Positions 1-64,000 of a stretch of 64,000 bases of DNA are shown here, in pieces. Position 1 is the stretch's first letter. Every line of letters starts with the position of its first letter. The position numbers and the translations under genes are program-made. The stretch lies in the IMG/VR virus record IMGVR_UViG_3300045988_187372; one strand, written 5' to 3'. The stretch is from a virus. The notes beneath the pieces were generated by a model that saw nothing but the letters and a program-made list of their open reading frames with translations, had not been told where the DNA came from and ran no database searches.

Positions 1-78
1 ACTTTTTCTTTGTATTGTTGTATTTGTAAATCATTCATGTAATCACCTCCAAGGAAAGTTAAATTTCTTTTCATTTGT

Positions 79-456
79 TTAAAAATCAACTTCTTTTTCT
101 TCAAAGCATCCTACTCCATCTCTAAACCATGATACTTTATTAGTTTTCTGTTTCGTTTGTAGTTTTGTAATCTCATCTTGTAGTTTTTCTATCTGCTTTG
201 AATAATAAGTAGCGAAAATATCAGAAGCTTTTTTATCATCTCTACCAACCAAAATAATCGTATTATCATATAACACTTTTTCTATGTCACAACTATTTAT
301 GCGATTTTTAAATCCATAATAATTTTCATCTTTTAAGCCATAATAAATACTAGAGTTATTTTCCCCACCATAAGATCCTTCATATACATCGAAATATAAT
401 TCTGTATTCACTTTATTGTAAATATATAATTCAATTCTGTTATTTTTATTTTCCAT
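79..456 (-). CDS. hypothetical protein
   Basis: 125-aa ORF in track; no recognisable motif. Confidence 0.45.
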   Translation of the reverse strand: MENKNNRIELYIYNKVNTELYFDVYEGSYGGENNSSIYYGLKDENYYGFKNRINSCDIEKVLYDNTIILVGRDDKKASDIFATYYSKQIEKLQDEITKLQTKQKTNKVSWFRDGVGCFEEKEVDF

Positions 457-671
457 ATGTTCTATTCTCCATTCAAAATAAATTTAGATTTCTTAGTATT
501 AAAACTGTGACCGAATTGTTATCTTTAATACACCACCTGTAATGTCCCAACTCTTAACTGTGGAATATCCATAGGAAAAAATTGCTTCCTGTTTATGATT
601 ATATTTTTTTATATTTAAGTAGTGTCTGAGTGTTTTAAAATAATCACTCCTTTATTTTTTAATTAATTATT

Positions 672-884
672 TTATTTGACTAATATTGGATTGCAATCAT
701 AATCATAAGAATACTTTTCATAGGATTTTGTGAATGTCTTTTCAACCTTATACTTTTTTCCACATATATCACATTCTTTTATAATATCAATCTGGCATTC
801 TTCATTATTCATATAATTAATTTCTTTCTCAATGATTTCATCATCATTCCCATCAGAATGACCGCAAAATGGACAACCAAGCAT
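672..884 (-). CDS. small Cys-rich zinc-ribbon protein
   Basis: 70 aa with CPFCG...CDICGKKY double CxxC; RBS AAAGGAAAGAGAGG upstream. Confidence 0.5.
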   Translation of the reverse strand: MLGCPFCGHSDGNDDEIIEKEINYMNNEECQIDIIKECDICGKKYKVEKTFTKSYEKYSYDYDCNPILVK

Positions 885-914
885 ATTTAATACCTCTCTT
901 TCCTTTTATTCATA

Positions 915-1352
915 TTATTTAATATATTCCTTTACAACTTCTGATGCAACTTTACTGTCTAACAATGCTCCAAACTTGAGCTTAAGTGATTTCATACATA
1001 TTCCCATATTCTTTTCAATATGAGAGTCTAATAAATACTCCGCAATTACCTGATTTGATACAGATTTAGGTAAAAAATTATTTACAACAGCAATGCTTTC
1101 TGTAAGCTCTGAAAATCTCTTTGGATCACTCTCATTTGTAATATATGAAAGTGTATCCTCAAGCTGCTTTAATTCCTTTCTTGCTGCTCTTATTATATAT
1201 TCATCAGCAATTACATCACATTTATTTTCTTTTGCATCTTTCTGAGCCTTGTCTAATACATTTTTGTATACAGAATAATGAATACTATTTTTTGTTTCAA
1301 TCTTTTCCTTTAAAGAAATTTTTATATTGTTTCTTAAATCATCAATTAACAT
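915..1352 (-). CDS. GatB/YqeY-domain protein
   Basis: 145 aa; C-terminal 'NFLPKS...AEYLL...NMGICMKSLKLKFGALLDSKVASEVVKEYI' resembles YqeY C-terminus; promoter motif at 1388-1403. Confidence 0.45.
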   Translation of the reverse strand: MLIDDLRNNIKISLKEKIETKNSIHYSVYKNVLDKAQKDAKENKCDVIADEYIIRAARKELKQLEDTLSYITNESDPKRFSELTESIAVVNNFLPKSVSNQVIAEYLLDSHIEKNMGICMKSLKLKFGALLDSKVASEVVKEYIK

Positions 1353-1387
1353 AATAAATTCTCCTTTATATAATATATTTTCCTATA

Positions 1388-1403
1388 TTATATGACAGAA
1401 AAT
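1388..1403 (-). promoter_or_regulatory. conserved promoter motif (gene-sense TTTTCTGTCATAT[A/T])
   Basis: + strand reads TATATGACAGAAAATT ~35 nt upstream of start of 915..1352; -10-like CATATAAT in gene sense. Confidence 0.6.
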
Positions 1404-1526
1404 TAAATAAATTATTTGACATAAAATATTTGTTTTTAATATCTTTTTTAATGGTTCTTGTATTTATTTTTGCCATTTAATTATATACAATGCCAACAAT
1501 ATTTATAGTATTAAAATGTATCAGAA

Positions 1527-1553
1527 AAGCCGGCTACAAAAGTAACCGGCTTA
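1527..1553 (-). terminator. intrinsic terminator
   Basis: AAGCCGGTTACTTTTGTAGCCGGCTT followed by TTTCTGAT on minus strand. Confidence 0.55.
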
Positions 1554-1567
1554 AAGATATTTATATT

Positions 1568-1867
1568 TTATTTTAATCCTGCATTATTAAATGCATCTGA
1601 ATCACATTTTACACCACTAGCTTTTAAAGCACTGGATAAGCTACTTTTAGTTGTATATGTAGTTCCTTTATATATTACGCTTGTTAAATTAGTACATTTA
1701 TTAAATGCATACATACTTATGGCTTTTACACTATCTGGTATTGTTATTTCTGTTAATCCTGTGCAATTACTAAATCCTGTTATTTTTGTTAAACCAATAC
1801 AATTATTAATGCCTACAATTTATGTTAAATTTGTACAATTTTCGAAAGTATCAGAATTTTTTATCAT
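1568..1867 (-). pseudogene. BspA-type leucine-rich-repeat protein fragment interrupted by in-frame TAA (at 1820-1822)
   Basis: Translation MIKNSDTFENCTNLT*IVGINNCIGLTKITGFSNCTGLTEITIPDSVKAISMYAFNKCTNLTSVIYKG...; classic F.nC..Lt.i.ip LRR periodicity continues across the stop; RBS AGGAAACAAAAAATG; terminator hairpin at 1527-1553. Confidence 0.5.
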
Positions 1868-2027
1868 TTTTTGTTTCCTTTCTTATTTTTTGATTTTATT
1901 AATAACTAATAATTTGCTGGGAATTACATAAAAACCCTCTTGGTTTTCCATAAAATTATAAAAACAATACTCATTATTGTTATTATAATTAAATATAAAA
2001 CTGCTTCCTGAATTAAAAGAAGTTTCA

Positions 2028-2432
2028 TTACTTGCTTGAAGTTTTGTTCCATCCGGTAATGTATATGTAGTTATTTTGATATTCCCACATGTCAAATTCA
2101 GCATTTTCTCCATATTTTTCTTTTACTTCTTGATTAATAGTTTCAGGGTCTGTAGGACCATCATAAGAAATTGATTCAGTATTGATTGTTACCGGTAATG
2201 TATTGGCATTTAATAAAGCTTCAGCTTCTTCTTCACTGTTTATAACTATTTTGTCATATTCTTTGTTATCAATATAAGTCTGATTATTGTTTGAAACAGT
2301 ACTTTCCTCTGTAACTATATTAATTGGTTGTACACTATTATTAAATAATCCACATCCTGATAACAACAGACAAATTGCCGGAAAACAAAAAAACATTTTT
2401 TTGCTTCTTTTTAATAATTGTATTTTACTCAT
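2028..2432 (-). CDS. lipoprotein
   Basis: signal peptide with lipobox LLSGC; promoter motif 2468-2483. Confidence 0.5.
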   Translation of the reverse strand: MSKIQLLKRSKKMFFCFPAICLLLSGCGLFNNSVQPINIVTEESTVSNNNQTYIDNKEYDKIVINSEEEAEALLNANTLPVTINTESISYDGPTDPETINQEVKEKYGENAEFDMWEYQNNYIYITGWNKTSSK

Positions 2433-2467
2433 TTTTATTTCCTTTCTTGTTTATATTTTTCATTTAT

Positions 2468-2483
2468 TAATATGACAGAATAA
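2468..2483 (-). promoter_or_regulatory. conserved promoter motif
   Basis: AATATGACAGAATAAA upstream of 2028..2432. Confidence 0.55.
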
Positions 2484-2734
2484 AAAAATATTTAAATTTT
2501 TTATTCAGAAATTTAAATTGTTAAAGTTAATATGGCAGAATTTTAAATTAAATTTTTGACATAAAAAGCATATATTATTAAGTGTGTATATTTTCAAGTA
2601 ATATCAGTAATCTTGCCGAAGCTTTAAGTTACTAATCTATGGTTTGATGGGAAATCCATATGTAAAAAAATAAGCATATGATCTGATATCCAAACAGAAG
2701 TATCTGAATGTCAGAGAAAAACATAAAATACCCT

Positions 2735-2790
2735 GTTAACATTAAGAGCTATACATGTGTTTAGCAGTTTAATGTAACAGGGTATGGATT
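2735..2790. other. 14-bp inverted repeat in GC-richer gene-free region 2476-2951
   Basis: CCCTGTTAACATTAA ...23 nt... TTAATGTAACAGGG. Confidence 0.3.
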
Positions 2791-2951
2791 CCGTCATCTT
2801 CTATACAAGAATCAGATTGTATTTAGTTTTAATGTGGTATGTCAGGATGTAAATTCTAAAGTGCAAATTTAATACTATATAAGATAGCGGATCAAGTTAT
2901 ACTGAGTACAAGGTATAAGTGAATCTTCAAAGGTTTAGCTTCTTAATACAT

Positions 2952-3473
2952 TCAATATATATATTTTATAGGAACATACAAAATTATATTTAATGTATTT
3001 TTGTCATAAGTTAAATCAAAGTTATCTGATTCAGAATATTTTATTTCACTTAAAGGTAACTTATATTCAGAATATATGCTGCTATTTTTTTTTAAATAAA
3101 CAAGTTCTGTAAAATCTGATTGAAAATATACTTCTTTATTCATGTCTATTTCTTGAATAACCTTTTTTAAAGCTATTATTTTATCCCAATATTCTGAATT
3201 TTTAATACCTATAACTATGGAATCAATGTCTTTACTGATACATATAAATAAGCTTAAATATATAAAAACACTAAAACCTATTAATGTAATTATTGAAATA
3301 AATGTAAGTTTTATAATCAAACTTATAATACTTAAAATAAAACATATAAGAATACCTGCTAAAACAATTTTAGTTATTCGTTTTTTTAATAAAGATTTAT
3401 TGATATTTTCATCAGTCGCATTATCAAAATTAATATTCAAATATTCGTTATGTGTTTTTAATTTTAAATTCAT
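2952..3473 (-). CDS. membrane protein
   Basis: 173 aa with central hydrophobic segment. Confidence 0.45.
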   Translation of the reverse strand: MNLKLKTHNEYLNINFDNATDENINKSLLKKRITKIVLAGILICFILSIISLIIKLTFISIITLIGFSVFIYLSLFICISKDIDSIVIGIKNSEYWDKIIALKKVIQEIDMNKEVYFQSDFTELVYLKKNSSIYSEYKLPLSEIKYSESDNFDLTYDKNTLNIILYVPIKYIY

Positions 3474-3589
3474 AACTTATTTTTAGTAGTAGACTGTATC
3501 GTATGTATGAAAGTATTGTAAAATAAGCATTTATTACTTCTTTTACATAAAATACTGTCTACTACGTTCTCCTTTTCTAAAATTATTCT

Positions 3590-4162
3590 TCATCCAATAG
3601 CCTGTTTATCTGTTTTAGTTTTTGTTTCTTTTGAAAACTCTTTCTTTATTTCAGGTTGCAAGTATTTATCAAATATTTCAACAATTATATTTGCTCCTGA
3701 CGGATAATCTTTTTCAATATAAATACTTTCCCAATCTATATCCGGGACAATACTTTTTACACTTTCATAGAAATAATGTTCATCCCATGTATCAATATCT
3801 AAAATTTCATTTTTAATATCTTCCCATTCTTTTTCAGTTTTAATGCCATATTCTTCAAAGCCATTAGTTTCAATATTTTCGATTGTTCCTTTCTTGCTTT
3901 TTTCAAGAAGAAATATGTTTCTGTTTGAAATCTTATTTACCAGATAATATTTATCAATCCGGCTCATAAGATGCATGAAATCTTCATGTTCATTATATCC
4001 CCAGCGATATGAATAATCTCCGGCATCACTATTAATTGTGAGAATCCCTGCATCACAGTCAAATGTAAATCTAGCCCAAAAGCATAATGAATAAATTTCA
4101 TCATCTTTAGAAGCCTTTAAGTTGTATGTATATATTCTTGGATTTATTTTTGTTATTTCCAT
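3590..4162 (-). CDS. hypothetical protein
   Basis: 190-aa ORF, acidic, no motif recognised. Confidence 0.5.
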   Translation of the reverse strand: MEITKINPRIYTYNLKASKDDEIYSLCFWARFTFDCDAGILTINSDAGDYSYRWGYNEHEDFMHLMSRIDKYYLVNKISNRNIFLLEKSKKGTIENIETNGFEEYGIKTEKEWEDIKNEILDIDTWDEHYFYESVKSIVPDIDWESIYIEKDYPSGANIIVEIFDKYLQPEIKKEFSKETKTKTDKQAIG

Positions 4163-4371
4163 AGTTTTTCCTTTCTTGCTATTAAACTGTTGTTACAAAC
4201 TAATATTGATTTCTTTTTCTATTGTATTTTTAGGAACATACAGTTTAATTTCTTTAATTCCTAAAGAATTGTTCTTTATTAAATAACTTCATATCCAGAG
4301 CAGTTTTAAGCAGATGTTCAAAAATAATATAAACCTCCTTGCTATGATCTGCCCTGCCTCTGTTGCATGTA

Positions 4372-5043
4372 TTAATATGATGTAATTAAAGAGCCTTCAT
4401 CCATATCAAAAGTTACTGTTTTGCCTTTCTTTAACTGGCAAAATAAATCAGCTCTGTCATCTCCAAATCCAAATGGAAGATAATCATAACTTTCTATTTC
4501 ATTCCTGATAAGAAAATCTTTATTAAGCTTAAATGATTCATTCCATATTCTTTTTACTGTTTTTGTTATCATTTTCATATCATCAACTGAAAAGATTACG
4601 CTGCCATCAAAATACTTCATCTGTTTTGTAAGGTAGTCTGTATAGCTTTCGGGAGTATCTTCAATTAATCCTTCATTTATAGCTTCTCTTACTTCATCTG
4701 CTGTTAATGGCAGATATGTGTATCGTTTTACGGCTGTTATATGTGTTATTCCGGTTACTATTGCTATTACAATCATGCCTATAATAGCAAAAGCAACTAA
4801 CAGTATGAAAATAATGCCAACTAGATATATGCCACCTATAGTTGTTTTTATCAAAAATATTGCAAACTTACTATTTACATCTTCTATATACGAATTTATT
4901 TCTTTTTCGTTTATGTATGGCAATATCAGATTTCCTATAATGGCAGATAAGGCAATATATATCATAATTGCCCCGGCTACTATTACTCCTGTACACTCAT
5001 TAAAAAATTCTTTCCAAAATGATTTCTTTTTCTTAAATTTCAT
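4372..5043 (-). CDS. membrane protein
   Basis: 223 aa, two TM segments near N-terminus; RBS GGAG 7 nt upstream; TAAgttATG coupling to upstream gene. Confidence 0.5.
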   Translation of the reverse strand: MKFKKKKSFWKEFFNECTGVIVAGAIMIYIALSAIIGNLILPYINEKEINSYIEDVNSKFAIFLIKTTIGGIYLVGIIFILLVAFAIIGMIVIAIVTGITHITAVKRYTYLPLTADEVREAINEGLIEDTPESYTDYLTKQMKYFDGSVIFSVDDMKMITKTVKRIWNESFKLNKDFLIRNEIESYDYLPFGFGDDRADLFCQLKKGKTVTFDMDEGSLITSY

Positions 5044-5046
5044 AAC

Positions 5047-5337
5047 TTATCTCCTTTTTAGTATTAATTCATATATTTTAAAATCTGCATCTTCTGTAAT
5101 AATAAATCCATCCTTATAAGACTCCTTATACTTAAGTGATTTTAAAAATGTTATCTGTTCTTCCCTTGATAATTGCTTCTTAAAGGCAATAATCTCATCA
5201 TGGCTGCAATCAGTACATTGCTCAATAAGACTATATAGAAATGACTTCTCTTTTACTCTGTCAATTAAATCAATAATTGATTTAAACAGCATTATTACCA
5301 TAAAAGTTACAACAAACGAAAGTATAATAATCTTCAT
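5047..5337 (-). CDS. membrane-anchored hypothetical protein
   Basis: 96 aa with N-terminal TM helix. Confidence 0.5.
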   Translation of the reverse strand: MKIIILSFVVTFMVIMLFKSIIDLIDRVKEKSFLYSLIEQCTDCSHDEIIAFKKQLSREEQITFLKSLKYKESYKDGFIITEDADFKIYELILKRR

Positions 5338-5361
5338 AAATAGCCCCCATTTATCATATTT

Positions 5362-5637
5362 CTAATAACCGCCATGCTGTTCAATATATTTCATTAATTC
5401 GGGCGAAAATAAACACAGCCCTTTAATGCCCTGCTTATCAAGTTTTTTCTTTATCTTTTCATACTTCTGTATATTAAGAATCCTGCCATCCTTATTTACA
5501 TAGAATGAATTATCAGAAGTAAAATTATTACAGTCTGATGTAAACCATTCCCCGGATTTATCCTTAAAAATATATCACCAATATCCAGTTTGCTGTGCTA
5601 TTTTTCTTGCTTTTTTTCTTGCTTCTTTAAATGTCAT
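5362..5637 (-). pseudogene. small protein gene interrupted by in-frame TGA
   Basis: ATG at 5637 with RBS AGGAGAAAAATA; reads MTFKEARKKARKIAQQTGYW-TGA-YIFKDKSGEWFTSDCNNF...QHGGY* in one frame (92 codons); not in ORF track because of the internal stop. Confidence 0.45.
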
Positions 5638-5775
5638 TATTTTTCTCCTAAAAAAGACATGTCCAAATTCTTTATATCAGCTTCATACCCATTATGAATA
5701 TCCCTTAAAGTTATATTCTTAGATATATTTCAATCATTTATCACCTTTCCTCCTTTTTGTTTTCCCTTATACAAA

Positions 5776-6180
5776 TCACTCAATAATTTTAATACTCGCA
5801 TTATCTACTAATGGATATACAACTATCTTTCTGTCTTTAATATCATAACCGTATGTTGTATTATTGCTTGTGAACTTATTGTCTTTCTTAATGAAGGAAG
5901 CATCTTCATATTCTCTTCTAATAGCAGTCTGTATATTCTGTTCATTATCACAGGTGCAGCCTATTATTGGTAAAATTATAATTAAAACTCCAACAATAAT
6001 CGTTATCATTCCTGATATAGTCTGAATTCCTTGAATATCAAATCCTGATTTGATATAATTCGCCACGCCTATTCCCCATAAAATAACTCCTGCTATAATT
6101 ATTAAAAGCCCTATTAATACGCCTACTGTCCAATTAGAATCCCCGTAATCCATAAATATCTTTGACAAATTATGTACCAT
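5776..6180 (-). CDS. membrane protein
   Basis: 134 aa with two long hydrophobic helices. Confidence 0.5.
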   Translation of the reverse strand: MVHNLSKIFMDYGDSNWTVGVLIGLLIIIAGVILWGIGVANYIKSGFDIQGIQTISGMITIIVGVLIIILPIIGCTCDNEQNIQTAIRREYEDASFIKKDNKFTSNNTTYGYDIKDRKIVVYPLVDNASIKIIE

Positions 6181-6206
6181 ATGTTTATCCTTCTTTCTTA
6201 TTTAGC

Positions 6207-7073
6207 CTATACTCTTAGCCAAAATATCTTTAATGCCATTTGAATTTCTTCAGGAGTAAATTCATTGTATTTACATATCAACAGAATATGTGCTGTAACA
6301 GGAACAATGTATAAATTTGTTTTCAGTTCCTCTGAAATATTTTTAAGCAAATTATTGTTCAGAATTGCACTTGTATTATAAAAGTCGATTACATTTTGAA
6401 TTACATATATTCCTTTAATACATTTGCTCTCAAACCCACCAGAATTACTTAGAAAAGATAATTCTTTCTTTGTCTTTTCATAATTATCATCATCTGCCAG
6501 TTGCGTCAAAAAATAATCACCTAATACACTGATAAAATATTTGTTGGAATATATTGAATGAATTGCAAGATTGTACAATTCGTTTTCATCAATTTTCAGT
6601 ATGTCCCTCATATAGTTATTATCAATTACAAACATTGTACCTTCTGAATTTTCTTTAGGTATGATCACATTATAAATTATTTCGAACTCATAAAATGGCC
6701 TATGAGGAATGCCGTTTAAATCTTCCATATTGTCCGGCTTTTGTATTAATTGAGGCATAATATAGTGTTTTATATCATTTGAATTAATTTCTGGAGCTAA
6801 ATTATTAAGTTTATATTCACTACCATTAGAATTTTTGTTTCTATAAAATGCTTCAGATATTGACAATGCAATTTCTTTTATTGACGAATTATTTAAATAT
6901 TGTTTATATAATTGATTTAATTTAAATTCTAAGGGACGCATAAACTGATTTTTAGAATGAAAAATAAGCTTATATGATGTGTAAACTATATCTGTTGGTG
7001 TAATATCTTCAATATTTTGAAGTAATTCGAATTTAAGATGTTTAAGAAAATCTTCGTAATTCATTTTTTGCAT
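6207..7073 (-). CDS. hypothetical protein
   Basis: 288-aa ORF; promoter motif 7108-7123. Confidence 0.55.
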   Translation of the reverse strand: MQKMNYEDFLKHLKFELLQNIEDITPTDIVYTSYKLIFHSKNQFMRPLEFKLNQLYKQYLNNSSIKEIALSISEAFYRNKNSNGSEYKLNNLAPEINSNDIKHYIMPQLIQKPDNMEDLNGIPHRPFYEFEIIYNVIIPKENSEGTMFVIDNNYMRDILKIDENELYNLAIHSIYSNKYFISVLGDYFLTQLADDDNYEKTKKELSFLSNSGGFESKCIKGIYVIQNVIDFYNTSAILNNNLLKNISEELKTNLYIVPVTAHILLICKYNEFTPEEIQMALKIFWLRV

Positions 7074-7107
7074 ATAATTAGTTCTCCTTTTATTTAGTTA
7101 TATTTTT

Positions 7108-7123
7108 AATATGACAGAAAAAA
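7108..7123 (-). promoter_or_regulatory. conserved promoter motif
   Basis: AATATGACAGAAAAAA upstream of 6207..7073. Confidence 0.6.
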
Positions 7124-7264
7124 TGAATTATTATTTTACATAAAATAATTGATGTGTATGAAAATAAGACAGTAACTAAATGTAAATGCCTTTTATTTAT
7201 TAAAATATCCCGTTTTTGTGTTTTTCTAAGCACTTTATTGGGTATACTATGCCTTCGCTTGTAA

Positions 7265-7530
7265 AAAATAATAACAATATATTGTACGTTTATTGTTATA
7301 TATTAGTTTAATATGTTAACTTTATTAACAATATATAGTTATTTAAGATTTATTAAAATATAGCTAAGATACAAAAATAATAACAATATATAGATATAAA
7401 ATATGATTTAATATACATTAAAATTAACATCATTATGTTATAGAATAGAAGAACTTGTGCAATAAAATTAACAATATATAGCTAAATATTTGATACATAA
7501 ATGTAATAATGATAACAATATGTAGTAATG
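7265..7530. repeat. iteron array, candidate origin of replication
   Basis: (A/T)TAACAATATATAG copies at ~7271, 7326, 7381 (55-bp spacing), 7469, 7513 plus TAATTGGG(T/A) repeats further right, inside a 1.28-kb gene-free region. Confidence 0.5.
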
Positions 7531-8352
7531 TATTATCCGTTGCATAGCCAATAAAATGCCTTATATGTGTCAGAATAATACCATGATGTAGTTATCATAT
7601 GCTGATTTAAGAGATAAAAAATGTTAATTTGATAACATATAATTGGTAATATTAGCAATTATATATGGATTAATTGGGTACAATAGACTGAATGATCAGT
7701 GAGAAAAATAAATATAACTGATTAATGGGATATAATTATTATTTACTAAAGTTAATTAATGGAATTACTGGAAACACATATAGGAATGATAGAGTAAAGG
7801 AAATAGATCTAAGAACAAATAAGAAAGAATTAGTGTATATGAATGCATCTATTGAGACAGAAATGGAATTATTGGGTTTACTAAGGCATTTGCAGGGCGA
7901 AGAATAGATTTACAGGAATCTAGTAATCATAATTTTTGTAATTATCATATATTATATATGAGGGAATTATATTATTTATTAGTGTATTAAAGGCATTAAT
8001 TGGGATAAATGAAGTGCTTGCTAGAGACAGGTAAGGAATTGCCAGGGAAATAAACACAAGATGTATTAAGCTGATAAATGATATTGTATAAGGATATAAC
8101 AATAATAGTTATACGCTTTTAATCCTTAATAATGTTCTGGCGGTTATTATATTAAGTCTTAAAACGCTATTAAGGAATAATCAAATGTATTATATAAGGC
8201 TCTAATTTTTATATTTTATTAATAAAAAGCGTATCAATGAAAAAGAAAATAATAGAAGGGCTTTGAAGAAGGTGTATGACATATTACACTTAAAGGAAGT
8301 GTAATCATAAAAAAATACAGCTACCTATTGATAACTGCATTTTATTTATATA

Positions 8353-9381
8353 TTACATAAAAGATTGTATACTATATCCTTTCCGTCTGAAACGAACTCT
8401 AATCTTTTTTATTGCTTTTGATTCAATCTGTCTGATTCGTTCTCTGGAAACATTCCATTCAGTACCTATATCTTTTAAAGTTTTAACCTTTGAACCATAT
8501 CCCATTCTACTCTTAATTACATATAATTCTCTAGGAGTGAGACAATCTTCAACTTCTTTCCAAAGCAGTTCATTCATTTCTTTTTGAATAATCGTATCTT
8601 CAACTTTAGGTTCAGGAGCTTCTATATAATCAGCCAAACACGAATCGTCATGGCCTTCGTCACTTTGAATAGGTGCATCTAATGAAACCAATTCATTAAA
8701 GCTCTGAATATGTACAAGCATTTCTTTAGTTAAAAGAGGATATCTTTGTTTTACTACATCATATAATTCATCAATTGTAGGTTTTCTTTGAAGTTTATTA
8801 GTTAAATCCACAAATGTAGTCTTAACAAAAGAATCCTGTTCTCTTACATGTACAGGGAATCTAACTAATAAATCATAATTGGCTAATTCTCTATATATAC
8901 TCTGTCTAATCCAATGAGTTGCATAAGTTGAAAATGCATATCCTAATTTATAATCAAACATTTGTATAGCTCTGTATAACCCGAAAATACCGGCCTGACA
9001 TAAATCATCCATTTCAAAACTTTGCGTTTTAGCTGTAACAGCTTTAGCAATACTGATGACTAAACGCATATTAGATAAAATCAATTTTTCAGTTATTTCT
9101 TTTTTCTTTTTAGGATGTTTTTTTATCTCTTCAAATAATTTAAGAGTTTCATCTTTGGATAAAACCGGATAATCAGCGAATGATTTAATATAATAAGTTA
9201 TATTATTTTCTAATAATAGTTTCTCTTTTTCATTTAAAATCTCTTTATCATTTAAAATATCGGTATAATTATCCTCTGATAAAATATTTATGTTTTCTAC
9301 TGATTTATTTGTGTCAAATAATTCATCAACATATTCATCTTTATTGTTTTTTTTATTTAATAATAAATTCTTATCTGCCAT
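8353..9381 (-). CDS. sigma-70 family RNA polymerase sigma factor
   Basis: Region 2 'DLCQAGIFGLYRAIQMFDYKLGYAFSTYATHWIRQSI' and region 4 HTH 'LKDIGTEWNVSRERIRQIESKAIKKIR'. Confidence 0.8.
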   Translation of the reverse strand: MADKNLLLNKKNNKDEYVDELFDTNKSVENINILSEDNYTDILNDKEILNEKEKLLLENNITYYIKSFADYPVLSKDETLKLFEEIKKHPKKKKEITEKLILSNMRLVISIAKAVTAKTQSFEMDDLCQAGIFGLYRAIQMFDYKLGYAFSTYATHWIRQSIYRELANYDLLVRFPVHVREQDSFVKTTFVDLTNKLQRKPTIDELYDVVKQRYPLLTKEMLVHIQSFNELVSLDAPIQSDEGHDDSCLADYIEAPEPKVEDTIIQKEMNELLWKEVEDCLTPRELYVIKSRMGYGSKVKTLKDIGTEWNVSRERIRQIESKAIKKIRVRFRRKGYSIQSFM

Positions 9382-9393
9382 AAAAATCTCCTC

Positions 9394-9789
9394 TTAACAT
9401 TGATGTCCTAGCATTTTTAATTCATTATTTGCTTCTATTTTCATTGTACATATTCTACTAATTGCATTATATGTAAATTTAGATTGCTCTTCAAAGGTTC
9501 CTAATATATCTCGTTTAATCATAAGCTCTTTACATTTATCTGAAGACTCTTTGTGTAATTTCATTTCTTTTACCATTGAATCTAAAATAGAATGCATTGA
9601 GGAAAAATAGGTAAAATAATTTCCTACTTCACTCAATAAATTTCCTATTTCCAATAAATCTATTTCATCTGATCTAGGAATTTCTTTCTTAAAATTAATT
9701 AAATACCATTCATATAAATCCGTTGAAGAAGCTTCAAGGATATCACTTATAGACTTATTTTTTAATTCATTATTCATATTTGTTTCCAT
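9394..9789 (-). CDS. hypothetical protein
   Basis: 131-aa ORF with RBS AAGGAG; translationally coupled to neighbours. Confidence 0.5.
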   Translation of the reverse strand: METNMNNELKNKSISDILEASSTDLYEWYLINFKKEIPRSDEIDLLEIGNLLSEVGNYFTYFSSMHSILDSMVKEMKLHKESSDKCKELMIKRDILGTFEEQSKFTYNAISRICTMKIEANNELKMLGHQC

Positions 9790-9792
9790 AAA

Positions 9793-10704
9793 TTATTGCT
9801 CCTTAATTTCTATATTGATATTTTCAAAACACTTAATTACAAAATAAATTAAACTCATTATGCAGACTATTAAAATGCATACCTGTAAATATATATTTGT
9901 TATAAAAAACGTAAATGGTATTAATGCCACACAGTTTATTAGAATATGATATAAGCTGCTAAGTTTAATACCATATTTATCTCTTACAGCACCTAACAAA
10001 TATCCGCCAAAAGCATATATAGGGAATAAAATAAAATTAAAATGAATTATTCCAAATAAAACTGCTTGGATTATATTTGCACATAATTTATTGTTGCTTG
10101 CTTTATATGCATAGCCATAAATTATATATCTAAAAGTCAATTCCTCAATAATAGGTGCCACAAAAGTTGCTATTATTGTAGATATAATTGTTTTTATTCC
10201 TAAACTTCCATAATCAATATCTGATACATTTACAAAATGCATTTGGATTCCTGAAATAAGCTGCAATATTACAGAAATTAATATGAAACAAAATACAAAA
10301 TTCCAATTTACTACTAATTTATTTTTCATAAACAAATCTTTTTTATAATTGTAAAATGAGCTTTTTATACAAATAATGCACATAACAAACATTAATGTAT
10401 ATGTTGATATTGTGTAAATTAATCGAAATCCTTCATAATCTATTTTAGTTGAAATTCCTCCTGCATCATTCATATACATATTTAATAGACTGTCTATAAA
10501 TGTTGCAATAAACATTGAAAATAAAATTATAAAAACAGAAATAATAAATGGAATAAAAATCTTTATATACTGTTTTGATTTTGAAAAGAAAGAATTACTT
10601 TTCATTTTGTTTTTTGCCATAAAATCCATATAAGAATTTAAATCATGCTTATTTTTTTTATTTCTTAATTCCTTAATATTACTGTTATTGTTACTAAGTA
10701 TCAT
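9793..10704 (-). CDS. CPBP-family (CAAX/Abi) intramembrane metalloprotease
   Basis: polytopic membrane protein with EELTFR and FGIIHF motifs. Confidence 0.7.
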   Translation of the reverse strand: MILSNNNSNIKELRNKKNKHDLNSYMDFMAKNKMKSNSFFSKSKQYIKIFIPFIISVFIILFSMFIATFIDSLLNMYMNDAGGISTKIDYEGFRLIYTISTYTLMFVMCIICIKSSFYNYKKDLFMKNKLVVNWNFVFCFILISVILQLISGIQMHFVNVSDIDYGSLGIKTIISTIIATFVAPIIEELTFRYIIYGYAYKASNNKLCANIIQAVLFGIIHFNFILFPIYAFGGYLLGAVRDKYGIKLSSLYHILINCVALIPFTFFITNIYLQVCILIVCIMSLIYFVIKCFENINIEIKEQ

Positions 10705-10732
10705 ATATTTTCCTCCAACCTTTCTAATATAT

Positions 10733-10746
10733 ATATGACAGATACA
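10733..10746 (-). promoter_or_regulatory. conserved promoter motif
   Basis: ATATGACAGATACA upstream of 9793..10704. Confidence 0.55.
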
Positions 10747-10772
10747 ATTTTAAAAATCTTTACATAAAAAAA

Positions 10773-10795
10773 TACCGCTGCAATAAACAGCGGTA
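10773..10795 (-). terminator. intrinsic terminator
   Basis: TACCGCTGTTTATTGCAGCGGTA + TTTTTT on minus strand, after DnaE C-fragment. Confidence 0.65.
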
Positions 10796-10816
10796 AAACA
10801 TAAAATAAATATTAAA

Positions 10817-12502
10817 TTAGCATTTGCGTACTATTGAAGGGGCTGACATATCAGGGTTAATGAATTTCTTACATAAATGTTCAATTCCAGTTGTTGAATC
10901 AAGCCAATATAAATAATCTCCATCAACGTCCACCAAATATTCATTAATAGAATCAAGAACATCGTTTACTTCGGAAACAGTACAAATAAATCTATATGAA
11001 GACTTATTTTTCTTTAAAGGTTTAACAGATTTAACAATAATCTGATATACAATTTCGTCATCTGAAGATCTAAAATCATCTACTTGAATTTTTCCTGATA
11101 AACATAATTTAGCATCATTAACAAGTAAGTCTCTAATATTTGCATAATCCTTAGAAAAACATACACCATTAATAGAACCTGTTTTATCTTCTACCTCAAA
11201 AGTTACCCATTCGTATCCATTTCTATCCTTTCTTACAACAAGATTTTTAATTATACCAGATACATCGTTAACTTCTGTTGAAATATCAGAAATGGGATCT
11301 GTATAAATATTATACTCATCAATTGGATGCCCTGTAATATAAACACCTAACACTTCTTTTTCATCATTTAGAATCTGACCTAAATCATCTTCTACATAAT
11401 CAATATCTATATTTTCAAGATCATCTTCTAAGCTTTCTATAACTGTCTTAGCTGAATTGATACGTTTAATTATGGAATCCTTAGTTGGCATCTTTTTTGA
11501 AGTAACTTGAAAGGAAATATTTTCTTCTGAAATTCTTTCCTTAAACTCATCAAGATCAATATAATCTTCCACAAATTCAATAACTTTACTTGCGTTTTCA
11601 ATAAACTTACTCTTTTCTCTGATTTTCTTGATTGTATCCTGAATTTCTTTCATACAAATCATATCTAATGATATCATTGTTCTTGTATAACCAAGGCAAT
11701 CGAAAGCACCTGCTTTAATTAAGGAACTTAATGCTTCTGCATTAATATTTGTTCGTTTGATAAAATCTTTAATATCAGAATATTCGCCATTAGCATTTCT
11801 ATCTTCAACAATTTTAGCTGCTTCTGCTCCAACATTCTTAATATTACTCAGACCATATAAAATATTTCCATCTACAACATCACAATGTAAATTTGAAGCA
11901 TTAATGTCCGGGGGCAATACCTTTACTCCAAAATCAAGAGCATCACTAATATCATCAGCGACTTCATCAATTTTATCAGTATGATTTATTACATTTGTAA
12001 GATAATAAGCCGGATAATAATACTTAAGAAAAGCAGTCCAATATGATGTAACAGCATAAGCAGTGGCATGTGACTTATTAAACGCATACTTAGCAAAGTC
12101 AACCATTGCATCCCAAATCTTATGAGCTATAACTTCTGGAATTCCATTTGCAATACAACCTGGTACTAATGCTTCATTTTCTTTTTTAGTATCAGCATTA
12201 CCATATACAAAAGTGTGTCTTTCAGCATCAATCTCATCCTGATGTTTTTTTGACATAGCTCTACGGACTAAATCAGAACGCCCCCATGTATATCCTGCTA
12301 AATCACGAACAATCTGCATTACCTGTTCCTGATAAACTATCTGTCCATAAGTAGTTGACAAAATTGGCTCTAATTGAGGACATAAATATTTAATCTTAGA
12401 TGCATCCTTTTTACCTTCTATGAAATCAGGTATAAACTTTTCAGGACCAGGACGATATAAAGCATTCATTGCTATTAAATCTTCAATACCTGTTTTATTC
12501 AT
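10817..12502 (-). CDS. dnaE: DNA polymerase III alpha subunit, C-terminal fragment (fingers/HhH/OB)
   Basis: begins ...DLIAMNALYRPGPEKFIPDFIEGKK, then RRAMSKKHQDEI, FNKSHATAYAVTSYWTAFLKYYYPAYY, HhH GLSNIKNVGAEAAKIV; own promoter motif 12538-12553 and terminator 10773-10795. Confidence 0.85.
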   Translation of the reverse strand: MNKTGIEDLIAMNALYRPGPEKFIPDFIEGKKDASKIKYLCPQLEPILSTTYGQIVYQEQVMQIVRDLAGYTWGRSDLVRRAMSKKHQDEIDAERHTFVYGNADTKKENEALVPGCIANGIPEVIAHKIWDAMVDFAKYAFNKSHATAYAVTSYWTAFLKYYYPAYYLTNVINHTDKIDEVADDISDALDFGVKVLPPDINASNLHCDVVDGNILYGLSNIKNVGAEAAKIVEDRNANGEYSDIKDFIKRTNINAEALSSLIKAGAFDCLGYTRTMISLDMICMKEIQDTIKKIREKSKFIENASKVIEFVEDYIDLDEFKERISEENISFQVTSKKMPTKDSIIKRINSAKTVIESLEDDLENIDIDYVEDDLGQILNDEKEVLGVYITGHPIDEYNIYTDPISDISTEVNDVSGIIKNLVVRKDRNGYEWVTFEVEDKTGSINGVCFSKDYANIRDLLVNDAKLCLSGKIQVDDFRSSDDEIVYQIIVKSVKPLKKNKSSYRFICTVSEVNDVLDSINEYLVDVDGDYLYWLDSTTGIEHLCKKFINPDMSAPSIVRKC

Positions 12503-12537
12503 TTTAAATTTCTCCTTTCAATTCATAACTATATAAT

Positions 12538-12553
12538 TTATGACAGAAAATTA
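12538..12553 (-). promoter_or_regulatory. conserved promoter motif
   Basis: TTTATGACAGAAAATT upstream of DnaE C-fragment. Confidence 0.6.
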
Positions 12554-12557
12554 AAAA

Positions 12558-12579
12558 AAGCGTCCAATTTTGGACGCTT
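12558..12579 (-). terminator. intrinsic terminator
   Basis: AAGCGTCCAAAATTGGACGCTT + TTTTTT. Confidence 0.65.
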
Positions 12580-12588
12580 GCATGAATA

Positions 12589-12894
12589 TTAAAAAGAATA
12601 CTTATTACATATATTTTCTTTTATATAAGTGATCAAATTTTTAGCATAATCTATTCTGTCTTTTAATTTATCAATATCATTAATATCATATGAAACATTA
12701 CCAGTAATACTAATATAAAAATCATCTTTTATGGTTTTAATTTCAATATCATAATATGGAATCTTTGGAGTAAAAAAGAATCTTATGACTTTACCTGTTC
12801 TTAAATCTCTTCTTAATAGAATTCTATATGTTTTATTATCGTATTCATCTATTATCCATGGACCGGATTCATATGTTCTAATAAAAGTTACCAT
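12589..12894 (-). CDS. hypothetical protein
   Basis: 101-aa ORF. Confidence 0.5.
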   Translation of the reverse strand: MVTFIRTYESGPWIIDEYDNKTYRILLRRDLRTGKVIRFFFTPKIPYYDIEIKTIKDDFYISITGNVSYDINDIDKLKDRIDYAKNLITYIKENICNKYSF

Positions 12895-13475
12895 TATCTT
12901 ACTTCTTCCTCTCTGTTATCTTTATTAATTTCAGTATGAATTACATCTGGCATAATTTTATCTTCATCATCTTCTCCTCCTAAATCTAAATCAATATCTG
13001 ATAGTTCATTTGTGTCAATATTGTTTGTTATATTACTAATATTAACACTTTTACAATTTTGAGTCATTGCCTTTATAACATCATCTATAGTTTTAGCATC
13101 TCTACCGATTCCGTCAAGATAAAAAGCAGCCGTTACCTGGGCGCAAAAATCTGCGATTATATGTCTATCAGTTGTTTCAGGGCAAAACTTAGGAACATTA
13201 TAATATTCACAATCTCTATTGATTTGGGAACACGCAGCTATTGCAGCTTCATGTTTAATTCTCCGATTTTTATCCATAGACTGAATAGCTTCTCGTAATT
13301 CTTCTCCCTCAAGTGTAGCATATTTAATTGGAGTTGAATAGTTTTGATGATAAACAATCTGTACATATTCTCCAAATGCGGCCATATTGTAATTTAACAT
13401 ATCTAAATCATTCTCTCTATATTCATTATCTGGCGAATTTATTGCATTTACTAATTCCTTAAATTCTTTAATCAT
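12894..13475 (-). CDS. hypothetical protein
   Basis: 193-aa ORF; promoter motif 13513-13527. Confidence 0.5.
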   Translation of the reverse strand: MIKEFKELVNAINSPDNEYRENDLDMLNYNMAAFGEYVQIVYHQNYSTPIKYATLEGEELREAIQSMDKNRRIKHEAAIAACSQINRDCEYYNVPKFCPETTDRHIIADFCAQVTAAFYLDGIGRDAKTIDDVIKAMTQNCKSVNISNITNNIDTNELSDIDLDLGGEDDEDKIMPDVIHTEINKDNREEEVR

Positions 13476-13512
13476 ATTTTTTACTCTCCTTCCATTTATT
13501 GTTATAATAAAT

Positions 13513-13527
13513 AAATGACAGAAAAAT
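13513..13527 (-). promoter_or_regulatory. conserved promoter motif
   Basis: AAATGACAGAAAAAT upstream of 12894..13475. Confidence 0.55.
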
Positions 13528-13531
13528 AAAA

Positions 13532-13559
13532 TAACAAGTACCCATTAATAGGTACTTGT
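13532..13559 (-). terminator. intrinsic terminator
   Basis: AACAAGTACC-TATTAATG-GGTACTTGTT + ATTTTATTTTT. Confidence 0.55.
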
Positions 13560-13574
13560 TATTAAGCATTTGTT

Positions 13575-14021
13575 TTAATTTGAATTACTCTTATCATGTA
13601 CAAAATATAATTTTTGTATTAATTCAGATTTTCTTTTTTCATACTGAAATAAATCATTACATTTACATGATAAAAAACTTGCAGCAGAATCAATCTGTTT
13701 TACAATTTCCTTTACTATACAATCGATGATTTCCTTTGGTGATTCCAATAGTTTAATTAAGCCTAAATGCTCCCCTTCATGAATTATGAAAGCTGTATCT
13801 GGTGTCAAAACTAGCGTTGCTGTAGAGCCTTAAGAATCAAAATAACAGGATGCCGTATTATTGTTATAATAATTAATGCACATATCTAATAAGTCATTTG
13901 GGACATCGGTTAAATATGAAGCGTTTACTCTACAATTTGTCTTTTCGAATTTAATATTACACCAACCATTTGTTAAAATTTCAATTATCATGATTTTCTC
14001 CTTAAATATAATTATAGGCAA
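13575..14021 (-). pseudogene. reading frame interrupted by in-frame TAA (13830-13832)
   Basis: ORFs 13830..14021 and 13575..13808 are in the same frame separated by a single TAA; downstream part has no ATG anywhere and no RBS (track start is TTG). Confidence 0.4.
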
Positions 14022-14893
14022 ACAATGTTGCCATTTTTAAGTATACTTATAATACTGTTAAGTTCATACAAACCTAATATCTGCTCACTAATTTCATTTA
14101 ACATATTATCTGATACATTAGCGTTATAAGCATCAAGTTCTACATCTGTTTTTATTGTTGCTAAAATTTTTGACAACAAAATATTATCTTCACTATTTAT
14201 TAAACAAGTTGAAATACTTTTTCCTTTAGACATATTAGATTCAATATCTGAAATATTCATATATATGTTAAACAAATTTCCATACTTATGTATTAGTTTA
14301 CTTGCAGTTTTAGGACCAATACCTGCAGCTCCAGGAATATTATCCGATTTATCTCCCATTAATGTTTTTACATCAATAAACTGTTTAGGAGTAACGGAAT
14401 ACTCATTCATAATTTCTACCGGAGTCCAAATATCTTCCGGGTTGTTTGGAACAACTAATGATACTAAATCATTACATAATTGTAACAAATCATGATCTGC
14501 AGATATAATATTAACCTTATTTCCGGCTTTACTTTCAATAGTTGAAATTGTTCCTATAATATCATCTGCTTCATATCCTTCTTTTTCAATAACACATATA
14601 TTCATTGTTTTAAGAATAGGAACAATAGCCTGTCTCTGAATCTTAAATTCTTCCGGTGCAGGATCTCTAGTTGCCTTATACCCGTTATACATTAAATGCC
14701 TGAAAGTTGGCTTTGCAGTATCAAACGCAACAATTAATTCATCAGGACTATACTTTTCTTTCATATATAGAATTGTATTTAAAGCTCCTTTAATTGCATT
14801 AGTCGGAAATCCCTTTGAGGTTTTTAATTCTGGAACACCGTAAAAAGATCTTCTGAGAATGTAATTCCCATCAAAAATCATAATATTTTTCAT
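14012..14893 (-). CDS. 5'-3' exonuclease / flap endonuclease (Pol I N-terminal domain-like)
   Basis: MKNIMIFDGNYILRRSFYG... typical FEN N-terminus; true start ATG 14893 with RBS AAAGGAGAAAAATTA; promoter motif 14925-14940 lies inside the longer track ORF. Confidence 0.8.
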   Translation of the reverse strand: MKNIMIFDGNYILRRSFYGVPELKTSKGFPTNAIKGALNTILYMKEKYSPDELIVAFDTAKPTFRHLMYNGYKATRDPAPEEFKIQRQAIVPILKTMNICVIEKEGYEADDIIGTISTIESKAGNKVNIISADHDLLQLCNDLVSLVVPNNPEDIWTPVEIMNEYSVTPKQFIDVKTLMGDKSDNIPGAAGIGPKTASKLIHKYGNLFNIYMNISDIESNMSKGKSISTCLINSEDNILLSKILATIKTDVELDAYNANVSDNMLNEISEQILGLYELNSIISILKNGNIVCL

Positions 14894-14924
14894 TAATTTT
14901 TCTCCTTTATAATTTTTAATATAT

Positions 14925-14940
14925 TTATGACAGAAAAAAA
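14925..14940 (-). promoter_or_regulatory. conserved promoter motif
   Basis: TTTATGACAGAAAAAAA upstream of FEN start 14893. Confidence 0.6.
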
Positions 14941-15001
14941 GCAGGAAACATAAGTCTCCCGCTTTCAAAAAATCTTATTCAGTTATGAAAAATTAAAATA
15001 T

Positions 15002-15259
15002 TCAATTTCTTTCACTTAAGAATTTTTCCACAGCATCTTCAACAGCTTCATATTCAGTAAGACCGTTACCTTCTGCGTAAGTATCATAAGCTGCTTCACC
15101 AATATCAATATAATCATTCTCAGTAATATCAGAATGATACTGAGGCTGAATAATCTCTTTAGCTGTATTAATCATCCATGTTGAAACAAATTCCTTATGA
15201 GCAGCATAAATTTCGTCATATGTTAATTTTATTTCCTTACCATTTCTTATTATTGTCAT
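15002..15259 (-). CDS. small acidic protein
   Basis: 85-aa ORF. Confidence 0.5.
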   Translation of the reverse strand: MTIIRNGKEIKLTYDEIYAAHKEFVSTWMINTAKEIIQPQYHSDITENDYIDIGEAAYDTYAEGNGLTEYEAVEDAVEKFLSERN

Positions 15260-15272
15260 GTCTTATTCTCCT

Positions 15273-15479
15273 TTAGTTGTTATTATTTTCGTCAGAATTA
15301 TCATATATGACGCTTTCAATTATATTAACCGCTGTATTTACATAAATAACTTCCTCGCCATCATCGTTAGAATATCCATCGTCATCATATGTACTTTCAG
15401 TCAACCAACTTGTCTCAGAGACTTCTATAGAAGCTTCTGAAATCTCACTTATTAAAGTATTTTTAATGATATTTAACAT
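15273..15479 (-). CDS. small highly acidic protein (DNA-mimic-like composition)
   Basis: 68 aa rich in D/E; preceded by repeat element copy 1. Confidence 0.45.
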   Translation of the reverse strand: MLNIIKNTLISEISEASIEVSETSWLTESTYDDDGYSNDDGEEVIYVNTAVNIIESVIYDNSDENNNN

Positions 15480-15510
15480 ATTCTTTTCTGTTTCTGATTC
15501 TGAAGTTTTA

Positions 15511-15570
15511 ATGAACTACTCACAACCGACATTAGTCGGATGGAGTTTTCTTGCAATTCTTCGATAATAT
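15511..15570. repeat. 60-nt conserved structured repeat, copy 1
   Basis: ATGAACTACTCACAACCGACATTAGTCGGATGGAGTTTTCTTGCAATTCTTCGATAATAT. Confidence 0.7.
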
Positions 15571-15598
15571 TTAAAGTTTTCATGAAATCCCTTTCTTT

Positions 15599-16057
15599 TT
15601 ACAATGTACTTTTTATAACTTTAACAGGTTCTAATCTGCCATTTATAAATGAAGCCGTTCCTAATGTTTTGTCAGTATTTTCAGAAGATTCAAAGAAATC
15701 ATTTGCCATATCCTCATTTGAAAAATATGAATATTCTCCTGAATTGTCTCCACTATCTGACTCATATCCTATCCATACATAATATAATGAAAAGCTTTCA
15801 AGGCTATCACTGTCTTCAGGGATTTCTCCATCCCAATCATCATTTTCTTTTATATCTTCTTCTAATTCATATTTAAACTCGCTCATCATATTAGGATCGT
15901 CTAAATATACACATTTATGGTAATTATCAACTGCAATTGCGCATTTCTGTCCTAATGGATGCAATAAATAATTCTTAGGCACTTCCAATAATGCTTTTAT
16001 CATATCATTTACTGTTTCTAAGTTGTTTTCCTTAATTTCAAATGCGTTAGTTTTCAT
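15599..16057 (-). CDS. acidic hypothetical protein
   Basis: 152-aa ORF; promoter motif 16093-16106; terminator 16113-16135. Confidence 0.5.
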   Translation of the reverse strand: MKTNAFEIKENNLETVNDMIKALLEVPKNYLLHPLGQKCAIAVDNYHKCVYLDDPNMMSEFKYELEEDIKENDDWDGEIPEDSDSLESFSLYYVWIGYESDSGDNSGEYSYFSNEDMANDFFESSENTDKTLGTASFINGRLEPVKVIKSTL

Positions 16058-16092
16058 AATTTTATTCTCCTTTTTAAATTTTATAATAATAC

Positions 16093-16106
16093 AATGACAG
16101 AAAAAT
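16093..16106 (-). promoter_or_regulatory. conserved promoter motif
   Basis: CAATGACAGAAAAA upstream of 15599..16057. Confidence 0.55.
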
Positions 16107-16112
16107 AAAAAA

Positions 16113-16135
16113 ACTGGCTACTAATAGTAACCAGT
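16113..16135 (-). terminator. intrinsic terminator
   Basis: ACTGGTTACTATTAGTAGCCAGT + TTTTTTT, immediately followed by promoter motif. Confidence 0.65.
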
Positions 16136-16141
16136 TTAATT

Positions 16142-17131
16142 TTATAACTTTACAATTTTCTCATTGATTTTCATTCTAAATGTATTGATTTTGTCTATAT
16201 CTGGCTCATCTGGCAATACAGAGTTTTTACATGCATTTTCAAACTTATTCTTGTATTCATCTACTATTTCAAAAAACTGTTTATTAGGGATTCCATTTTC
16301 ATCAAGATATACACCATTTCTAATATCCATCAACAAATCATGTTCTTTAATTCTTTTCGTTTGAATTTTCCCTTCAGAAACTAAATCAATTCCCATCATA
16401 TACAATCTAAGTAAATGCATACTATGTTTTGCTATTTTACCATGATTTAATGCATGTTCATTCCTTTTACTTGTTTTCCGGTAATCTCTTAAAGTGTTAT
16501 TAAATTCTGAAAGCATTCCTAACAAATCTTCCATTGAACACTGTGTTGCAATAATATTACATTTGATTTTGCCATCAAACAAATAAAAAGACACATTATT
16601 TTCATCTAAATTGTACTTATCATTCATTTTCTTGGACATATTATTAAGCACTCCAGAAATGTGTCTATTTAATTCTTCCTCAGTTAAAGCAGCGTTGGTC
16701 TTCTGCTGCATACGGTATAACTGTTGTAATGCATATTCACTAAATGTATTAATACATCTATTCGATAAAAAAATATCTTTATTTTTTAATAAAAGCTCCC
16801 CAATTTCATTTTTATAAATATAATCATCTGTATCTAATCCTAAAAGTTCAATAGTGTTTGGATTGCATTTTGTTAATAAATCAATAATTTTGTCAAAACT
16901 ATAAATAGTTGTATCTGTATTAACATCTACAAAATTTTCAAAATCATTACCTAACAAGATATCTTCTTTTCTTCTAACAGCAACTCCTCTTATATCAATA
17001 TCGCTTTCTGGAAGATTTGTCCCATATGCTCTGCTACCACCTAATCCAAGTATACAAATATTCTTATCTAAATTTTGATTTTCCTTTAAAAATGAATACT
17101 CAGGCATATTTAATATATTTTTATTTATCAT
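16142..17131 (-). CDS. Pol-beta superfamily nucleotidyltransferase
   Basis: GLGGSRAYGTNLPESDIDIRGV = GS-x(9-13)-DxD minimal NTase signature; repeat element copy 2 in 5'UTR. Confidence 0.6.
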   Translation of the reverse strand: MINKNILNMPEYSFLKENQNLDKNICILGLGGSRAYGTNLPESDIDIRGVAVRRKEDILLGNDFENFVDVNTDTTIYSFDKIIDLLTKCNPNTIELLGLDTDDYIYKNEIGELLLKNKDIFLSNRCINTFSEYALQQLYRMQQKTNAALTEEELNRHISGVLNNMSKKMNDKYNLDENNVSFYLFDGKIKCNIIATQCSMEDLLGMLSEFNNTLRDYRKTSKRNEHALNHGKIAKHSMHLLRLYMMGIDLVSEGKIQTKRIKEHDLLMDIRNGVYLDENGIPNKQFFEIVDEYKNKFENACKNSVLPDEPDIDKINTFRMKINEKIVKL

Positions 17132-17154
17132 ATTCTCTTTCCTATCCTTGTAAT

Positions 17155-17213
17155 TGAACTACTCGCAACCGGCTATTGTCGGTTGGAGTTTTCTTGCTTA
17201 ATTGCGATAATAT
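17155..17213. repeat. 60-nt conserved structured repeat, copy 2
   Basis: TTGAACTACTCGCAACCGGCTATTGTCGGTTGGAGTTTTCTTGCTTAATTGCGATAATAT. Confidence 0.7.
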
Positions 17214-17220
17214 CATTCTT

Positions 17221-17853
17221 TTATTTTCTAACAATAGCAGAAAAATCTACTGACTGTAAAATCTTAATGATATCTTCTACTTCAGGACTTCTCCATGCAG
17301 TCATAGCATAGGTATGAGCGTACTCATCATAATGATAATGATTTGCTTTTAGGTGTTCAGCGGCTGCCTTTTCTGTTAAAAACATTGTGTTTTCATAAAT
17401 TTTATCTCTATATGCATAACAGGTGAAAGTATATCTGCCATAATTATGCTCATTCAACCAAGTCTTTAAATCATCAAGATCAGTTAAGTATTCCTCATAA
17501 TCATTATCTTCTTTTGATGTGATATAATATCCATCATATTCTTTTGAAATAACCCAAGAGTCACCGTTTTCTTCAAATTCCTTATTAAAAAATACAATTG
17601 CATCATCAATATTATCAGCAACTTCTTCTACAGCTTCATTATCGATTAGTGTTACACCGTCTTCATATCCTTCTGGAACAATACACTTTTCTTTTCCCAT
17701 AATAACCCAAAATCGAGGATCAGCTTGTCCTACATGGTCCTGTGTATTTAATTCATGCTGCAAATCAGACAAAAATTTGATTTCTTTATCTGTAATTTTA
17801 TGTTTCTCTACTGTGTCTGGATGGTATTGTAAATGTTCATAAAATATTGCCAT
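17221..17853 (-). CDS. acidic hypothetical protein
   Basis: 210-aa ORF. Confidence 0.55.
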   Translation of the reverse strand: MAIFYEHLQYHPDTVEKHKITDKEIKFLSDLQHELNTQDHVGQADPRFWVIMGKEKCIVPEGYEDGVTLIDNEAVEEVADNIDDAIVFFNKEFEENGDSWVISKEYDGYYITSKEDNDYEEYLTDLDDLKTWLNEHNYGRYTFTCYAYRDKIYENTMFLTEKAAAEHLKANHYHYDEYAHTYAMTAWRSPEVEDIIKILQSVDFSAIVRK

Positions 17854-17880
17854 ATTTTTCTCCTTAAACTTTATTTATTT

Positions 17881-18117
17881 TTATTCAGTATAGTATTGGA
17901 ATGCACAATCATACATTTGTTTCCCAGTTATCTGATCTGTGAATATAGGACAATGCCAATCCTTATCAAATCCTGTTTCCTTACACCATTCATTAATAAC
18001 TCTAGTAGTAATTGGTGTGACAAACACATATAAATCTGATTCATGGTGAAAGATATCTTTTTCAGAATATCCAGCCTCAATAAGCCGTTGCATAAGAGTT
18101 TTATTATTTTTCTCCAT
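17881..18117 (-). CDS. hypothetical protein
   Basis: 78-aa ORF; promoter motif 18155-18169. Confidence 0.5.
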   Translation of the reverse strand: MEKNNKTLMQRLIEAGYSEKDIFHHESDLYVFVTPITTRVINEWCKETGFDKDWHCPIFTDQITGKQMYDCAFQYYTE

Positions 18118-18154
18118 AATATTGTTCTCCTTTATTTATTATAATTTAAAAGAA

Positions 18155-18169
18155 ATATGACAGAAAAAA
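18155..18169 (-). promoter_or_regulatory. conserved promoter motif
   Basis: AATATGACAGAAAAA upstream of 17881..18117. Confidence 0.6.
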
Positions 18170-18221
18170 CGCACATCATAATGACATGCGTTTTAATACA
18201 AAATATTCAATTAACTATTCA

Positions 18222-20771
18222 CTATGAACATAACTTCTTAAGGTTATTCCTCATACCGGCTGACTCAAACTGGAAAACATTCTTAGTTCTTCCTTTTGCA
18301 TATACTTCTTTGTATACCTTATCAGCTTTAGGACCCTCTAATGGAATATTCATTACATCAATTACTTCTCCTGTATCTCTCTGAATCATTCTGAGTGTGT
18401 CGGTAATAATTGTAAGAGTTTTTAATCCAAGAAAATCCATTTTTAATAATCCATTAGCTTCGCACTGAATCATATCCATTTCTGTAGTTTTAATTCCCTT
18501 TTTTCCATCTCTAATAGGAATATAATCAGTAACATCATTACTATCATAAATAATAACACCTGCGGCATGTTGTCCGTATGTCGTAAGCATACCTTCACAA
18601 TGAGCTGCAATATTAAGAATAGAAATAGCATCTGGATTACTATTATATTCATCCTTTAAGAAATCTAACAAAGAAATGCTGTCCTGAATATTAATGCCTA
18701 ATTCATCAACCTTATTAGTATCTTTCATGCCAACAATATCTTCAAAATTAGTTGCTTTAGCAGGCACTTTCTTACGAATCTGATCTCCTAAAGATAAGAA
18801 TTTCTTTTCATCATCATAAGCTTTCTTTCCATAATATCTTGCAGCATCTCTGATAGCACCTTTAGCCTGCTGTCTTGATTCTGTAATAATTCCAACAACA
18901 GCTTCACTACCATATTTAGCTCTTACATACTCAATTGTCTTTTCTCTTACTCCAAGAGCAAGATCACTATCGATATCAGGCATACTTACTCTTTCTGGAT
19001 TTAAGAATCGTTCAAAAATCAGATTATACTTAAATGGATCAATTCCGGTAATACCAAGTAAATATGTAACCAATGAACCGGCACCTGAACCTCTTCCAAT
19101 GCCTATTCCAATTCCGGTATTATAATTGTGAGCCTTAACATACTCTTTTGCACCTTCAATTGTTAAAGGTACTTCTGATAGTTTATCCATAGGTACTAAT
19201 CCACAAATTCTTCCATATTCCAGGAAGTCCTTTACAATTAAATGATAATCGGCAAAGCCCATCTGAATGATAATATTAAGTTCGTATTCCATTCGTTTCT
19301 GATGTTCTTCATCCCATCCTTTTCCGTTAGGATATCTCCAATTAATTCCCTTAATTGCTTCAGATCTTAATAATTCGTTTGAGTCCTTGTTCTTATCAAA
19401 TACTGGATAATGATTAGATTTTTCTGGAATATAAGCACATCTTTTTCCAATTACATTTAAGTTATTGAGTGCTTCTGCAACCTGATCATCTGTTAATATA
19501 GCTGATAAGGCCTGAGCAAGTTCGTAAGGTGTTTTTACATATAACTCTTTATCTGATTCCGACTCACTTATCTTAATAAATCTTAAAAATTTAGCTACAT
19601 TACGCATATCAATACTTCTATCAGAATTATCTGCCATATGTGCATCATTAGCAGCAACTAATGGGATATTATGCTTCCTTGCTAACTGAGCTAACACAGG
19701 ATATGTTCTGCTTTCCATTTCAAGCCCATGATTCTGAACTTCAATGTAATAATTACCTGCTCCAAAAATTTCCTGATAAAAAAGCATTGTCTTTTCTGCT
19801 TCAGACATTAATTCTATTGGGCTTTTCTTTAATGATTCATAATGCTGTATCTTATTTTCATGATTAATATATTCCTCTACTTTAAGACTTATATCCTTTA
19901 ACTCGGCTTTCTTAGCATTAACTAATTTTCTGACATTAGGAATTTTATCTTTAGCTTCCAGAATTTTATTATTTATCTCCTCATATTCGTTAATCAGTTT
20001 AATAAGCTCTGGATCATCATCATTTAAACACTTTCTTGCATCTCTTAATTTTCTTGAAATCTGTGTTCTTTCTGATTTAAGTTCCTTGGAATCACGAATA
20101 TTAATCAATTCATCTAAATCTGCCGATACCCTTTCAAATTCATCTTTAGCTGAAAGATATTCTTTATCATCAGGACTTATACAATCACGTATAACTAGCT
20201 CGTCTTTTTCAGTAGTATGCTGCTGTGCTTTTCTTTCTCTGTTAATCATTTTATCCAAAACATCATCTGATAATAATTGCAGAGCTGGTGCACCCGAAAC
20301 GCAAGCTGAAGTTGCTATTATATCACCGTTAAAGTTATATTTCTTTAAATCTGATATTGTAATAACAGGCTTTCCCATTCTTTTTTCAGAAGCCTTAGAA
20401 TTTAACTTATCAATAATATGCTTGCCTCTTTCTGAAGTGGCTAACATAATAATATGGCCAATCTGTTCATTTATCTTAAATGGTGGCACTTCAATATAAG
20501 CCTCTACGCCATAAATGATATTAAATGGATGTTCCTCAGTACTTATTTTCTTAGCGTAATCAATACATGTTTGCATTGCTGAAAATGATGCATGGTCCGT
20601 AACAGCAAATTTAGTATATCCTGCATTAAATGCAGCATCTAAATAACTTTTAGGTTCATCTACGGCATCAAACAAAGAGCCTCCTGGATGGTTATGTTCA
20701 CACACTGTAACTCCTGATTCAATAACCTTTTTTGTTAATTCTCCAATTTTTACATGTTCAAACATTGACAT
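18222..20771 (-). CDS. dnaE: DNA polymerase III alpha subunit, N-terminal fragment (PHP + palm)
   Basis: AVTDHASFSAMQ (PHP), YIEVQNHGLEME...PLVAANDAHM, PDIDSDLAL, KMDFLGLKTLTII, ends QFESAGMRNNLKKLCS* exactly where the C-fragment gene resumes; promoter 20805-20820. Confidence 0.9.
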   Translation of the reverse strand: MSMFEHVKIGELTKKVIESGVTVCEHNHPGGSLFDAVDEPKSYLDAAFNAGYTKFAVTDHASFSAMQTCIDYAKKISTEEHPFNIIYGVEAYIEVPPFKINEQIGHIIMLATSERGKHIIDKLNSKASEKRMGKPVITISDLKKYNFNGDIIATSACVSGAPALQLLSDDVLDKMINRERKAQQHTTEKDELVIRDCISPDDKEYLSAKDEFERVSADLDELINIRDSKELKSERTQISRKLRDARKCLNDDDPELIKLINEYEEINNKILEAKDKIPNVRKLVNAKKAELKDISLKVEEYINHENKIQHYESLKKSPIELMSEAEKTMLFYQEIFGAGNYYIEVQNHGLEMESRTYPVLAQLARKHNIPLVAANDAHMADNSDRSIDMRNVAKFLRFIKISESESDKELYVKTPYELAQALSAILTDDQVAEALNNLNVIGKRCAYIPEKSNHYPVFDKNKDSNELLRSEAIKGINWRYPNGKGWDEEHQKRMEYELNIIIQMGFADYHLIVKDFLEYGRICGLVPMDKLSEVPLTIEGAKEYVKAHNYNTGIGIGIGRGSGAGSLVTYLLGITGIDPFKYNLIFERFLNPERVSMPDIDSDLALGVREKTIEYVRAKYGSEAVVGIITESRQQAKGAIRDAARYYGKKAYDDEKKFLSLGDQIRKKVPAKATNFEDIVGMKDTNKVDELGINIQDSISLLDFLKDEYNSNPDAISILNIAAHCEGMLTTYGQHAAGVIIYDSNDVTDYIPIRDGKKGIKTTEMDMIQCEANGLLKMDFLGLKTLTIITDTLRMIQRDTGEVIDVMNIPLEGPKADKVYKEVYAKGRTKNVFQFESAGMRNNLKKLCS

Positions 20772-20804
20772 TAAATTTCCTCCTTTATAAATTTTATAAT
20801 TAAT

Positions 20805-20820
20805 ACATGACAGAAAAAAT
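20805..20820 (-). promoter_or_regulatory. conserved promoter motif
   Basis: ACATGACAGAAAAAAT upstream of DnaE N-fragment. Confidence 0.6.
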
Positions 20821-20849
20821 ACACCAGTTGACTAATCTCAACTGGTGTA
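20820..20849 (-). terminator. intrinsic terminator
   Basis: TACACCAGTTGAGATTAGTCAACTGGTGTA + TTTTTT. Confidence 0.65.
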
Positions 20850-20882
20850 TAAATACACATTATTTAATTGTTAATTATTTTA

Positions 20883-22034
20883 TTATTCTACCTTAACAAC
20901 GTCTCCTCTATCTGATGTTTCAGTAATAACAATATACTTGATTTCCATATTGTCGTTTGCAAGAGCAATTCTTGTTACATTATCTTCCTTACTTGTATCG
21001 ACAATCCAATCATATCCTTCAACTGCAGACATTATCTTTGAATCAGTAATGATTTTATCAACATACTCTCCAATCATAATTCTGTCTTCAAGTCTGATAA
21101 AATCAGCACTATTCCAACCAATTGAAACAGATTTAATATGTGAAGGGATATTAATACTATTGAGCCTCATTAATGTACCACCATTAAGAGCAATCATTTC
21201 TGCTTTAATATGATCCATTTCGATTAATTCCTTAGTATTAGTAATTGTATCTAAATGATAATCACAATTATTGCATTCATCATAATCTCCACAATCATTT
21301 TCGCAGTCATAACCACAATCACAATCAGGATTATAATAATTATTATCACATACCTGCTCTGTATATTCAATGACCCATGTAGGTACATTCATTGAATTTC
21401 TTACAGTAATGACATTATTGATTGGTGCGTCAAGCATTAAATAACTTGAAATATAATTCTTTGCACCATCATAAACGATAATTTCAGCATTATCAAAATA
21501 TTCAGCGAAAATATCTTTTCCATTAAAATCCTTCTTTGTTTCAAAGTGTGTATAGGAAGTCTTTAGTATCACATATTTGTCACATACACCTATAACTTCC
21601 GGCATTGGAATTGAAACTGGAATAAGTTTCTTAAACTTATCCTCATCCGGCTTATAAGCAAATAAATCAATATAATTATCATGTTCTGTTGTGTTTTCTC
21701 TAGGTAATACAGATAATAAAAGCTTACCTGGAACAGATGTAACGATACTCTTAATTACCAGTGAACCCTGCTGTGTAGCAGCAACACCATCCTTAAGTAA
21801 AATTCCGTCTTCTACTGAATATCCATCTGGAATATCTGGAATATTAGGATTGCTGATAAGTCTAAAAGCAATTGCGTTAGATGATGATATCATAACAGAT
21901 ATATCCTCGTTTACTTCACCATTTTCTAAAAGACAAGCCGTTCCTACGCCATCGGTAACAGATGTAATTAAATACTGTCTGTTGTCAACCTTGTTTAATA
22001 CTGTTACATTTTCTAAAATTTTGTTTTCTCTCAT
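20883..22034 (-). CDS. paralog family protein with Cys/Asp-rich insertion
   Basis: N- and C-terminal thirds similar to 22167..23216 product; unique CDNNYYNPDCDCGYDCENDCGDYDECNNCDYH segment. Confidence 0.6.
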   Translation of the reverse strand: MRENKILENVTVLNKVDNRQYLITSVTDGVGTACLLENGEVNEDISVMISSSNAIAFRLISNPNIPDIPDGYSVEDGILLKDGVAATQQGSLVIKSIVTSVPGKLLLSVLPRENTTEHDNYIDLFAYKPDEDKFKKLIPVSIPMPEVIGVCDKYVILKTSYTHFETKKDFNGKDIFAEYFDNAEIIVYDGAKNYISSYLMLDAPINNVITVRNSMNVPTWVIEYTEQVCDNNYYNPDCDCGYDCENDCGDYDECNNCDYHLDTITNTKELIEMDHIKAEMIALNGGTLMRLNSINIPSHIKSVSIGWNSADFIRLEDRIMIGEYVDKIITDSKIMSAVEGYDWIVDTSKEDNVTRIALANDNMEIKYIVITETSDRGDVVKVE

Positions 22035-22071
22035 AATGAAAAATCTCCTTTTTTTATTTTATTCAAATAAA

Positions 22072-22086
22072 ATATGACAGAAAAAT
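22072..22086 (-). promoter_or_regulatory. conserved promoter motif
   Basis: ATATGACAGAAAAAT upstream of 20883..22034. Confidence 0.6.
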
Positions 22087-22166
22087 TAAAACAAAATAGG
22101 ATTAAAGCATATACATGCCTTAACCCTACTTTTTAAATTAATTATAGAGAATTCCGTTAATATCAA

Positions 22167-23216
22167 TTACTCTATGGTTATAATGTCTCCTCTATCTCTT
22201 GTTTCAGAAATAACAAGAGTCTTTATCTCCATAGTATTTGTATTAGCAAGAGAAATTCTTGTAACATGATCCTTAGATGTAATATCCACAATTACATTAT
22301 AACCTGCAAGCTCAGCAACTATCTTATCTGGGATCTTATATGTGATATCATTAATATACCACTTGCCTGAAGAAGCTTTAATCAGGCTTGCATTATATCC
22401 CTTTGAAATTGATTCTGGAACACTGTCAATTGCTGTTGTCTTATAAAGACTTAATGAATGACCTTCAGAAGCAACAAATCTTAATGTAATATAATCATCT
22501 TCCTTGATAACTCCGTCAGAATCGACTACTGTATCTGCTTCAATTGCGAAAATTGTTTCATTAGGTGCCTTAACAGAATCTACAGCCTTAATTGGCTCCG
22601 CAAAAGAAACATGATCAACAACTGCATCAGACATTACATCATATAACATGATTGCTGCAGCATCAAAGATATTATCTGTTTCAATAGTTCCATCTTCAAG
22701 CTTCTTATCCTTAGTATAAGTTCTTGAATATGTCATATATAACTGCATCTTATTCTCAGAAGAAGCAATGATTGTAACTTCTGGAATAGATCTTCTGATA
22801 AGCTTATTAAACTTATCTGACTCAACTGTATATGACATAATATCGAAATAACCTTCTCTTGGCTCTCTTGGTTCAACAGATAAAATAAGCCTTCCTGCAA
22901 CACCTGCAATAATACTATTAATTACTAGTGAACCCTGTTCTGTAGCAGGGACTCCATCCTTAAGCAAAATTCCGTTTTCTACAGTATATCCAGTTGGAAC
23001 ATCTGGAATATTAGGATCATCAATCAGCTTGTAAGCTATTGCATTATTAGCTGTAATTACTGCAGTAACCGAATCATCAAGTGAACCATCCTCTTTGATT
23101 AACTTGGCTGTTCCTTTAATGGAATCACCTGAACCATCAACATTAATTATCTGGTAATTCTTACGGTCTACCTTGTTTAATACTGTTACATTAGTCTTAA
23201 TCTTGTTTATTCTCAT
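22167..23216 (-). CDS. paralog family protein
   Basis: MRINKIKTNVTVLNKVD... / ...EIKTLVISETRDRGDIITIE conserved with upstream paralog. Confidence 0.6.
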   Translation of the reverse strand: MRINKIKTNVTVLNKVDRKNYQIINVDGSGDSIKGTAKLIKEDGSLDDSVTAVITANNAIAYKLIDDPNIPDVPTGYTVENGILLKDGVPATEQGSLVINSIIAGVAGRLILSVEPREPREGYFDIMSYTVESDKFNKLIRRSIPEVTIIASSENKMQLYMTYSRTYTKDKKLEDGTIETDNIFDAAAIMLYDVMSDAVVDHVSFAEPIKAVDSVKAPNETIFAIEADTVVDSDGVIKEDDYITLRFVASEGHSLSLYKTTAIDSVPESISKGYNASLIKASSGKWYINDITYKIPDKIVAELAGYNVIVDITSKDHVTRISLANTNTMEIKTLVISETRDRGDIITIE

Positions 23217-23254
23217 GATTAAGTCCTCCTTTTATTTTTTATTTAATACAAATT

Positions 23255-23271
23255 ACATATGACAGAAAAAT
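23255..23271 (-). promoter_or_regulatory. conserved promoter motif
   Basis: ACATATGACAGAAAAAT upstream of 22167..23216. Confidence 0.6.
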
Positions 23272-23327
23272 AAAAATAAACAAAAAATAGGACTTGTTTT
23301 TTTTGTAAATCCTATTTTTATTAATTA

Positions 23328-23945
23328 TTAAAATTTATTTAAATTAATTGATTGCTGATATTTACTTCTTTTATCATTTATTTTATATGATTTTTGCTTT
23401 TCTGTATCATACTTTTTTGCCAAAGAATCTACATATTCATCAAAATCAGTTCTTAAATTCTGAGAATTATTATTAGCATAATCAGCTTTTTCTAATTCTT
23501 CATTTACAAGATCTGATAGTGATGTCTTAAGAACATGCTCCATTTTTTCCTTTTCAGTTTTTCTTTTTTCATTATTCTTACGAATTATATTACCGATAAC
23601 TATTATCGCAATAACAATAACTATAAAAATACCTATACAAATTAATATACCCTTAATCGGAATATTAGTTAAAACATCTGATATGCTATTTCCAATATTA
23701 TCTGTAGCTTCTGTAGTACTTTCCGAATCTGTTTGTGAAATATTATATTCGGTTCTTAAAATTGAAATTAAAATAGAAAATATATATCTTGAAAAAATCA
23801 AGATTGTCCCCACTATACAGTTACCAACTCCAATAGATACTCCTGACTCATCATCATTTAAAACTGATCCAAGTATATTAGAAAAACCTGTAGCAACAAT
23901 GATAACCCCTAAGCAGCCTAAACATGTGCTTATTACATTTAACAT
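23328..23945 (-). CDS. membrane protein
   Basis: 205 aa, two TM helices, K/E-rich tail. Confidence 0.5.
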   Translation of the reverse strand: MLNVISTCLGCLGVIIVATGFSNILGSVLNDDESGVSIGVGNCIVGTILIFSRYIFSILISILRTEYNISQTDSESTTEATDNIGNSISDVLTNIPIKGILICIGIFIVIVIAIIVIGNIIRKNNEKRKTEKEKMEHVLKTSLSDLVNEELEKADYANNNSQNLRTDFDEYVDSLAKKYDTEKQKSYKINDKRSKYQQSINLNKF

Positions 23946-24208
23946 AAAAACTCCTTACATTTAAATATACTCTAAAACTATAATTTAAAAATTAACTTAG
24001 AGTTTTAAAATAGCATTTTTAATACTTCAATATCATCATATACAAATAAACATCGACTGAAATCCCATCTTCAGATATTTCACTGGCAACGGCATGTATT
24101 CCATCGATGAACGTCTTATTCACCTCATTTTATTGTTCAAAATATCAGCTATAGTTATAACCTTTATTGTCAATCAACACTACCCCAAAACACATCACAC
24201 ATCAATTA

Positions 24209-24376
24209 CTATTCATTTGCACAGTTCTCTACTGCAGCTTCTGTCTGCTGTGTTTCAACATTCGTATTCTTAGCTGTATTTATAACACCATAACCTACCG
24301 CAAACATTATTGCACTAACCCAAATAACAACTATTATAACAACATAAATGCCACAATCATGCAAAAAATCTAACAT
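24209..24376 (-). CDS. small membrane protein (55 aa, not in ORF track)
   Basis: MLDFLHDCGIYVVIIVVIWVSAIMFAVGYGVINTAK...; RBS GGGAGGGACAGATT-ATG. Confidence 0.4.
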   Translation of the reverse strand: MLDFLHDCGIYVVIIVVIWVSAIMFAVGYGVINTAKNTNVETQQTEAAVENCANE

Positions 24377-24523
24377 AATCTGTCCCTCCCATTTTATTTC
24401 TTCTTCTCTAATCTTTATTATTAAAATCCTGCCTTTTACAGGTAAGCAAAATGCTTAGGTTGAGTTTCACTATTTACTTTTATTGAAAAACAATAAAGGA
24501 AAATGTTAAAGCTGAATAATAAA

Positions 24524-24637
24524 TTATTCTGCCTTATTATTTTTCTTCTTGTTTTCTTCCTTTTCCTTTAAAAGACTATTCTCCATCTTTACAAAAATTG
24601 ATTTCTTCTTGCCAAAAGGCTTTGCTGTAATTCCCAT
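24524..24637 (-). CDS. small basic peptide (37 aa)
   Basis: MGITAKPFGKKKSIFVKMENSLLKEKEENKKKNNKAE; weak RBS; promoter motif ~24684. Confidence 0.25.
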   Translation of the reverse strand: MGITAKPFGKKKSIFVKMENSLLKEKEENKKKNNKAE

Positions 24638-24757
24638 TTGTTAAATCCCTTCTTAATTAAAATATTTTTTAAAGACATTTAATATATGACAGATTTAATT
24701 ACTCATTTTTTTACATAAAAAAAGAGATGGTTTTTGCCACCTCTTTTTTAAAATAAT

Positions 24758-25321
24758 TCAAAAATATTTCGAATAAAATAAATCAACCTGATGATACAAA
24801 TATTGCAAATCCTTATCGTTAGATATTAAGAAATTATAATCTTTTGATTTTTTGTATTCATCAAATTCCTCTCTTTCACTCTCTAAGCGTATTCGCAAAG
24901 TATCAGGATTATCTCCTCTTAGAAGCCCTCTTTTAATTATTTTATTTTCAGCCAAATCAACATATACACAAATCAAATTAAACAAATTATACTTATTATG
25001 CTCTTTTAACCATTTAACGCCATCGGGGTTTATAATGTATACGCATATATTTGAAGGTAAAGCTTCTAATGCAGCACAATATTCTATTCCAGTTTTATTA
25101 TTTTTTGTATAAGCTATAATTGTTTTTTCTTTTAAAACATTGCTCATTTCTTCCTTTGAAATAAATACATGTTCCACACCATTTGTTTCATATTCTCTTT
25201 TGGGCCTTGTTGTCATTGAAACAACTGAAGGAATTCCATACTTTTCATTTAATACCTTTGCGACTGTATCTTTGCCACTTGATGTTTTCCCTATAACTGC
25301 AATTATTGTCTTTTTATCCAT
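24758..25321 (-). CDS. guanylate kinase-like nucleotide kinase
   Basis: P-loop IAVIGKTSSGKDT and TTRPKREYETNGVEHVFIS (TTRxxRxxExxGxxYxFxS). Confidence 0.7.
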   Translation of the reverse strand: MDKKTIIAVIGKTSSGKDTVAKVLNEKYGIPSVVSMTTRPKREYETNGVEHVFISKEEMSNVLKEKTIIAYTKNNKTGIEYCAALEALPSNICVYIINPDGVKWLKEHNKYNLFNLICVYVDLAENKIIKRGLLRGDNPDTLRIRLESEREEFDEYKKSKDYNFLISNDKDLQYLYHQVDLFYSKYF

Positions 25322-25347
25322 ATTGAAATTCTCCTAATAATTAATAA

Positions 25348-25497
25348 CTAATGCCATAAGCAATTATATAATTCATCAATGCGGTTCTGGCATCTGTCAG
25401 CTTCTAATTCATTACCGGATTCCGAATACTGGTCCCTTTTAATTTCCCAATTTTGAATTTCTTTTTTTATTCTTGTATATTTACCATTTTCTTTCAT
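25348..25497 (-). CDS. small protein (49 aa, not in ORF track)
   Basis: MKENGKYTRIKKEIQNWEIKRDQYSESGNELEADRCQNRIDELYNCLWH; strong RBS AAAAGGAG; promoter motif 25531-25547. Confidence 0.45.
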   Translation of the reverse strand: MKENGKYTRIKKEIQNWEIKRDQYSESGNELEADRCQNRIDELYNCLWH

Positions 25498-25530
25498 ATA
25501 TTAACTCCTTTTATCTTAAAATTTATTAAA

Positions 25531-25547
25531 TATATGACAGAAAAAAA
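25531..25547 (-). promoter_or_regulatory. conserved promoter motif
   Basis: TATATGACAGAAAAAAA upstream of small gene 25348..25497 and gmk-like gene. Confidence 0.55.
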
Positions 25548-25593
25548 GTCCCATTAATTAAATGGGACTAAAAATTATTTTTATGAATTAATG

Positions 25594-25848
25594 CTATTTA
25601 TCATCCATATTTTCATTAATATTATCAATATTAATGACATCATTTTTATCAGCTATTATTATATAAGATGATATTATTTTTGCAATAAATAAAGCATTAA
25701 CTACAATTAAAATAACTCCTGGAATTATGTTATCAAAGTGCTTAATAACATCAAAAGCAATATCAGGAATGAACATAAAAGCTTCAATTATACAAGAAAA
25801 TATTACACTATCTATTCCTTTTCTTATGCCTACTATATATTTATCCAT
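25594..25848 (-). CDS. small membrane protein
   Basis: 84 aa, two TM helices; RBS AAAAAAGGAG. Confidence 0.5.
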   Translation of the reverse strand: MDKYIVGIRKGIDSVIFSCIIEAFMFIPDIAFDVIKHFDNIIPGVILIVVNALFIAKIISSYIIIADKNDVINIDNINENMDDK

Positions 25849-25875
25849 GATGTTCTCCTTTTTTTTCTTTCCATA

Positions 25876-26772
25876 CTAAATTACTGCACATTGCAAATTT
25901 AACCGGTTTATTATACTTGCTACATGCTCCTTACATTTTTCAATTAAAATACATTTCCTTTTTTTATTAAGACATGCTTCTCCTGTAACGCCACTCCCTG
26001 CAAATTGATCTAAAACTAATTCACCAGGTAAAGTAAAATATTCTAACAACTGTTCAAATAAAGCAACTGGTTTTTCTGTCTGGACATTCTTTAATTTATT
26101 AGGAATGGCCTGCACATTAAATTCAGTAGGCAGCATTCCATTAGCTCCACTCATAAATCTGGTAGGTACTCCATTTATAACGCCTCTTTGCTTATCTGGT
26201 CTTAATGCTCTTGGCTTACCTTTACTAAAAATCATTATGTCTTCTGTATTTTTAGCTTTTCTGCCTGTATTACTTACAAATGTACCTTTTTTCCATGCAA
26301 CTTTTGCATAATACTTAAATCCTGCCTGTTCTGCCATCTTCTTAATCTCATACAAATAATCAAAATTATTCTCATTTTCTGCAGGTAAAATTTCTACTAA
26401 GAAACTGCCTTCCTTTAATACCCTAGCTTTTTCCATAAAATCTGATAAGGTATATTTAAAACAATCATACTGAGCTAAATGTCTTGTTCCACCATTATTA
26501 GATTTTTTATCATCCCATGGATGATCAGTAATTATGCAATCCATAGATTCACTTTCAAAAACAGATAAATCTCTTCCATCGCCTTCAATAAGAACTACAT
26601 CATCTGTTACATATAGTCCTTTTGATAGTTTCTTAAATTCTTTACCTAAATTTTCATAAATTCTTGCTCTGACTGACTCTTTTGGATATGAGGGATTAAC
26701 AGCATATGCTTCTTTTAGTGTAAACTGCTTCCCTGGTTTAAAAGCCGCTAACAGATTTGATAAAACACTCAT
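25876..26772 (-). CDS. DNA methyltransferase (beta-class, N4-C or N6-A)
   Basis: IITDHPW (DPPY-like motif IV) followed by VLDQFAGSGVTGEA (FxGxG motif I). Confidence 0.75.
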   Translation of the reverse strand: MSVLSNLLAAFKPGKQFTLKEAYAVNPSYPKESVRARIYENLGKEFKKLSKGLYVTDDVVLIEGDGRDLSVFESESMDCIITDHPWDDKKSNNGGTRHLAQYDCFKYTLSDFMEKARVLKEGSFLVEILPAENENNFDYLYEIKKMAEQAGFKYYAKVAWKKGTFVSNTGRKAKNTEDIMIFSKGKPRALRPDKQRGVINGVPTRFMSGANGMLPTEFNVQAIPNKLKNVQTEKPVALFEQLLEYFTLPGELVLDQFAGSGVTGEACLNKKRKCILIEKCKEHVASIINRLNLQCAVI

Positions 26773-26785
26773 AATATATTCTCCT

Positions 26786-27652
26786 TTATTTTGTTTGATA
26801 AAGAAGATATGACAGAAAATTATTTACATTAGAATGTGAACTGTTATTTCTTATTACTAAAATATTTCTGATAACAATTATGAAAAATATAATACTCATT
26901 ACGATTAGACAAATATTTTGTAACATAACAGGCATAAAAGAGTACAATACACTACTTGCATTAACTCCAATATGAATTAAAATAGAGGACAATAAATTAT
27001 CTGTTTTTATATATACATAGGCTAATATAATACCGAAAATAAATGCATAAGTGCTTTGAATAATATTAAAATGCACTAATCCAAAAACGAAAGCTGATAT
27101 ATAAATTGAGCTTACATCTGGTTTCTTAAAGAATTTGTTTTGCTTTATTATTTTTGTAATACCGTATCTAAATATTAATTCTTCAACAACTGGCGTAATA
27201 ACACCTGTTATTAAGAGTACTTGAAGCCAATTTCCGGTTACAGCAACATTCATCAAAGAATTATATGAATTAGAAACCAAATTATTAGGTAAGGAATCTA
27301 TTACCACAGAAGCTAAAAAATTCATAATAATGCCTGTTAAAATAAATGTCTTGACATCTTTTAATGATAATTTTGAAATAAATATGATTGATTTATTAAC
27401 TTTATATTCTTTAAGCACAACAAACCCAAGTATTATAATGTCAGAAACAAATAATGCAGGCATAATTAATTCACTGAGCATACTAAGATAACTATATGAA
27501 AGTAAATTACCTGTTTCTATACATACATATAAATTATCATACCATTGTGAGTCAGAAAACAATTTAAAAATAAATACACCCAATGTACATATAATTTGAG
27601 TAATAAGAAAAACAAATACTATTCCAATCATCTTTGTAATTTGTTTAATCAT
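26786..27652 (-). CDS. CPBP-family (CAAX/Abi) intramembrane metalloprotease
   Basis: EELIFRYGITK and FGLVHFN motifs in polytopic membrane protein. Confidence 0.7.
   Translation of the reverse strand: MIKQITKMIGIVFVFLITQIICTLGVFIFKLFSDSQWYDNLYVCIETGNLLSYSYLSMLSELIMPALFVSDIIILGFVVLKEYKVNKSIIFISKLSLKDVKTFILTGIIMNFLASVVIDSLPNNLVSNSYNSLMNVAVTGNWLQVLLITGVITPVVEELIFRYGITKIIKQNKFFKKPDVSSIYISAFVFGLVHFNIIQSTYAFIFGIILAYVYIKTDNLLSSILIHIGVNASSVLYSFMPVMLQNICLIVMSIIFFIIVIRNILVIRNNSSHSNVNNFLSYLLYQTK
26806..26820 (-). promoter_or_regulatory. conserved promoter motif
   Basis: GATATGACAGAAAAT upstream of methyltransferase. Confidence 0.6.
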
Positions 27653-27939
27653 TTTTTAGTTGACCTCCATTTTGCCTTATTTTTATTTTGATATGATTTT
27701 TCAATTTCCAAATGGTCTTTTATCTGCTGCATACAATCTTCTAATGAAGCTTTTGTTTTTGCTGTATTAATATCCTTTTGTGTTATTTGTTTTACATGCT
27801 CTTTAGCTAAATTTTCATCCGAATAATAAGTTTGTGTTGATTCACTATATTTTATTACCGCAATATTCTTTTCTTCATTTCTTGTATTAAAAGCTTTGTT
27901 TAATTGTATTGCAATATTAAATTTTTGATTCAAGTCCAT
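27649..27939 (-). CDS. basic hypothetical protein
   Basis: 96-aa ORF; promoter-motif variant ATATGACGGAG at ~27980. Confidence 0.45.
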   Translation of the reverse strand: MDLNQKFNIAIQLNKAFNTRNEEKNIAVIKYSESTQTYYSDENLAKEHVKQITQKDINTAKTKASLEDCMQQIKDHLEIEKSYQNKNKAKWRSTKK

Positions 27940-28055
27940 TATTATAATTCCTTCCTAAAAAAAGTTTATATATATTAATATGACGGAGTGAAACAAAAAA
28001 AATAGCAGGAATTAACCTGCTATTTTTTATTATATTCAATTGTATTAAATATTGA

Positions 28056-30977
28056 TTAAGATACTGACTTCTTATTTTTAGGCTTAGTACTATACGCTGC
28101 AGCGATTTTTTTAGTATCAATTTTTGTAAGTGCTGATGAATTCTTCTTAGCTTTGGCAGGAGAAGATGCATGAGAATTAGCTCTTACCTTTTTAATCTTA
28201 GCATCCTGTTCTCTTAACTTAGCAGCTTCCTTTAATGCCTTGTTTGGATCAATAGGAACATAATTAGTATTAGTTACATCAAATACTTCCTTAAGGAATG
28301 TGTTATATATTTCTCCATGTTCCTTATCTGAATAACAAACATATTGACCTGTTATAAATAATTCATCCTTTGCTCTGGTTAAGGAAACAAATAATAATCT
28401 TCTCATTTCCTCAATTTCTTTTTCATGATTAACTTTATTACGGATGCTATGCAAATGCTTGCTATCATACTTTGTAACACTGTTAAATATAACCGGCCAT
28501 TCAAGTCCTTTTGATGAGTGAGCTGTTGTAAGTACAACACCTTCATAAGTCTGTTCCATTTTCTTGCAGCAATTAGTTCCAAATACTTTAAAATCCTGAA
28601 TATACTCTAACTCAGACTGTAAATCCTCATTTGCATATACTAAATCTAAGAAATACTCATAGATTTCATCGCCTTCATCTCCCTTAAGTGCATCAAGCAT
28701 ATTATGGAAGATTTGTCTCTGAGACGGAATCGCTATCATATCCATATTCATAAACTGCTGCTTTAGTTTAGAGATTTCATCATTAATATCATTAAATGAT
28801 AAAAGATTTAATATTTCTCCATTATATTTCGCAGCTAGATAATCTAAATAAAGCTTATCTGCTTCAGGCTGATAAAATGCATCAGCTAAAGATAATGCAG
28901 CTTTAACCTTTCCGTTTTCAGCTAATGGCATTGGATTCATCATAACCCAAGGAATATTTGCTTTTGATAATGCGGCCCCAATAGAAACAAGTTCAGCCTT
29001 TGTATATGTAAGCACTGCAATGTCTTCTGGAATATGTTCGTTTAAATCCAACATCTCTTTAATTGTATCTACAATATACTCAATTTCTTCATCTTTGCTA
29101 TAAAAGCCCTTTACTGTTACAGGTGCACCATGATCCTTACATGGATTCATAGCTTTAATAAGTCTTTCCTTATTAAGTGCTTCTATATCAGTTGCAACCT
29201 TAAGTATTTCAGGAGTACTTCTTCTATTAACTGATAAATTAATATCTATACCTTTTATGCCTAACTTATCGAAGAAATGAATCATATTTTCCGGAGATGT
29301 ATGTCTGAACCCATAAATACTCTGAGAATCATCACCTACAACCATTAAAGACTCAAAACATTTACAATTACATAACTCCTTTATTGTATCCATCTGAATG
29401 TCATTAGAATCCTGAAACTCATCTACTATAATATGCTTAAAACCTAATCTTTCTAAATAACCCGGATGCGCATTGATAATGTTAAACATCATTGGCTCCT
29501 GATCAGCAAATGTAATAAGTGAATCTTCAAGTAGCTGTTTCTGGTATTCAGAATATAAATCCATTAACTGTGTAACAGCAATACCAGTGCCCATAAATCT
29601 TGAATAACCTTTATCTCTTAAAAGTTCTGTAAGCTGATTATTTGCATCTGGAAGTGTAATATCAACATGTTCAGTTTTAATCAACTCAAAGCATTTTTCA
29701 GCACAAGCTAATGCACCTCTTAAGTTCGGTGTATCTGTCATAAAGTTCAAGTAATCGATTCCGTTAATATGATTATCAGTTAATAATTGAGTAATAATCT
29801 TACGATTTCTTACATCATCAATTACAACAGGAGGATTTGTAAATCCCAATTCCTTATACTCAAATTTAACAATATTATAAGCAAAACTATTAAAAGTCAT
29901 TGCCTGAATATCGTCAGGACTTACAGAAAGTCCATAAGTTAAACACTTACTTGCGATCCTTGTTTTCATTTCTGCTGCACCTGCGTCTGTAAATGTTATA
30001 AATAACATTTCTTCCGGCTTGACACCTTCAACAAACATTTGTGCTCCTCTTTCAGTAACACATTCTGTTTTACCTGCACCGGCTGTAGCAATTACTCTTG
30101 CAATTCCTTTTCTAAAATCAACTATCTGCTGCTGTTCGTCTGATAAAATAATTTTGTCTCTCTTCTTAAGCGTTTTCTTTTCGAAATGTGCAGGAGTTTT
30201 TGTATAATGGCAAAGCATATTATAAGAACATGTTTTACAATCATCTTCTGTACACTGAATATGGCCCTGCTCAGATAAATTGATCTGCTTAATATAATCT
30301 AATTCTTCTCCACAAAGGCTATCTTTACCCCATTCAACTTCTTTTTCAAATGAAACAACATTACCACCATAGCCTGAAAAGAAATCAGCATCAGTCATAC
30401 TTTTAGAAGTATCTGTGCTTTTTCTTAAGTAATAATAAGATCCTTTAATAATCTTTTTTTCACCTGGTTTAAGTAATGATTTTGCATATAAATATAATGC
30501 ATATATTTCCGGACACTTTAAAACAGATAAATCCTGTTTCTTGCCTGAGACAGTTACCACGGGCTTTGAAGCAAAAAACTTGATTGCTTCAATTTCATTT
30601 TTATTAACAGAAACAGCATCAGGTCTAATATGAATTGCATAATCCTGACTTACAGGAATATCCTTAGCATCAACTTCAACTTCAAGTTTTCTTTTTTCGC
30701 AAGACGCATATCTTGTAAGAATTTCTGTAAGACGCTTAATTCTTCCTTCATTAGTTTCTGTAGGCAAATTATTCTCTTCAACACCTTCAGACACTAAATC
30801 GTGAAATTCATTAATCTGAAACTCACCTTTTAAATAGCCCATAATAATCTGCTTGATGATAATAGCATTATCATAATTGTCATTTTTCTTTGTAGTAACT
30901 TCAATTTCCTTTTTTAAGTTCTTCATAAGACGACAATGATACTTGCCTCTTAACTCTTCTGATTTTAATACTTTCAT
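28056..30977 (-). CDS. helicase-nuclease: N-terminal PD-(D/E)XK Cas4/RecB-like Fe-S nuclease fused to UvrD-like SF1 helicase
   Basis: RPDAV...EIEAIKFF (D..ExK) and C-x5-C-x2-C-x5-C cluster CTEDDCKTCSYNMLC; Walker A ATAGAGKTE; VDEFQDSN motif II. Confidence 0.8.
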   Translation of the reverse strand: MKVLKSEELRGKYHCRLMKNLKKEIEVTTKKNDNYDNAIIIKQIIMGYLKGEFQINEFHDLVSEGVEENNLPTETNEGRIKRLTEILTRYASCEKRKLEVEVDAKDIPVSQDYAIHIRPDAVSVNKNEIEAIKFFASKPVVTVSGKKQDLSVLKCPEIYALYLYAKSLLKPGEKKIIKGSYYYLRKSTDTSKSMTDADFFSGYGGNVVSFEKEVEWGKDSLCGEELDYIKQINLSEQGHIQCTEDDCKTCSYNMLCHYTKTPAHFEKKTLKKRDKIILSDEQQQIVDFRKGIARVIATAGAGKTECVTERGAQMFVEGVKPEEMLFITFTDAGAAEMKTRIASKCLTYGLSVSPDDIQAMTFNSFAYNIVKFEYKELGFTNPPVVIDDVRNRKIITQLLTDNHINGIDYLNFMTDTPNLRGALACAEKCFELIKTEHVDITLPDANNQLTELLRDKGYSRFMGTGIAVTQLMDLYSEYQKQLLEDSLITFADQEPMMFNIINAHPGYLERLGFKHIIVDEFQDSNDIQMDTIKELCNCKCFESLMVVGDDSQSIYGFRHTSPENMIHFFDKLGIKGIDINLSVNRRSTPEILKVATDIEALNKERLIKAMNPCKDHGAPVTVKGFYSKDEEIEYIVDTIKEMLDLNEHIPEDIAVLTYTKAELVSIGAALSKANIPWVMMNPMPLAENGKVKAALSLADAFYQPEADKLYLDYLAAKYNGEILNLLSFNDINDEISKLKQQFMNMDMIAIPSQRQIFHNMLDALKGDEGDEIYEYFLDLVYANEDLQSELEYIQDFKVFGTNCCKKMEQTYEGVVLTTAHSSKGLEWPVIFNSVTKYDSKHLHSIRNKVNHEKEIEEMRRLLFVSLTRAKDELFITGQYVCYSDKEHGEIYNTFLKEVFDVTNTNYVPIDPNKALKEAAKLREQDAKIKKVRANSHASSPAKAKKNSSALTKIDTKKIAAAYSTKPKNKKSVS

Positions 30978-31008
30978 AAAATATCTCCTTTATTATTTTG
31001 ATAAAGAA

Positions 31009-31025
31009 AATATGACAGAAAAAAT
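31009..31025 (-). promoter_or_regulatory. conserved promoter motif
   Basis: AATATGACAGAAAAAAT upstream of helicase-nuclease. Confidence 0.6.
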
Positions 31026-31202
31026 ATTTAAGAGTAACAATAATTCCATCTTGAAATTTAATATCAATATCCATAGCACCTCTTATTTCATTAACTTAGT
31101 TTTAAATTAGTTTCTTTATGCAATATTGCTTTATTTCCAAGACTTTTATTATAAAAAAGACAGGCTGATTATACTTCAACCTGTCCTTAAAATTATATAT
31201 TT

Positions 31203-32777
31203 TTACTTAGTAGAATTCTTTTCTGACTTAGACACTTTTTCAGGAACATTCTTTACAGTTACCTTAATCTCCGGATCAGCATCTTCTGGAATGCCTGTAA
31301 AGTTCACATTCTTTGTTGTCTTGGCATCATATGTATTAGCCTTCATTACTTCTGTAAGATCAAAACCGGTTGTTTCCTTAACAGATTCAATTGTCTTTGC
31401 AAGTACTGATGGTACATTACTGCTAAATGAACCTACTCCGGTTTCTCCATTACCACTATCAATAATTGTTACCTTATCAATAGCTTCTAATGGCTTTGCA
31501 ATAGCTCCTGCCATCTCAGGAAGTACCTTGATAATCATTTCAGTCATGGCAGCCTTACCATACTTAGCCATTGCATCTGCTTTCTTCTCCATAGCTTCAG
31601 CTTCAGCTAATCCCCTTGCCTTAATACTTTCAGCATCAGCAACACCTTTTGCCTTAATACTCTCTGCTTCTGCAAAGCCCTGTGCCTTAACTGCTTCAGC
31701 TTCCTGTTCCTTAGCAAATCTGTCTGCTTCTGCCTGTGATTTCTTAGCTTCAGCCTGCTTCTGAATTTCAAACTGCTTTGCTTCTGCTTCCTTCTGTCTC
31801 TGATAAAGTTCTGCATCTGCCTTCTGCTGTGCTGCATACTTTTCAGCTTCAGCCTGCTTACGGATATCAGCATCAAGTGTCTTTTCCTTAACAGTGATTT
31901 CCTTTTCTCTTAATTCAATTTCCTTTTCCTGCTTTGCAATATTAGCATTGGCAGTTGTAATTTCAATTGTCTTTCTCTGTTCCTGCTGCTGGATTTCATA
32001 TGCCGCATCAGCTTCAGCCTTCTTGACATCTGCTGCTCTCTTTAATTCCTGCTTCTTAATCTCAAGTTCATTATTTCTTTCTGCAATAGCTGTCTCAGCT
32101 TCAATTCTTGCATCATTAGCCTGCTTTTCAGCATTAGCCTTTGCAACTGCAATATCTCTTTCTGATTCTGCTCTTGATATCTGTGCTGACTTACTGATAC
32201 TTACAACCCTGTCAATACCAAGGTTTTCAATAACATTACCTTCATCAGTAACATTCTGAACATTAAAGCTTACAATTTCAAGACCCATTCTTTCCATATC
32301 AGGAGCAGCATTCTCCTGTACCTTTTCAGCAAATAACTTTCTGTCCTGTACAATATCCTCAAGCTTCATCTGTCCTATAATTTCACGGACATTACCTTCA
32401 AGTACATCTACAACTGATTCTCTGATATAATCTGAATTTTTATTAAGGAAGTTACTTGCCGCTTTCCCAAGCATTTCAGGTGATGAACCAATCTTAATCT
32501 TTACAGCAGAATCAATATTAACATTGATATACTCATTTGTTGGTACTGATTCCTTTGTCTTGACATCAACAGAAATCATCTTTAAATCAAGTTTATCAAC
32601 TCTCTGTAAAAATGGTATCTTAAGTGATGACCTTCCAATTACATACTTAGGTGTCTTTCTAAGTCCTGATACAATAAGTGCCTTGTCTGTCGGAGCCTTA
32701 ATATAACTTGCAAATAATAATGCAATTAATACTACAACCACCGCTACTACAATTCCAATCGTTACTTCAATTCCCAT
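31203..32777 (-). CDS. flotillin / SPFH (band-7) domain protein
   Basis: N-terminal TM helix, SPFH core (KALIVSGLRK...ISVDVKTKE...), long Ala/Glu/Lys-rich coiled coil. Confidence 0.8.
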   Translation of the reverse strand: MGIEVTIGIVVAVVVVLIALLFASYIKAPTDKALIVSGLRKTPKYVIGRSSLKIPFLQRVDKLDLKMISVDVKTKESVPTNEYINVNIDSAVKIKIGSSPEMLGKAASNFLNKNSDYIRESVVDVLEGNVREIIGQMKLEDIVQDRKLFAEKVQENAAPDMERMGLEIVSFNVQNVTDEGNVIENLGIDRVVSISKSAQISRAESERDIAVAKANAEKQANDARIEAETAIAERNNELEIKKQELKRAADVKKAEADAAYEIQQQEQRKTIEITTANANIAKQEKEIELREKEITVKEKTLDADIRKQAEAEKYAAQQKADAELYQRQKEAEAKQFEIQKQAEAKKSQAEADRFAKEQEAEAVKAQGFAEAESIKAKGVADAESIKARGLAEAEAMEKKADAMAKYGKAAMTEMIIKVLPEMAGAIAKPLEAIDKVTIIDSGNGETGVGSFSSNVPSVLAKTIESVKETTGFDLTEVMKANTYDAKTTKNVNFTGIPEDADPEIKVTVKNVPEKVSKSEKNSTK

Positions 32778-32811
32778 AAATTTTATTCCTTTCTTTTAGT
32801 AAAAATAAGCA

Positions 32812-32871
32812 TGAACTACTCACAATCTACATTAATCAGGTGGAGCTTTCTTGCTTGATTGCGATAAACGT
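32812..32871. repeat. 60-nt conserved structured repeat, copy 3 (degenerate stem)
   Basis: ATGAACTACTCACAATCTACATTAATCAGGTGGAGCTTTCTTGCTTGATTGCGATAAACG in flotillin 5'UTR. Confidence 0.65.
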
Positions 32872-32905
32872 CTTTTAAATTATTTTGTTTACGCCAATCA
32901 TTAGT

Positions 32906-32920
32906 AATATGACAGATATT
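32906..32920 (-). promoter_or_regulatory. conserved promoter motif
   Basis: AATATGACAGATATT; transcript passes through repeat copy 3 before flotillin start. Confidence 0.55.
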
Positions 32921-32994
32921 TAATTTATTTTTTTTACATAAAAAAATGGCTATGTTTTCACATAGCCATTCAGGAGGGAGGTTTAAATTTATTG

Positions 32995-33420
32995 TCAAGC
33001 ATACAGTGCATAAGTATGCTTATGAGTCAAATTTTTAGCTGCATCAATATCTCTTTTAATAAATTCCTTGTCAATTCTTCTCTCGTAAGATTTGACAATA
33101 TTCTTAAAATTATGTAAGCAGCTTTCAATTGATGACTGCATCTCTGAATATATACAGTCATTTTTCATATCAATATTATCAGAATTAATAAAAATACTGA
33201 CAACATTGCAATCTGGTTCAGGCATTCCGTCATCTGTATAATAGCAATCGCTACCCATAAAAAGCACATATTTACCTTCACCAAACACTAATTTTTTATC
33301 CATATAAATGTAAGATTCATCTTCATCTATATAGACCTCTGTTTCTCCAATTGATTCATCAAACATATTATTTTCAAATATGTCAATGTCTTCTTCTTTT
33401 ATATCAAATAAATCTAACAT
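32995..33420 (-). CDS. hypothetical acidic protein
   Basis: likely start MLDLFDIKEE at 33420 with RBS AAAAGGAGGACATACAGT; promoter-motif variant at ~33465 lies inside longer track ORF. Confidence 0.5.
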   Translation of the reverse strand: MLDLFDIKEEDIDIFENNMFDESIGETEVYIDEDESYIYMDKKLVFGEGKYVLFMGSDCYYTDDGMPEPDCNVVSIFINSDNIDMKNDCIYSEMQSSIESCLHNFKNIVKSYERRIDKEFIKRDIDAAKNLTHKHTYALYA

Positions 33421-33530
33421 ACTGTATGTCCTCCTTTTAAATTGATTTATCTTATATATGACTGAAAAATAAAATAAGATAAACAAAAAATGCATTTCTA
33501 TTTATTAATATAGAAATGCATTTAACACAA

Positions 33531-34469
33531 TTAAATATATTCAATTTTTAATTCTTCAGTTTTAAGCCATGCATTCATGATTTTGTTATATAATTCTTTA
33601 AGTCTCTTTATTTCTTTTTTTGTTAAATGAACAACATTAACTAACATTTTATTTGAAGAACCTGCTAATTTATTCAAGATAACCTGTTTATCTTTAATTA
33701 GATAAACAATTCGTGTACAAGCCAAATTTACTGCACAATCTGGATTTTCCTGAATCAAATCATTGAATGTAAATCTTGAGTTAATGCCATTTTTTTTAAT
33801 TAACCAAACGGCTTCAAGAGTTTCATCAAATTTTACATTTAAAGCTTTCTTATCTGTACTATAAACATAATCCTTTTCTGCAACACAATTATCCGGTATA
33901 TCAATTATAGACGGTTCATATTGCAAGCAATCTATTATAGAACCATTTTTATCAAATATATTTAATGGATAATCCTGAATTCCTATTAATTTTAAGTCTT
34001 CAGATGTAAATATATTTTTAATAGGATTATCAATAACTTTAGATTTTTCTTCATTAGAATTATTATTTTTAACAGATAACTTTCCTGAAGAATCTATAGA
34101 AACAATACCCCAAGATGATTTATTATTTGTTTCTTCTAATGCGTAGTTTGACTTATCTCCAGGACATAATTCAGCAAGCCAATTTAATGTCTGTCCATAA
34201 TTTAGCCCTGTTTTTAATTGGACCAGTTTAATTACATTCCAACTTTCTCCACAAGCAAAGCAATGGATTCCCTTAAAATGCTTTTTTGAATCCACATATA
34301 TACTTGCTGAACCAAAATGTTTATCATTATGAAACGGACATAAAATTTCTCGTTTATTCCCAGTAACTATATCCGTTCCTGCAGTAGCATTTGAAATTTT
34401 AATATTAAGCTTGTTTATAACATCTAGCATATTAATGCTATCTACAATAGCTTGTCTATCATATCTCAT
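33531..34469 (-). CDS. DnaG-type CHC2 zinc-finger protein (primase-like)
   Basis: CPFHNDKHFGSASIYVDSKKHFKGIHCFACGESWNVIKL = primase zinc-ribbon signature; no clear TOPRIM. Confidence 0.6.
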   Translation of the reverse strand: MRYDRQAIVDSINMLDVINKLNIKISNATAGTDIVTGNKREILCPFHNDKHFGSASIYVDSKKHFKGIHCFACGESWNVIKLVQLKTGLNYGQTLNWLAELCPGDKSNYALEETNNKSSWGIVSIDSSGKLSVKNNNSNEEKSKVIDNPIKNIFTSEDLKLIGIQDYPLNIFDKNGSIIDCLQYEPSIIDIPDNCVAEKDYVYSTDKKALNVKFDETLEAVWLIKKNGINSRFTFNDLIQENPDCAVNLACTRIVYLIKDKQVILNKLAGSSNKMLVNVVHLTKKEIKRLKELYNKIMNAWLKTEELKIEYI

Positions 34470-34738
34470 GCAACTGCCTCCACAACAACTTCATTACCTT
34501 CAATATGCGCATTGCTGCAATATCCGCCAATTGCTTTAAGGGATTCAACAACCAGATCCTTTGTAGCATATAAATGATCTCCAGGAGCTAAATAAAAAAC
34601 ATTTTCTTCACTGTTTATTAATTCAATGCCTTCTGATGAAGAAACATTTTTGCATACATATGGGTAATTATCCTCCTTATTTTTATTAACTTCTACTGCT
34701 AAAGCCTTTCTCCATGGCGTAAAATCGAATTTATTCAT
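34466..34738 (-). CDS. hypothetical protein
   Basis: 90 aa; RBS AAGGAGG; promoter 34773-34789. Confidence 0.5.
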   Translation of the reverse strand: MNKFDFTPWRKALAVEVNKNKEDNYPYVCKNVSSSEGIELINSEENVFYLAPGDHLYATKDLVVESLKAIGGYCSNAHIEGNEVVVEAVA

Positions 34739-34772
34739 AACAAATTCCTCCTTTAAATTTTTGATATAAAGG

Positions 34773-34789
34773 ATATGACAGAAAAAAAA
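34773..34789 (-). promoter_or_regulatory. conserved promoter motif
   Basis: ATATGACAGAAAAAAAA upstream of 34466..34738. Confidence 0.6.
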
Positions 34790-34823
34790 TCATTAATGAA
34801 AGGAGATTCTAAATTCATGATGA

Positions 34824-34999
34824 TATAACAAAAGCAGGAGATGCTTGCTTATCTCCTGCTAAAATATTAATTTCTAAATTGTTTTATAAACTATTCACAA
34901 CCGATTATTGTCGGATGAAGTTTTCTTGCTATTCTTCGATAATATAGAAATATAATTGATTTTTCCTTTTTAATTGGATATTTTATATATGACAAAAAA
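34824..34999 (-). ncRNA. candidate small RNA unit: promoter - repeat copy 4 - terminator, no ORF
   Basis: promoter motif 34985-34999, terminator hairpin AGCAGGAGATGCTTGCTTATCTCCTGCT + T-run 34824-34851 on minus strand. Confidence 0.35.
34888..34946. repeat. 60-nt conserved structured repeat, copy 4
   Basis: AACTATTCACAACCGATTATTGTCGGATGAAGTTTTCTTGCTATTCTTCGATAATAT; flanked by promoter motif (34985-34999) and terminator (34824-34851). Confidence 0.65.
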
Positions 35000-35001
35000 T
35001 A

Positions 35002-35436
35002 TCATTTAATCAAAATTCTAATCAAATTAGAATCTGCATCTGCTACAAAGTTTTCTATTAAAACTATTTTTATAATGTTGCTTTTGTTATCCACGAATGT
35101 ATATGTTAATACTGGATTTTCTAATACCGACTTATCTAAATCATAATATTTAATTAGTAAATTTCTTAACTTATCATAAATCATTATGAATTTATCTTTG
35201 TAATCATTTTGAACGATATGAACCTTCTTATCTTTAGCGTTAAATTTTATTCTGTCTTCCGAAATTGTAAATGCAGAAATTCCATTGTATATATTAAAAT
35301 TATAACTAAAAATATATTCATAATTAATTTCTGAAATGAAATTATTGATTATCTGGTTTAATTCATATCTAATTTTTTGTCTTGACACTTGTTTTTGTTT
35401 TGTTTTTCTCATAATTTTAAGCATAAAGTCCTCCAT
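35002..35436 (-). CDS. hypothetical protein
   Basis: 144-aa ORF; promoter 35461-35476. Confidence 0.5.
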   Translation of the reverse strand: MEDFMLKIMRKTKQKQVSRQKIRYELNQIINNFISEINYEYIFSYNFNIYNGISAFTISEDRIKFNAKDKKVHIVQNDYKDKFIMIYDKLRNLLIKYYDLDKSVLENPVLTYTFVDNKSNIIKIVLIENFVADADSNLIRILIK

Positions 35437-35460
35437 AATTAAAAAATATATTATATTTTT

Positions 35461-35476
35461 AATATGACAGAGGAAA
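35461..35476 (-). promoter_or_regulatory. conserved promoter motif
   Basis: AATATGACAGAGGAAA upstream of 35002..35436. Confidence 0.55.
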
Positions 35477-35526
35477 TAAAAAAACTGTCAGGACGATTCC
35501 TGACAGTTTAATTGTAAAATAATAAA

Positions 35527-38061
35527 CTATAATTCTAATTCGTCATCAAATATTCTATTTTCCTTATGTTCTACTTTAGATAAATTCTTTAAATCTAACT
35601 CATCTGCTGCCTTTACTGTTACTTTTTCTAATTCCTTATTGGCAACAGGATTATCTAATTTTTCAGATTTACCGCAAAATTCATTAGAAATATAATCAAG
35701 GTCATACGATGATACTACCTTTGCATTCTCTTTCAGACCTTCTTTTTGAACATCTAGTGGATATAATGAGAACACTGTATCAGCCTCTTTTATATCAGTT
35801 GTAAGCTCTCCGCAGCCTTCGGCATATAAATCAAATAATTGTTTCATATCTGGAATAGCGTTATTTAATATATATCCTAATTCAACTGATGTCTGTTTAT
35901 TTAAATCATTTGAAACAACATTCTGCCCTAAATTTAAACTGCCTACATGGTCAATCCAATATGTCGCATCATTTTCTACATCATAAACACATGGAGTTGC
36001 CATGGTTGATGCTGCATTTATTTTAATTGGATGCTCAATCTGTGATATTTCGAACTGTTTTCCAAGGAAAATAACAGATCGTTCATCTTTAATAAAATCA
36101 ATAACCTCATCATAATCATCATATTCAGCATCATGATCCCTATGACATGCTTTTCTTGTATCCATATACTCACCTAAAGAACCCTCTTTTTCCATTTCAA
36201 TAAATTTAAGTCCTTCAGCTTTATTAAATGGCACTGAGAATCCATGAATTTCTACAACAGCATATTTAATACCGGCATCTTTCATAGCTTTTTTATCTAA
36301 TAAAACCATTTCAGTAGCACCATTTGGGGCATCTGTATAATCGCCACTATGTACACCAAATTTTCCGGATTTTAAATTATAATAATACAGGGTATCAACT
36401 GTTATGTTTTTATCATTATAAAACTTAACACTTAAATCAATGTCCCCTCTTACTTCATGTCCATTATTATCCTTATAATTTTTCCAGTATATTCCATAAG
36501 CTAATAAGTTTTTATCCTGATCACCTGATAATCTACTATATGGAGTAATAATATTACCTGCAGAACAATCTCTCATATCTCTTAAAGGAATTTTAATATC
36601 TTCTAATTTAGGGTCAATATATACTTTACCCAACTGTTTTGTATCTGAAATGTTATGAACAATAGTCTGTCTAATAATATTTCTTATATTATTCATTTGA
36701 GCATCTGAAAGATGTAACGGTTTATTATCTGAAACTAATAATTTTCCATTTTTATTCTTATAAATTCTATTCTCATGTTCTTTATTTCTTAATTCAAACG
36801 AATTATACATAGTAAGCATTGATTGCACAGGAACATTACAATACATAATTTTGTTTGCAATTGAAGTTAAAGCTAAACCATTACCTTCTTTTGCTGCTTC
36901 ATCAACATACTGAATATAATGTTGAACAAAATACCCAGGGAAATTATCCGCAAGTTTATTAAATTTTTGTACATTTTCAAATGATGAAACTTTAATAAGA
37001 TTATCTATCGCTTTTTCAAACTGTCTTGGGACTGGAATAATATCCTTACCGTTTTCATCCTTTTTTATTTTATTAGCAAGATTATCAAACGCTTTTACTA
37101 CTCTTTCAGGACCAGTATGTGAATCAATTCTATTCATTAATCTCTTATATAATCCTTCATCCTTCCAGATATCATAGTAAAGATTTGGACAGTTATTTAA
37201 CATATCCTTTATTAACCTTTTGTCTGAATTGGTTAACTTATATTTAACTTTGCCGTTCTTATTTGAAACTGTTTTCTTAGTATTTAATGATATATCATTA
37301 ACTTTGCTTCCAAAATTCTGATTTGAAAGTTCTGCTGCAAATCTTAATACATCTTTAGAATCCTTTATCATATTAACTGCTGAATTTCTTGCACCCAGTT
37401 TATATAATAGACTAGCTGTTTTAACTAAATTTTCTTTACTCTGATAAGGTATCTCGGTTGAAACAATTTGGTCAATTTTAAATGGATATTCACGAAAATA
37501 TGTTTCAACATCTTTCAAGTTTTCTTCATTCATACCTTTTGGCGCATGAATTCTATTTACCATTAATTCATCTAATTCTTTTATATTTGTATTATTAATT
37601 ACCTTTAATTTGTCAGGGAAGTTTTCCAATAATGGAAGCCTGTCAATTTTTTCCTCAGTTACAGAATCTCTTATCATTTGTGCTATCGTTTTACATCTTT
37701 CATCATCTGTCTGGGAAAATGTATAATATAATAACGAATTAATATATAATGCTTCCTCAGATTTATCCATGACTTCTTCCGGGAAATTAGGATAGAATAA
37801 CTCAACAGAATTAAATTCATCAATCCCTTTATATTCTTTAATAATATCTGTCAAATCATTATATACCCCACATATTTCCTGTGCAGGCAATTTAGCTAAT
37901 GCGGATATAGCATCCGTGCTTAATGTATAACCATAACTTTCCAAATTTCTATTGACTGATAAAGCCATATTAATGTTTTCATATTCAATATCAATGGGAT
38001 TTTGTGGGATTGAAAACTTAGATAGATTGTTAAATAAAATAGAATTAATAGATTTGTTCAT
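35527..38061 (-). CDS. large hypothetical protein (844 aa)
   Basis: long uninterrupted ORF with RBS GGAGG; no motif recognised. Confidence 0.6.
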   Translation of the reverse strand: MNKSINSILFNNLSKFSIPQNPIDIEYENINMALSVNRNLESYGYTLSTDAISALAKLPAQEICGVYNDLTDIIKEYKGIDEFNSVELFYPNFPEEVMDKSEEALYINSLLYYTFSQTDDERCKTIAQMIRDSVTEEKIDRLPLLENFPDKLKVINNTNIKELDELMVNRIHAPKGMNEENLKDVETYFREYPFKIDQIVSTEIPYQSKENLVKTASLLYKLGARNSAVNMIKDSKDVLRFAAELSNQNFGSKVNDISLNTKKTVSNKNGKVKYKLTNSDKRLIKDMLNNCPNLYYDIWKDEGLYKRLMNRIDSHTGPERVVKAFDNLANKIKKDENGKDIIPVPRQFEKAIDNLIKVSSFENVQKFNKLADNFPGYFVQHYIQYVDEAAKEGNGLALTSIANKIMYCNVPVQSMLTMYNSFELRNKEHENRIYKNKNGKLLVSDNKPLHLSDAQMNNIRNIIRQTIVHNISDTKQLGKVYIDPKLEDIKIPLRDMRDCSAGNIITPYSRLSGDQDKNLLAYGIYWKNYKDNNGHEVRGDIDLSVKFYNDKNITVDTLYYYNLKSGKFGVHSGDYTDAPNGATEMVLLDKKAMKDAGIKYAVVEIHGFSVPFNKAEGLKFIEMEKEGSLGEYMDTRKACHRDHDAEYDDYDEVIDFIKDERSVIFLGKQFEISQIEHPIKINAASTMATPCVYDVENDATYWIDHVGSLNLGQNVVSNDLNKQTSVELGYILNNAIPDMKQLFDLYAEGCGELTTDIKEADTVFSLYPLDVQKEGLKENAKVVSSYDLDYISNEFCGKSEKLDNPVANKELEKVTVKAADELDLKNLSKVEHKENRIFDDELEL

Positions 38062-38105
38062 AATATAACCTCCAAAAAAATAAACACAATAGTTCTTACA
38101 AAAAA

Positions 38106-38145
38106 AGTCTTAATATCATAGTTTATTTACTATGACATTAAGACT
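38106..38145 (-). terminator. hairpin + T8 immediately upstream of the 844-aa gene
   Basis: AGTCTTAAT / ATTAAGACT 9-bp stem with 23-nt loop containing TATGACAT, followed on minus strand by TTTTTTTT. Confidence 0.45.
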
Positions 38146-38202
38146 CAAATAATATAATAATCAGCGTTAAACAAAAAAAATAATTTTCCATAATTTGAAA
38201 TA

Positions 38203-38465
38203 AAAGTAGGATGTTTAGCATAGATATTATTATATATTTTTATATTTTAATACATCAGCATATAGCAAAAGGATCTATGATTATAACAAGTTTATTCTTT
38301 ATTTAATCCCGCAGGATGTCTCAAAAGAAAACCTGATATAATCATACTTACTATCAGAATATTAAAAAGTAGGATGCTATATATATTATGCCTTAAAATA
38401 TAAATCTGAGTCAGCTTACAACAAATATAATAACCAAATTGTTTTTTATTTTAAAAAGTAGGATG
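38203..38465. repeat. three direct AAAA(A)GTAGGATG repeats in 480-bp noncoding region
   Basis: copies at 38203-38214, 38364-38376, 38453-38465, each followed 12-16 nt later by TATATT/TAAATA-like AT hexamer. Confidence 0.5.
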
Positions 38466-38508
38466 TTGTAAATAATACTCAAAATACTCCATTAATTTGA
38501 AAGCATAT

Positions 38509-38526
38509 ATAATATGACAGAAATAA
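38509..38526 (-). promoter_or_regulatory. conserved promoter motif
   Basis: TAATATGACAGAAATAAA immediately downstream of recA stop; faces the repeat-containing noncoding region. Confidence 0.5.
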
Positions 38527-38544
38527 AAAATAATATGATGATTT

Positions 38545-39639
38545 TTACTCATCAATTACATTTTTTATATTTTTTTCGGTAAAGGATGTAATATTTTCTT
38601 CTCCCTTAAGTCTTTTTCTGATTAAAGTTTCTAATTTATCTTTATATTCCGAGTGCTCTTCTATATATAATTTAGCATTTGCTCTGCCCTGCCATCTTAA
38701 ACTAGAATCTTCTGCATCTGTAAACCAAGCTCCAGTTTTATTGATAAATCCATGTTCAACAGCTAAATCAATTATTTCACCATTCTTGTCTATACCTTTA
38801 CCAAATGAAATTTCAAATGTTGCCTCCTTAAATGGAGGGGCTATTTTATTTTTAACTACCTTTGCTTTTGTTCTGTTAGCAACAATGGCTCCGCCTTCCT
38901 TAATTGACTCAATTCTTCGTACATCAATTCTTACAGAAGAGTAAAACTTTAATGCTCGTCCCCCAGTTGTTGTTTCTGGGTTGCCAAACATAATTCCAAC
39001 CTTTTCTCTTAACTGATTAATAAAAATAACTGAACAATTACTTTTACTTACAACGGGAGTCAATTTCCTTAAAGCCTGCGACATAAGTCTTGCTTGTAAT
39101 CCAACATGTGAATCCCCCATTTCTCCATCAATTTCTGCCTTAGGTACAAGAGCTGCTACAGAATCTATTACAACCAAATCTAAAGCTCCGGATCTTACCA
39201 TTGTTTCTGCTATTTCTAAAGCCTGTTCTCCGCTGTCTGGCTGTGAAATATATAAATTATTTATATCCACACCTAAATTAGAAGCATAAACAGGGTCTAA
39301 TGCATGTTCAGCATCAATAAACCCGGCAATTCCACCATTTTTTTGTGTTTCTGCAATCATATGCAAGGTTAAGGTTGTTTTACCACTTGATTCCGGGCCA
39401 AATACTTCTACAATTCTTCCTTTTGGAATTCCTCCGCCTAAAGCCTGATCCAGTGCTAAGGAACCTGATGAAAATGTTTCAACATTTAATTTCTTTGTAT
39501 CACCTAATTTAAAAACAGAACCTTTACCATAAGTCTTTTCAATTTCTAACATTGCAGCATCAAGTGCTTTTAATTTGTCATTTGAAATTGATTCGTTACC
39601 CTGTGTTTCGGCATTAATATTCTTTGGTGGTCTTCCCAT
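38545..39639 (-). CDS. recA: recombinase RecA
   Basis: [20 protein letters not shown] Walker A, L2/L1 loop regions, full-length 364 aa. Confidence 0.9.
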
Positions 39640-39674
39640 ATTTAATTCCTCCTAAAAAATGATTTATACATTGA

Positions 39675-39690
39675 TATATATGACAGTTTT
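39675..39690 (-). promoter_or_regulatory. conserved promoter motif
   Basis: TATATGACAGTTTTTG upstream of recA. Confidence 0.55.
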
Positions 39691-39729
39691 TGTTGAACAA
39701 TTTTTTACATAAATTAATTTAATTTATAT

Positions 39730-40221
39730 TTAAGAGACATTTTGTTTAAGCAACTCTTCTCTCTTTTTATCTAAATAGACTACACCAACAGCATATGAAG
39801 CCCAGATATCTTTTTTAAAGCCATAAAACCATCCCGGATTCTTTTTAGTTCCTACAATTCCAAATCTATCTATTAATGCTTGCCTTATATTCGCATCCTT
39901 TGCTCTCGAATCATGGCAAATAAATTGTTTTTCTTCTATTCTGTATATTTGCGTCCATTTAATATTTCTGCTTTCAGTTACTTGAATGAATCTGCCAATC
40001 CATACACATGTATCAAATACAGTTTTTCCTACTGCCATACCATATGAAGCTATCATTTCTATTGCTAAAATATCAAAATCAATTTTATTCATTAATTTTA
40101 ATAATTCATTATTATCTAATAATCCTTTGTCCAATATATGATAATTACTATCTAATAATGAATAAGCCGATTTAACATCTCCTGGATCTATTGCTAATAT
40201 AATCTGTCTATTATTTTCCAT
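39730..40221 (-). CDS. RuvC-like Holliday junction resolvase (putative)
   Basis: ILAIDPGDVKSAYSL N-terminal catalytic Asp motif and downstream AIEMI acidic residue; 163 aa. Confidence 0.5.
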   Translation of the reverse strand: MENNRQIILAIDPGDVKSAYSLLDSNYHILDKGLLDNNELLKLMNKIDFDILAIEMIASYGMAVGKTVFDTCVWIGRFIQVTESRNIKWTQIYRIEEKQFICHDSRAKDANIRQALIDRFGIVGTKKNPGWFYGFKKDIWASYAVGVVYLDKKREELLKQNVS

Positions 40222-40252
40222 ATTTTTCCTCCAATATATATAACTTTATATT

Positions 40253-40268
40253 AAAAATATGACAGCTT
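40253..40268 (-). promoter_or_regulatory. conserved promoter motif
   Basis: AATATGACAGCTTAAA upstream of RuvC-like gene. Confidence 0.55.
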
Positions 40269-40351
40269 AAAAAGAAAAATAAGACAATCTCAAATCAATG
40301 AAATTGCCTTATTTATTAAAATATTTAGTTGCTGTGTTGTGTATTCAGATA

Positions 40352-42127
40352 TTAATAATCAATATCTTCGAAAATAATCTGTGGAGTTGTTACGCCATTC
40401 CATGTATTTTCACTTAATCTTCCATATAAAGTTAAAACAGTTGGTTCTCCAAGCTTTTCAAATTTTTCAACTAACCCGCCAAAATTAATTGCGTTAGCCT
40501 GATTATTAAAGAGTTTTAAAACCTTTTTTTCAGCACCCAAAAGCTGATAATATACACCTTTTCTTAGTTCTGTCATATAAGAAATTTTATATCTTGGCTC
40601 TTCAAATCCTTTTCCAAAAATGTAATTATGAAAGGCTTCCTGCTCTTCCTTTACCTGCTCTACTGTAATATCGTAATCATAATACTTGTAATTGAACTCT
40701 TTTGGCTTTTCTCCTGCAGCTTCATGTATAGCTTCAATAAACTTATCCATATTTTCAGCTTTAACTTCTGAAATACCTGCTGCATACGGATGTCCTCCAT
40801 AATTACCCATATACTGCTTAACCTGATCTAATAATAACTTCATATTAACATTTGCCCCTTCAATTTCTGGTGCTCTTGCAGAACCTTTATAGGCGGTACC
40901 ATTATTTATTGGAGCAAATACAATAACAGAAGTATTGTATTCTTCCTGTAACTTACCGGCAATTAAGCCAATAACTCCCGGATGTATTTCTCCTTCCTTA
41001 CCACATATAACAATAGGATAGTCATTTTCCATATGAGCTTCCTCTATACGCTGTTTTAAAACAGGTAAAAGGTCATTAGTATATGCCTTTCTTTTTTCGT
41101 TTGCTTCTACTAGAACCTTTGCTTTTGCAATTGCTGTAACAAAGTCATTGTCATTCTGAAGGAAAAGGTCTACTACCTGATTAGAACCAAAAGTTTCCAG
41201 TCTTGAAATAGCGTTAATGGTAGGACTTATTAAATAAGCTAAATCATCAGTTGTTACAACAGTTTCAAGATCAGGTTTAAGACCTACAAGTAAGCAGAAC
41301 ATTCCGGTTGTACGTCCAGAATTCTGTGTTAATGTGAATAGCCCGTTCTTGAGTATTAAATAATTATCATATCCATATACTCCATTAATATTTTCAATTA
41401 AATTAACACTATCACCAACAGTTGCAATAGCAGCAAGACCGTTTATCTTATCTATTGTTTCATCTTTAATATACCATTCTGGCAAATTTAATTGCTTAAT
41501 ATGCTGAGCAAATTTATATACAAGCCCTGCACCACAATAATCTGAGAATTTTGCACCACAATCAACTGCATGAGGATCAATAATTACATCTGCAGGTGGC
41601 AATATTTTTTTTTTATTGGTTTCGTCAATAACTGGAAGGTGATGATCTAAAATAAGAACACTCCAACCTAATTCTTTTGCCTTTGTTATTGCATCAAGAG
41701 CTGCGATACCATTATCTACAGTTATTAATAATCCTGTATCATAATTTTTTATAACTGGTAAACCATGAATTGATATTTCGTTACATAAATATTCTACAAT
41801 ATTTGCAGAAGCTCCATATCCATCTAATTCTCTATCTGGTATATACCATTTTACATCTGAGAATTTAAGGTCTAATAACATAAGATTTAATTCAGATGTT
41901 GAACATATTCCATCGGTATCATAATCTCCTATTATTCTAACTGGCTTATATTTAAATAAACTAAGTAAATTAAACGCCTTGTCAAAATCGGAAATTTTAT
42001 AATATTCAGATGTTTCTCTACCATTATTAAAATCAGCAAAATATTTATTTGCTTTTTCAATAAAATTTACCTCATCAGTATTTTTCTTCTTCCATGTTAT
42101 ACACATATAATTTGTTCTCCTTTTCAA
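40352..42127 (-). CDS. RecJ-like DHH-family ssDNA exonuclease
   Basis: IIGDYDTDGI (DxD), ILDHHLP (DHH), YGGHPYAAGI (DHHA1 GGH). Confidence 0.75.
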   Translation of the reverse strand: MKRRTNYMCITWKKKNTDEVNFIEKANKYFADFNNGRETSEYYKISDFDKAFNLLSLFKYKPVRIIGDYDTDGICSTSELNLMLLDLKFSDVKWYIPDRELDGYGASANIVEYLCNEISIHGLPVIKNYDTGLLITVDNGIAALDAITKAKELGWSVLILDHHLPVIDETNKKKILPPADVIIDPHAVDCGAKFSDYCGAGLVYKFAQHIKQLNLPEWYIKDETIDKINGLAAIATVGDSVNLIENINGVYGYDNYLILKNGLFTLTQNSGRTTGMFCLLVGLKPDLETVVTTDDLAYLISPTINAISRLETFGSNQVVDLFLQNDNDFVTAIAKAKVLVEANEKRKAYTNDLLPVLKQRIEEAHMENDYPIVICGKEGEIHPGVIGLIAGKLQEEYNTSVIVFAPINNGTAYKGSARAPEIEGANVNMKLLLDQVKQYMGNYGGHPYAAGISEVKAENMDKFIEAIHEAAGEKPKEFNYKYYDYDITVEQVKEEQEAFHNYIFGKGFEEPRYKISYMTELRKGVYYQLLGAEKKVLKLFNNQANAINFGGLVEKFEKLGEPTVLTLYGRLSENTWNGVTTPQIIFEDIDY

Positions 42128-42141
42128 TATTATTTAACAAA

Positions 42142-42157
42142 TTAATGACAGAAAAAT
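42142..42157 (-). promoter_or_regulatory. conserved promoter motif
   Basis: TTAATGACAGAAAAAT upstream of RecJ-like gene. Confidence 0.55.
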
Positions 42158-42211
42158 AAAATAAAAAGCATACATTATATTGTTTTATGCAATACAATGT
42201 ATACTTCTGAA

Positions 42212-42598
42212 TCATAAATAGAAAAACAACCCTGAATAATAATACTTAGGAAGTTTATCTATCTCTTTACAAATTTGAATAATTCTTTCATCCACTAAAA
42301 AAGAATATTGTTTTACTCTTCTTACATCAGATTTAAAATAATGTACATCATTTATAAATCCTATAAGAAAAGTAAAGAATATAACATAAGACAAAATACT
42401 TATTATACTTAATATAATATGTATTAAACCTGTAGTTAATAAATTCAAATTTGTAAAAATAGAAATTAACAAAGTTACACATAACTTTGTCTGCTGCATA
42501 GCTGTATATTTTTCAATATCACGCCAATAAGTTGTATAACCTGCAGCAACAGAGTTATATTTCTTTAAGAAAAAATGATTTAATATATTTTTATTCAT
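42212..42598 (-). CDS. membrane protein
   Basis: 128 aa with TM helices. Confidence 0.5.
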   Translation of the reverse strand: MNKNILNHFFLKKYNSVAAGYTTYWRDIEKYTAMQQTKLCVTLLISIFTNLNLLTTGLIHIILSIISILSYVIFFTFLIGFINDVHYFKSDVRRVKQYSFLVDERIIQICKEIDKLPKYYYSGLFFYL

Positions 42599-42642
42599 TA
42601 TTTCTTCTCCTTTATTAATTATATTCTGATAGATATATGACA

Positions 42643-42658
42643 GAAAAATTAATAGGAG
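42643..42658 (-). promoter_or_regulatory. conserved promoter motif
   Basis: ATATATGACAGAAAAA upstream of 42212..42598. Confidence 0.6.
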
Positions 42659-43004
42659 TATGTATATAATTTTTATTCCCTTATTACAATAAATGATAAA
42701 GTAATTTTTAGACTTAATTTAATTAATATGAAAATATCAAATTTATTAATAATAGAGTATGGAGTTTTACTATAATTTTTATAAAATTACATTTTAGAAA
42801 ACAAATAATTACTAAAATATAAATCAGCTTATTAATAGATTAATTTGTATATCAAAAATATTCAAAAATATAATTCTGGGTGCTGTTGATATTTTTAAAA
42901 TTCATAAAAATAATATATGAAATGATTCATTTGCTTTTAGGGTAACTTTAATAAGAATACCGTGTATACGCTATTCAAAATCCTAAAATATTGAAATTAT
43001 TTTT

Positions 43005-44771
43005 TTATAAATCAAATACTAGCCTGTAATTTGCATTAAGAGCAATACTTACGTCATTATGACTTAAGCTATGTTTATTCATAAATCCGCAGGCATCAAG
43101 TTTAAAGATGATATCGTCAACATCATCTTTCCATAGTCCCCATTTTTTATCCTGATAATATATTTTTTCAAATAAATTAAAAAAGCTTGAATTTAAAATA
43201 AATTCCTTTATTTTCTTTTTAAGTATTCTATATTTGTTTGCATATTTTTTTATTGTATCTAACTTTTCTTTATATTTTTTTACAAGCTTTTGTTTGTCTA
43301 CTATGGGATTCCTCCGTGTAGCGCTAACAATTTTTCTTTTATTAACCTCTTTGATATTATTTTTTATCTGTTCAAGTCTGTCAGCATCTTCAGTAAGCTT
43401 TCGTGAAATTACATTTGAAGATACATGCAATTCTTTCATTATTTCCTTATATGTTTTACCCATTGCATATAATTCTACAATTTTATTATATTTAAATTCT
43501 CTTCGTTTTTTGTTTCTTTCTACCTGTTCTTTTTTCTTTAACTTTTCTTCCATTCTATAGCCTTCAAGATTTTTAAGGCCATATTCTCTTCTTGCTGTAA
43601 GTGGATCCAATCCTAACCCTTTTATGAAGGTCGTTGTTTTAAATTTACACCAATTCACATTATTAACATTATTAAAATCTTTGAATGTAAATAATTCTAA
43701 TTCATCAATTGATAATGGCTCTGAAGTTTTATTTGTTAGCTTCAGCATTTCCTTTTTGGCAGTTTCATCATCATATGCTGCTCTTAAAGTATTATATGCG
43801 TAATAGGCAAAATCTAATTTATCAACATACTTAGGAACAGCATCCTTAGCAAAATTATTAAGGAATTCTATTCTGTTTATTAAATTATCCTGTAAATATG
43901 AAGGAAGATTTAATTTATTGCTGTTTTTGCTGTCTGAATCTTCATAGTTTACAATATCATGCAATCTATCATTATTCTTTATAAAATATAAAGGATGTAA
44001 TGTGTTATATAAATCATGTACAGTTGTTTTATTCTTATTAATAAATAATAATGTTGGAGTCTCAAAATTTATTGCATCATAAGTTCCAGGTACACGAATT
44101 AAAGAGTCACATTTTACTGACTCTTTGTCTACTTCAGGGAAACCTAATGAAATTCCATTCATGTCTATTTGTTTATTTATAACCTGTGACAATACCTTTC
44201 CTACCAGATTATATTTCCACAAGAGATCCTTTGATAATTCTTCAATGCCATATATTAATTCAACTTCATTATATATAGCGTTAATAATATTAGGCTTTGG
44301 GGCATCTCCTAAAATACAATCATAGTTATTGAGGAAATATTGAATATTGTCTTTATAATCTTCTTCTGGCCATATTATTCTTACACATATAGCTTTTAGA
44401 CAGAATATATTTTTTTCACACCTAGCCATTCGCTTTTGTATTCTACTATGTGGTGTCTTACCAGTACTATACCCTGAAGTAGAAAAACCTATTTCAATTT
44501 TGTCGTAGAATTCTTTATCTGAAACAACAGATGTCTTTAATGGGTTAATGCACATATATCTATTATATTCTTCGTTCAAATAATCCTTATTGAGATTAGA
44601 AAGCACATCTTCTGCATTAGACCTAAAAACTGCTGTCTTAGATGAATCATTAACATTTAATGCAACAAATTGATAATGGCATTGATACTGCTTATTCTCT
44701 TGTTCTGTTATAAATTTAATAGCTCTCTTCTCATTTTTATCTGCACAATTTAAAAATTTTTGTTTTGTCAT
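43005..44771 (-). CDS. replication protein with PriCT-like motif and C-terminal HTH (putative)
   Basis: likely start MTKQKFLN at 44771 (promoter motif 44805-44820 sits inside the longer GTG-started track ORF); LIRVPGTYDAINFE resembles PriCT RvPGt.N motif; HTH YAMGKTYKEIMKELHVSSNVISRKL. Confidence 0.45.
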   Translation of the reverse strand: MTKQKFLNCADKNEKRAIKFITEQENKQYQCHYQFVALNVNDSSKTAVFRSNAEDVLSNLNKDYLNEEYNRYMCINPLKTSVVSDKEFYDKIEIGFSTSGYSTGKTPHSRIQKRMARCEKNIFCLKAICVRIIWPEEDYKDNIQYFLNNYDCILGDAPKPNIINAIYNEVELIYGIEELSKDLLWKYNLVGKVLSQVINKQIDMNGISLGFPEVDKESVKCDSLIRVPGTYDAINFETPTLLFINKNKTTVHDLYNTLHPLYFIKNNDRLHDIVNYEDSDSKNSNKLNLPSYLQDNLINRIEFLNNFAKDAVPKYVDKLDFAYYAYNTLRAAYDDETAKKEMLKLTNKTSEPLSIDELELFTFKDFNNVNNVNWCKFKTTTFIKGLGLDPLTARREYGLKNLEGYRMEEKLKKKEQVERNKKRREFKYNKIVELYAMGKTYKEIMKELHVSSNVISRKLTEDADRLEQIKNNIKEVNKRKIVSATRRNPIVDKQKLVKKYKEKLDTIKKYANKYRILKKKIKEFILNSSFFNLFEKIYYQDKKWGLWKDDVDDIIFKLDACGFMNKHSLSHNDVSIALNANYRLVFDL

Positions 44772-44804
44772 AAATAACCTCGCTATGAAAATCTTATATA
44801 TATC

Positions 44805-44820
44805 TTTATGACAGACAAAA
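44805..44820 (-). promoter_or_regulatory. conserved promoter motif
   Basis: TTTATGACAGACAAAA upstream of start 44771. Confidence 0.5.
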
Positions 44821-44882
44821 AAATTTTTTTTCTTACACAAAAAAAATAGTGCCATTTCTGACACTATTAAAACTTGGATATA

Positions 44883-46808
44883 TTAGTAATTATACGAAAA
44901 TGACATATGATTATTTAAATGTTTTAAATATGGGGTAAGATATACTTTACGTTCATGATATATTTCTGGGACACATAAGTACATTTGTTTTTTTGCTCTT
45001 GTAATAGCAACATAGAATACTCTTAGATTTTCCTGTCTTTCTTCTTCAGCCATGCTCATAGCATTAAATCCTGGGTAAACTCCTGTAACACAATCAAGTA
45101 CAAATACATATTCCCATTCCAAACCTTTTGCTGAATGTACTGTTGAAATAACCAAGCCCTCTTCTTCATCTTTGTTATCCATCCCTAAAGTTAAATTATC
45201 AAGAAAAGCGTTTAAAGATTTGTGATTATTAAACACTGTACATAATTCATACAACTGTTTTAAAATATTTTTATCATCATCTAATTTATCCTGTTCATTT
45301 ATTTTTTGCTCTTCATTTAATTTAGCATTTTCCAATAATTCTTTTCTTTGTTCAATATAATATTCATTTATTTTTAGCACAAGATCAGGGATACTTAACT
45401 GGTTCCTATAATACTTGATTCTAAAATTCAAAATTGTATTATGCAATTTTTCCATGTCTTGATGAAATTTTTTTGTTGGATATTCATGCAGCAAGAAATC
45501 TTTTTCTGTTACATGTTCTACAATATTCCTTGCATATGTATCACCAATTCCATATATTAATTGCAATATTCTAAACCACGCTAATGTGTCAATTGGATTA
45601 GCAATAACTCTTAAATAGGCTAAGATATCCTGGACAGCTTCTCTTTCAAAAAATTTAGGGCCGCCAACTTTTTTGTATGGAATATTATTATTCATTAACA
45701 ATGTTTCCAATATAGCTGAATCTCTGGAATACTTCTCTAGCACTGCTATATCCTTATATGGGACATTTTTATTATGCAGCTTAATTATTCTATTTAAAAT
45801 GCAGGTTGCCTCTTCTGCCTGATTTTGAAGACTTATGACTTCAGGCATAGTTCCTTGTTTATTATTACTTGTCATATTCTTAGGATATCCAAAATTAGCA
45901 TACCGGTTCATAACTGAATTTGCTAAATTAAGTATTTCTGTAGTGGAACGATAATTCTTTTCAAGTTTTATTACTTTGCAATTTTTATGCTTTTTAGGGA
46001 AATTAATAAAGTTAGACACATTGCTTCCTCTGAAAGCATAGATGCTTTGATAATCATCTCCTACAACTGCTAGATTCTCATATTTCTGAGCCATTTTAAA
46101 TATAATTCTTTCCTGCAGATTATTGGTATCTTGATACTCATCTACCATAATGTATTTATAACTGCTTGAAATTTGATTTCTGACAGCTTTATTATCTAAT
46201 AATTCGTTAAAGTATATTAACAAATCATCATAATCTACCAGATTATTTTCCTTTTTATAATTTTTGTATTTTTCAAACAGCTCAGTATATATATATGATA
46301 AAAATGCCAAGTTACTATCTTTAAGCCCAATAACTGTTTCTAATGGTAAATCTTGATTAATTGACATGCTAAATATTTTGGCGATTTCAGATACAGAGAA
46401 GCCGCTTTTTATTTTATATTTTTCTGGATTTTCAGCTATAAGAAGTTTAATTGTATTTACAACATCGCTCTCAGAAAGTATAGTAAAGTTTTTTCTTAGA
46501 CCAACTAAAACTCCATATATCCTTAACATTTTGGCACAAAAAGAATGATATGTACATGCAGTAATTTTATTGCATCTTTCATCTAATATTTGTGCAGCTC
46601 TTTCACTCATTTCATTAGCTGCCTTATTAGTGAATGTTAAAAGCAGAATACTCTGAGGTGGAATTCCATTTTCTATCATATATGCAACTCTATGTATTAA
46701 TGTTGCTGTTTTGCCTGTACCTGCTCCTGCAATAATAAGTAATGGCCCATCAATTGTTGTAGCAGCTTCATATTGCTGCTCATTTAAAACAGCTTTATAA
46801 TCAATCAT
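44883..46808 (-). CDS. UvrD/Rep-like SF1 DNA helicase
   Basis: IIAGAGTGKTATL Walker A, MVDEYQDTN motif II, YRST, VHSAKGLEWEYVFV motif VI region. Confidence 0.85.
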   Translation of the reverse strand: MIDYKAVLNEQQYEAATTIDGPLLIIAGAGTGKTATLIHRVAYMIENGIPPQSILLLTFTNKAANEMSERAAQILDERCNKITACTYHSFCAKMLRIYGVLVGLRKNFTILSESDVVNTIKLLIAENPEKYKIKSGFSVSEIAKIFSMSINQDLPLETVIGLKDSNLAFLSYIYTELFEKYKNYKKENNLVDYDDLLIYFNELLDNKAVRNQISSSYKYIMVDEYQDTNNLQERIIFKMAQKYENLAVVGDDYQSIYAFRGSNVSNFINFPKKHKNCKVIKLEKNYRSTTEILNLANSVMNRYANFGYPKNMTSNNKQGTMPEVISLQNQAEEATCILNRIIKLHNKNVPYKDIAVLEKYSRDSAILETLLMNNNIPYKKVGGPKFFEREAVQDILAYLRVIANPIDTLAWFRILQLIYGIGDTYARNIVEHVTEKDFLLHEYPTKKFHQDMEKLHNTILNFRIKYYRNQLSIPDLVLKINEYYIEQRKELLENAKLNEEQKINEQDKLDDDKNILKQLYELCTVFNNHKSLNAFLDNLTLGMDNKDEEEGLVISTVHSAKGLEWEYVFVLDCVTGVYPGFNAMSMAEEERQENLRVFYVAITRAKKQMYLCVPEIYHERKVYLTPYLKHLNNHMSFSYNY

Positions 46809-46840
46809 AAATTATTACAATCCTTTCCATTATTAAATTT

Positions 46841-46899
46841 ATGAACTACTCACAACCGACTATTGTCAGATGGAGTTTTCTTACTATTTTTCAATAAAA
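46841..46899. repeat. 60-nt conserved structured repeat, copy 5
   Basis: ATGAACTACTCACAACCGACTATTGTCAGATGGAGTTTTCTTACTATTTTTCAATAAAAA in helicase 5'UTR. Confidence 0.7.
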
Positions 46900-46910
46900 A
46901 TCTTTTATTT

Positions 46911-46926
46911 AAAATATGACAGATTT
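46911..46926 (-). promoter_or_regulatory. conserved promoter motif
   Basis: AAATATGACAGATTTA; transcript passes through repeat copy 5 before UvrD-like helicase. Confidence 0.55.
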
Positions 46927-46960
46927 ATAGTGGATTTTTCTTACATAAAAAAAGAGAAGC

Positions 46961-47704
46961 TTATTGCTCCTCTTTTTCAATTCTTATTTCAACAATCTCA
47001 CCTTTGAAATAATCATTAACAGATTCAATATTACCTGAATGTATTACTTTATTATCCAATAATGGAGTATCTACAATAAATTCTATTACAGATCCATTTG
47101 GATTCTGCCTATGCGTCAGTTTATCTGTATGTTCATCAGATTTAGCTTCAGCAAAAATACAGGGAATAATAGTTCCGTTTTCTAAAACCACATCAATTTT
47201 TTTACCTATAATCTTTGTATAATATGAACCTACTGCTATACAATATCTATCATTTACCATTCTAAGACCAGTATTAACATCAGTATAAGCTTCGTTATTC
47301 TGTATATCAAATTGCTTAGATGTTTTATCTGTAATTGTTCTATAATCCATAAAGGATTTGAAATGGCAATTATCAGGAGTATCATATAATTCATATTCAG
47401 ATAAATAAATATTAGGAATATCGTTTTTATCCGAATCGGATTCTAAATCTGAATTATCTTCATTAACTTCAACTTCTTCAATTGTTTGGCAATTAACATC
47501 ATCATCTAATGAATTATCTGATATTTTCTTTTGAATTGTTGTAAAAAAAGCTGATTGATTAAGCTTTATTGTATGGTTTGTAAAATTAGAACATCTTTTG
47601 TTTTCAGCAGCATACACATATGGCTTAAAATTACATAAGCAAATACACAGTGAAAATAAAAATAAACTTAAAGTAACATTGAATTGTTTTAAAAATTTTT
47701 TCAT
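46961..47704 (-). CDS. secreted protein, possible 3D/DPBB-like cell-wall-associated domain
   Basis: signal peptide; C-terminal YCIAVGSYYT...IDVVLENGTIIPC...FIVDT. Confidence 0.4.
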   Translation of the reverse strand: MKKFLKQFNVTLSLFLFSLCICLCNFKPYVYAAENKRCSNFTNHTIKLNQSAFFTTIQKKISDNSLDDDVNCQTIEEVEVNEDNSDLESDSDKNDIPNIYLSEYELYDTPDNCHFKSFMDYRTITDKTSKQFDIQNNEAYTDVNTGLRMVNDRYCIAVGSYYTKIIGKKIDVVLENGTIIPCIFAEAKSDEHTDKLTHRQNPNGSVIEFIVDTPLLDNKVIHSGNIESVNDYFKGEIVEIRIEKEEQ

Positions 47705-47734
47705 AATGTTTCTCCATCAATATATTGTTCATTA

Positions 47735-47752
47735 TATATATGACAGAGAAAA
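47735..47752 (-). promoter_or_regulatory. conserved promoter motif
   Basis: TATATATGACAGAGAAAA upstream of 46961..47704. Confidence 0.55.
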
Positions 47753-47792
47753 AAGTCTTTATGCGATTAAACACAAAGACTTTTACAATAGT

Positions 47793-48413
47793 TTATCTGG
47801 ATATATCTTCTTCCATATTTTTTATATTTAATTGTTTATTTTGTGTCTTTTGAATAGATTTAATAATTTTAATTCTATCATCTGGGGACAGGCTTTGTGA
47901 TAATTCAGCAAGCTTTTTAAAAGAACAATACTCCTGACCGTTAATTATCATAATATCTCCTTTTTCAATATATCCTTCATCCTCTTTTAATAAATCGAAT
48001 ACATTACTGTTTATATTTTGTTTTATTTCAGATTTATTATTATTTAAATTATCATCTTTATTAACAACTTCAGAATCAATTTTATTATTCCATTGTGAAC
48101 TTATATTGATTTCATCATCATTAATTGTATAGATCACAGTACCTTCATTATCTTCAAATATTACTTTTTCCCAAAATAATCCACAATCAAAATCATTTAC
48201 TATAATATTCAGTTCTTCATCTAAAAATCTTGTGTCGCTATCATATTCATCTGCTGCATCTCCTAAAATTTCAGCTTCTGAACATTCAAAGTATTCTTCA
48301 TCTTGAGTTTCAGAATCACTAATATTTATTAAAACAGATTGATTATTTTTAAGTTTTATTTCCATATATTCAGGAATATTCATATAGTTATTTGCATAAC
48401 ATTTTATTTTCAT
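47793..48413 (-). CDS. acidic hypothetical protein
   Basis: 206-aa ORF. Confidence 0.5.
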   Translation of the reverse strand: MKIKCYANNYMNIPEYMEIKLKNNQSVLINISDSETQDEEYFECSEAEILGDAADEYDSDTRFLDEELNIIVNDFDCGLFWEKVIFEDNEGTVIYTINDDEINISSQWNNKIDSEVVNKDDNLNNNKSEIKQNINSNVFDLLKEDEGYIEKGDIMIINGQEYCSFKKLAELSQSLSPDDRIKIIKSIQKTQNKQLNIKNMEEDISR

Positions 48414-48435
48414 ACGGCCTCCTAAAAAATTGGTT

Positions 48436-49755
48436 TTAATGAGTAATAATATTAGATAATGCAGTCATAATTTCTTCATTATTTTCTATTATTTGGTTTT
48501 TATCAAAGCCAATTATATACTGAACATAAAAATTATAAAGTACATCATAACTGATTTTGTAATCTAAAATTGACTTATCATTAATAACAGGGGCAAAATT
48601 ATATTCTATGCATAATTGCAATGACTTTAAATTTGCATATTTACCTTTAATAGCCTTTGAAATATCATTAATCCATAAAACATTATGTCCTGCTTCAAAT
48701 TGATTCATACGCAAAGCTGTATATTCAATTTGGAATAATGACTTCTGTTCTTCAGCGGTAAATAATTTTTCAGGCTCAGCATATAATTTTTTAATATTTA
48801 TAATATTATTTGACATAAATTCAAGAATATTACAAATAATTCCACTACCAGTTATTGCTGTTACATTATCAATAGACGATGCTAAAATAGCGTGTTCTTT
48901 TAATTTTCCCTCTGGAATATCAATTAAAAGATTATTTGCTACAGAATTCATTTCTTTTGTTAATGTTTTCTTTATCTGTTTAATAATTTTTGCTTCAAAA
49001 TATGTCGCTTTTATCATACTAAGTTCCTTAATATGATATTTTTCATATAATTCCACACCTAATATTTTTTGTAAATTATGTTTTGCTTCTATATCAGGGA
49101 CAATAATGGTTTTGTTTTCATCAGTCTTTATATATAAAGAATATCTGAACACAGAAAAAGGGATACTTTTTATTGAACCGTAATTTTTATATATATTTAT
49201 TCTTTCATTTAAAAAATTTGTTATATTATTTAATTCATCTTCTGTAAGATTTGATTTTTTCTCATTAACACTATAATGAGCTAAGAAATCTCTTATTGTA
49301 TTTCCTCCATAAATTTCAGTGCCGTTATGATTTTTTATGACATTACCGGCATTAATAATTTTGTCAGGAGTCATAAAATAATTTAAATCTAATCCTTTTA
49401 ATTTAAATACCAAACCCTTATAAATCATTCCATAAGCTAAATCGGCTAATTCGATAATAGAGCGTGTAGGTAAATTTTCAATATTTAATTTAACAACATC
49501 ATCATATTTAAATAAATTAATGAGTGCATTCTTTTTTGCATTATATCCATTTTGTAAATTATAAATATGTAATGGTGATAATTCTAATATATGCCTGCCG
49601 CACATATATCCATACATTGTTTTATAAAAAATATCACATTTGTTATAATCATATTTAAATGCTTTTAAAATTTCTTTAGGATATTTCCTATTTGCTCTTT
49701 TTTTTACATTATTGTTTTTATTACTATTTTCCTTAAATTCAACTTTTGTTATCAT
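48436..49755 (-). CDS. hypothetical protein
   Basis: 439-aa ORF; promoter 49815-49830. Confidence 0.55.
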   Translation of the reverse strand: MITKVEFKENSNKNNNVKKRANRKYPKEILKAFKYDYNKCDIFYKTMYGYMCGRHILELSPLHIYNLQNGYNAKKNALINLFKYDDVVKLNIENLPTRSIIELADLAYGMIYKGLVFKLKGLDLNYFMTPDKIINAGNVIKNHNGTEIYGGNTIRDFLAHYSVNEKKSNLTEDELNNITNFLNERINIYKNYGSIKSIPFSVFRYSLYIKTDENKTIIVPDIEAKHNLQKILGVELYEKYHIKELSMIKATYFEAKIIKQIKKTLTKEMNSVANNLLIDIPEGKLKEHAILASSIDNVTAITGSGIICNILEFMSNNIINIKKLYAEPEKLFTAEEQKSLFQIEYTALRMNQFEAGHNVLWINDISKAIKGKYANLKSLQLCIEYNFAPVINDKSILDYKISYDVLYNFYVQYIIGFDKNQIIENNEEIMTALSNIITH

Positions 49756-49814
49756 ATAAATCCTCCAAAATATATTAATCTTATATTGTTTGATAGAAAA
49801 TTAATTCTATATAA

Positions 49815-49830
49815 TATATATGACAGAACA
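49815..49830 (-). promoter_or_regulatory. conserved promoter motif
   Basis: TATATATGACAGAACA upstream of 48436..49755. Confidence 0.55.
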
Positions 49831-49881
49831 AAATAAAAAACAGGGCAATATATACCCTGTTTTAAATCATTAATTTACATT

Positions 49882-50241
49882 TTAAATATTTATTTCTAAA
49901 TATTTTTCTTGTTCATCATTTAATGCATCATATATTTCCGTAGAAGGAATTACTTCACAATTCATTAAACTATTATGATATGATTTTTTAGAAACATCAT
50001 GACGTAAATGATCAATAGGCACTCTTAGATTCCACATTTTTATTGCTTCATCTTTAGTCTTACCCATTCCACCGCTGGCTCCACAGCCTCCTTTTGCGTA
50101 ATCGCAAGTAATCTTAAAGCCATTAGTTTTAATAGGGATAATACTCATTGAGTCCCACTTTCTACAAAATGGACATCTTTTGAGTCCTACCTTATTTGTC
50201 TTATTTATTGCATTTGTTGACACTGTTGCTGTTGTTACCAT
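49882..50241 (-). CDS. Lar-family restriction alleviation protein
   Basis: CPFCRKW...C..GGCGASGG...KDEAIKMWNLRV matches Lar family CPFCG...eAi.aWNrR pattern. Confidence 0.6.
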   Translation of the reverse strand: MVTTATVSTNAINKTNKVGLKRCPFCRKWDSMSIIPIKTNGFKITCDYAKGGCGASGGMGKTKDEAIKMWNLRVPIDHLRHDVSKKSYHNSLMNCEVIPSTEIYDALNDEQEKYLEINI

Positions 50242-50271
50242 TATTGTATTCTCCTTTTTTCTAGTTGTTTT

Positions 50272-50784
50272 TTAAATTGATGAATTCGAAGAAGTAATTG
50301 TATGTTCGATATTTTCAATTCTTATATTATCATCAAATAATTTTTCTATTGGTGATTTATCTTTGTCTGAAATCAGATTATATTTATTTGCAATTCTTGG
50401 CATCATTCTATGTAAATCTTCAAGTTTAAAACTTCCGTAAAAACTCAGAAAATTCTCACGATTCATACTATAATTGCTATTAGAGTTTTTATAAAATTGA
50501 TTTATTTCTCTTCTTAAAGCTTCTTGTATTATACTCGGAAGCTCTGATACACATGTATGTCGATCTACTATACCTGCATCATACCAGTTGTACTTTTCTA
50601 AATCAGCCTTAGAAATAATAGTTTTGGATAATAAAAATCCAAATGCAGTTATTCTTTCTGACTTTTCAGATTCATGCTTCTTTATAATGATATCTTTAGC
50701 TTCATTAAAATTTTGAAAAGCTATTGGCTCAATTGAATCTGGGATTTCCTCTATAGTATCCTTTAAAGCATAATATTTATACAT
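50272..50784 (-). CDS. hypothetical protein
   Basis: 170-aa ORF; RBS GGAGG. Confidence 0.5.
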   Translation of the reverse strand: MYKYYALKDTIEEIPDSIEPIAFQNFNEAKDIIIKKHESEKSERITAFGFLLSKTIISKADLEKYNWYDAGIVDRHTCVSELPSIIQEALRREINQFYKNSNSNYSMNRENFLSFYGSFKLEDLHRMMPRIANKYNLISDKDKSPIEKLFDDNIRIENIEHTITSSNSSI

Positions 50785-50796
50785 AAAATTACCTCC

Positions 50797-51012
50797 TTAA
50801 GATGCCAATACAGTTGCATCAATAATATCAATTACTTTTCTCAATCCATCATTATATGTTTTGCTTCCGCAAATAATATTAATAATAGAATCCTGAGTTC
50901 TGTTATCATTTAATACACAAAAATCATCTGCTATTACCATTAATTGTTGTGCATCTGTAATTGGCATTAATATTTTTCTGTCACCTATCATTTTTTGATA
51001 TCTCTTCTTCAT
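50797..51012 (-). CDS. hypothetical protein
   Basis: 71-aa ORF; promoter 51046-51060. Confidence 0.45.
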   Translation of the reverse strand: MKKRYQKMIGDRKILMPITDAQQLMVIADDFCVLNDNRTQDSIINIICGSKTYNDGLRKVIDIIDATVLAS

Positions 51013-51045
51013 AATTTTTCTCCTTTGGCTTTGTTATCATATATA

Positions 51046-51060
51046 TTGAATGACAGAAAT
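51046..51060 (-). promoter_or_regulatory. conserved promoter motif
   Basis: TTGAATGACAGAAAT upstream of 50797..51012 / Lar operon. Confidence 0.5.
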
Positions 51061-51127
51061 ATAAAATAAGATAAAAAATATAATACTGTTTCTTAAATTA
51101 AAATCTTAAATGCTGTGATTGTTTAAA

Positions 51128-51742
51128 TTAGTGTTTAGAAAACCATTCTATCCATTTACTTGTGTCTTGTAATTCTATGAATTTACTAGAATATTTTACG
51201 CAATCATAGTGCCCTATTGTGATTAGCGCATAAATAATAAAATTATTTTCATCGTTACTAATTTTGCAATTATAAGATATATTTCTTTTATTCTTTTCTA
51301 AGCAAAAGAATTTATTGTATATTTTTGTTTCATAATTAATTGACTGTAATACAACAACAATAATTTTATTATTTTTTTTGATACACATAAGGTTTTTATT
51401 AAATAATTTTGATTCATATAATGAATAGACATTTTCTCCATCTCTAATTGTTCTATAGAAATATTTTTTTCGTTCATAATAACTTTCTTCCTGATCAATA
51501 ATATAAAAATCGCTTGATTGAAAATTAAAAATGAATAATCTGTTTTTATCTGAAAATAAATTATAATAATTATTGTTATATGCAAGTGTTCCACTTAAAT
51601 CAATTTTGTTATTTTCAGAAAGTCTTGAATTTTGTATTATATGCTTTTTGTTTTCTTGTATGATATTTGGGAATTTTAATTCATATGAATACAGCCTATT
51701 TTCTTTTTTGGTATTTTCAATACATGGTATATTAATAAACAT
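51128..51742 (-). CDS. hypothetical protein
   Basis: 204-aa ORF; promoter 51783-51797. Confidence 0.5.
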   Translation of the reverse strand: MFINIPCIENTKKENRLYSYELKFPNIIQENKKHIIQNSRLSENNKIDLSGTLAYNNNYYNLFSDKNRLFIFNFQSSDFYIIDQEESYYERKKYFYRTIRDGENVYSLYESKLFNKNLMCIKKNNKIIVVVLQSINYETKIYNKFFCLEKNKRNISYNCKISNDENNFIIYALITIGHYDCVKYSSKFIELQDTSKWIEWFSKH

Positions 51743-51857
51743 AATATCTGTTTAACTCCTTAAATTAAAATCTTAATTAATAAATATATGACAGTTTAAA
51801 AAAATATTTTTCGAAAAACAATATAAAAAACAGCCATCAAATGATGACTGTTTTTGC

Positions 51858-52529
51858 TTAAGATTTTTTATTTTTAACTTTTTTAATTATGTTCCAATCC
51901 TCTTCTGTGAAATATGGATACATATCATAGACTGCAAATTCTCCATCTTTTTTAGAAATTGTATATTCTAAAACAATATGAAGTCCATGACAGTCAAAAG
52001 GAATATCATAGTTTGTACCTTTTACAATTCCTTTTCCTATAACCGTATTAGATACTATATCTATAACTAAACGATTATGTCTTCTATCGTTGTAATAAAT
52101 ATCTCTATCCTCACACCAGTTCTGAATTTTAGAAATAATAGAGGTATTATTTGAAGCAATTAAAACTCTCTCTAATGCTTCAGATGCACTTTCTAATGAA
52201 CCAAACCATGTAGGATGAAAGGTACCATTCTTAGCACCTTTCATCCCTTTCTTTTCTTTTGTAGCTTCAGAAATTTTATTTATAGCCCATGAAATTTCTG
52301 GAGCTATATGTTGTAGCACATGAGGAGTATGTTCCTCAACATAATCATTTGCTCCTGATCTGGTTTCAACCAAATCATTAGCTTCAAAATTAAAGAGATA
52401 TTCTTCTGCATCATAAAATTTTTCGATATATGATGCTACATTAAAAAAATCCTTTTTATATGTGCCAGCCTTTTTGTCTGACATAATTTCATTTAATTCT
52501 GCCATAGTGCAGCGTTCCTTTCTTCGCAA
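51858..52529 (-). CDS. hypothetical protein
   Basis: 223-aa ORF. Confidence 0.5.
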   Translation of the reverse strand: MRRKERCTMAELNEIMSDKKAGTYKKDFFNVASYIEKFYDAEEYLFNFEANDLVETRSGANDYVEEHTPHVLQHIAPEISWAINKISEATKEKKGMKGAKNGTFHPTWFGSLESASEALERVLIASNNTSIISKIQNWCEDRDIYYNDRRHNRLVIDIVSNTVIGKGIVKGTNYDIPFDCHGLHIVLEYTISKKDGEFAVYDMYPYFTEEDWNIIKKVKNKKS

Positions 52530-52606
52530 TGTGCGAACAAAAAAGCTACCCTAAAAAGTCTATAAAGACATTTTAAGGTAGCTAAACAAATAGTTCTCAA
52601 AATTAT

Positions 52607-52894
52607 TTAATCTGGATTATATGGATATTCTATAAAGAATTCATATTCCGGATTGTCGCTCATTAAGCGGGCAATATTTTCTGCTTTGGATACATAATAT
52701 GTATGTCTGTTATCCAACCCATCCTTTTCATTAAGCATTTCGCACTTAGCTCGTGTAACAATCTTATGAAACTGATTACCAGATAAATCTACAATTATTT
52801 CGTTATCTCTATAGAAATAATCAATATTTTTTCTTTCAAGAATTTTGTTAATATAAGGAATTAATTCTTCTTTTGCCTTCTTAAAATGTCTCAT
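52607..52894 (-). CDS. hypothetical protein
   Basis: probable start MRHFKKAKE at 52894 with RBS AAGGGAG; promoter 52945-52962 inside longer track ORF. Confidence 0.45.
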   Translation of the reverse strand: MRHFKKAKEELIPYINKILERKNIDYFYRDNEIIVDLSGNQFHKIVTRAKCEMLNEKDGLDNRHTYYVSKAENIARLMSDNPEYEFFIEYPYNPD

Positions 52895-52944
52895 ATATAA
52901 GACTCCCTTCTTGGAGTTATTCTCCATTAAATTTATTGATAAAA

Positions 52945-52962
52945 AATATATGACAGAAAAAA
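52945..52962 (-). promoter_or_regulatory. conserved promoter motif
   Basis: AATATATGACAGAAAAAA upstream of 52607..52894. Confidence 0.55.
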
Positions 52963-52979
52963 CAGTATATGTTAAAGAT

Positions 52980-55313
52980 TTATCCAAACTGTTGTCTTTT
53001 TATTAAAATATTATTATATATTTCATCCCAGTATTTATTTATAGCATCAATTTCTTGTTGATCAGTTAATGCGTTCTTATCGATAATAACATCATCAAGA
53101 CTTTTTATAACAGTATTAGCAGTTTTATAATCTGAAATATTAGTATTCTCAGCTTCTTTTAAAGCATCATATGCTTTTTTGTAACAAAAACTGGCATTTT
53201 CATAATTAGGAAAATCGATTTGGAAAAAATCTTTTTTACCAGAATTATAATTACATTTTTTTCCTTCCCAGTCAATATAATGCTCATAAATAGTTTCAGG
53301 TTTCTCAAATTCCTTATTATCTAAATTCTGGTGCAAATATTCATTAAACTGCTTCCATATTTCTCCACATATTGCTGAACCATTATCAAAATTTTTAGGA
53401 ATATCATATCCGGTCCATATACATGTTGTGTAATATGGTGTATATGCACATAGCCAAGAGTCCTTGTTATCATTCGTTGTTCCAGTTTTTCCTGCACAAA
53501 TCTGATTATCTATTTGATAATTTTTGACGTATCCTTCTGTAAAATTTGAAATTAAACAATCTGTCATCATATAAGCGGTGCCTTTTTTATATACTTGAAT
53601 ATCTTCTTTATTTTGATATATTTCTTCATTTTGACGCAACATATGTTTGATGCATGTATTATTATTGTATTTACCATTATTAGCTAATGCATTGTATGCT
53701 TTAGTCATGTTTTCTACTGTTACACCATTTGTAAAACCACCTATGGCAATTGCAGCATTATTATTATCTTCATATGAAATATTATAAAAGTGCATTTTAT
53801 TTAAATACTCTAAACAATTATTTATTCCAACATTCATTAATGTTTTAACAGCCGTTGTATTGACTGATTGTAATAAAGCTGTTCTTACTGAAATATTGCC
53901 TCTGTAATATCCATCATGATTTTTAGGCTGATATTTACCCTCAAGTGGAGAATCCAAAATCATAGATGATGGATGATAGTCTAAAATATCAAAAGCCGGA
54001 GCATAATCTAATATTGGTTTAATGGAAGAGCCTGGTTGTCTAGGAGATTGATATGCTCTATTTATATATTCATTATCTTCTTGTCCACCTATAATTGCTC
54101 TAACATATCCAGTTTCATTATCAATACACATGGATGATGTTTGAAGAAGATGCCGCCCATCCTCGGATAAGCTGTTATCATATTGTGATAAAACATTTTT
54201 TGAAATTTGTAATAGCTCAAGCTGCTTATCTTTATCTATTGAAGTATATATCCTGTATCCTCCAGTTAATATTTCTTCTTTGTACTTAGAGTATATTTTA
54301 TTATATTGATTAATATAATCTTGCTCATCTTCTGAAGAATCAAAAAGGTATTTAAAATTAAATCTATTTATTTCCATAAGATATTCAATAGAACATTTAA
54401 GTGTATATGAAAATTCATAAGATGTTGGTAAATCAGATGTTTCTTTATATAAAATTAAATCAAGAGGATCTTCTAATGCTTCATTGTATTGTTTTTCTGT
54501 AATTATTTTCTGATTATACATTGTATTAAGGACTTGATTTCTTTTACATATTGCTAATTCATAATTTGTTTCAGGATTATATTTTGTAGGGGCATTTGAA
54601 ATACCTATTAACATTGCGGCCTGAGATATTGTTACATCAGATGCATCACATCCAAAATAATATTTACAAGCTGCCTGAATTCCGTAACAATTGCTGCCAT
54701 AGAAATTAGAGTTTAAATACATTTCAAGTATTTGTTCTTTAGAATATGATTTTTCCATTTCAAGTGATGCTATTATTTCAGTAAGTTTTCTATCTATTGT
54801 TTTGTTTGAATTTTTTATAACAATATTTTTTACAACTTGTTGTGTGATTGTACTGCCGCCCTGAGTTATTTTCCCTTTATTCTTTATATAAGCCAAAGAA
54901 GCTCGTAACAATGCTTTAGCATCAATACCTTTATGAATATAGAAATTCTTATCTTCCACAGCAATATATCCTTGTATTATATAATCACTGACATCGCTGA
55001 TATTAACATATTCATAAGAGCCGTTAATATTAGCTGCCATTAATGTACCGTCATCATAATAAAAGTATGTATTCAGTTCTTTATTAAATTCATCTTGGTT
55101 CATATTTTGTAATGACTCATACGCATTCTCCTGTGCCAATTTGAATTTACTATAAAATTTGATATAAAATACTGATAATGATATTAAAGATAATAATATG
55201 ACTATCATAATAATCAATATAAAAATTTTAAATATGGTTAAAAGATGATTTTTCTGTTTTTTTAGTGGAATATTTTTATCATCATTATAAAGTGGTTGTT
55301 TTTTAGAACTCAT
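52980..55313 (-). CDS. class A penicillin-binding protein (glycosyltransferase + transpeptidase)
   Basis: N-terminal TM anchor; GT51 motifs [12 protein letters not shown] and GGSTITQQ; transpeptidase SxxK (PGSSIKP), SVN, KTGTT. Confidence 0.85.
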
Positions 55314-55344
55314 AATTATTCTCCTTTATATTTATTTACACAAT

Positions 55345-55360
55345 AAATATGACAGAGAAT
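55345..55360 (-). promoter_or_regulatory. conserved promoter motif
   Basis: AAATATGACAGAGAAT upstream of PBP gene. Confidence 0.6.
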
Positions 55361-55368
55361 AACAAAAA

Positions 55369-55391
55369 GCTCCCACCATTAAGGTGAGAGC
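55369..55391 (-). terminator. intrinsic terminator
   Basis: GCTCTCACCTTAATGGTGGGAGC + TTTTTGTT. Confidence 0.6.
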
Positions 55392-55577
55392 TATAATCAA
55401 AGTTGCTAGTAGAATTGTAAAATTCTATTAAAGTGTATTTTACGACAAAATTACCGGCTTTAACAAAAGTGCTAGTCTTTGAGGAGGCATATATGTATGC
55501 CTAATATGTACCGACAATATTTTATCACATTGTAAATTATAATACAATATTGATTTAATCATTATATGACAGATTTT
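55385..55577 (-). ncRNA. candidate small RNA unit between two promoter motifs
   Basis: promoter motif 55563-55577, hairpin AGGCATATATGTATGCCT, terminator 55369-55391, then second promoter 55345-55360 for PBP gene; only a 16-codon ORF without RBS. Confidence 0.35.
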
Positions 55578-55590
55578 TGATTGCAAATTT

Positions 55591-56724
55591 TTACATAATT
55601 TTATTTTTGCCTGTTCTTTTAGCTTTATACAAATTTTTATCTGCTGCATCAAATAAATCGTGAACGGTATTATTTTTCTTATATTCTGTTATTCCTCCAG
55701 AGAAAGTAAATTGCTGCGGAATATTCTCATATTTAATATTGTTGAATTTAATTCTGATATCGTTAATTATATTATACGCCTCAGTATATTCATAATCTGC
55801 AAATAATATTCCGAATTCTTCGCCTCCATATCTGGCGACAAAAATATTTGATTGGTTAATATTTTGAAGTTCCTTAGCTAAATTAATTAAAACAGTATTT
55901 CCAAATTCATGTCCATATGTATCGTTAACTGATTTAAAATCATCTATATCTATTATACAAAAATAAAGTTTTTTCTTATATGATATCCATTTCTTTGTTG
56001 TATTAAAAAGAGACATATAATTATCTAATCGAGTTAATCCATCTTGTGAAATTTCTTTTAGTAATTGTGCATTTCTATTTTCAGATAAAACCAGTTTAAG
56101 TTCTTTTTCTTTCTCATATTTAATAACAAGTCTCGAATAAATATATGCAAATATTGTTATGATACATGATAAAAACATATATATTAAATAATTTGATGGT
56201 AACTTATTTAATTCAGAGATTGATGATAATGAAATTGTAATAATTTCAAATTGACTTATCAAAAATAATTGCCAATTAACCTTGTTACTACCATATACAA
56301 TACACATAAAAATTGGGCAGGCTATTAATGTATATAATACCGGATAATTATAATGAATGATAATTGAAACCACTATAATTAAAGTTAAAATATACAAAGG
56401 CATGGCTTCATATATTTCTGGTTTAATATTATCTTGATATTTTCTTATAATATGTCTACCGGTAAACCATATTATTAAATTAGATGTAGTAGGTATAAAT
56501 ACATTCAATATAATATAAGATAATATATTTATTGTTTGTTTTTCTATTATTATATGTATTGGTATAAATAATAATTCAAAAACAAATATTGTGATTATTA
56601 TAAGAAGGTTAATAGCCATTATTTTATTTTGAAATTTATTATACAAATATGCATATAAACTGGTTTGTTTTTCTGTATGCTCTATTGTATTATCTTGTAT
56701 TTTAATTTTTTCTATTGTTTTCAT
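55591..56724 (-). CDS. membrane-anchored GGDEF diguanylate cyclase
   Basis: multi-TM N-terminus; DIDDFKSVNDTYGH...RYGGEEFGILFAD. Confidence 0.85.
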   Translation of the reverse strand: MKTIEKIKIQDNTIEHTEKQTSLYAYLYNKFQNKIMAINLLIIITIFVFELLFIPIHIIIEKQTINILSYIILNVFIPTTSNLIIWFTGRHIIRKYQDNIKPEIYEAMPLYILTLIIVVSIIIHYNYPVLYTLIACPIFMCIVYGSNKVNWQLFLISQFEIITISLSSISELNKLPSNYLIYMFLSCIITIFAYIYSRLVIKYEKEKELKLVLSENRNAQLLKEISQDGLTRLDNYMSLFNTTKKWISYKKKLYFCIIDIDDFKSVNDTYGHEFGNTVLINLAKELQNINQSNIFVARYGGEEFGILFADYEYTEAYNIINDIRIKFNNIKYENIPQQFTFSGGITEYKKNNTVHDLFDAADKNLYKAKRTGKNKIM

Positions 56725-56865
56725 AATAATATTTATTAATCACTGAATCCCTTATCTGAAGATAAGGGAAGAAGCAATTCTCCTTTCTGCCATATTGCAT
56801 CTTTTTGTTTCTAATATATGAGCATTTTACAAAGTTATTATCATTTTTTTTAATTAAATCTAACA

Positions 56866-58080
56866 TTACTCTGTTGCATCATAAAATTCTTTCTCCGGAT
56901 ACAATTCATTCAAATTTTCTGCTAAATCAATTTCTTCAAGTAAAGCATTATAATTCATTTTGATTTTTTCAGATTTAATTAAACTTAACATAGCATCTGC
57001 AATTACAGGATCAAATTGAGTACTTTTACCTTTTTCAAGCTCATTGATTACAATTATTGAATCTAAATGTTTTCTATATACTCTGTCACTTGTCATTGCG
57101 TCAAAGGCATCTGCCACAGAAATAATCCTTGCAATATAAGGTATTTGTTCTCCCTTTAAGCCATCTGGGTATCCTTTTCCGTCATATCTTTCATGATGAT
57201 ATTTTGCTCCTAAATCAATGTCCTTAAGCATTGACATATCTTTTAAGATATTTCCGCCTATTACTGTGTGGTTCTTCATTACTTGGTACTCTTCATTTGT
57301 TAATTTTCCTGGTTTGTTTAATATGCTATCCGGAATTCCTAGTTTTCCTATATCATGCAATAGTGCTATTGAATGAATATCTTCAATCTCATTTTTATTC
57401 ATTCCTAATTTATATGCTAATAAGGCTGTATAATCTGCTACTCTGGTTGAATGGCCTTTGGTGTAATTATCTCTGGCATCGATAATATTTGCTATAGTTG
57501 TAACTGTTTGGAGAGACATTTTATTAATTTGTTCTATTTGATTTATTATTGTTTGTGTATTTTGCAAATTTAGGTCTGTATTTCTTTTATAAAACTTTGA
57601 AACAATATATGCTGCAGCAAAGCATAAAATAATTATTGCAAGTTGTATCTCCATGTCTTTGCCACCTGATTTATCAATTTTATTATATGTTTTAATAAAT
57701 ATTGCCGTAATATTCAACACTGTCGAAAATAAACCGGTTACTATAATTAAAGTTGGATCATAATATAAAATTAAAAGCAGGATAATTGGGAATATATAAG
57801 TAAAACATAAAACAGTATTTCCTGTAAATAAGGTAAATGTATACATTATTAAAAACGAGAATGTTACAAAATATTTTAAAAATAGCCAGTTTTTATTATA
57901 AATAAAAACCAACCACCCTGTTAAATTCGGGATACTAATTAATATAGCAAATATTGCAAAATATGGTGGTGATATAGCATGTTTTAACATTTCACCAAAA
58001 TAAATGCCTAATAGTGTTATTGTTATTACTGACCAACCACATAAAAGTGATGTATTTAATCTTTCTTGTTCTCTATCCAT
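56866..58080 (-). CDS. membrane-anchored HD-GYP phosphodiesterase
   Basis: multi-TM N-terminus; HSTRVA...LLHDIGK...HHERYDGKGYPDGL. Confidence 0.85.
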   Translation of the reverse strand: MDREQERLNTSLLCGWSVITITLLGIYFGEMLKHAISPPYFAIFAILISIPNLTGWLVFIYNKNWLFLKYFVTFSFLIMYTFTLFTGNTVLCFTYIFPIILLLILYYDPTLIIVTGLFSTVLNITAIFIKTYNKIDKSGGKDMEIQLAIIILCFAAAYIVSKFYKRNTDLNLQNTQTIINQIEQINKMSLQTVTTIANIIDARDNYTKGHSTRVADYTALLAYKLGMNKNEIEDIHSIALLHDIGKLGIPDSILNKPGKLTNEEYQVMKNHTVIGGNILKDMSMLKDIDLGAKYHHERYDGKGYPDGLKGEQIPYIARIISVADAFDAMTSDRVYRKHLDSIIVINELEKGKSTQFDPVIADAMLSLIKSEKIKMNYNALLEEIDLAENLNELYPEKEFYDATE

Positions 58081-58116
58081 AGGTCCTCCTTATAGTCAAA
58101 AAAAGTTATATTAATA

Positions 58117-58133
58117 TATATATGACAGATAAT
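58117..58133 (-). promoter_or_regulatory. conserved promoter motif
   Basis: TATATATGACAGATAAT upstream of HD-GYP gene; no motif between HD-GYP and GGDEF genes (operon). Confidence 0.6.
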
Positions 58134-58141
58134 ATTAAAAA

Positions 58142-58252
58142 AAGAGTTCAACGTGACTAAGTAAGATCATGCTTACCGTTACCGCTGAACCCTTTTTATA
58201 AAAATATAATTAGCTCCTTTATTTTTAGCTAATAATAATATGACAGAATTAA
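58142..58252 (-). ncRNA. candidate small RNA unit: promoter - ~50-nt imperfect hairpin - T-run
   Basis: promoter motif 58236-58252; long hairpin 58142-58193 (AGAGTTCAACG...CGCTGAACCCT with inner GTAAG/CTTAC) flanked by A-run and T-run; next promoter 58117-58133 drives HD-GYP gene. Confidence 0.35.
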
Positions 58253-58261
58253 AATAAATAA

Positions 58262-58288
58262 AGCGTAGAATAATTAATTCTACGCTTT
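58262..58288 (-). terminator. intrinsic terminator
   Basis: AAAGCGTAGAATTAATTATTCTACGCTTT + ATTTATTTT after small gene/PARP operon. Confidence 0.55.
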
Positions 58289-58297
58289 ACACAATCA

Positions 58298-58441
58298 TTA
58301 TTTATTAATTTTTTTCTGATGTAAATTATTTATAAAAGTGATTGCCTCAGGAGGCAATGGAGAAAATCTATATACTTTTTTCATTTCTTCTTCGCAGCAT
58401 ATACCTGCTCTTTTTAATTCATATATATTTTTCTTTTTCAT
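58298..58441 (-). CDS. small protein (47 aa, not in ORF track)
   Basis: MKKKNIYELKRAGICCEEEMKKVYRFSPLPPEAITFINNLHQKKINK; strong RBS AAGGAGG; terminator 58262-58288. Confidence 0.4.
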   Translation of the reverse strand: MKKKNIYELKRAGICCEEEMKKVYRFSPLPPEAITFINNLHQKKINK

Positions 58442-58453
58442 AAAATTTCCTCC

Positions 58454-59740
58454 TTACTGAGCTGCTGTAAATTCAACAAAATATTCTATAGTACTTTGCT
58501 GATCCTGATATACAATAATTTCATCATTACATAAACTATGGCCCGCATGAGCAAAAGTACAATGAGCGCCAGGACATCTCTGTTGTAAAACATTATAAGT
58601 TAAATCACTTTCAGCAGATGTTACATCATATGTTTTACCAGTAGCCACTTTGAAAATGCCTAAATATCCAATTGCTTCACTACCATGAGTCCAATAAGAA
58701 CCGGAGCTTGAAGTATATCCCATCGATTTTTTTGCCTTATTAGCAAAATATGTACCTAATCCAAACATCTTTCCATTAGTTACAACTCCAACTGGATTTA
58801 TTGTTAAACCATTAGTTATAATGGACCAGAAGTTTTCTGATCTTGAACCATGAAATAAATGAGATATTCCATTATTTTCATCACTTAAATTTTCTTTAGC
58901 ACAATATTCATTGAAAGCCTTTTCGGTCTTTTTATTAATGATTCTCCAAGCATTTTTATATTGCTTTGCATTTTCTCCCATAAGCTTCTTGATTTTAGTC
59001 TCTTCTTCGTCAGATACAGGTCTCCATTCAAGTCCATAGGCCTGAAGAACTGTTGGCATAGTGTCATATTTAGCTAAATTACTATTAGATCTTACCTGAG
59101 AATACACAATATCAAACAGTTCCTGCTCTTTGTCAATGATATCAACAAATTCAATCTTTCTTTTAGCCAAATGTTTAGATAAATTATCCATTCTTCTAGG
59201 AATTGCAGCATATAATACTTTTAATTTATTATTAAACTCTGCAATTGACATAGAATCATGGTTCTTAGCTAATTCAATCAAAATCGAATTACCATATTCA
59301 AGCATCTCATCTGAAATATCTTCAACTGAAGTTGAATAATTATCTGAAATAACCTTATTAGCGTATGAAAGCAGTTTTGTTATAATAGAATCAACAGAGA
59401 AAATTCCAGTCTGTGCATATGTACCGCCATTAAAACTTAAACCTTTTTTTGTAATCTTTTTTTTCTCCATTTTTTGAGTCTTTGTAAGCAACCAACCTCT
59501 ATTTACCTTAGACAAATAAAAAGAATCCCAATTAGTCATAGGAAGTGAATATGTCCTTGGCCTGTTCCTTCCTATCCTGATTCCAATTCTACCTTCAGTA
59601 ACATCAAAAACATTCTTATTATTGGCATTAACCTGCATAATAATCTGTTGATTATTACCTTTACCTGTAGCTGTTTCTGCAACATAATTAAGTTCCAAAT
59701 ATTCATGATTTGGTATTGTATTTATATCTGCCTGTTTCAT
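58454..59740 (-). CDS. PARP-like ADP-ribosyltransferase (WGR-like N-term + catalytic domain)
   Basis: LFHGSRSENFWSIITNGL...GKMFGLGTYFA...NDEIIVY parallels PARP1 LLWHGSRTTNFAGILSQGL...GYMFGKGIYFA...YNEYIVY (H-Y-E triad present). Confidence 0.8.
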   Translation of the reverse strand: MKQADINTIPNHEYLELNYVAETATGKGNNQQIIMQVNANNKNVFDVTEGRIGIRIGRNRPRTYSLPMTNWDSFYLSKVNRGWLLTKTQKMEKKKITKKGLSFNGGTYAQTGIFSVDSIITKLLSYANKVISDNYSTSVEDISDEMLEYGNSILIELAKNHDSMSIAEFNNKLKVLYAAIPRRMDNLSKHLAKRKIEFVDIIDKEQELFDIVYSQVRSNSNLAKYDTMPTVLQAYGLEWRPVSDEEETKIKKLMGENAKQYKNAWRIINKKTEKAFNEYCAKENLSDENNGISHLFHGSRSENFWSIITNGLTINPVGVVTNGKMFGLGTYFANKAKKSMGYTSSSGSYWTHGSEAIGYLGIFKVATGKTYDVTSAESDLTYNVLQQRCPGAHCTFAHAGHSLCNDEIIVYQDQQSTIEYFVEFTAAQ

Positions 59741-59756
59741 AAATCCTCCTTATATA

Positions 59757-59957
59757 TTACGCAATTTTATCTTTAAATTTTTCGAAAGCTTCTTTTGTAA
59801 ATTGTGTATACATCCCAGAATCATTTCTTACTGATACGAAATCGCCAAATGCTATACATTCATATGTATGCCCTTTTGTCCAGCATCCATAGAATGATTC
59901 ATTAGTATCAGATAAAGTTTTATTTGCCTGCACATTAAAAACAATATGTTCTATCAT
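59757..59957 (-). CDS. hypothetical protein
   Basis: 66-aa ORF first in operon with PARP; promoter variant ATATGTCAGAAAAAT 59993-60009. Confidence 0.45.
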   Translation of the reverse strand: MIEHIVFNVQANKTLSDTNESFYGCWTKGHTYECIAFGDFVSVRNDSGMYTQFTKEAFEKFKDKIA

Positions 59958-60083
59958 TTTGAATACGCCTCCTTTAATTAATTGATGTAATATATATGTC
60001 AGAAAAATAAAATTGGATATAAATTTGTAAATTCATTTTATATATAGTATATTATTAAATATTGTAAAATTAAGGAGAGTAAA

Positions 60084-60482
60084 ATGAATATGAACAAACT
60101 TAATATTTTTTCAATTGAATTTGGAAATGGAAAAATGTTTTTTGTTGGAAAGAATGAGTCTATCAAATATATAAAAAATCATTTTAATTGGAAAGATACT
60201 CATAACGATGTGGTTAATATAAATGTAATGACCGATTTAGCAATAAAAAACAATGTATTTGTTAATATAATGCCTAATAATATTAAGGATAAATTATATG
60301 CAAAATTATTTATTATTTCTAAACTAAAGAAACATAAATTATGGATGTCTTTTGATCAATATTTAGCTGTTATGTGTTTTACGGAAAACGGTAAAAAAGA
60401 AATAAAAATGTTATTGAATATGTCTGATGATGACATAGATTTAATCTGTAAAAATTCAGAATGGAATAAAATTTTAAAATAA
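60084..60482 (+). CDS. hypothetical protein
   Basis: 132 aa; RBS TTAAGGAGAGTAAAATG; bidirectional terminator 60487-60530. Confidence 0.55.
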   Translation: MNMNKLNIFSIEFGNGKMFFVGKNESIKYIKNHFNWKDTHNDVVNINVMTDLAIKNNVFVNIMPNNIKDKLYAKLFIISKLKKHKLWMSFDQYLAVMCFTENGKKEIKMLLNMSDDDIDLICKNSEWNKILK

Positions 60483-60486
60483 ATAA

Positions 60487-60530
60487 AAAGACTTAGTATG
60501 ATACATATTATAAACATACTAAGTCTTTTT
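60487..60530. terminator. bidirectional intrinsic terminator
   Basis: AAAAAGACTTAGTATG...CATACTAAGTCTTTTT between convergent genes 60084..60482(+) and 60594..61310(-). Confidence 0.6.
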
Positions 60531-60534
60531 CTAT

Positions 60535-60593
60535 CTGAACTACTCACAACCAACTATTGTTGGATGGAGTTTTTTGCTTAATTGCGATAATTA
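60535..60593. repeat. 60-nt conserved structured repeat, copy 6
   Basis: CTGAACTACTCACAACCAACTATTGTTGGATGGAGTTTTTTGCTTAATTGCGATAAT; CCAAC/GTTGG compensatory stem. Confidence 0.7.
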
Positions 60594-61310
60594 TTATTTT
60601 GTTGAAGTAGTTACTTTTATATTTGGTTTATCAATTGTAATATCCATCCTATCAGAATCGTTTAGTTTTTTTGCCATTTCGTCTTTAACCATTTTTATAT
60701 TTTGTTCTAAATCAGGCATTTCAGTAGATTCAGTAACTATATCTATATTATTTGAATCATTATTTTTTTCTTCTGGTTTATCAGCTAAACAATTATTTAA
60801 TTCATTAATATATTGCCTTTTTTTGAATTCCTGCAATTCTAATAATATTTTGTTTTTTAATTCCTTATTAGCAATATAAAATTTGTATTTATCAAGTGCT
60901 TCATAATTAAGTTTTGCTGCAGGTTTATGTTTTATAATACCTGTTACTGTTAAACCATCAAATGTTTCTTTAATATGGTCAATTTGTTCAACTTTATAAT
61001 CTGTCATTTTGTCAATTCCAGGTACAAAATAGCTAAAATCAATATATTCATTATATATTTCAAATCTAGCCTGAGGGTACCAATTAATAACATTTTTAAG
61101 AATCAAAAAGCATAATAAATTTGAACCCGCAATTATTCCGCTGGCAATTACACCTGCAAAATTTTCTGTTCCGTAAAAAATAATTTCGCAAACAAGTCCA
61201 CCTATAATAAGTGCAAGATTAAAAATAATAATAAGAGAATGAACTGGCCTGATATCCGGTAGTCTACTCAACATATTATATGAATTAATTGGGTTATTTT
61301 TATTGTTCAT
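60594..61310 (-). CDS. membrane protein
   Basis: 238 aa with two TM helices; promoter 61393-61406. Confidence 0.55.
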   Translation of the reverse strand: MNNKNNPINSYNMLSRLPDIRPVHSLIIIFNLALIIGGLVCEIIFYGTENFAGVIASGIIAGSNLLCFLILKNVINWYPQARFEIYNEYIDFSYFVPGIDKMTDYKVEQIDHIKETFDGLTVTGIIKHKPAAKLNYEALDKYKFYIANKELKNKILLELQEFKKRQYINELNNCLADKPEEKNNDSNNIDIVTESTEMPDLEQNIKMVKDEMAKKLNDSDRMDITIDKPNIKVTTSTK

Positions 61311-61392
61311 AAATTACTACCTTGTTGCTATATTAGCAACTTCCTTTCTAAAATAATATTGAAGTTTTTATTACACAAAACATCTAAAAATA

Positions 61393-61406
61393 ATATGACA
61401 GACATA
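61393..61406 (-). promoter_or_regulatory. conserved promoter motif (minus) of a divergent pair
   Basis: AATATGACAGACAT upstream of 60594..61310; mirrored + motif 61414-61428. Confidence 0.55.
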
Positions 61407-61413
61407 AAAAATA

Positions 61414-61572
61414 AAATCTGTCATATATATAAATAGCGTTTTATTAAAGGAGGAAATGTTATGTAGTTTTTTTGATTAAAAATTAATTTAGTATTGTAGA
61501 TTCAAAGACGGGTGAATTTGCAATAATTAAACATAAAAAAGGTTGAGCTTTATTGCCCAACCTTTTTTTTCT
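61414..61572 (+). ncRNA. plus-strand mini transcription unit with start-stop micro-ORF
   Basis: + oriented promoter motif AAATCTGTCATATAT 61414-61428, strong RBS AAAGGAGGA, ATG-TAG (61461-61466) at optimal spacing (or 7-codon ORF from 61456), terminator hairpin + T8 at ~61538-61572. Confidence 0.35.
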
Positions 61573-61763
61573 TAAGCTGTTATACAGCCTGTTATATGAG
61601 AATCATTAATATTGATTCTAATATTATTGTCTTCCAATTCCTTCGCTAAATCGAAAATGGAAAGCATTTCCAGATATTCTAAATATGAAATCATTTGTTT
61701 TCTTCCCTTAAGTAACATATCAACATACTCACTTGTACTCATATATACTTTCTCCTTTTCATT

Positions 61764-62633
61764 TTACATATCAAAGTTTCTGGTTATTCTTGCCGTTCTA
61801 AGGATAATGTCCTTTGTATTCTGATCAAGATTTTCTGCATTAATAATAACTGCTGTCTTATCATTGCTAAGCTTCATTTCTGGAGTAATCTTAGCATACA
61901 TTAATGTGGCTTCAAGACCGCCTATAACTGTATCTGCATTTTTATTAGCAGAAATCTTTAATACCATTTCAGAATCATCTGAACTATCATTAGGTGTTAC
62001 TGGAACCGAGGATTCTGATTCTGATGATTCTTCTACTGGGTCAACATTTACTGCGTCTGATACATCAGTATTTGAATTATTGTAAACAGCTTCAGATACA
62101 TCTTCATTTTCACTTGAAACTAATTCATCATCGACCTGTTCATTATATTCTGGGACCTCTGTAATAACTGCTGTACTTTCTGATACCTGTGAATCATTAT
62201 TTGCTTCTTCATTAATAGGTTCATTAATGGTATCAACAATAGTGTCAGCAACAGAATCATTAGAAGTATCATCCTGATTCCAAGGCAATTCCTTTTCATC
62301 TAAAACTGGTTCTTCAACCATTTCAGTTATTTCTGATTCAGCAATTTTAGAAGAAATTTCTTCTTTTTCTGCATTAATATCTTCAAGTGTTGGGGCGATT
62401 TCCTTTGCAACAACAGGAGCTTCTACATCTAAAACTGACTCCTTTGTATTTGCTCCAACATTATTAATTAATAATGCTGCCATTAGATTCTTTATTTCTT
62501 CAATTTTTGTATTTGGAATAACAATATGTACTCCATTGCCCTCTTCAAAAAGGCTTATTGTCTGCATATTCATACTATATATGCTCCTTTCATTTTTTAT
62601 TACTAAATAATGTATGACAGAAAAAAAAATCAA
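61764..62633 (-). CDS. acidic, low-complexity (D/E/S/V-rich) protein
   Basis: 289 aa; promoter 62612-62630. Confidence 0.55.
   Translation of the reverse strand: MIFFSVIHYLVIKNERSIYSMNMQTISLFEEGNGVHIVIPNTKIEEIKNLMAALLINNVGANTKESVLDVEAPVVAKEIAPTLEDINAEKEEISSKIAESEITEMVEEPVLDEKELPWNQDDTSNDSVADTIVDTINEPINEEANNDSQVSESTAVITEVPEYNEQVDDELVSSENEDVSEAVYNNSNTDVSDAVNVDPVEESSESESSVPVTPNDSSDDSEMVLKISANKNADTVIGGLEATLMYAKITPEMKLSNDKTAVIINAENLDQNTKDIILRTARITRNFDM
62612..62630 (-). promoter_or_regulatory. conserved promoter motif
   Basis: GTATGACAGAAAAAAAAAT upstream of 61764..62633. Confidence 0.55.
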
Positions 62634-62665
62634 ACTGCAAAATTAATAAAAAAATAAATTAATTA

Positions 62666-62685
62666 TAAGTGTATATATACACTTT
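62666..62685. promoter_or_regulatory. perfect 20-bp palindrome between divergent promoters (candidate operator)
   Basis: TAAGTGTATATATACACTTA located between minus motif 62612-62630 and plus motif 62692-62706. Confidence 0.45.
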
Positions 62686-62691
62686 ATTATT

Positions 62692-62706
62692 TTTTCTGTC
62701 ATATCT
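62692..62706 (+). promoter_or_regulatory. conserved promoter motif in + orientation
   Basis: TTTTTCTGTCATATC ~35 nt upstream of relaxase start 62740. Confidence 0.55.
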
Positions 62707-62739
62707 TAATTAATATTATTTGAAAGTTGAGGTATTTGA

Positions 62740-63945
62740 ATGTCAGATAAATCTTATACAATTTGCAAAATCATGAAATTAAATTCACTAAATGCTAATG
62801 GCAGATATAGTGTTAGATCTGCAGGCGAACATAATTTAAGGGAGTATGTACCATATAATTGTGATTCTGAAAAACAAAATTTAAATAAAGATATTGTTGA
62901 ACTTCCTAAAATGCTTAATGGAAGCCATTACTCCTATCAGACTGTTGTAAAAAATGCAATTAAAGAAATTCAAGATAATGGTACAATGGGAAAAGTTCGT
63001 CCTGATGCAGTTTATGCATTTGAAATTTGTCTAGGTTTTAATCCGGCAGATGGAAAGGACTGGAAAGATATTATTTCAGAAAAAGACCTAGATAAATGGT
63101 GTCAGGAAAATAAAAAATGGCTTGAAGAGCGTTTTGGTAAAAACAATTTAAAGCATTTAGTATTACATATGGATGAATCAACTCCTCATTTACATGCTTT
63201 AATTGTTCCTATTAATAATAAAGGTAGGTTAAGTGCTAAATCATTTATTAATGGCCCGACTGATTTATCAAAATTGCAGACTGAATATGCCAAGAAAGTA
63301 GGCTTACAATTTGGGTTGTCAAGAGGTGTTTCTAAAAAAGAAATAAGAGCTTCTAAAGAATTGGAAAATAAATTATATCCTAACTATTCTGATATGTCTA
63401 AATTCAAAAAAGCCACTCTTGGTAAAATAAAGGATGAAAGTGAAATAATAAAGGTTAACCCGAAAGAATTAGATAGTAATGGGCATATTTTGCCATCTTA
63501 CGAAGAAAGAGTGTTAGGTGAATTTCAGAATGTAAAATATCATTATTTAACTTTAGAAAATTCATTACGCCAGGAATTAAAAGAAGAACTAAAGCAAGAA
63601 ATAAAAAAAGTAGATACAGACTTTGAAAGGATTGCACTTGAAAAAGAAGAATTTGAAAAAGAAAAAAAGAAAAAAGATGCAGAGTTAAAACAAAAAGAAG
63701 AGGAACTTATTTCAAAAGAACATGAGTTACAGAAGCTATTAGGTGTATTAGAAAGTACAAAAAAATCAATCAGGGAAATCAAAAAAGATTATACATATTT
63801 TGAAACATTAAATCGTGCCCTTAAGCATGAATCTAATAAGGATATTGCTAAAGATTTATATAAACAGTTAAATAAGTTAGTTGAAGAACAGCATAAAAGA
63901 GATAAAGAAAATATTCATGCAATTAAACAATTTGATATAAGATAA
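62740..63945 (+). CDS. MobV-family relaxase (plasmid recombination enzyme Pre/Mob)
   Basis: LVLHMDESTPHLHALIVPI = HxDE...PHxH motif III; N-terminal ...NLRE; C-terminal coiled coil; + strand promoter motif 62692-62706; terminator hairpin 63946-63985. Confidence 0.75.
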   Translation: MSDKSYTICKIMKLNSLNANGRYSVRSAGEHNLREYVPYNCDSEKQNLNKDIVELPKMLNGSHYSYQTVVKNAIKEIQDNGTMGKVRPDAVYAFEICLGFNPADGKDWKDIISEKDLDKWCQENKKWLEERFGKNNLKHLVLHMDESTPHLHALIVPINNKGRLSAKSFINGPTDLSKLQTEYAKKVGLQFGLSRGVSKKEIRASKELENKLYPNYSDMSKFKKATLGKIKDESEIIKVNPKELDSNGHILPSYEERVLGEFQNVKYHYLTLENSLRQELKEELKQEIKKVDTDFERIALEKEEFEKEKKKKDAELKQKEEELISKEHELQKLLGVLESTKKSIREIKKDYTYFETLNRALKHESNKDIAKDLYKQLNKLVEEQHKRDKENIHAIKQFDIR

Positions 63946-64000
63946 AAAATATGAGGGTAGTACATAATTGTATTATCCTCATATTTTAAAATTACATATT

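Follow-up and report, generated by a model that had tools for sequence, protein, structure and literature searches.

A repeated 14-base signal, very probably a promoter, at the start of nearly all transcription units in a window of a giant plasmid-like gut element

A 64-kb stretch of DNA (64,000 nt, hereafter the window) from an AT-rich, giant, plasmid-like element of human gut bacteria, which extends at least 180 kb beyond it, carries the same short sequence in front of gene after gene. This raises the questions of what this sequence does and of which protein reads it.

Frequency and placement of the motif

A single 14-base signal, TTTTTCTGTCATAT, is present at the start of nearly all transcription units in the window. 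Indeed, with up to one mismatch, TTTTTCTGTCATAT matches 22 times against 0.18 expected, and its core TCTGTCATAT 61 times against 9.8 expected, whereas canonical TTGACA-N17-TATAAT sites are not enriched in the window (127 against 137 expected). A weight-matrix scan combined with inspection placed 44 copies of the core, with up to one mismatch allowed, in promoter position; 42 of these are on the minus strand and two on the plus strand, and the outermost are at 1390-1399 and 62695-62704 (Table 1). An earlier note on this DNA had counted more than 40 copies before almost every unit; this count was borne out, and the copies that it located near 24684, 27980, 33465, 51783, 55563, 58236, 59993, 61414 and 62692 were all recovered within a few bases. 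About a quarter of the promoters also have an upstream element, TTATGTAAAA, at a fixed offset of 24 nt; copies with TTATGTCAAA 24 nt upstream were designated class II, and in these 17 nt separate the upstream TGTAAA from CTGTC.

Location was assessed on the 45 weight-matrix matches scoring at least 12. Intergenic DNA, which makes up 10.8 kb of the 64 kb (17%), holds 40 of them; one is sense-coding, within the final codons of the gene that precedes it and 43 nt ahead of the following start, and four are intragenic in antisense, three of these being weak. Matches share the orientation of the downstream gene. Co-orientation and intergenic excess thus exclude an equal frequency in coding sequences of the same orientation, the outcome named beforehand as contrary to a promoter. 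In most units 37-49 nt separate the C of CTGTCAT from a start codon provided with a Shine-Dalgarno site, and the motif thus ends 28-40 nt before this codon, as had been claimed; in about ten units the leader is long, at 62-459 nt.

Of the 45 matches, 26 have a terminator-like hairpin in the 60 nt that precede them, against 13% of random positions; the description of the motif as usually abutting a terminator therefore holds for about 60% of copies only. In a 20-kb scan, 17 terminators were directly upstream of a motif, against 5.1 expected. These terminators end 2-19 nt from the motif, which leaves no room for a second promoter, and the hairpins bear the T-runs typical of intrinsic terminators. 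At strand switches, two pairs of copies stand back to back and divergent (61393/61417 and 62612/62695). The earlier note had assigned the only plus-strand units to the two plus-oriented copies. Two such copies do exist, but the plus strand carries a further unit, 60084..60482, which lacks the motif and is preceded by TTGTAA-N17-TATATT, and the copy at 61417 yields only an RNA of about 130 nt, without a gene, that ends at a bidirectional terminator. The proposed co-transcription of the GGDEF gene after the HD-GYP gene, of the PARP gene after 59757..59957 and of 15273..15479 after 15599..16057 agrees with the lack of a motif upstream of each. With a T/purine signature at the distance expected for a start site, the identification of the motif as a promoter is strongly supported by the logic of the sequence.

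Table 1. Copies of the motif in promoter position and the encoded sigma factor (window coordinates; core, TCTGTCATAT).
Position	Strand	Sequence	Class	Context	Downstream unit or description
1390..1399	-	core	II, TTATGTCAAA 24 nt upstream		915..1352 (YqeY-like)
2470..2479	-	core	I		2028..2432
2530..2539	-	variant TCTGCCATAT	II	tandem, 60 nt upstream of 2470 copy
7109..7118	-	core	II		6207..7073 (DUF5688)
8353..9381	-				sigma-70-family gene, 342 aa, RpoD-like; candidate reader of the motif
10733..10742	-	core	II		operon: CPBP protease 9793..10704, 9394..9789, sigma 8353..9381
12538..12547	-	variant TCTGTCATAA		terminator before	DnaE C-terminal part 10817..12502
13513..13522	-	variant TCTGTCATTT		terminator before	12894..13475, 12589..12894
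14925..14934	-	variant TCTGTCATAA		terminator before	5'-3' exonuclease 14012..14893
16092..16101	-	variant TCTGTCATTG		terminator before	15599..16057; past RNA element, 15273..15479
18155..18164	-	core		terminator before	17881..18117, 17221..17853, 16142..17131
20805..20814	-	variant TCTGTCATGT		terminator before	DnaE N-terminal part 18222..20771
22072..22081	-	core			20883..22034
23257..23266	-	core			22167..23216
24684..24693	-	core	II		long leader with small ORFs, then 24209..24376
25532..25541	-	core		terminator before	25348..25497, 24758..25321
26807..26816	-	core		inside last codons of 26786..27652	methyltransferase-like 25876..26772
27978..27987	-	variant TCCGTCATAT		bidirectional terminator before	27649..27939, 26786..27652
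31010..31019	-	core			helicase 28056..30977
32907..32916	-	core	II		138-nt leader with RNA element, then flotillin-like 31203..32777
33456..33465	-	variant TCAGTCATAT			32995..33420
34773..34782	-	core			34466..34738, primase-like 33531..34469
34987..34996	-	variant TTTGTCATAT			short unit: RNA element and terminator
35462..35471	-	core		terminator before	35002..35424
38512..38521	-	core			459-nt structured leader with terminator at end, then 35527..38061
39678..39687	-	variant ACTGTCATAT	II		recA 38545..39639
40257..40266	-	variant GCTGTCATAT			39730..40221
42143..42152	-	variant TCTGTCATTA			RecJ-like 40352..42106
42635..42644	-	core			42212..42598
44806..44815	-	variant TCTGTCATAA	II (TTGTGTAAGA)		43005..44771
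46914..46923	-	core	II (TTATGTAAGA)		114-nt leader with RNA element, then UvrD-like 44883..46808
47738..47747	-	core		terminator before	46961..47704
49818..49827	-	core		terminator before	48436..49755, 47793..48413
51048..51057	-	variant TCTGTCATTC			50797..51012, 50272..50784, 49882..50241
51786..51795	-	variant ACTGTCATAT			51128..51742
52948..52957	-	core			52607..52894
55347..55356	-	core		terminator before	class A penicillin-binding protein 52980..55313
55564..55573	-	core	II	upstream of 55347 copy	about 200-nt unit without long ORF
58120..58129	-	core			HD-GYP 56866..58080; GGDEF 55591..56724, without own motif
58238..58247	-	core		terminator before; upstream of 58120 copy	about 110-nt short unit
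59994..60003	-	variant TCTGACATAT			59757..59957, PARP-like 58454..59740, 58298..58441
61393..61402	-	core		divergent to 61417 copy	60594..61310
61417..61426	+	core			about 130-nt RNA (SD and ATG-TAG) to bidirectional terminator 61541..61570
62612..62621	-	variant TCTGTCATAC		divergent to 62695 copy	61764..62573, 61572..61742
62695..62704	+	core			Mob_Pre relaxase 62740..63945

Register and predicted start site

The conserved block reads TTTTT-CTGTCAT-at and is followed, six bases further, by a T and then a purine. In the window, conservation is carried by the T-run and TCTGTCAT(a)(t). The bases 3' of CATAT are merely AT-rich, so that CATATWAT, previously put forward, is not the conserved part. 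One logo was built from 62 distinct promoters belonging to three lineages, and another from the window alone. In the former, in which the TGTCAT seed fixes T-15, G-14, T-13, C-12, A-11 and T-10, C-16 is found in 60/62 promoters, T-17 in 56/62, T at -1 in 46/62 and a purine at +1 in 54/62; among one-mismatch copies in promoter position in the strict-motif lineages, G-14, C-12, A-11 and T-10 are invariant. The motif thereby fits a promoter of the extended -10 type lacking a -35 element, with G-14, C-12, A-11, T-10 and a +1 purine. Region 4.2 (RERIRQ) of the encoded sigma factor is intact, yet a conserved -35 hexamer is lacking at 17 +/- 1 bp, a point against this reading. Position -7, which is A in 37/62 and T in 20/62, also counts against a reading of the sigma-70 type, since T at -7 is near-invariant in such -10 elements.

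Register and start site are predicted here from sequence. T-17 C-16 T-15 G-14 T-13 would lie in the '-16/TG' region contacted by sigma region 3.0, the -10 hexamer would be C-12 A-11 T-10 a-9 t-8 w-7, and transcription would start at the conserved purine located 6 nt past -7; the resulting leaders, of 26-33 nt, would lead into a strong Shine-Dalgarno site. The earlier proposal of an extended -10 is thus kept in spirit with a different register (the TG-like part being the G of TCTG, and the hexamer CATATw), and the start is predicted about 2 nt upstream of the position given then.

The same motif and layout occur in four other lineages of this family of elements (L014, L039, L034 and L040), and in orthologous, diverged spacers the only conserved islands are the motif and the ribosome-binding site. 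The motif is absent from unrelated sigma-encoding loci.

The encoded sigma factor and other candidate readers

The gene at 8353..9381, earlier regarded as the obvious reader, does encode a genuine sigma-70-family protein: (i) Pfam regions 2 and 4 were found, and (ii) its best matches are primary SigA/RpoD proteins (35-40% identity). Its score of 179 against 354 bits places it under every NCBIfam cut-off for RpoD. Its region 2.4, FSTYATHWIRQSIYR, carries W433H and T440Y (E. coli numbering), both at positions reading -12, while H455/E458 are retained, as is RERIRQ in region 4.2; WWIRQ[AS]ITR is present in 107/120 homologues. In E. coli, Q437H and T440I suppress a -12 T:A to C:G change, T440I being the classical suppressor of -12 T-to-C, and G-14 is read by H455/E458 (PMC2613000). 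Two orthologues (51% and 42% identity) adjoin the same motif, also with altered -12-reading residues, position 433 being H/N/H and position 440 Y/I/R in the three proteins. As position 440 differs beside the same motif, no simple residue-to-base code applies. The element sigma is a plausible reader of the motif, with sequence points on both sides.

Alternatively, the host housekeeping SigA holoenzyme could read the motif as an unusual TG-type extended -10, the element sigma having another or narrower regulon or an additive role; this is possible, if rather unlikely. The sigma operon itself stands behind the motif, and T-N-T-G-N-hexamer with invariant A-11/T-10 is like the TRTG '-16 region' promoters that occur in Gram-positive bacteria. 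Moreover, lineage L036 has a membrane protein in place of the sigma at the syntenic site, which counts against the sigma as reader, and retains a relaxed motif (ten TCWGWCAT promoters in the approximately 21 kb covered); L037 and L038 (about 21 kb of each), also without a sigma at that site, have a T-run and CATATT(TATAAT), signals that SigA could read. The plain TTGTAA-N17-TATATT before one plus-strand gene likewise suggests that the element may also use promoters of the host type. Against SigA stands the invariant C-12, since primary sigmas of the wild type favour T at this position and accept C only with T440I or Q437H (PMC2613000). The 14-nt consensus is also far more uniform under selection than usual housekeeping promoters, and a sigma with altered -12 determinants is kept beside the motif in three diverged lineages.

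It is improbable that TCTGTCATAT is instead bound by an activator, repressor or sigma appropriator encoded by the element, with a weak TATAAT-like -10 lying 1-6 nt downstream and a start shifted downstream by about 7 nt relative to the main model. A weak T-w-T-A-A-T trend at -6..-1 (first T 38/62, last T 46/62) and the CATAT-T-TATAAT of the distant L037/L038, with a canonical hexamer exactly there, would agree with such a site. However, the putative -11 A of this hexamer is A in just 28/62 promoters, whereas the A of CAT, found in 62/62 (seed-fixed), is invariant in one-mismatch copies too. In addition, some L040 promoters read TTTTTCTTATATATT, in which a canonical TATATT falls exactly on -12..-7 of the register proposed here, at the CATAT position and not downstream, and no candidate DNA-binding factor was found.

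A very improbable reader is another type of sigma or polymerase, such as an ECF-type sigma or a phage-type RNA polymerase, encoded in another part of the element, of which at least 180 kb lie outside the window. ECF-type -10 elements contain GTC, and TGTCAT resembles the TGTCAAA of E. coli sigma-E, as the class II TGTAAA-N17-CTGTC resembles the ECF layout TGTAAC-N17-CGTC. ECF sigmas nevertheless normally need a -35-like element, which three quarters of the promoters lack; positions -7 to +1 are not conserved, unlike in T7-type promoters; and neither an ECF sigma nor a single-subunit polymerase was found in the window or in 20 kb of flanking sequence. Scarcely credible is a role in RNA, for instance in the processing or the 5' UTR of long read-through transcripts: the motif always stands between genes in the sense orientation and adjoins hairpins, a layout comparable to RNase III sites in T7, but the divergent pairs have no upstream transcription to process, the hairpin T-runs are those of intrinsic terminators, and the motif lies outside any conserved structure.

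Implications for the element family

On balance, and with moderate confidence, TTTTT-CTGTCAT-at would be the standard, -35-independent promoter of giant plasmid-like elements of human gut Clostridia, of the extended -10 type, used by bacterial core RNA polymerase with a sigma-70-family factor, most likely the element's own RpoD-derived sigma. This sigma has lost the residues reading T at -12 (W433H, T440Y) and kept the TG-reading H455/E458. Most genes or short operons form insulated cassettes that comprise a promoter, the gene(s) and an intrinsic terminator, each promoter starting within a few bases of the T-run of the preceding terminator. As the sigma gene lies in a conserved CPBP-protease, small-protein and sigma operon under control of the motif, positive autoregulation is implied and something else must read the motif at least once; first-round expression would be due to leaky reading of the motif by host SigA. 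The motif with its own sigma would be a real and new case of a strategy already known, not biology of a new kind.

Sequence, placement and register of the repeated motif

The motif TTTTT-CTGTCAT-at, numbered here with the C of CTGTCAT at -16, precedes most transcription units of the window and is, judged on its sequence context, very probably a promoter. With at most one mismatch, TTTTTCTGTCATAT occurs 22 times against 0.18 expected, and the 10-mer TCTGTCATAT 61 times against 9.8. A weight matrix trained on 36 exact CTGTCATA sites returned 45 matches at a score cut-off of at least 12: 40 are intergenic (intergenic DNA amounts to 10.8 kb), one falls within the final codons of a gene and precedes the following start by 43 nt, and four are antisense within genes, three of these being weak. 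After addition of three weaker, well-placed copies (2530, 27978 and 39678), 44 copies stand in promoter position, 42 on the minus strand and two on the plus strand. In most units the C of CTGTCAT is found 37-49 nt upstream of a start codon with a strong AGGAGG-type ribosome-binding site, and about ten units have longer leaders. Every copy named in an earlier note, made from the sequence alone, was recovered, and the largely intergenic distribution of the matches is not the one which that note had named as speaking against its reading, i.e. equal frequency inside coding regions in the same orientation. An exact TCTGTCATAT without T-run is also present in antisense inside the RecJ-like gene (40569-40578, plus strand); with a chance expectation of about 0.2 for such matches on the strand concerned, it is either a chance copy or an antisense promoter.

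Several lines of evidence argue for promoter function. Indeed (i) the copies are located upstream of transcription units, co-oriented with them and outside coding sequence; (ii) terminator-like sites are enriched threefold in a 20-kb scan (17 against 5.1 expected), most of them being directly followed by the motif, and in a separate scan a terminator-like hairpin was found at most 60 nt upstream of 26 of the 45 matches, against 13% of random positions; (iii) the terminator T-runs end 2-19 nt upstream of the motif, which leaves no room for another promoter in between; (iv) two switches of the coding strand coincide exactly with back-to-back pairs of divergent copies (61393-61402/61417-61426 and 62612-62621/62695-62704), so that transcripts must originate there; (v) a T/purine signal is present where the start site is expected; and (vi) in orthologous spacers of a sister lineage conservation is confined to two islands, the motif and the ribosome-binding site, the terminators having changed in sequence and kept their hairpins. 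Together, this evidence of placement and conservation excludes an RNA processing site, a DNA-metabolic repeat and chance. A Chi, uptake or methylation site was also rejected, the motif being kept out of coding sequence and bound to gene orientation.

The register was drawn from 62 distinct promoter-position copies of three lineages, seeded solely on TGTCAT with a downstream ribosome-binding site and start codon, so that T-15, G-14, T-13, C-12, A-11 and T-10 are fixed by the seed. Around it, a T-run is found at -21..-18, T-17 in 56/62 copies, C-16 in 60/62, A-9 in 51/62 and T-8 in 50/62, while -7 is A (37/62) or T (20/62); an AT-rich, poorly conserved stretch then leads to T at -1 (46/62) and a purine at +1 (54/62). 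Among promoter-position copies with one mismatch, positions -17, -16, -15, -13, -9 and -8 vary, -15 doing so only in lineage L036, and G-14, C-12, A-11 and T-10 are invariant in the lineages with the strict motif. The CATATWAT that the earlier note took for the conserved element is therefore not the conserved part, which is TTTTT-CTGTCAT; with corrections of this kind, the observation made in that note is real and its reading largely right.

A TG is located at -15/-14, one base before a hexamer (TCTG-T-CATAT), and two promoters of the related lineage L040 read TTTTTCTTATATATT, in which the canonical TATATT aligns exactly with CATATw, supporting a -10 hexamer placed at CATATw. Transcription would start at the +1 purine, 6 nt past this hexamer, as the sequence signature suggests. 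No conserved signal was detected at -35..-30, where a -35 hexamer 16-18 bp upstream of the -10 would fall, and canonical TTGACA-N17-TATAAT sites are not enriched (127 against 137 in shuffled sequence); a canonical -35 was rejected on both grounds. A -35 is not required in the extended -10 subclass.

Ten of the 44 copies, termed class II promoters, have TTATGTAAAA (consensus YRTGTRAARA) exactly 24 nt upstream of TCTGTC, i.e. at -42..-33 in the preferred register and 21 bp from the hexamer, and the stretch beside their core is A-rich, not T-rich. Class II promoters are found in front of recA, the UvrD-like gene, the sigma operon, the flotillin-like gene and a few unknowns. Before 2952..3473, an eleventh upstream element has TACAAT in place of the core, at the position of the hexamer. 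Among the relatives, L034 retains the upstream element at recA and uvrD, and L014 and L040 retain it at the sigma operon; it may be a second, degenerate copy of the core (tandem promoter). A Spo0A box, a CRP half-site and a LexA box were rejected, since position 5 is A and not G, no palindromic partner is present and the location is wrong.

The earlier note regarded two motif-driven units as the only ones on the plus strand. Both copies are present, and the plus-strand gene 60084..60482 (region 60025-60482), which lacks the motif, is a possible exception; TTGTAA-N17-TATATT lies upstream of it and may be a host-type promoter carried on the element.

The encoded sigma factor as candidate reader

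The 342-aa product of 8353..9381 (minus strand) contains Pfam domains Sigma70_r2 and r4 (regions 2 and 4), aligns over residues 93-330 with solved primary sigma factors and shares highest identity (35-40%) with RpoD/SigA proteins, the named ones being from Clostridia. It passes the NCBIfam superfamily model (97 against 42.9 bits) and misses all RpoD equivalog cut-offs (179 against 354). Its region 2.4 reads FSTYATHWIRQSIYR, i.e. W433H and T440Y in E. coli numbering, and Q437, H455, E458 and the RERIRQ of region 4.2 are retained. Positions 433/440 are N/I in the L014 orthologue and H/R in that of L040, and the canonical WWIRQ[AS]ITR is found in 107 of the 120 best homologues. The only substitutions known to suppress a -12 T:A to C:G change are Q437H and T440I, and the G of the TG motif is recognised by H455/E458 (PMC2613000). 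At its DNA-reading residues the window sigma departs from the housekeeping type in agreement with the motif: an invariant C-12 and G-14, altered -12 readers and intact TG readers would give a coherent picture. On balance, we lean towards the view that the promoter is read mainly by this sigma in the register stated.

Sigma and motif occur together in three lineages, namely the window, L014 and L040. Both relatives have the motif in the same layout (L014: sigma 51%, RecA 85% identical; L040: DnaE C-terminal part 57%), L039 has it in 6 of 6 upstream regions (DnaE C-terminal part 67%), and L034 has 15 copies in 21 kb (RecA 80%). In L036 (65%), ten promoters carry the relaxed form TCWGWCAT and a membrane protein takes the place of sigma at the syntenic site, within the approximately 21 kb seen per relative. 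L037 (53%) and L038 (48%) have a T-run and CATATT, often followed by TATAAT, with neither sigma nor the TCTG part at the sites seen (approximately 21 kb each). In unrelated loci with other sigma factors the motif is absent or present as chance copies only, so that it told family loci from unrelated ones.

The sigma gene belongs to an operon CPBP protease / 125-131-aa protein / sigma, which is conserved in the three lineages and is itself placed behind the motif. The protease is an Rce1-like intramembrane protease; the 125-131-aa protein has no Pfam or NCBIfam match and one weak PHROG match of unknown function. In place of the last two genes, L036, L037 and L038 encode a membrane-anchored protein of about 300 aa. 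The operon could be a protease / anti-sigma / sigma module.

Against a simple sigma story, -7 is mostly not T, the three sigmas have different residues at 440 with the same motif, region 4.2 is intact though no -35 is conserved, and L036 keeps its relaxed motif without sigma at the syntenic site. Moreover, the sigma's own promoter carries the motif, so that host SigA or a carry-over sigma must read it at least weakly. Reading by host SigA is a possible explanation, which we consider rather unlikely given the fit between C-12 and the altered sigma residues. That the motif is a factor-binding site upstream of a weak downstream hexamer is improbable; the TATATT of L040 places the hexamer within the motif. 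Another polymerase or sigma is very unlikely as the reader. ECF promoters combine an AAC-type -35 with a GTC-type -10 at 16-17 bp; GTC is present here, but three quarters of the promoters lack an upstream element and no ECF gene was found in the 84 kb examined. T7-like promoters are conserved over about 20 bp through +1, whereas -7..-2 is not conserved in the motif, and no gene for a single-subunit polymerase of this type was found in the window or its flanks. A signal acting at the RNA level is hardly credible beside the terminator spacing and the divergent pairs.

The element, its gene content and its structured RNAs

The G+C content of the window is 24-33%, almost all genes are on the minus strand, and the GC skew is negative to about 60 kb and flipped in the final 4 kb. 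Scans of the whole window revealed no tRNA and, at curated thresholds, no Rfam family. In the window, DnaE is divided between two genes, each of which has a promoter of its own; in some strains and in L014 an HNH endonuclease gene further divides the N-terminal part, and stand-alone DnaE C-terminal fragments form a large family. Repair and replication genes include RecA, a RecJ-like protein, a UvrD-like and other helicases and a 5'-3' exonuclease; envelope genes include a class A penicillin-binding protein and a flotillin-like protein. Two CPBP proteases, a Mob_Pre relaxase and the sigma-70-family protein are also encoded. Genes for GGDEF and HD-GYP proteins (making and breaking of c-di-GMP) and for a PARP-like ADP-ribosyltransferase adjoin one another, the HD-GYP/GGDEF spacer having a hairpin without T-run. 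Strain-variant insertions in the region matching window 1-7000 comprise HNH/RRXRR endonuclease and IS605-type TnpB (Cas12f-like) genes.

An identical sigma protein is present in 81 indexed blocks of a metagenome collection; among the contigs listed, those bearing sigma measure 190-422 kb and come from human-gut metagenome assemblies, and contigs with a nearly identical RecA are up to 760 kb long. The genes directly beyond the window edge include those for a type IV coupling protein and a 1288-aa protein, and Rep_3 and ParA adjoin the DnaE C-terminal gene in the more distant L037 and L038. The element is absent from the GTDB species representatives, none of which has a close sigma relative; it is thus not a prophage of a representative genome. 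The DnaE fragment was also found in one NCBI metagenome-assembled genome labelled Lachnospira pectinoschiza, and the closest bacterial RecA is from Lachnospiraceae (73-75% identity). The element is therefore regarded as giant, plasmid-like, extrachromosomal and probably conjugative, from gut Clostridia. A nucleotide search of phage records gave a 4.4-kb faecal fragment as sole match. At the protein level, PLSDB and INPHARED yielded no sigma above about 40%, and IMG/VR scans with the bipartite pattern and the sigma profile gave only two contigs of the same element and one distant sigma.

A gene-free stretch of 1.28 kb downstream of the sigma gene is kept in all contigs of the element, and CTATATATTGTTA recurs in it about five times in iteron-like fashion; L036, L037 and L038 have gene-free gaps of about 1 kb at the matching relative position. 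As relatives encode Rep_3, this stretch may be a replication origin.

Furthermore, a conserved RNA-like element of about 65 nt, TTATCGMAA..AGCAAGAAAACTCCAYCCGACAATAGTCGGTTGTGAGTAGTTCA, forms a bulged stem-loop with strongly conserved unpaired flanks, and compensatory changes in its stem amount to 9 double-change cells, where shuffles gave 2.7. Four copies are followed at 33-50 nt by a start codon with a weak ribosome-binding site and two directly by a terminator, and tandem pairs are present in relatives. The element has no Rfam match and is a candidate for a new cis-regulatory or antitermination RNA. Three copies of CAUCCUACUUUU are found in a leader or non-coding RNA of 459 nt, which is much more strongly folded than shuffled sequence (z = -6.0) and runs into a strong terminator about 60 nt upstream of an 844-aa gene without its own promoter; this RNA has no Rfam match either, and permissive Rfam scans of leaders gave chance-level matches only. 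At a divergent promoter pair, a plus-strand motif copy is predicted to drive a transcript of about 130 nt with a perfect ribosome-binding site and an ATG-TAG start-stop; ending at a bidirectional terminator, it appears to be a small RNA or a minimal ORF.

Location of the features described (positions in the window unless a related or variant contig, L-prefixed, is named)
Feature	Location	Strand	Remark
RNA element of about 65 nt	15505-15575, 17148-17218, 32805-32875, 34880-34945, 46835-46905, 60529-60598	-	
RNA element of about 65 nt, relatives	L030:11705-11775; L014:6202-6270, 6387-6447		
RNA element of about 65 nt, relatives	L034:7226-7288, 7408-7468; L035:4840-4905		
459-nt leader or non-coding RNA	38062-38505	-	after promoter 38512-38521
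Motif copy with start-stop transcript	61417-61570	+	
DnaE, C-terminal part	10817-12502	-	finger/HhH/OB; about 5.7 kb from the N-terminal part
DnaE, N-terminal part	18222-20771	-	PHP/polymerase
CPBP-protease/small-protein/sigma operon	8353-10742	-	
CPBP-protease/small-protein/sigma operon, relatives	L014:8674-11035; L040:1891-3997		
GGDEF, HD-GYP and PARP-like genes	55591-59740	-	
Gene-free stretch	7074-8352		
Iteron-like copies	7263-7530		
Strain-variant insertions	L012:13523-14782, L012:20274-21029, L013:18669-19775		

Comparison with known systems and significance

In sequence, the motif comes closest to the TRTG-type extended -10 promoters of Gram-positive bacteria. Like SigA promoters of this class (TRTG-n-TATAAT), the motif has T-N-T-G-N-hexamer, invariant A and T at hexamer positions 2 and 3, a purine start signal 6 nt past the hexamer and a predicted capacity to work without a -35. 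Unlike them, it has C and not a purine at -16, an invariant C and not T at -12, W and not T at -7 and a T-run at about -22..-18, and it is far more uniform than housekeeping promoters. The -10 of sporulation sigma promoters (SigE, SigK, SigG) also starts with CATA, in spore-forming Clostridia; however, the window sigma is RpoD-like and not SigE/K-like, the TCTGT prefix is conserved and the cognate -35 motifs are absent. The nearest mechanistic precedent is the T440I/Q437H specificity change of E. coli sigma-70 mutants (PMC2613000), in which substitution of residue 440 likewise goes with C:G at -12; the sigma of a sister element has exactly T440I. In contrast to these mutants, the element sigmas are natural, W433 is also replaced (H or N), residue 440 is Y in the window and R in L040, and the specificity is predicted.

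By analogy, the nearest functional counterparts would be phage sigmas with private promoter sets (SPO1 gp28 and gp33/34; T4 gp55 with late promoters TATAAATA) and plasmid sigmas such as SigN of Bacillus subtilis pBS32. As in SPO1 and T4, a sigma-family protein is encoded by a mobile element whose genes mostly share a single non-host consensus, which, as in T4 late promoters, consists of a -10-type element only. Here, however, the element is conjugative-plasmid-like rather than a lytic phage, its sigma is an RpoD derivative of full length (regions 2, 3 and 4), and neither temporal classes nor a co-activator of the sliding-clamp kind are in evidence. SigN and the TcdR/UviA group of clostridial plasmids control a handful of genes (cell death, toxins, bacteriocins). 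They share with the present case a sigma-70-family gene on a large Firmicute plasmid and autoregulation from its own cognate promoter, predicted here, whereas the motif precedes replication, repair, cell-envelope, signalling and transfer genes alike. Motif and sigma are in this respect a further example of a known strategy.

In kind, and compared by description only, the element resembles 'Hodor' (PMC12934698) and 'Inocle' (PMC12340149), being AT-rich, hundreds of kb long, uncultivated and human-associated, with a type IV coupling protein and relatives carrying Rep_3/ParA. Inocles are reported with DNA polymerase III, RecJ and a sigma annotated RpoS, and are oral and rare in faeces (PMC12340149). 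Hodor (211-389 kb) has Rep_3, ParA/ParB/ParM, a sortase and secretion module, two giant surface proteins, a T4SS and a MOBH relaxase (PMC12934698); beside it stand our contigs of 190-422 kb with the coupling protein, the 1288-aa protein and, in L037 and L038, Rep_3/ParA. Unlike Hodor's MOBH, the relaxase seen here is Mob_Pre, and no sortases were seen. The word 'promoter' is absent from the main text of both papers and 'sigma' from that of the Hodor paper. Literature searches with the motif sequence returned primers only, and those on promoter motifs of plasmid or phage sigmas nothing relevant.

More tentatively, the element family may run an orthogonal transcription system with a second control layer and a proteolysis switch, a reading that is possible as a whole and that we hold doubtful. 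An RpoD-derived sigma with rewired -12 recognition would steer the host core polymerase to well over a hundred insulated promoter-gene-terminator cassettes on an element of at least 250 kb, and replication, repair, envelope and transfer genes would be largely uncoupled from host SigA. The fixed-offset upstream element and the new structured leader RNA, which precedes terminators or weakly translated genes, would form the second layer, and the CPBP-protease/small-protein/sigma operon could switch the whole system by regulated proteolysis.

The recognition of uncultivated giant extrachromosomal elements in gut Firmicutes is very recent and, to our knowledge, nothing is known of their expression. 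The motif is worth a modest follow-up because it gives a handle on expression in this barely studied class: a sharply defined single promoter yields an operon map for giant gut elements, the motif is a sequence tag for recruiting family fragments from metagenomes, and sigma and promoter form a testable pair with a natural T440/W433 specificity change. If the dependence on sigma is true, the pair would be a possible orthogonal expression part for genetically intractable Clostridia, and plasmids, besides phages, would be able to privatise host RNA polymerase genome-wide.

Follow-up and report, generated by a model that had tools for sequence, protein, structure and literature searches.

This analysis concerns a stretch of 64,000 nucleotides of DNA (the window), in which two genes on the minus strand are separated by a gap of 1.28 kb. 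An earlier note had proposed this gap, from its regularly spaced repeats, as a candidate replication origin. The question raised by the locus is whether the gap is an origin at all and, if so, of which process. The comparisons presented here suggest that the gap is probably an origin of transfer and not one of replication. The more specific interpretation, that the gap represents an extended MOBV-type oriT (relaxosome) module displaced from the relaxase gene, has in our estimation slightly better than an even chance of being correct.

The window belongs to a conjugative megaplasmid of 28% GC from gut Lachnospiraceae, and related contigs reach up to 389 kb. It is not a phage; its genes include those of a MobV relaxase and of a type IV coupling protein. 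The relaxase gene (Table 1) matches Mob_Pre in Pfam with E = 3.9e-30, and the homologues of its product in PLSDB carry the annotation 'MobV family relaxase', with an identity of only about 29-32%. The gene of the coupling protein (TraG/VirD4) is located about 1.6 kb past the relaxase gene, and on the presence of these two genes the element is classed as conjugative. A scan of species genomes for Mob gave only distant relatives, with identities of 40% or less over most of the protein. The 'Hodor' megaplasmids were considered as members of the same family and rejected, their GC content being 45-47%.

The gap adjoins the end of a block of replication genes (split DnaE, 5'-3' exonuclease, UvrD, primase Zn-finger, RecA and RecJ). 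Its neighbours are a DUF5688 gene (6207-7073) and a sigma-factor gene with its stop at 8353. Both are on the minus strand, and therefore the gap is located downstream of the sigma-factor gene, beyond its stop and terminator, and upstream of the DUF5688 gene; it had been described as lying immediately upstream of the sigma-factor gene. The gap is indeed free of genes, as was claimed: no open reading frame in it is conserved at the protein level across six lineages in tblastx comparisons. The two 60-residue reading frames inside it, which had already been doubted, are not genes, and in the one at 7725-7907 the substitutions found in 98%-identical relatives appear by hand count to be mostly non-synonymous.

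Table 1. Positions of the features of the gap and of the relaxase locus in the window.
Feature	Position	Strand	Remarks
Promoter-like element of DUF5688 operon	7109..7143	-	TTATGTAAA (7135-7143), 17 nt, CTGTCATAT (7109-7117); about 45 nt upstream of ATG at 7073
Six-site dyad array	7272..7648	+	TAACA starts at 7272, 7326, 7381, 7469, 7513, 7633; spacings 54/55/88/44/120 bp
Non-coding 'complex' spacer	7650..8260	+	Purine-/G-rich on + strand, opposite to flanking genes; carries TAATTGGG-type motifs
Outlying seventh dyad, TAACAATAATAGTTA	8097..8111	+	Inside spacer
Three-arm inverted repeat	8269..8305	-	IR1 overlaps IR2
Intrinsic terminator of sigma-factor gene	8312..8343	-	Upstream boundary of module
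Perfect palindrome, AAGTGTATATATACACTT	62667..62684		About 56 nt upstream of Mob_Pre start
MobV-family relaxase gene	62740..63945	+	Pfam PF01076; presumed enzyme for gap module 54 kb away

The extreme AT richness ascribed to the gap holds for positions 7261-7560 (17.3% GC), but this is only the joint second-lowest 300-bp segment; the lowest, 42571-42870 with 14.3% GC, is outside the gap. The repeated element TAATTGGG(T/A) does occur there, with five of its 41 matches in the window (one mismatch or less), all on the plus strand; the enrichment is purely local, and the element is not over-represented window-wide. The other element noted as repeated, TTATCATAT, is weak, with two of 14 window copies in the gap. 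Megablast and blastn searches with the region gave no matches in collections of phages and plasmids, a tRNA scan found nothing, and a tandem-repeat finder returned nothing relevant. An Rfam search with gathering and E-value thresholds gave only a chance snoRNA match (E = 0.35), and the fold z-scores for a structured RNA in the spacer were only -1.7 and -2.1. At the DUF5688 end, the box CTGTCATAT of the promoter-like element is found in 31 copies in the window against 0.64 expected; 28 of these are on the minus strand, most of them just upstream of a ribosome-binding site. Sites found by a generic sigma-70 promoter scan were no more numerous than in shuffles.

The five repeat copies from which the locus was recognized are real. 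The sequence (A/T)TAACAATATATAG is found in three exact copies (7325, 7380 and 7468) and in two copies with one mismatch (7271, ending in TTG, and 7512, ending in GTAG), all on the plus strand. There is no other match with one mismatch or less in the 64 kb; the expected number is 0.8, and none of 100 shuffles reaches five. Four of the five starts given earlier were off by one, and the first three copies, said to be at exactly 55-bp intervals, are separated by 54 and 55 bp in a full series of 54/55/88/44. An extra dyad copy, TAACATATAATTGGTA, is located at 7633-7648, 120 bp beyond the fifth. The sites are dyads of 15-16 bp, copy 1 containing the perfect palindrome ACAATATATTGT, and within the gap the array occupies the part richest in AT (17% GC).

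This array architecture is found in eight lineages, in which the sequence of the site is specific to each lineage. The earlier proposal that the sites are about whole helical turns apart stands: 28 of the 40 neighbour spacings in the eight lineages deviate by no more than 1 bp from a multiple of 11, which supports a location on one helical face. The general description of the region as a non-coding, cis-acting array of phased repeats is also upheld, and the array is predicted to bind a protein. Several more specific identities of the dyads were rejected. The consensus of NrdR boxes is resembled by copy 1 only and not by the relatives. Polar Ter sites are excluded by the symmetry of the sites, which in one lineage (L026) occur in both orientations. 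No recombinase is found nearby, as attP arm sites or res sites would require. Finally, the dyads are not a general promoter motif, since they are limited to this locus and the promoter of the family is a different motif.

The other end of the gap contains an inverted repeat with three arms. IR1, ATTACACTT-ccttt-AAGTGTAAT (8283-8305), overlaps IR2, AAGTGTA-ATATGTCA-TACACcTT (8269-8291). The two have a common middle arm and therefore form mutually exclusive hairpins, while the outer arms contain the direct repeat TACACTT. This layout is exact in six of the eight lineages and imperfect in two. As single-stranded DNA the minus strand folds with z = -4.4. In the alignment of the hairpins 91% of cells pair, with compensatory changes at three pairs. 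The covariation score of 0.327 compares with 0.103 for shuffles, and none of 500 shuffles reaches it. All three arms vary jointly between lineages (TACACTT, TACGGA, TACC, TACAG), and the loop is kept at 8-9 nt with G/T. The G/T is present in the loop in all eight lineages (TATG/TCATAC, CATAG/TTTAC and others), a resemblance to the MOBV nick sequence only. In the window the nick is predicted between G8280 and T8279 of the minus strand. The pattern AGTGTA-N2-10-TACAC, with an expectation of 0.13, occurs in the window only in this hairpin and just upstream of Mob. The Mob-proximal palindrome shares its arms with the gap hairpin, but it has neither the loop with its GpT nor the third arm, and it is likely a remnant or an operator.

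Terminator, three-arm repeat, a spacer of 400-800 bp that is pyrimidine-rich on the gene-sense strand, and four to eight dyads recur as a unit in eight lineages, despite differing flanking genes and unconserved spacer sequence. The genes downstream of the module differ in every lineage. At least two sister lineages have the complete module directly upstream of the Mob_Pre gene. In L037, with a Mob 55% identical to that of the window, it is flanked by the homologue of window gene 61764-62633 on one side and by Mob on the other, and its array consists of six copies of TATAACAATATATAGTTA at a spacing of 65-66 bp, with motif and strand as in the window. The plus strand of 8269-8291, which reads AAGGTGTATGACATATTACACTT, is identical in 23 of 23 positions to the L037 sequence about 80-100 nt upstream of Mob. 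Two blocks of the spacer, read by eye, are also common to the window and L037: GCTTGyTAGAGACAGG, which is recovered by automatic alignment, and TTAAGTCTTAAAACGCTATT, which reads TTAGACCTTAAAACCGCTATT in L037.

Three further lineages, L035, L036 and L057 (Mob 52% identical), have the layout of L037 with a site of their own, TAyCACTTATATGGTAT, and with AAGTGTATGACTTATTACACTT as the hairpin. In L054 (Mob 57%) the hairpin is about 84-100 nt upstream of Mob. Lineage L122, with a Mob of about 37% identity, has 13 repeats and a three-arm repeat with the loop GCGTG/TA, and the L066 group (Mob 34%) has 24 copies of ATATTGTCCCTTT upstream of Mob in both orientations, mostly paired as palindromes. The position upstream of Mob is found in L035, L036, L037, L054 and L057. 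In the window the site is 54 kb away, and L005, L022, L024, L025 and L026 likewise have the module in this Mob-distant position, with covarying arms.

The arrangement of these features allows us to propose how the module may act. Read on the minus strand, it would begin with a MOBV-type nick region of two overlapping inverted repeats, with the GpT carried by the conserved 8-nt loop ATATG/TCA and TACACTT held by the outer arms. We infer that the MobV relaxase would recognize the hairpin and nick it at the GpT. From there transfer would run leftwards, with the spacer, the dyad array and the block of the DUF5688 gene as the first DNA to reach the recipient. The dyads, six to seven of them on one helix face, may bind a dimeric accessory protein that wraps the DNA and confers plasmid specificity. 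No accessory DNA-binding protein was identified among the candidates examined. The proteins downstream of the array and the partners of ParA gave no informative Pfam match, and PDB sequence searches with the DUF5688 protein, a 439-aa protein and a 619-aa protein gave nothing. A 300-aa protein 'X', conserved upstream of the gap in relatives, was rejected as the dyad binder since it is absent from the window; its N-terminal hydrophobic stretch also looks by eye like a membrane anchor.

The closest comparison is with pMV158, the MOBV1 prototype with the relaxase MobM. Its oriT contains three overlapping inverted repeats whose hairpins exclude one another; a direct repeat is present in IR1-L and IR2-R, and the GpT nick falls in TGTG/TTATAC. 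MOBV oriTs lie directly upstream of the relaxase gene, where they overlap its promoter (PMC5863519). The window and its relatives are similar in having a MobV/Mob_Pre relaxase, overlapping repeats with a common middle arm, an outer-arm direct repeat, a GpT within the second repeat's loop (TATG/TCATAC against TGTG/TTATAC) and, in sister lineages, a site beside the mob promoter. However, the pMV158 oriT has 41-43 nt and no accessory sites, whereas the window has a hairpin, a spacer of about 600 bp and six to seven phased dyads. An oriT of 1.2 kb far exceeds that of pMV158, where MobM acts without an accessory protein, and the array may therefore serve another function and merely travel beside the oriT. 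The transfer reading is also weakened by the strand of the pMV158-like sequence, which is opposite to the coding strand of Mob, unlike pMV158, by the distance of 54 kb to the relaxase gene, and by the palindrome that Mob keeps, which could be the real oriT.

The oriT2 of the Enterococcus plasmids pAD1 and pAM373, reportedly described by Francia and Clewell in 2002, is said to have a nick-site inverted repeat beside short periodic plasmid-specific repeats thought to give specificity. These are likewise large Firmicute conjugative plasmids with an inverted repeat next to periodic plasmid-specific repeats. However, their relaxase is TraX and not MobV, and their repeats are short direct ones near the inverted repeat, while the 16-bp dyads here are 44-121 bp apart and about 0.6 kb away. 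Two oriTs are cited for pAD1 (PMC5587640). The oriT of IncA/C plasmids, upstream of mobI, is AT-rich, with multiple inverted repeats and 14-bp direct repeats that overlap a transfer-gene promoter (PMC5587640). It resembles the gap in its AT richness and multiple inverted repeats, but it is about 150 bp long, the relaxase of its Gram-negative system is a different one, and a long phased array is lacking. The module is not a new kind of system, and its transfer function, as judged from sequence, is putative.

The proposal of a replication origin was correct in recognizing a cis-acting phased array, but the assignment to replication is not favoured, and we consider an iteron-type oriV unlikely. 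In such an origin the phased dyads would be recognized by a plasmid initiator, which would open the adjacent AT-rich DNA and recruit the plasmid's own helicase, primase and Pol III, with the hairpin as a single-strand initiation site. OriV and oriT are often neighbours. The 17% GC, the phasing at 11 bp and the position of the gap at the end of the replication-gene block would fit this function; in L026 a further dyad is found some 100 bp upstream of a Rep_3 gene and links the dyads to replication, and the Rep_3 gene of L025 has no obvious iterons beside it. Large non-coding oriV regions are known in other gut megaplasmids, among them the 'Hodor' plasmids of gut Bacillota (45-47% GC), which were mistaken for huge phages and whose oriV was predicted from the adjacency of Rep_3 (PMC12934698). 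The Hodor oriV resembles the gap as a sizeable stretch of AT-rich non-coding DNA with repeats. However, no initiator gene adjoins the repeats here. Related plasmids carry Rep_3 initiators. In the window and the 10 kb on its left, tblastn with the Rep_3 of relatives gave no match and no ParA homologue was found; on its right, Pfam gave no Rep_3 or ParA match among the genes called in the next 10 kb. A leftward walk of 10 kb on IMG/VR contigs met no Rep or ParA, and an alignment scan of IMG/VR with Rep_3 gave only an unrelated contig. For the protein at 43005-44864, suggested earlier as a PriCT-domain candidate, Pfam gave no such domain. No DnaA box with one mismatch or less is present in 7074-8352. 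The GC skew, which in cumulative form had been proposed as a check, is negative on both sides, and the cumulative curve falls steadily without inflection, a result that is uninformative if replication is unidirectional. In the Rep_3-bearing lineages L024, L026 and L029 distinct repeats are found beside Rep_3 and the module is elsewhere. The sites of the module are dyads 44-121 bp apart, and not the contiguous direct repeats of about 20 bp, or the tandem one-orientation repeats of about 17-22 bp, of the Rep_3 class. Finally, in sister lineages the module tracks the Mob gene.

A partition centromere of the sopC type appears somewhat less probable still. In F, sopC consists of 12 units of 43 bp, each with a 16-bp dyad, and dimers of a ParB- or ParR-like protein on 16-bp dyads every four to six helical turns would form the segregation complex. 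The architecture is similar, with a single array at each locus examined, and the sites differ between lineages and are alike within an element, as would be expected for incompatibility determinants; the relatives also encode ParA with a small partner protein. However, sopC has identical tandem repeats right after sopAB, whereas the window has spacings of 44-121 bp, an attached hairpin and no adjoining par operon. The par operon of relatives is 4-6 kb away, the regions upstream of parA in L024 and L025 have short repeats of their own (TATTGTAT and ATACAAT), no ParA homologue was found in the sequence examined around the window, and the array is always coupled to a hairpin of relaxase type. That the module is a displaced oriT copy which no longer works, the active oriT being the palindrome next to Mob, is improbable in our view. 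The 54 kb between module and Mob, which are adjacent in L035 and L037, and the perfect 18-bp palindrome with matching arms retained beside the Mob promoter would be explained by it. However, this palindrome has no GpT loop and no third arm, and five other lineages keep a Mob-distant module with covarying arms. The identity of the hairpin (23 of 23) and of the iteron with L037, despite a diverged spacer and a Mob of only 55% identity, argues for ongoing selection. The least probable of these alternatives is transcriptional control, with the dyads as operators through which a repressor would act on the operon downstream, or with a plus-strand non-coding RNA encoded by the spacer, or both. The array is 150-540 bp upstream of the DUF5688 promoter element, the spacer has the purine skew of a plus-strand transcript, and there is a resemblance between the loop of the hairpin, TGTCATAC, and the promoter box of the family, TGTCATAT. 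Nevertheless, six to eight operators over 300-400 bp would be unusual, the RNA searches gave no Rfam match and weak fold z-scores, the spacer is conserved only in the two blocks common with L037, and no downstream gene is constant between lineages.

If the transfer-origin reading is correct, it would provide a testable oriT for uncharacterised conjugative plasmids of about 150-390 kb and 28% GC from human-gut Lachnospiraceae, which are filed as viruses in public databases, and it would define the genes that enter the recipient first. The design would be unusual in joining a pMV158-like nick hairpin to a long array of plasmid-specific dyads phased at 11 bp, and among gut Firmicutes it is met again upstream of the genes of distant MobV relaxases. 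It could aid the prediction of transfer origins and mobility, and genetic tools for gut bacteria that are hard to manipulate. An extended version, tentative and rather doubtful, is that the module forms a mobile, self-contained 'entry cassette' of an undescribed family of low-GC gut megaplasmids. The MOBV nick hairpin would be combined in it with a phased dyad array of kilobase scale, and this array would also act on the strand that comes in, for example in priming or complementary-strand synthesis, in starting replication or in segregation. Within plasmids the cassette would have been relocated, so that in this lineage transfer would start 54 kb from the relaxase gene and different lineage-specific genes would become the leading region.

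The hairpin runs into a T-run in five of the eight lineages, and with these T-runs a weak role as a terminator is possible.

The gene-free gap lies between genes for a DUF5688 protein and a sigma-70-family factor (see the table), both on the minus strand, and thus 3' of the sigma gene and its terminator and 5' of the DUF5688 gene. This is the reverse of the orientation in an earlier note, which had put the gap upstream of the sigma-factor gene. The five motif copies described there, (A/T)TAACAATATATAG, are present, all on the plus strand, and no other copy with up to one mismatch is found in 64 kb (0.8 expected; at least five copies in 0 of 100 shuffles). Their intervals are 54, 55, 88 and 44 bp, and not exactly 55 bp between the first three. 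Two more copies are listed in the table. The repeat sites are dyads, and copy 1 contains the perfect palindrome ACAATATATTGT. The other repeats of the earlier note fared unequally: TAATTGGG-type motifs are locally enriched in the gap (5 of 41 window hits), whereas TTATCATAT is weak (2 of 14). The array has 17% GC, joint second-lowest among the 300-bp windows. The gap contains no conserved ORF, in agreement with the suggestion that its 60-aa ORFs are probably not genes. The array and gap are a real, conserved and non-random feature.

The sigma protein and the C-terminal DnaE protein served to recruit graded relatives. Those of 98% identity keep every iteron and are little informative. Five more lineages (L005, L022, L024, L025 and L026) have a gene-free gap of 0.95-1.36 kb at the same place, and they share with the window one order of parts in the gene sense: terminator of the upstream gene, three-arm inverted repeat, spacer, dyad array and a short stretch to the next gene. 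The spacer (400-800 bp) has a pyrimidine-rich gene-sense strand and shows no sequence conservation; the AT-rich array holds 4-8 dyads. The dyads have the common form TAcCA-N5-6-TGkTA, and the sequence differs lineage by lineage: CTATATATTGTTA in the window, ATTATATTGTTATA in L005, TACCAwwATATTGTTA in L022, TACCAnATTATTGGTA in L024, TACCAAyATAATGGTA in L025 and TACyATTATAwTrGTA, in both orientations, in L026. Within each locus they are found only in the array, with the sole exception of one extra site 5' of rep3 in L026. This single copy, TACCAATATAGTGGTA (19256-19271), is located some 100 bp 5' of the Rep_3 gene and hints at cross-talk of the putative dyad-binding protein with replication.

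Of the 40 distances between neighbouring dyads in eight lineages, 28 fall within 1 bp of an 11-bp multiple (27% expected; binomial P = 2e-8, an upper bound on significance, as duplication may have copied distances within an array). The same distances give no such signal at periods of 10, 10.5, 11.5 or 12. The multiples used vary among lineages (44, 55, 66, 88 and 121).

The middle arm of the inverted repeat can pair with the upstream or the downstream copy of its complement in all eight lineages, exactly in six. The downstream loop has 8 nt (9 in L026) and contains G/T in all eight; the loops are ATATG/TCA, GTATG/TCA, ATAAG/TCA, ACATAG/TT, ACATAG/TA and GCATTG/TAT. Compensatory changes occur in three of seven stem pairs, 91% of the cells pair, and the observed covariation score was reached in 0 of 500 shuffles. 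The single-stranded fold of the minus strand has z = -4.4 at the hairpin. The same hairpin design is reported for the transfer origin (oriT) of pMV158: its three repeats overlap, its hairpins are mutually exclusive, IR1-L and IR2-R contain a direct repeat, and the nick lies at the GpT of TGTG/TTATAC (PMC5863519). The nick predicted for the window by this analogy would bring the array and the DUF5688 block first into the recipient.

Arms of the type AGTGTA...TACAC occur in the window only in the hairpin and in a perfect palindrome (0.13 expected), which sits about 56 nt upstream of Mob, the MobV-family (Mob_Pre) relaxase gene. In other lineages with Mob homologues, the whole module of array, spacer and hairpin is directly upstream of the relaxase gene. 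The order in L037 (Mob 55% identical) is a homologue of the window gene adjoining the palindrome, array, spacer, hairpin with third arm, promoter and Mob. Its array consists of six copies of TATAACAATATATAGTTA spaced 65-66 bp apart, its purine-rich spacer has two blocks in common with the window as judged by eye, and its hairpin AAGGTGTATGACATATTACACTT, followed by the third arm, is identical to that of the window at 23 of 23 positions. The L035, L036 and L057 lineages (Mob 52%) have the same layout with their own dyad; their hairpin differs from the window's at two positions (one substitution and one single-base indel) and from that of L005 by one substitution. The hairpin is also present in L054 (Mob 57%). 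Ahead of Mob in L122 (about 37%; 509-1589) there are 13 copies of TATATGATACTAAAT and a three-arm repeat with the loop GCGTG/TA, while the L066 group (L064-L070; 34%) has 24 copies of the 13-mer ATATTGTCCCTTT 5' of Mob (L066, 636-1451), in both orientations and mostly as palindrome pairs. The relaxase genes of L122 and the L066 group, distant MobV genes on other gut contigs, are thus preceded by long arrays too, and array-plus-relaxase may be a general design. In the window lineage, the shortened palindrome alone is left upstream of Mob and the full module is 54 kb off.

The gene adjoining the palindrome encodes a very acidic product (pI 4.05, 21% Asp+Glu), which may be a DNA-mimic or anti-restriction protein. 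Its L037 homologue is the first gene past the oriT-like module.

Window DNA has 28% GC, and nearly all genes between 79 and 59740 are on the minus strand. They include a split DnaE, a 5'-3' exonuclease, two UvrD helicases, a primase zinc-finger protein, RecA, RecJ and a methylase. Contigs of the element are filed as viral in IMG/VR (3300045988_182851 and 3300029581_000240); L031, L050 and L056 were considered together with them. Despite this listing it is a conjugative megaplasmid, because it encodes a MobV relaxase, a TraG/VirD4 coupling protein gene lies just past the window edge, and contigs with the same Mob gene measure 190-389 kb. No phage structural genes were seen among the proteins scanned. 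A near-identical DnaE fragment carries the name of a Lachnospira pectinoschiza MAG. Identity with any of the published 'Hodor' megaplasmids was rejected, their GC content being 45-47%.

We lean, with slightly better than even confidence, to the module being an extended MOBV-type oriT whose dyad array would bind a putative accessory protein. In published oriTs, inverted repeats are commonly found together with direct ones, in AT-rich DNA close to relaxosome genes; some plasmids are known to carry two oriTs (PMC5587640). The main weaknesses of this reading are the distance of the module from Mob in the window and the dyad at the rep3 promoter in L026; that the module is a non-functional relic seems quite improbable. 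The L026 dyad is also a point in favour of a vegetative replication origin, which is unlikely: the gap has no DnaA box, and the GC skew is negative on both sides of it. No Rep_3 or ParA homologue was found in the window or in the 10 kb left of it, and the genes called in the 10 kb on its right side have no Pfam hit to either.

Both proteins are present in L024, L025, L026 and L029, but different repeats adjoin rep in three of these: about 13 copies of a 20-mer in L024, AAATAACCTTTAAAA in L026 and, directly upstream of Rep_3 in L029 (11611-13122), a long, partly N-masked tandem array of 33-bp iterons CAGTCTCAAAGTGTCCACGTCAAGAAGCA. The last, in a distant relative, is a classic iteron origin. The parA upstream regions of L024 and L025 have their own short repeats. 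Since the rep and par loci carry other repeats, those plasmids have, judged from sequence, a third cis-acting locus in the dyad array, separate from these two. A sopC-like centromere is less likely than a replication origin, and a transcriptional control region or ncRNA is the least probable alternative. The gap has no tRNA or Rfam match. The replication-origin label of the earlier note is probably wrong, and origin of transfer is the better fit.

Coordinates of features in the window
Feature	Position	Strand	Remark
DUF5688 protein gene	6207-7073	minus	
Gene-free gap	7074-8352		
(A/T)TAACAATATATAG, exact	7325, 7380, 7468	plus	
(A/T)TAACAATATATAG, one mismatch	7271, 7512	plus	
Further motif copies	7633-7648, 8097-8111		first is TAACATATAATTGGTA
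Hairpin	8269-8291		arms 8272-8290
Predicted nick	G8280/T8279	minus	by analogy with pMV158
Sigma gene terminator	8343-8312		
Sigma-70-family factor gene	8353-9381	minus	
DnaE-type Pol III alpha genes	10817-12502, 18222-20771	minus	
Lowest-GC 300-bp stretch	42571-42870		14.3%; around intergenic 42599-43004
Supposed PriCT-domain protein	43005-44864	minus	
439-aa protein	48436-49755	minus	
Acidic protein gene	61764-62633	minus	likely start 62573
Perfect palindrome	62667-62684		
Mob	62740-63945		
CTGTCATAT, examples	7109-7117, 10733-10741, 22072-22080, 62696-62704		

The motif CTGTCATAT occurs 31 times in the window (0.64 expected), 28 times on the minus strand. Most minus-strand copies are 25-45 nt 5' of a ribosome-binding site, and the usual form is TTTTTCTGTCATAT; TTATGTAAA is found about 17 nt upstream in a subset, and the core TGTCATAT also occurs in most related plasmids examined. 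The motif is probably a promoter peculiar to this plasmid family, and the sigma factor that the plasmid encodes possibly reads it.

The protein previously described as having a PriCT domain gave no significant Pfam or PDB match, only a weak one to HTH_28 (E = 0.04). A ParM/Alp-type segregation protein is one possibility for the 439-aa protein, which had no match in a PDB sequence search and a faint one to an ASKHA (actin-like fold) domain (E = 0.004). The two DnaE genes are separated by about 5.7 kb that holds other genes. In L005 (2606-6116) a further split divides the N-terminal part, and an HNH endonuclease gene sits at that split.

Follow-up and report, generated by a model that had tools for sequence, protein, structure and literature searches.

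In the window analysed here, a 64-kb stretch of a replicon that possibly exceeds 300 kb, the replicative polymerase DnaE is encoded by two genes that are apparently transcribed separately and lack an intein. The carriers of this arrangement are phage-like elements of the gut, large and low in GC, which form a clade. As the initial annotation had proposed, there are two dnaE open reading frames at the given coordinates; both lie on the minus strand. The gap between them, put earlier at about 6 kb with 11 genes, measures 5,719 nt and holds 10 genes, one of which (138 aa) reads as two ORFs. The features of the locus, all on the minus strand, are the following:

20807-20850 (-): cassette 5' of dnaE-N; hairpin 20850-20819, T-run, TCTGTCAT at 20814-20807, Shine-Dalgarno (SD) sequence AAAGGAGG about 30 nt further on
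18222-20771 (-): dnaE-N, 849 aa; PHP, palm, thumb and the initial ~60 fingers residues
18157-18192 (-): imperfect hairpin and T-run after the N stop, then TCTGTCAT at 18164-18157, heading the next transcription unit
12589-18117 (-): variable cargo of the gap, 10 genes
16142-17131 (-): gap gene, RlaP-type nucleotidyltransferase
14012-14893 (-): gap gene, FEN / 5'-3' exonuclease
13575-13991 (-): gap gene, 138 aa, with an in-frame stop in the window strain, hence two ORFs
12894-13475 (-): gap gene, DUF3232
within 12589-18117 (-): gap genes of 78 aa, 210 aa (phrog_3205), 152 aa, 68 aa, 85 aa and 101 aa
12540-12579 (-): cassette 5' of dnaE-C; hairpin 12579-12558, T-run, TCTGTCAT at 12547-12540, then SD GAAAGGAG
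10817-12502 (-): dnaE-C, 561 aa; rest of the fingers, HhH (HHH_6) and OB fold
10735-10795 (-): terminator 10795-10773 after dnaE-C, then TCTGTCAT at 10742-10735, heading a conserved downstream block

Essentially no DnaE residues are missing between the halves, as had been claimed, since N and C cover unsplit references in a complementary manner. On the phrog_405 profile, N covers positions 48-660 and C positions 661-1103, so that the two meet within one or two residues; against M. tuberculosis DnaE1 (PDB 7pu7) the N alignment reaches residue 651, where the C alignment begins, and residue 6 of C is the counterpart of E. coli alpha residue 628 in the PDB alignment. The break was expected at the palm/fingers boundary. 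Pfam and AF2 models place it instead about 65 residues inside the fingers, in a loop joining two helices: N matches positions 1-59 and C positions 63-162 of the 166-position finger domain, and in the AF2 models, each chain being modelled separately, the break is flanked by helix 838-847 on the N side and by helix 6-16 on the C side.

Both chains give confident, DnaE-like models. N (pLDDT 92; Foldseek matches to 2hpi/7pu7 at E about 1e-35) contains the PHP and DNA_pol3_alpha domains of Pfam ahead of its share of the fingers. Its PHP domain has a complete set of metal ligands and a helical insertion of ~135 residues (about residues 200-336), and its palm holds the catalytic Asp599, Asp601 and Asp779; the catalytic and PHP residues are invariant across all split N proteins. 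The chain closes with helix 838-847, Cys-Ser and a TAG TGA double stop. In C (pLDDT 87), 5 loose residues lead into helix 6-16 (IEDLIAMNALY), and the fingers motifs YQEQ, RRAMSKK and FNKSH are invariant among C proteins. The NCBI annotation of C goes no further than "OB-fold nucleic acid binding domain-containing protein", and some C proteins bear N-terminal extensions of 40-100 aa.

The motif TCTGTCAT occurs 41 times in the element against 2.4 expected. It lies on the gene strand in 34 of the 41 copies, 23 of these 34 being placed 41-50 nt 5' of an SD and ATG. From its enrichment and position alone we infer that it is promoter-like. It precedes both dnaE halves (20807-20814 and 12540-12547), each time directly behind a hairpin plus T-run, and further cassettes bearing it lie inside the gap at 16094, 14927 and 13515. 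The intergenic DNA that flanks the N tail and the C head measures 104 nt and 86 nt, respectively. A terminator scan called sites 5' of N, 5' of C and 3' of C; behind N it called none, a weaker, imperfect hairpin being read there by eye. N apparently forms a monocistronic unit, set apart by this hairpin and T-run and by the next TCTGTCAT. The earlier attribution of a promoter and a terminator to each half thus holds for TCTGTCAT and the three called terminators, but a generic sigma-70 promoter scan stayed at background (76 versus 83 in shuffles) and only the imperfect hairpin stands behind N. Since each gene lies behind a cassette of the same class (hairpin-terminator, TCTGTCAT and SD), the two are probably co-expressed. 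The block past C is conserved in synteny and comprises an Rce1-like/CPBP gene, a 131-aa ORF and a sigma-70-type factor.

The same break point recurs in relatives with gaps of very different size and largely different gene content: 125 nt and no gene in L012/L013, 0.8 kb with an ADP-ribosyltransferase insert in L008, 3.9 kb with AAA_5+CobT in L017, 4.0 kb in L001 (a 73%-identical relative with the FEN gene also in its gap) and about 18 kb of an unrelated block in L004/L006. The minimal spacer of L012 consists of a hairpin, a T-run, the motif and an SD, nothing more. Other lineages are split at a second site (site B) ~30 residues downstream, where the 89-nt spacer of L018 is likewise just hairpin, T-run, motif and SD. 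In L008, two copies of a 75-nt cassette (92% identity) enclose an insert of 715 bp, one right behind the N stop and the other right before the C ATG; the L001 gap holds three cassette copies. L016 has an additional break, which comes down to one 1-nt indel when compared with L017.

In neighbour-joining trees of limited taxa, all splits at the window's site (site A) together with the full-length P0007 form one clade (90%), sister to the unsplit P0019/P0025, and the concatenated tree unites all gap sizes in it. This common break point, with gaps from 125 nt to ~18 kb in a single clade, indicates that the split is ancestral and that the 5.7-kb island accreted afterwards. P0007 is sister to L012, the genome with the 125-nt gap (90%), and its linker, LKELL-HDGKG-SIEDII, lacks the Pro present in every other full-length relative in the alignment. 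Nested in the split clade, with a linker resembling an N tail joined onto a C head, P0007 looks re-fused. Internal nodes of the N-only and C-only trees are poorly supported, so that several fissions at one loop could have occurred in place of one fission and one re-fusion.

Each half is under strong purifying selection: among near-identical strains, pN/pS is 0.015-0.065 for N and 0.056-0.075 for C; for gap genes with enough substitutions it is mostly 0.1-0.4. Every split genome for which both regions were retrieved contains both halves, and the identities of N and C co-vary from genome to genome. Co-inheritance, parallel divergence, strong purifying selection and the sharing out of active-site elements between the chains make it very probable that the two halves work jointly.

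We therefore regard it as likely that these elements possess a DnaE-type family-C polymerase made of two polypeptides that would join non-covalently into a composite active site. The N subunit would give the PHP domain (an exonuclease, probably active), the palm, which holds the three catalytic aspartates, the thumb and the opening helices of the fingers. The C subunit would add the remaining fingers, whose conserved motifs presumably contact the incoming nucleotide, as well as the DNA-binding HhH module and the OB fold; the cut in the chain falls in a short loop that links two helices of the fingers. The order of evolutionary events that we infer begins with a single split in the ancestor of the clade, its likeliest cause being the insertion into the gene of one ~90-125-nt regulatory cassette, which would at once have ended the upstream part with a stop and terminator and equipped the downstream part with promoter, SD and ATG. 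The intergenic site so created may then have become a hyperplastic spot where repeat-flanked gene cassettes were gained and lost by recombination, giving gaps of 0.1 to 18 kb, the window's 5.7-kb block among them. The halves would have re-fused in at least one lineage (P0007), and the splits ~30 residues downstream would have arisen independently in other lineages. As the 64 kb seen belong to a replicon possibly larger than 300 kb, a further polymerase may lie elsewhere on it.

The same two-subunit end state could have another origin, rather unlikely in our estimate: a homing endonuclease or mobile intron invaded the loop in the fingers and was subsequently lost or replaced, the cassettes being its remains. 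Mobile elements heavily invade the dnaE family of these elements. A 99%-identical strain (L014) has a 940-bp insert with an HNH_3/NUMOD4 ORF at the catalytic DxD codons, a site also interrupted in relatives at 47-66% identity and in PHROG families; P0276 shows an intron-like read-through tail behind FRPGP, and in L004 HNH genes adjoin or sit inside the gap. Dassa et al. put forward just such a gene-breaking model (PMC2677866), and mobE in Aeh1 nrdA and seg in gene 43 of phage 25 are analogues. Against such an origin, the gap genes scanned against Pfam (all but the 68-aa ORF) contain no endonuclease domain, an Rfam search of the window gave zero matches, hence no group I or group II intron, and the 125-nt and 89-nt spacers are reduced to hairpin, motif and SD. 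The initial annotation favoured an accessory island (12.5-18.2 kb; FEN, nucleotidyltransferase and small acidic proteins) that inserted into the intact dnaE of this genome. The block does lie exactly between the halves, and FEN recurs in the L001 gap, but the identical break point accompanies a gene-free spacer in L012 and other contents in L008, L017 and L004/L006, all gap variants fall in one clade, and every unsplit relative found has about 55% identity or less; we consider this scenario very improbable.

That the halves are covalently joined, by a split intein, trans-splicing, ribosomal bypass or an excision of the intervening DNA like that of the skin element, is more improbable still. 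Translational bypass has a precedent in T4 gene 60, yet a 5.7-kb gap rules it out here. Split inteins join cyanobacterial dnaE and three environmental dnaE loci (PMC2677866), whereas a Pfam search found no Hint/intein domain in either half, and the N chain extends just 2 residues past the conserved LKKL, the C chain having just 5 ahead of IEDL, with neither Cys1 nor HN-C/S/T in these tails, in agreement with what had been noted initially. No intein, intron or recombinase was detected at the split locus, the scanned gap genes having no recombinase domain either; N closes on its double stop, and C is preceded by a terminator and possesses an SD and ATG of its own. An assembly artefact hiding a contiguous gene, or a decaying pseudogene, has a negligible probability. 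Metagenomic assemblies do hold such errors, as in L016, but independent assemblies show the layout again at 99% identity, and 17 clusters of N-only proteins extend its range down to 47% identity, L017 even to about 38%. Assemblies from NCBI, Logan, ENA and IMG/VR, produced by differing assemblers, share it. The N cluster has 251 members and the C cluster 203, and low pN/pS and invariant catalytic residues do not fit a dead gene. The halves might also have diverged to separate jobs: N could be, for instance, a nuclease of the PHP kind or a crippled polymerase, and C a factor that binds DNA through OB/HhH. Such a division would suit the NCBI label of C, the extensions of some C proteins and the distance of up to 18 kb between the genes. 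The reading is hardly probable, since both halves persist together and diverge in step, polymerase-specific motifs are invariant on both sides, which would be unexpected after loss of polymerase function, and one lineage apparently fused the halves back into a DnaE of normal length.

The theme of a polymerase in pieces is already known; what is new is an intein-less two-gene DnaE with a gap filled by unrelated genes over time. In cyanobacteria and in "fractured" environmental dnaE loci, which carry a split intein and in addition an endonuclease that is free-standing, the same enzyme is encoded by two genes, possibly far apart, and broken in the fingers region, but it is ligated by protein trans-splicing (PMC2677866); the window's enzyme has no intein parts and must therefore stay as two chains. 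The classical intein site is also a different one, some ~60 positions further downstream on the profile: in the intein-bearing P0079, position ~121 of the 166 finger positions is seen, versus 59/63 here. A family-C homologue in two distant genes, with reconstitution predicted as here, was described in the T4-like group 2.2 jumbo phages (Iyer et al. 2021, PMC7824862). That minimal Pol III alpha is pared down to a catalytic module and lacks PHP, HhH and OB; it is split inside the nucleotidyltransferase core and present beside a family-B polymerase, whereas the DnaE described here is full-length from PHP to OB and cut within the fingers. Aeh1 NrdA, split by mobE, and T4 topoisomerase 39/60, split by mobA, are likewise essential large-phage enzymes in two working polypeptides after an insertion, the insert there being a recognisable homing endonuclease (PMC2988022), of which none is detectable in the window's gap.

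The cassettes recall the PeSL promoter-terminator cassettes of T4-type phages, through which genes are shuffled in modular fashion (PMC2839356, PMC4122927): in both, a composite of hairpin-terminator and promoter motif is repeated at gene boundaries, and duplicates flank indels between related genomes (here L008 and L001). They differ in motif (TCTGTCAT) and phage group and by their presence inside a former essential coding region, and their promoter and recombination roles are putative. The closest precedent is the split polymerase gp43A/gp43B of the T4-related Aeromonas phages 44RR and 25 (Petrov and Karam; see the review PMC2988022), whose parts co-purify and are active: a phage replicative polymerase in two cistrons without an intein, with an untranslated intercistronic spacer alone in one phage and an inserted gene in another, like the gaps seen here, and with the same question of whether insert or spacer came first. 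That enzyme is of family B, with an unrelated fold, and its gap of at most 2-3 kb holds one endonuclease; the family-C enzyme described here has gaps that span 0.1 to 18 kb and can hold 10 or more unrelated genes, and its split is conserved over a deep clade (38-99% identity), with signs of reversal.

Replicative polymerases are, by textbook definition, single-chain catalytic subunits. The DnaE of the window is encoded by two genes, dnaE-N and dnaE-C (hereafter N and C). The DNA between them (the gap) holds ten genes and not eleven, as the initial annotation had it, the eleventh resulting from a 138-aa gene that an in-frame stop causes to be read as two ORFs:

18222-20771, minus strand: N, 849 aa
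13575-13991, minus strand: 138-aa gene of the gap, intact in the related contig L010; in the window a stop at 13827-13829 leaves ORFs of 63 aa and 77 aa
10817-12502, minus strand: C, 561 aa

In Pfam searches, N carries a PHP domain (PF02811, E=1.9e-18), the Pol III alpha catalytic domain with its Pol-beta-like palm (PF07733, E=1.4e-66) and positions 1-59 of the 166-position finger model PF17657. C resumes the fingers at positions 63-162 and continues into HHH_6 and an OB fold, and the complete DnaE order of fingers, HhH and C-terminal OB is reached by N and C jointly only. No single polypeptide makes up this DnaE: the ORFs lie 5,719 nt apart, N ends ...GMRNNLKKLCS before a double stop (TAG TGA), and C, preceded by its own SD, starts MNKTG-IEDLIAMNALYRPGP. 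Aligned to M. tuberculosis DnaE1 (7pu7), N runs to residue 651 and C begins at 651; in alignments to solved structures, C residue 6 corresponds to residue 628 of E. coli alpha; and the match to the phage DnaE family phrog_405 spans 48-660 for N and 661-1103 for C. N and C therefore complement each other with a tolerance of one or two residues, and the earlier statement that no residues are lost essentially holds. No PHROG family was found that matches halves cut at this position.

The break (site A) had been assigned to the palm/fingers boundary. Located by Pfam and PHROG profile positions and AF2 secondary structure, and not by published sub-domain limits, it lies deeper: the PF07733 match ends at N residue 782 and the finger model begins at 785, which places the cut about 65 residues within the fingers. 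In AF2 models of the single chains (N, pLDDT 92.2 and pTM 0.84; C, pLDDT 87.0, with the first 20 residues lower, about 70), a helix (838-847) and two further residues close N, and five non-helical residues followed by a helix (6-16) open C. The N model matches the Pol III alpha structures of Taq, Mtb and E. coli (Foldseek E about 1e-35). It also predicts, with good confidence, an all-helical insertion of ~135 residues in the PHP domain (residues about 200-336; about 19764-20174), including one helix ~60 residues long (254-314); this insertion is common to the window's phage DnaE group and is not in bacterial DnaE.

The PHP metal ligands (H26, H28, D35, H60, E90, H106, C157, D376 and H378) are invariant in a 45-sequence alignment. 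Also invariant are the catalytic residues D599, D601 and D779, all on N, and the fingers motifs YQEQ, RRAMSKK and FNKSH, located on C. From the catalytic aspartates on one chain and the fingers motifs on the other it follows that the active site is composite: judging from these residues, it must be made up from both chains.

The junctions had been described as free of split-intein signatures, and this is borne out. Neither N nor C has a Pfam match to a Hint/intein domain, and the tails are only two and five residues long: just Cys-Ser separates the last conserved DnaE helix from the N stop, with no N-intein starting at Cys or Ser, and MNKTG runs directly into the DnaE sequence IEDL, with no C-intein His-Asn followed by Cys, Ser or Thr. 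An Rfam search of the whole window at gathering thresholds gave 0 matches of any kind, group I and group II intron RNA included. The double stop of N, the lack of Hint and Rfam matches and the SD proper to C exclude trans-splicing, bypass or excision of the gap. A DnaE of two subunits held together non-covalently is the best-supported reading of these sequences.

The layout recurs at 99% identity in L010 (an NCBI MAG contig of 157 kb carrying the label Lachnospira pectinoschiza), L011 (a Logan assembly) and the IMG/VR viral contigs L014 and L015. The clusters containing the exact proteins have 251 members for N and 203 for C. Seventeen clusters of N-only proteins (90% identity level; 808-893 aa, 47-99% identity) all end at LKxL plus 1-3 residues (LKQM in the representative P0018), and the matching C-only proteins start just ahead of IEDxIAMNALYRPGP. 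N and C identities fall together across genomes (73/63, 61/57, 55/53 and 55/50%). Comparisons of near-identical strains give pN/pS values of 0.015-0.065 (N) and 0.056-0.075 (C); gap genes with enough substitutions are looser, mostly about 0.1-0.4. Recurrence in independent assemblies and low pN/pS exclude an artefact or a pseudogene.

An apparent three-piece DnaE (P0054 + P0167) on a 205-kb contig was rejected, the extra break being a 1-nt indel that is missing in a second assembly of the same genome: N appears as two ORFs in the JGI version (L016:10001-12513) relative to the ENA version (L017:3560-6073), and the indel is probably a sequencing or assembly error. Eight C halves (P0131, P0136, P0137, P0138, P0141, P0142, P0146 and P0150) have extensions of 40-100 aa before the IEDII helix, which might be added docking or regulatory modules. 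In the two scanned, P0131 and P0146, no Pfam domain covers the extension, and the finger match of P0146 reaches residue 30.

The window has about 28% GC, with nearly all genes on the minus strand, and carries a replication and repair module of two UvrD helicases, RecJ, a RecA/UvsX-like protein, a primase-like protein, a methylase and a sigma factor. Unusual cargo was also seen:

52980-55313, minus strand: class A penicillin-binding protein (transglycosylase + transpeptidase)
31203-32777, minus strand: flotillin/SPFH protein
58454-59740, minus strand: PARP-like protein
56866-58080, minus strand: HD-GYP-type HD_5 protein

No virion gene was found among the window ORFs scanned, and a tRNA scan of the window found none. 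IMG/VR classes the 99%-identical contigs as viral; in relatives, ParA, Rep3, IS605 and Tn7-like genes lie close to the locus. No GenBank phage matched the region by megablast, and a plasmid collection yielded distant unsplit dnaE genes only. The replicon may be a jumbo phage, a phage-plasmid or a megaplasmid. Contigs bearing proteins of the N and C clusters reach about 325-718 kb, far above the 157 kb of the NCBI contig, and the replicon may be huge or integrated. Because a search of genome contigs with the N protein gave no match, host assignment is limited to the MAG label "Lachnospira pectinoschiza".

The initial annotation attributed the fission to insertion of the accessory block that now separates the halves. 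The flanks are syntenic among relatives, with a UvrD helicase region upstream of N and an Rce1-like gene downstream of C (accompanied by the sigma factor in closer relatives only), yet the distance from N to C is not conserved.

Gap between the dnaE halves in the window and at loci of related genomes
L012/L013: 125 nt, no gene
L008: 0.8 kb, ADP-ribosyltransferase-like gene and a 32-aa ORF
L017: 3.9 kb, AAA_5 and CobT_C
L001: 4.0 kb, eight genes, FEN among them
Window: 5.7 kb, ten genes
L004/L006: about 18 kb, MCM-like AAA, metallophosphatase, HNH, UvrD, PARP, ParA and Rep3

In a neighbour-joining tree of concatenated N and C (1,255 columns, 200 bootstraps), every genome split at site A falls, together with the full-length protein P0007, in one clade (90%), sister to the unsplit pair P0019/P0025 (98%). 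This is the informative tree, since internal resolution in the N-only and C-only neighbour-joining trees is too poor to place the unsplit relatives. The same split thus occurs in a single clade with gaps of 125 nt to 18 kb; the fission is therefore older than the 5.7-kb block of the window, and a causal role of that block finds no support. Transposable elements adjoin the locus in relatives: IS605 TnpA/TnpB directly upstream of the N gene at L008:8215-9754, and Tn7-like TnsA/TnsB with one more gene in the same position at L012:2652-5851. Within the gap of the window, a 59-nt intergenic repeat with a hairpin (80% identity) occupies two spacers, 15512-15570 and 17155-17213.

Each half had also been credited with its own promoter and terminator. 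A generic sigma-70 scan lends this no weight, its 76 hits in the window being at background level (83 expected), and it was replaced by an analysis of element-specific motifs, in which the claim stands with qualifications. A hairpin and T-run followed by the promoter-like octamer TCTGTCAT is found before N, after N, before C, after C and at three places within the gap. The octamer occurs 41 times in the window (2.4 expected), 34 of them on the gene strand; 23 of these 34 lie 41-50 nt upstream of an SD and ATG, typically just after a hairpin and T-run, the whole forming a cassette. The octamer or a degenerate form of it precedes both halves in diverged relatives too. The 125-nt spacer of L012 is one such cassette and nothing more. 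In L008, two copies of a 75-nt cassette (92% identity), one immediately behind the N stop and the other immediately ahead of the C start, bracket a 715-bp insert; the gap of L001 contains three copies. At some sites the hairpin is replaced by TTTTTTTATGTAA(A/G)AAA, with small variations, ~12-14 nt upstream of TCTGTCAT (for example, on the minus strand, 46916-46953, 44808-44845, 32909-32946, 24686-24723, 10735-10772, 7111-7148 and 1392-1429); these sites may be promoters of a second class, recognised perhaps by the sigma factor that the element itself encodes (8353-9381).

P0007 (L003:10001-14212; 1,403 aa) is nested in the split clade: its sister is L012 in the concatenated tree (90%), whereas the N-only tree pairs it with P0009 (79%). 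Its linker, LKELL-HDGKG-SIEDII, is without the Pro-x present there in all other full-length relatives of that alignment, retains the hydrophobic residue typical of split N tails, and resembles an N tail (cf. LKQLL-EV and stop) joined to a C head (cf. MEDIVKGNI-SIEDI). These features make P0007 a probable secondary re-fusion of the halves by deletion.

Other lineages are split at a second position (site B) ~30 residues downstream of site A, independently of it. In L018 (182 kb; 7314-11611), N ends in ...YRPGPLDSIPEYIEGALKARAN and a stop, the 89-nt spacer contains only a hairpin, T-run, CTTTCAT and SD, and C starts MIFKETDQDIALLDDILGDTYG. The site-B split was seen in L018, P0021, P0023, P0152-P0155, P0269, P0270 and P0273; among the best 150 matches at the 50%-identity level, the type has four representatives (P0269, P0270, P0273 and P0275). 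P0275 combines the site-B split with a Pro-less, re-fusion-like linker at site A, LKQLL-SGKKA-TIEDL.

The break might have been left by a homing endonuclease or an intron, since the dnaE family is riddled with such elements, as the insertion in L014 and the protein P0276 illustrate; we nevertheless hold this origin to be fairly improbable. The content of the gap is unlike an intron, with 10 expressed-looking genes, each after one of several promoter-like cassettes. Pfam matches among the gap ORFs scanned (a 68-aa ORF lay outside the scan) are limited to FEN, RlaP and DUF3232, the small ORFs giving none, and no HNH, GIY-YIG, LAGLIDADG or Vsr-like endonuclease is among them; the spacers of L012 (site A) and L018 (site B) contain no ORF at all. 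It is also unlikely that the halves have separate, independent functions, since the polymerase motifs are conserved and the halves appear joined again in P0007.

The L014 element (L014:11795-12734) is a 940-bp insertion in one 99%-identical strain, absent in the window, L010 and L015. It lies between codons 598 and 599 of N (about 18977/18978), exactly before the catalytic DIDSD codons, and encodes a 172-aa HNH_3/NUMOD4 endonuclease ORF. Its ends look group-I-like (exon end U, element end G, possible GCCU/GGGC P1 pairing); Rfam gave nothing meaningful for the insertion even at E<=10. The intron-bearing allele (exon ORFs of 613 aa and 252 aa) is very common in the protein cluster, and interruptions at this position also occur in relatives of 47-66% identity and in PHROG families 12219 and 13169. 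P0276 breaks directly after FRPGP, and its read-through tail KYCWGFSVNPITQGCAA resembles that of the L014-type insertion, which suggests, from sequence likeness, that a mobile element of related type occupies a third position in this zone.

According to Dassa et al. (PMC2677866), viable fission needs a stop/terminator plus a promoter/SD/ATG. Insertion of one cassette would bring both in one step and would, for this reason, be the simplest route; the site between the halves would then behave as a hyperplastic region fed by cassette recombination. We tentatively propose, as a possibility, that insertion of a short mobile terminator-promoter-SD cassette can, in one step, turn an essential gene into two cistrons that both work; that the DnaE fingers were cut in this way at least twice within one ~45-residue stretch (sites A and B); that the cut is reversible (P0007); and that the new intergenic site, locked in place by the halves of an indispensable enzyme on either side, then becomes a long-lived landing pad gathering accessory genes. 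If true, cassette insertion would be a general and hitherto unrecognised way in which genes split and hyperplastic regions arise in large phages, and would offer a split point already validated by nature for the engineering of two-piece family-C polymerases.

A deep clade of abundant gut elements retains a full-length DnaE in the form of two chains. It would follow that two polypeptides can together build the fingers domain, the catalytic carboxylates being on N and the rest of the fingers, including the conserved motifs, on C; the break also provides a natural split site for protein engineering. The series of gaps from 0.1 to 18 kb, with a re-fusion and a second site, lends itself to comparative study of gene breakage, its tolerance and the growth of hyperplastic regions. 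It also carries a warning for annotation, the C half being presently labelled merely an OB-fold protein.

In the literature searched, we found no intein-less fingers split of a full-length DnaE, the cases being intein-based or minimal modules only. Iyer et al. described a minimal Pol III alpha of T4-like jumbo phages, split within the catalytic core (PMC7824862). Cyanobacterial and "fractured" environmental dnaE genes are split and rejoined by inteins (PMC2677866); they differ from the present case in this rejoining and in the positions of the breaks (the P0079 intein is at finger position ~121). The cassettes have a counterpart in the PeSL promoter-terminator cassettes, through which gene modules are shuffled among T4-type phages (PMC2839356, PMC4122927): the pattern in the window, L008 and L001 is that described for PeSL, with what appears to be a composite hairpin/promoter-like motif at gene boundaries and duplicated cassettes around indels. 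By analogy, the closest functional counterpart of the split DnaE would be gp43A/43B of the Aeromonas phages 44RR and 25, a split family-B polymerase interrupted by an untranslated intercistronic spacer or a seg endonuclease, whose two products co-purify and are active (PMC2988022).
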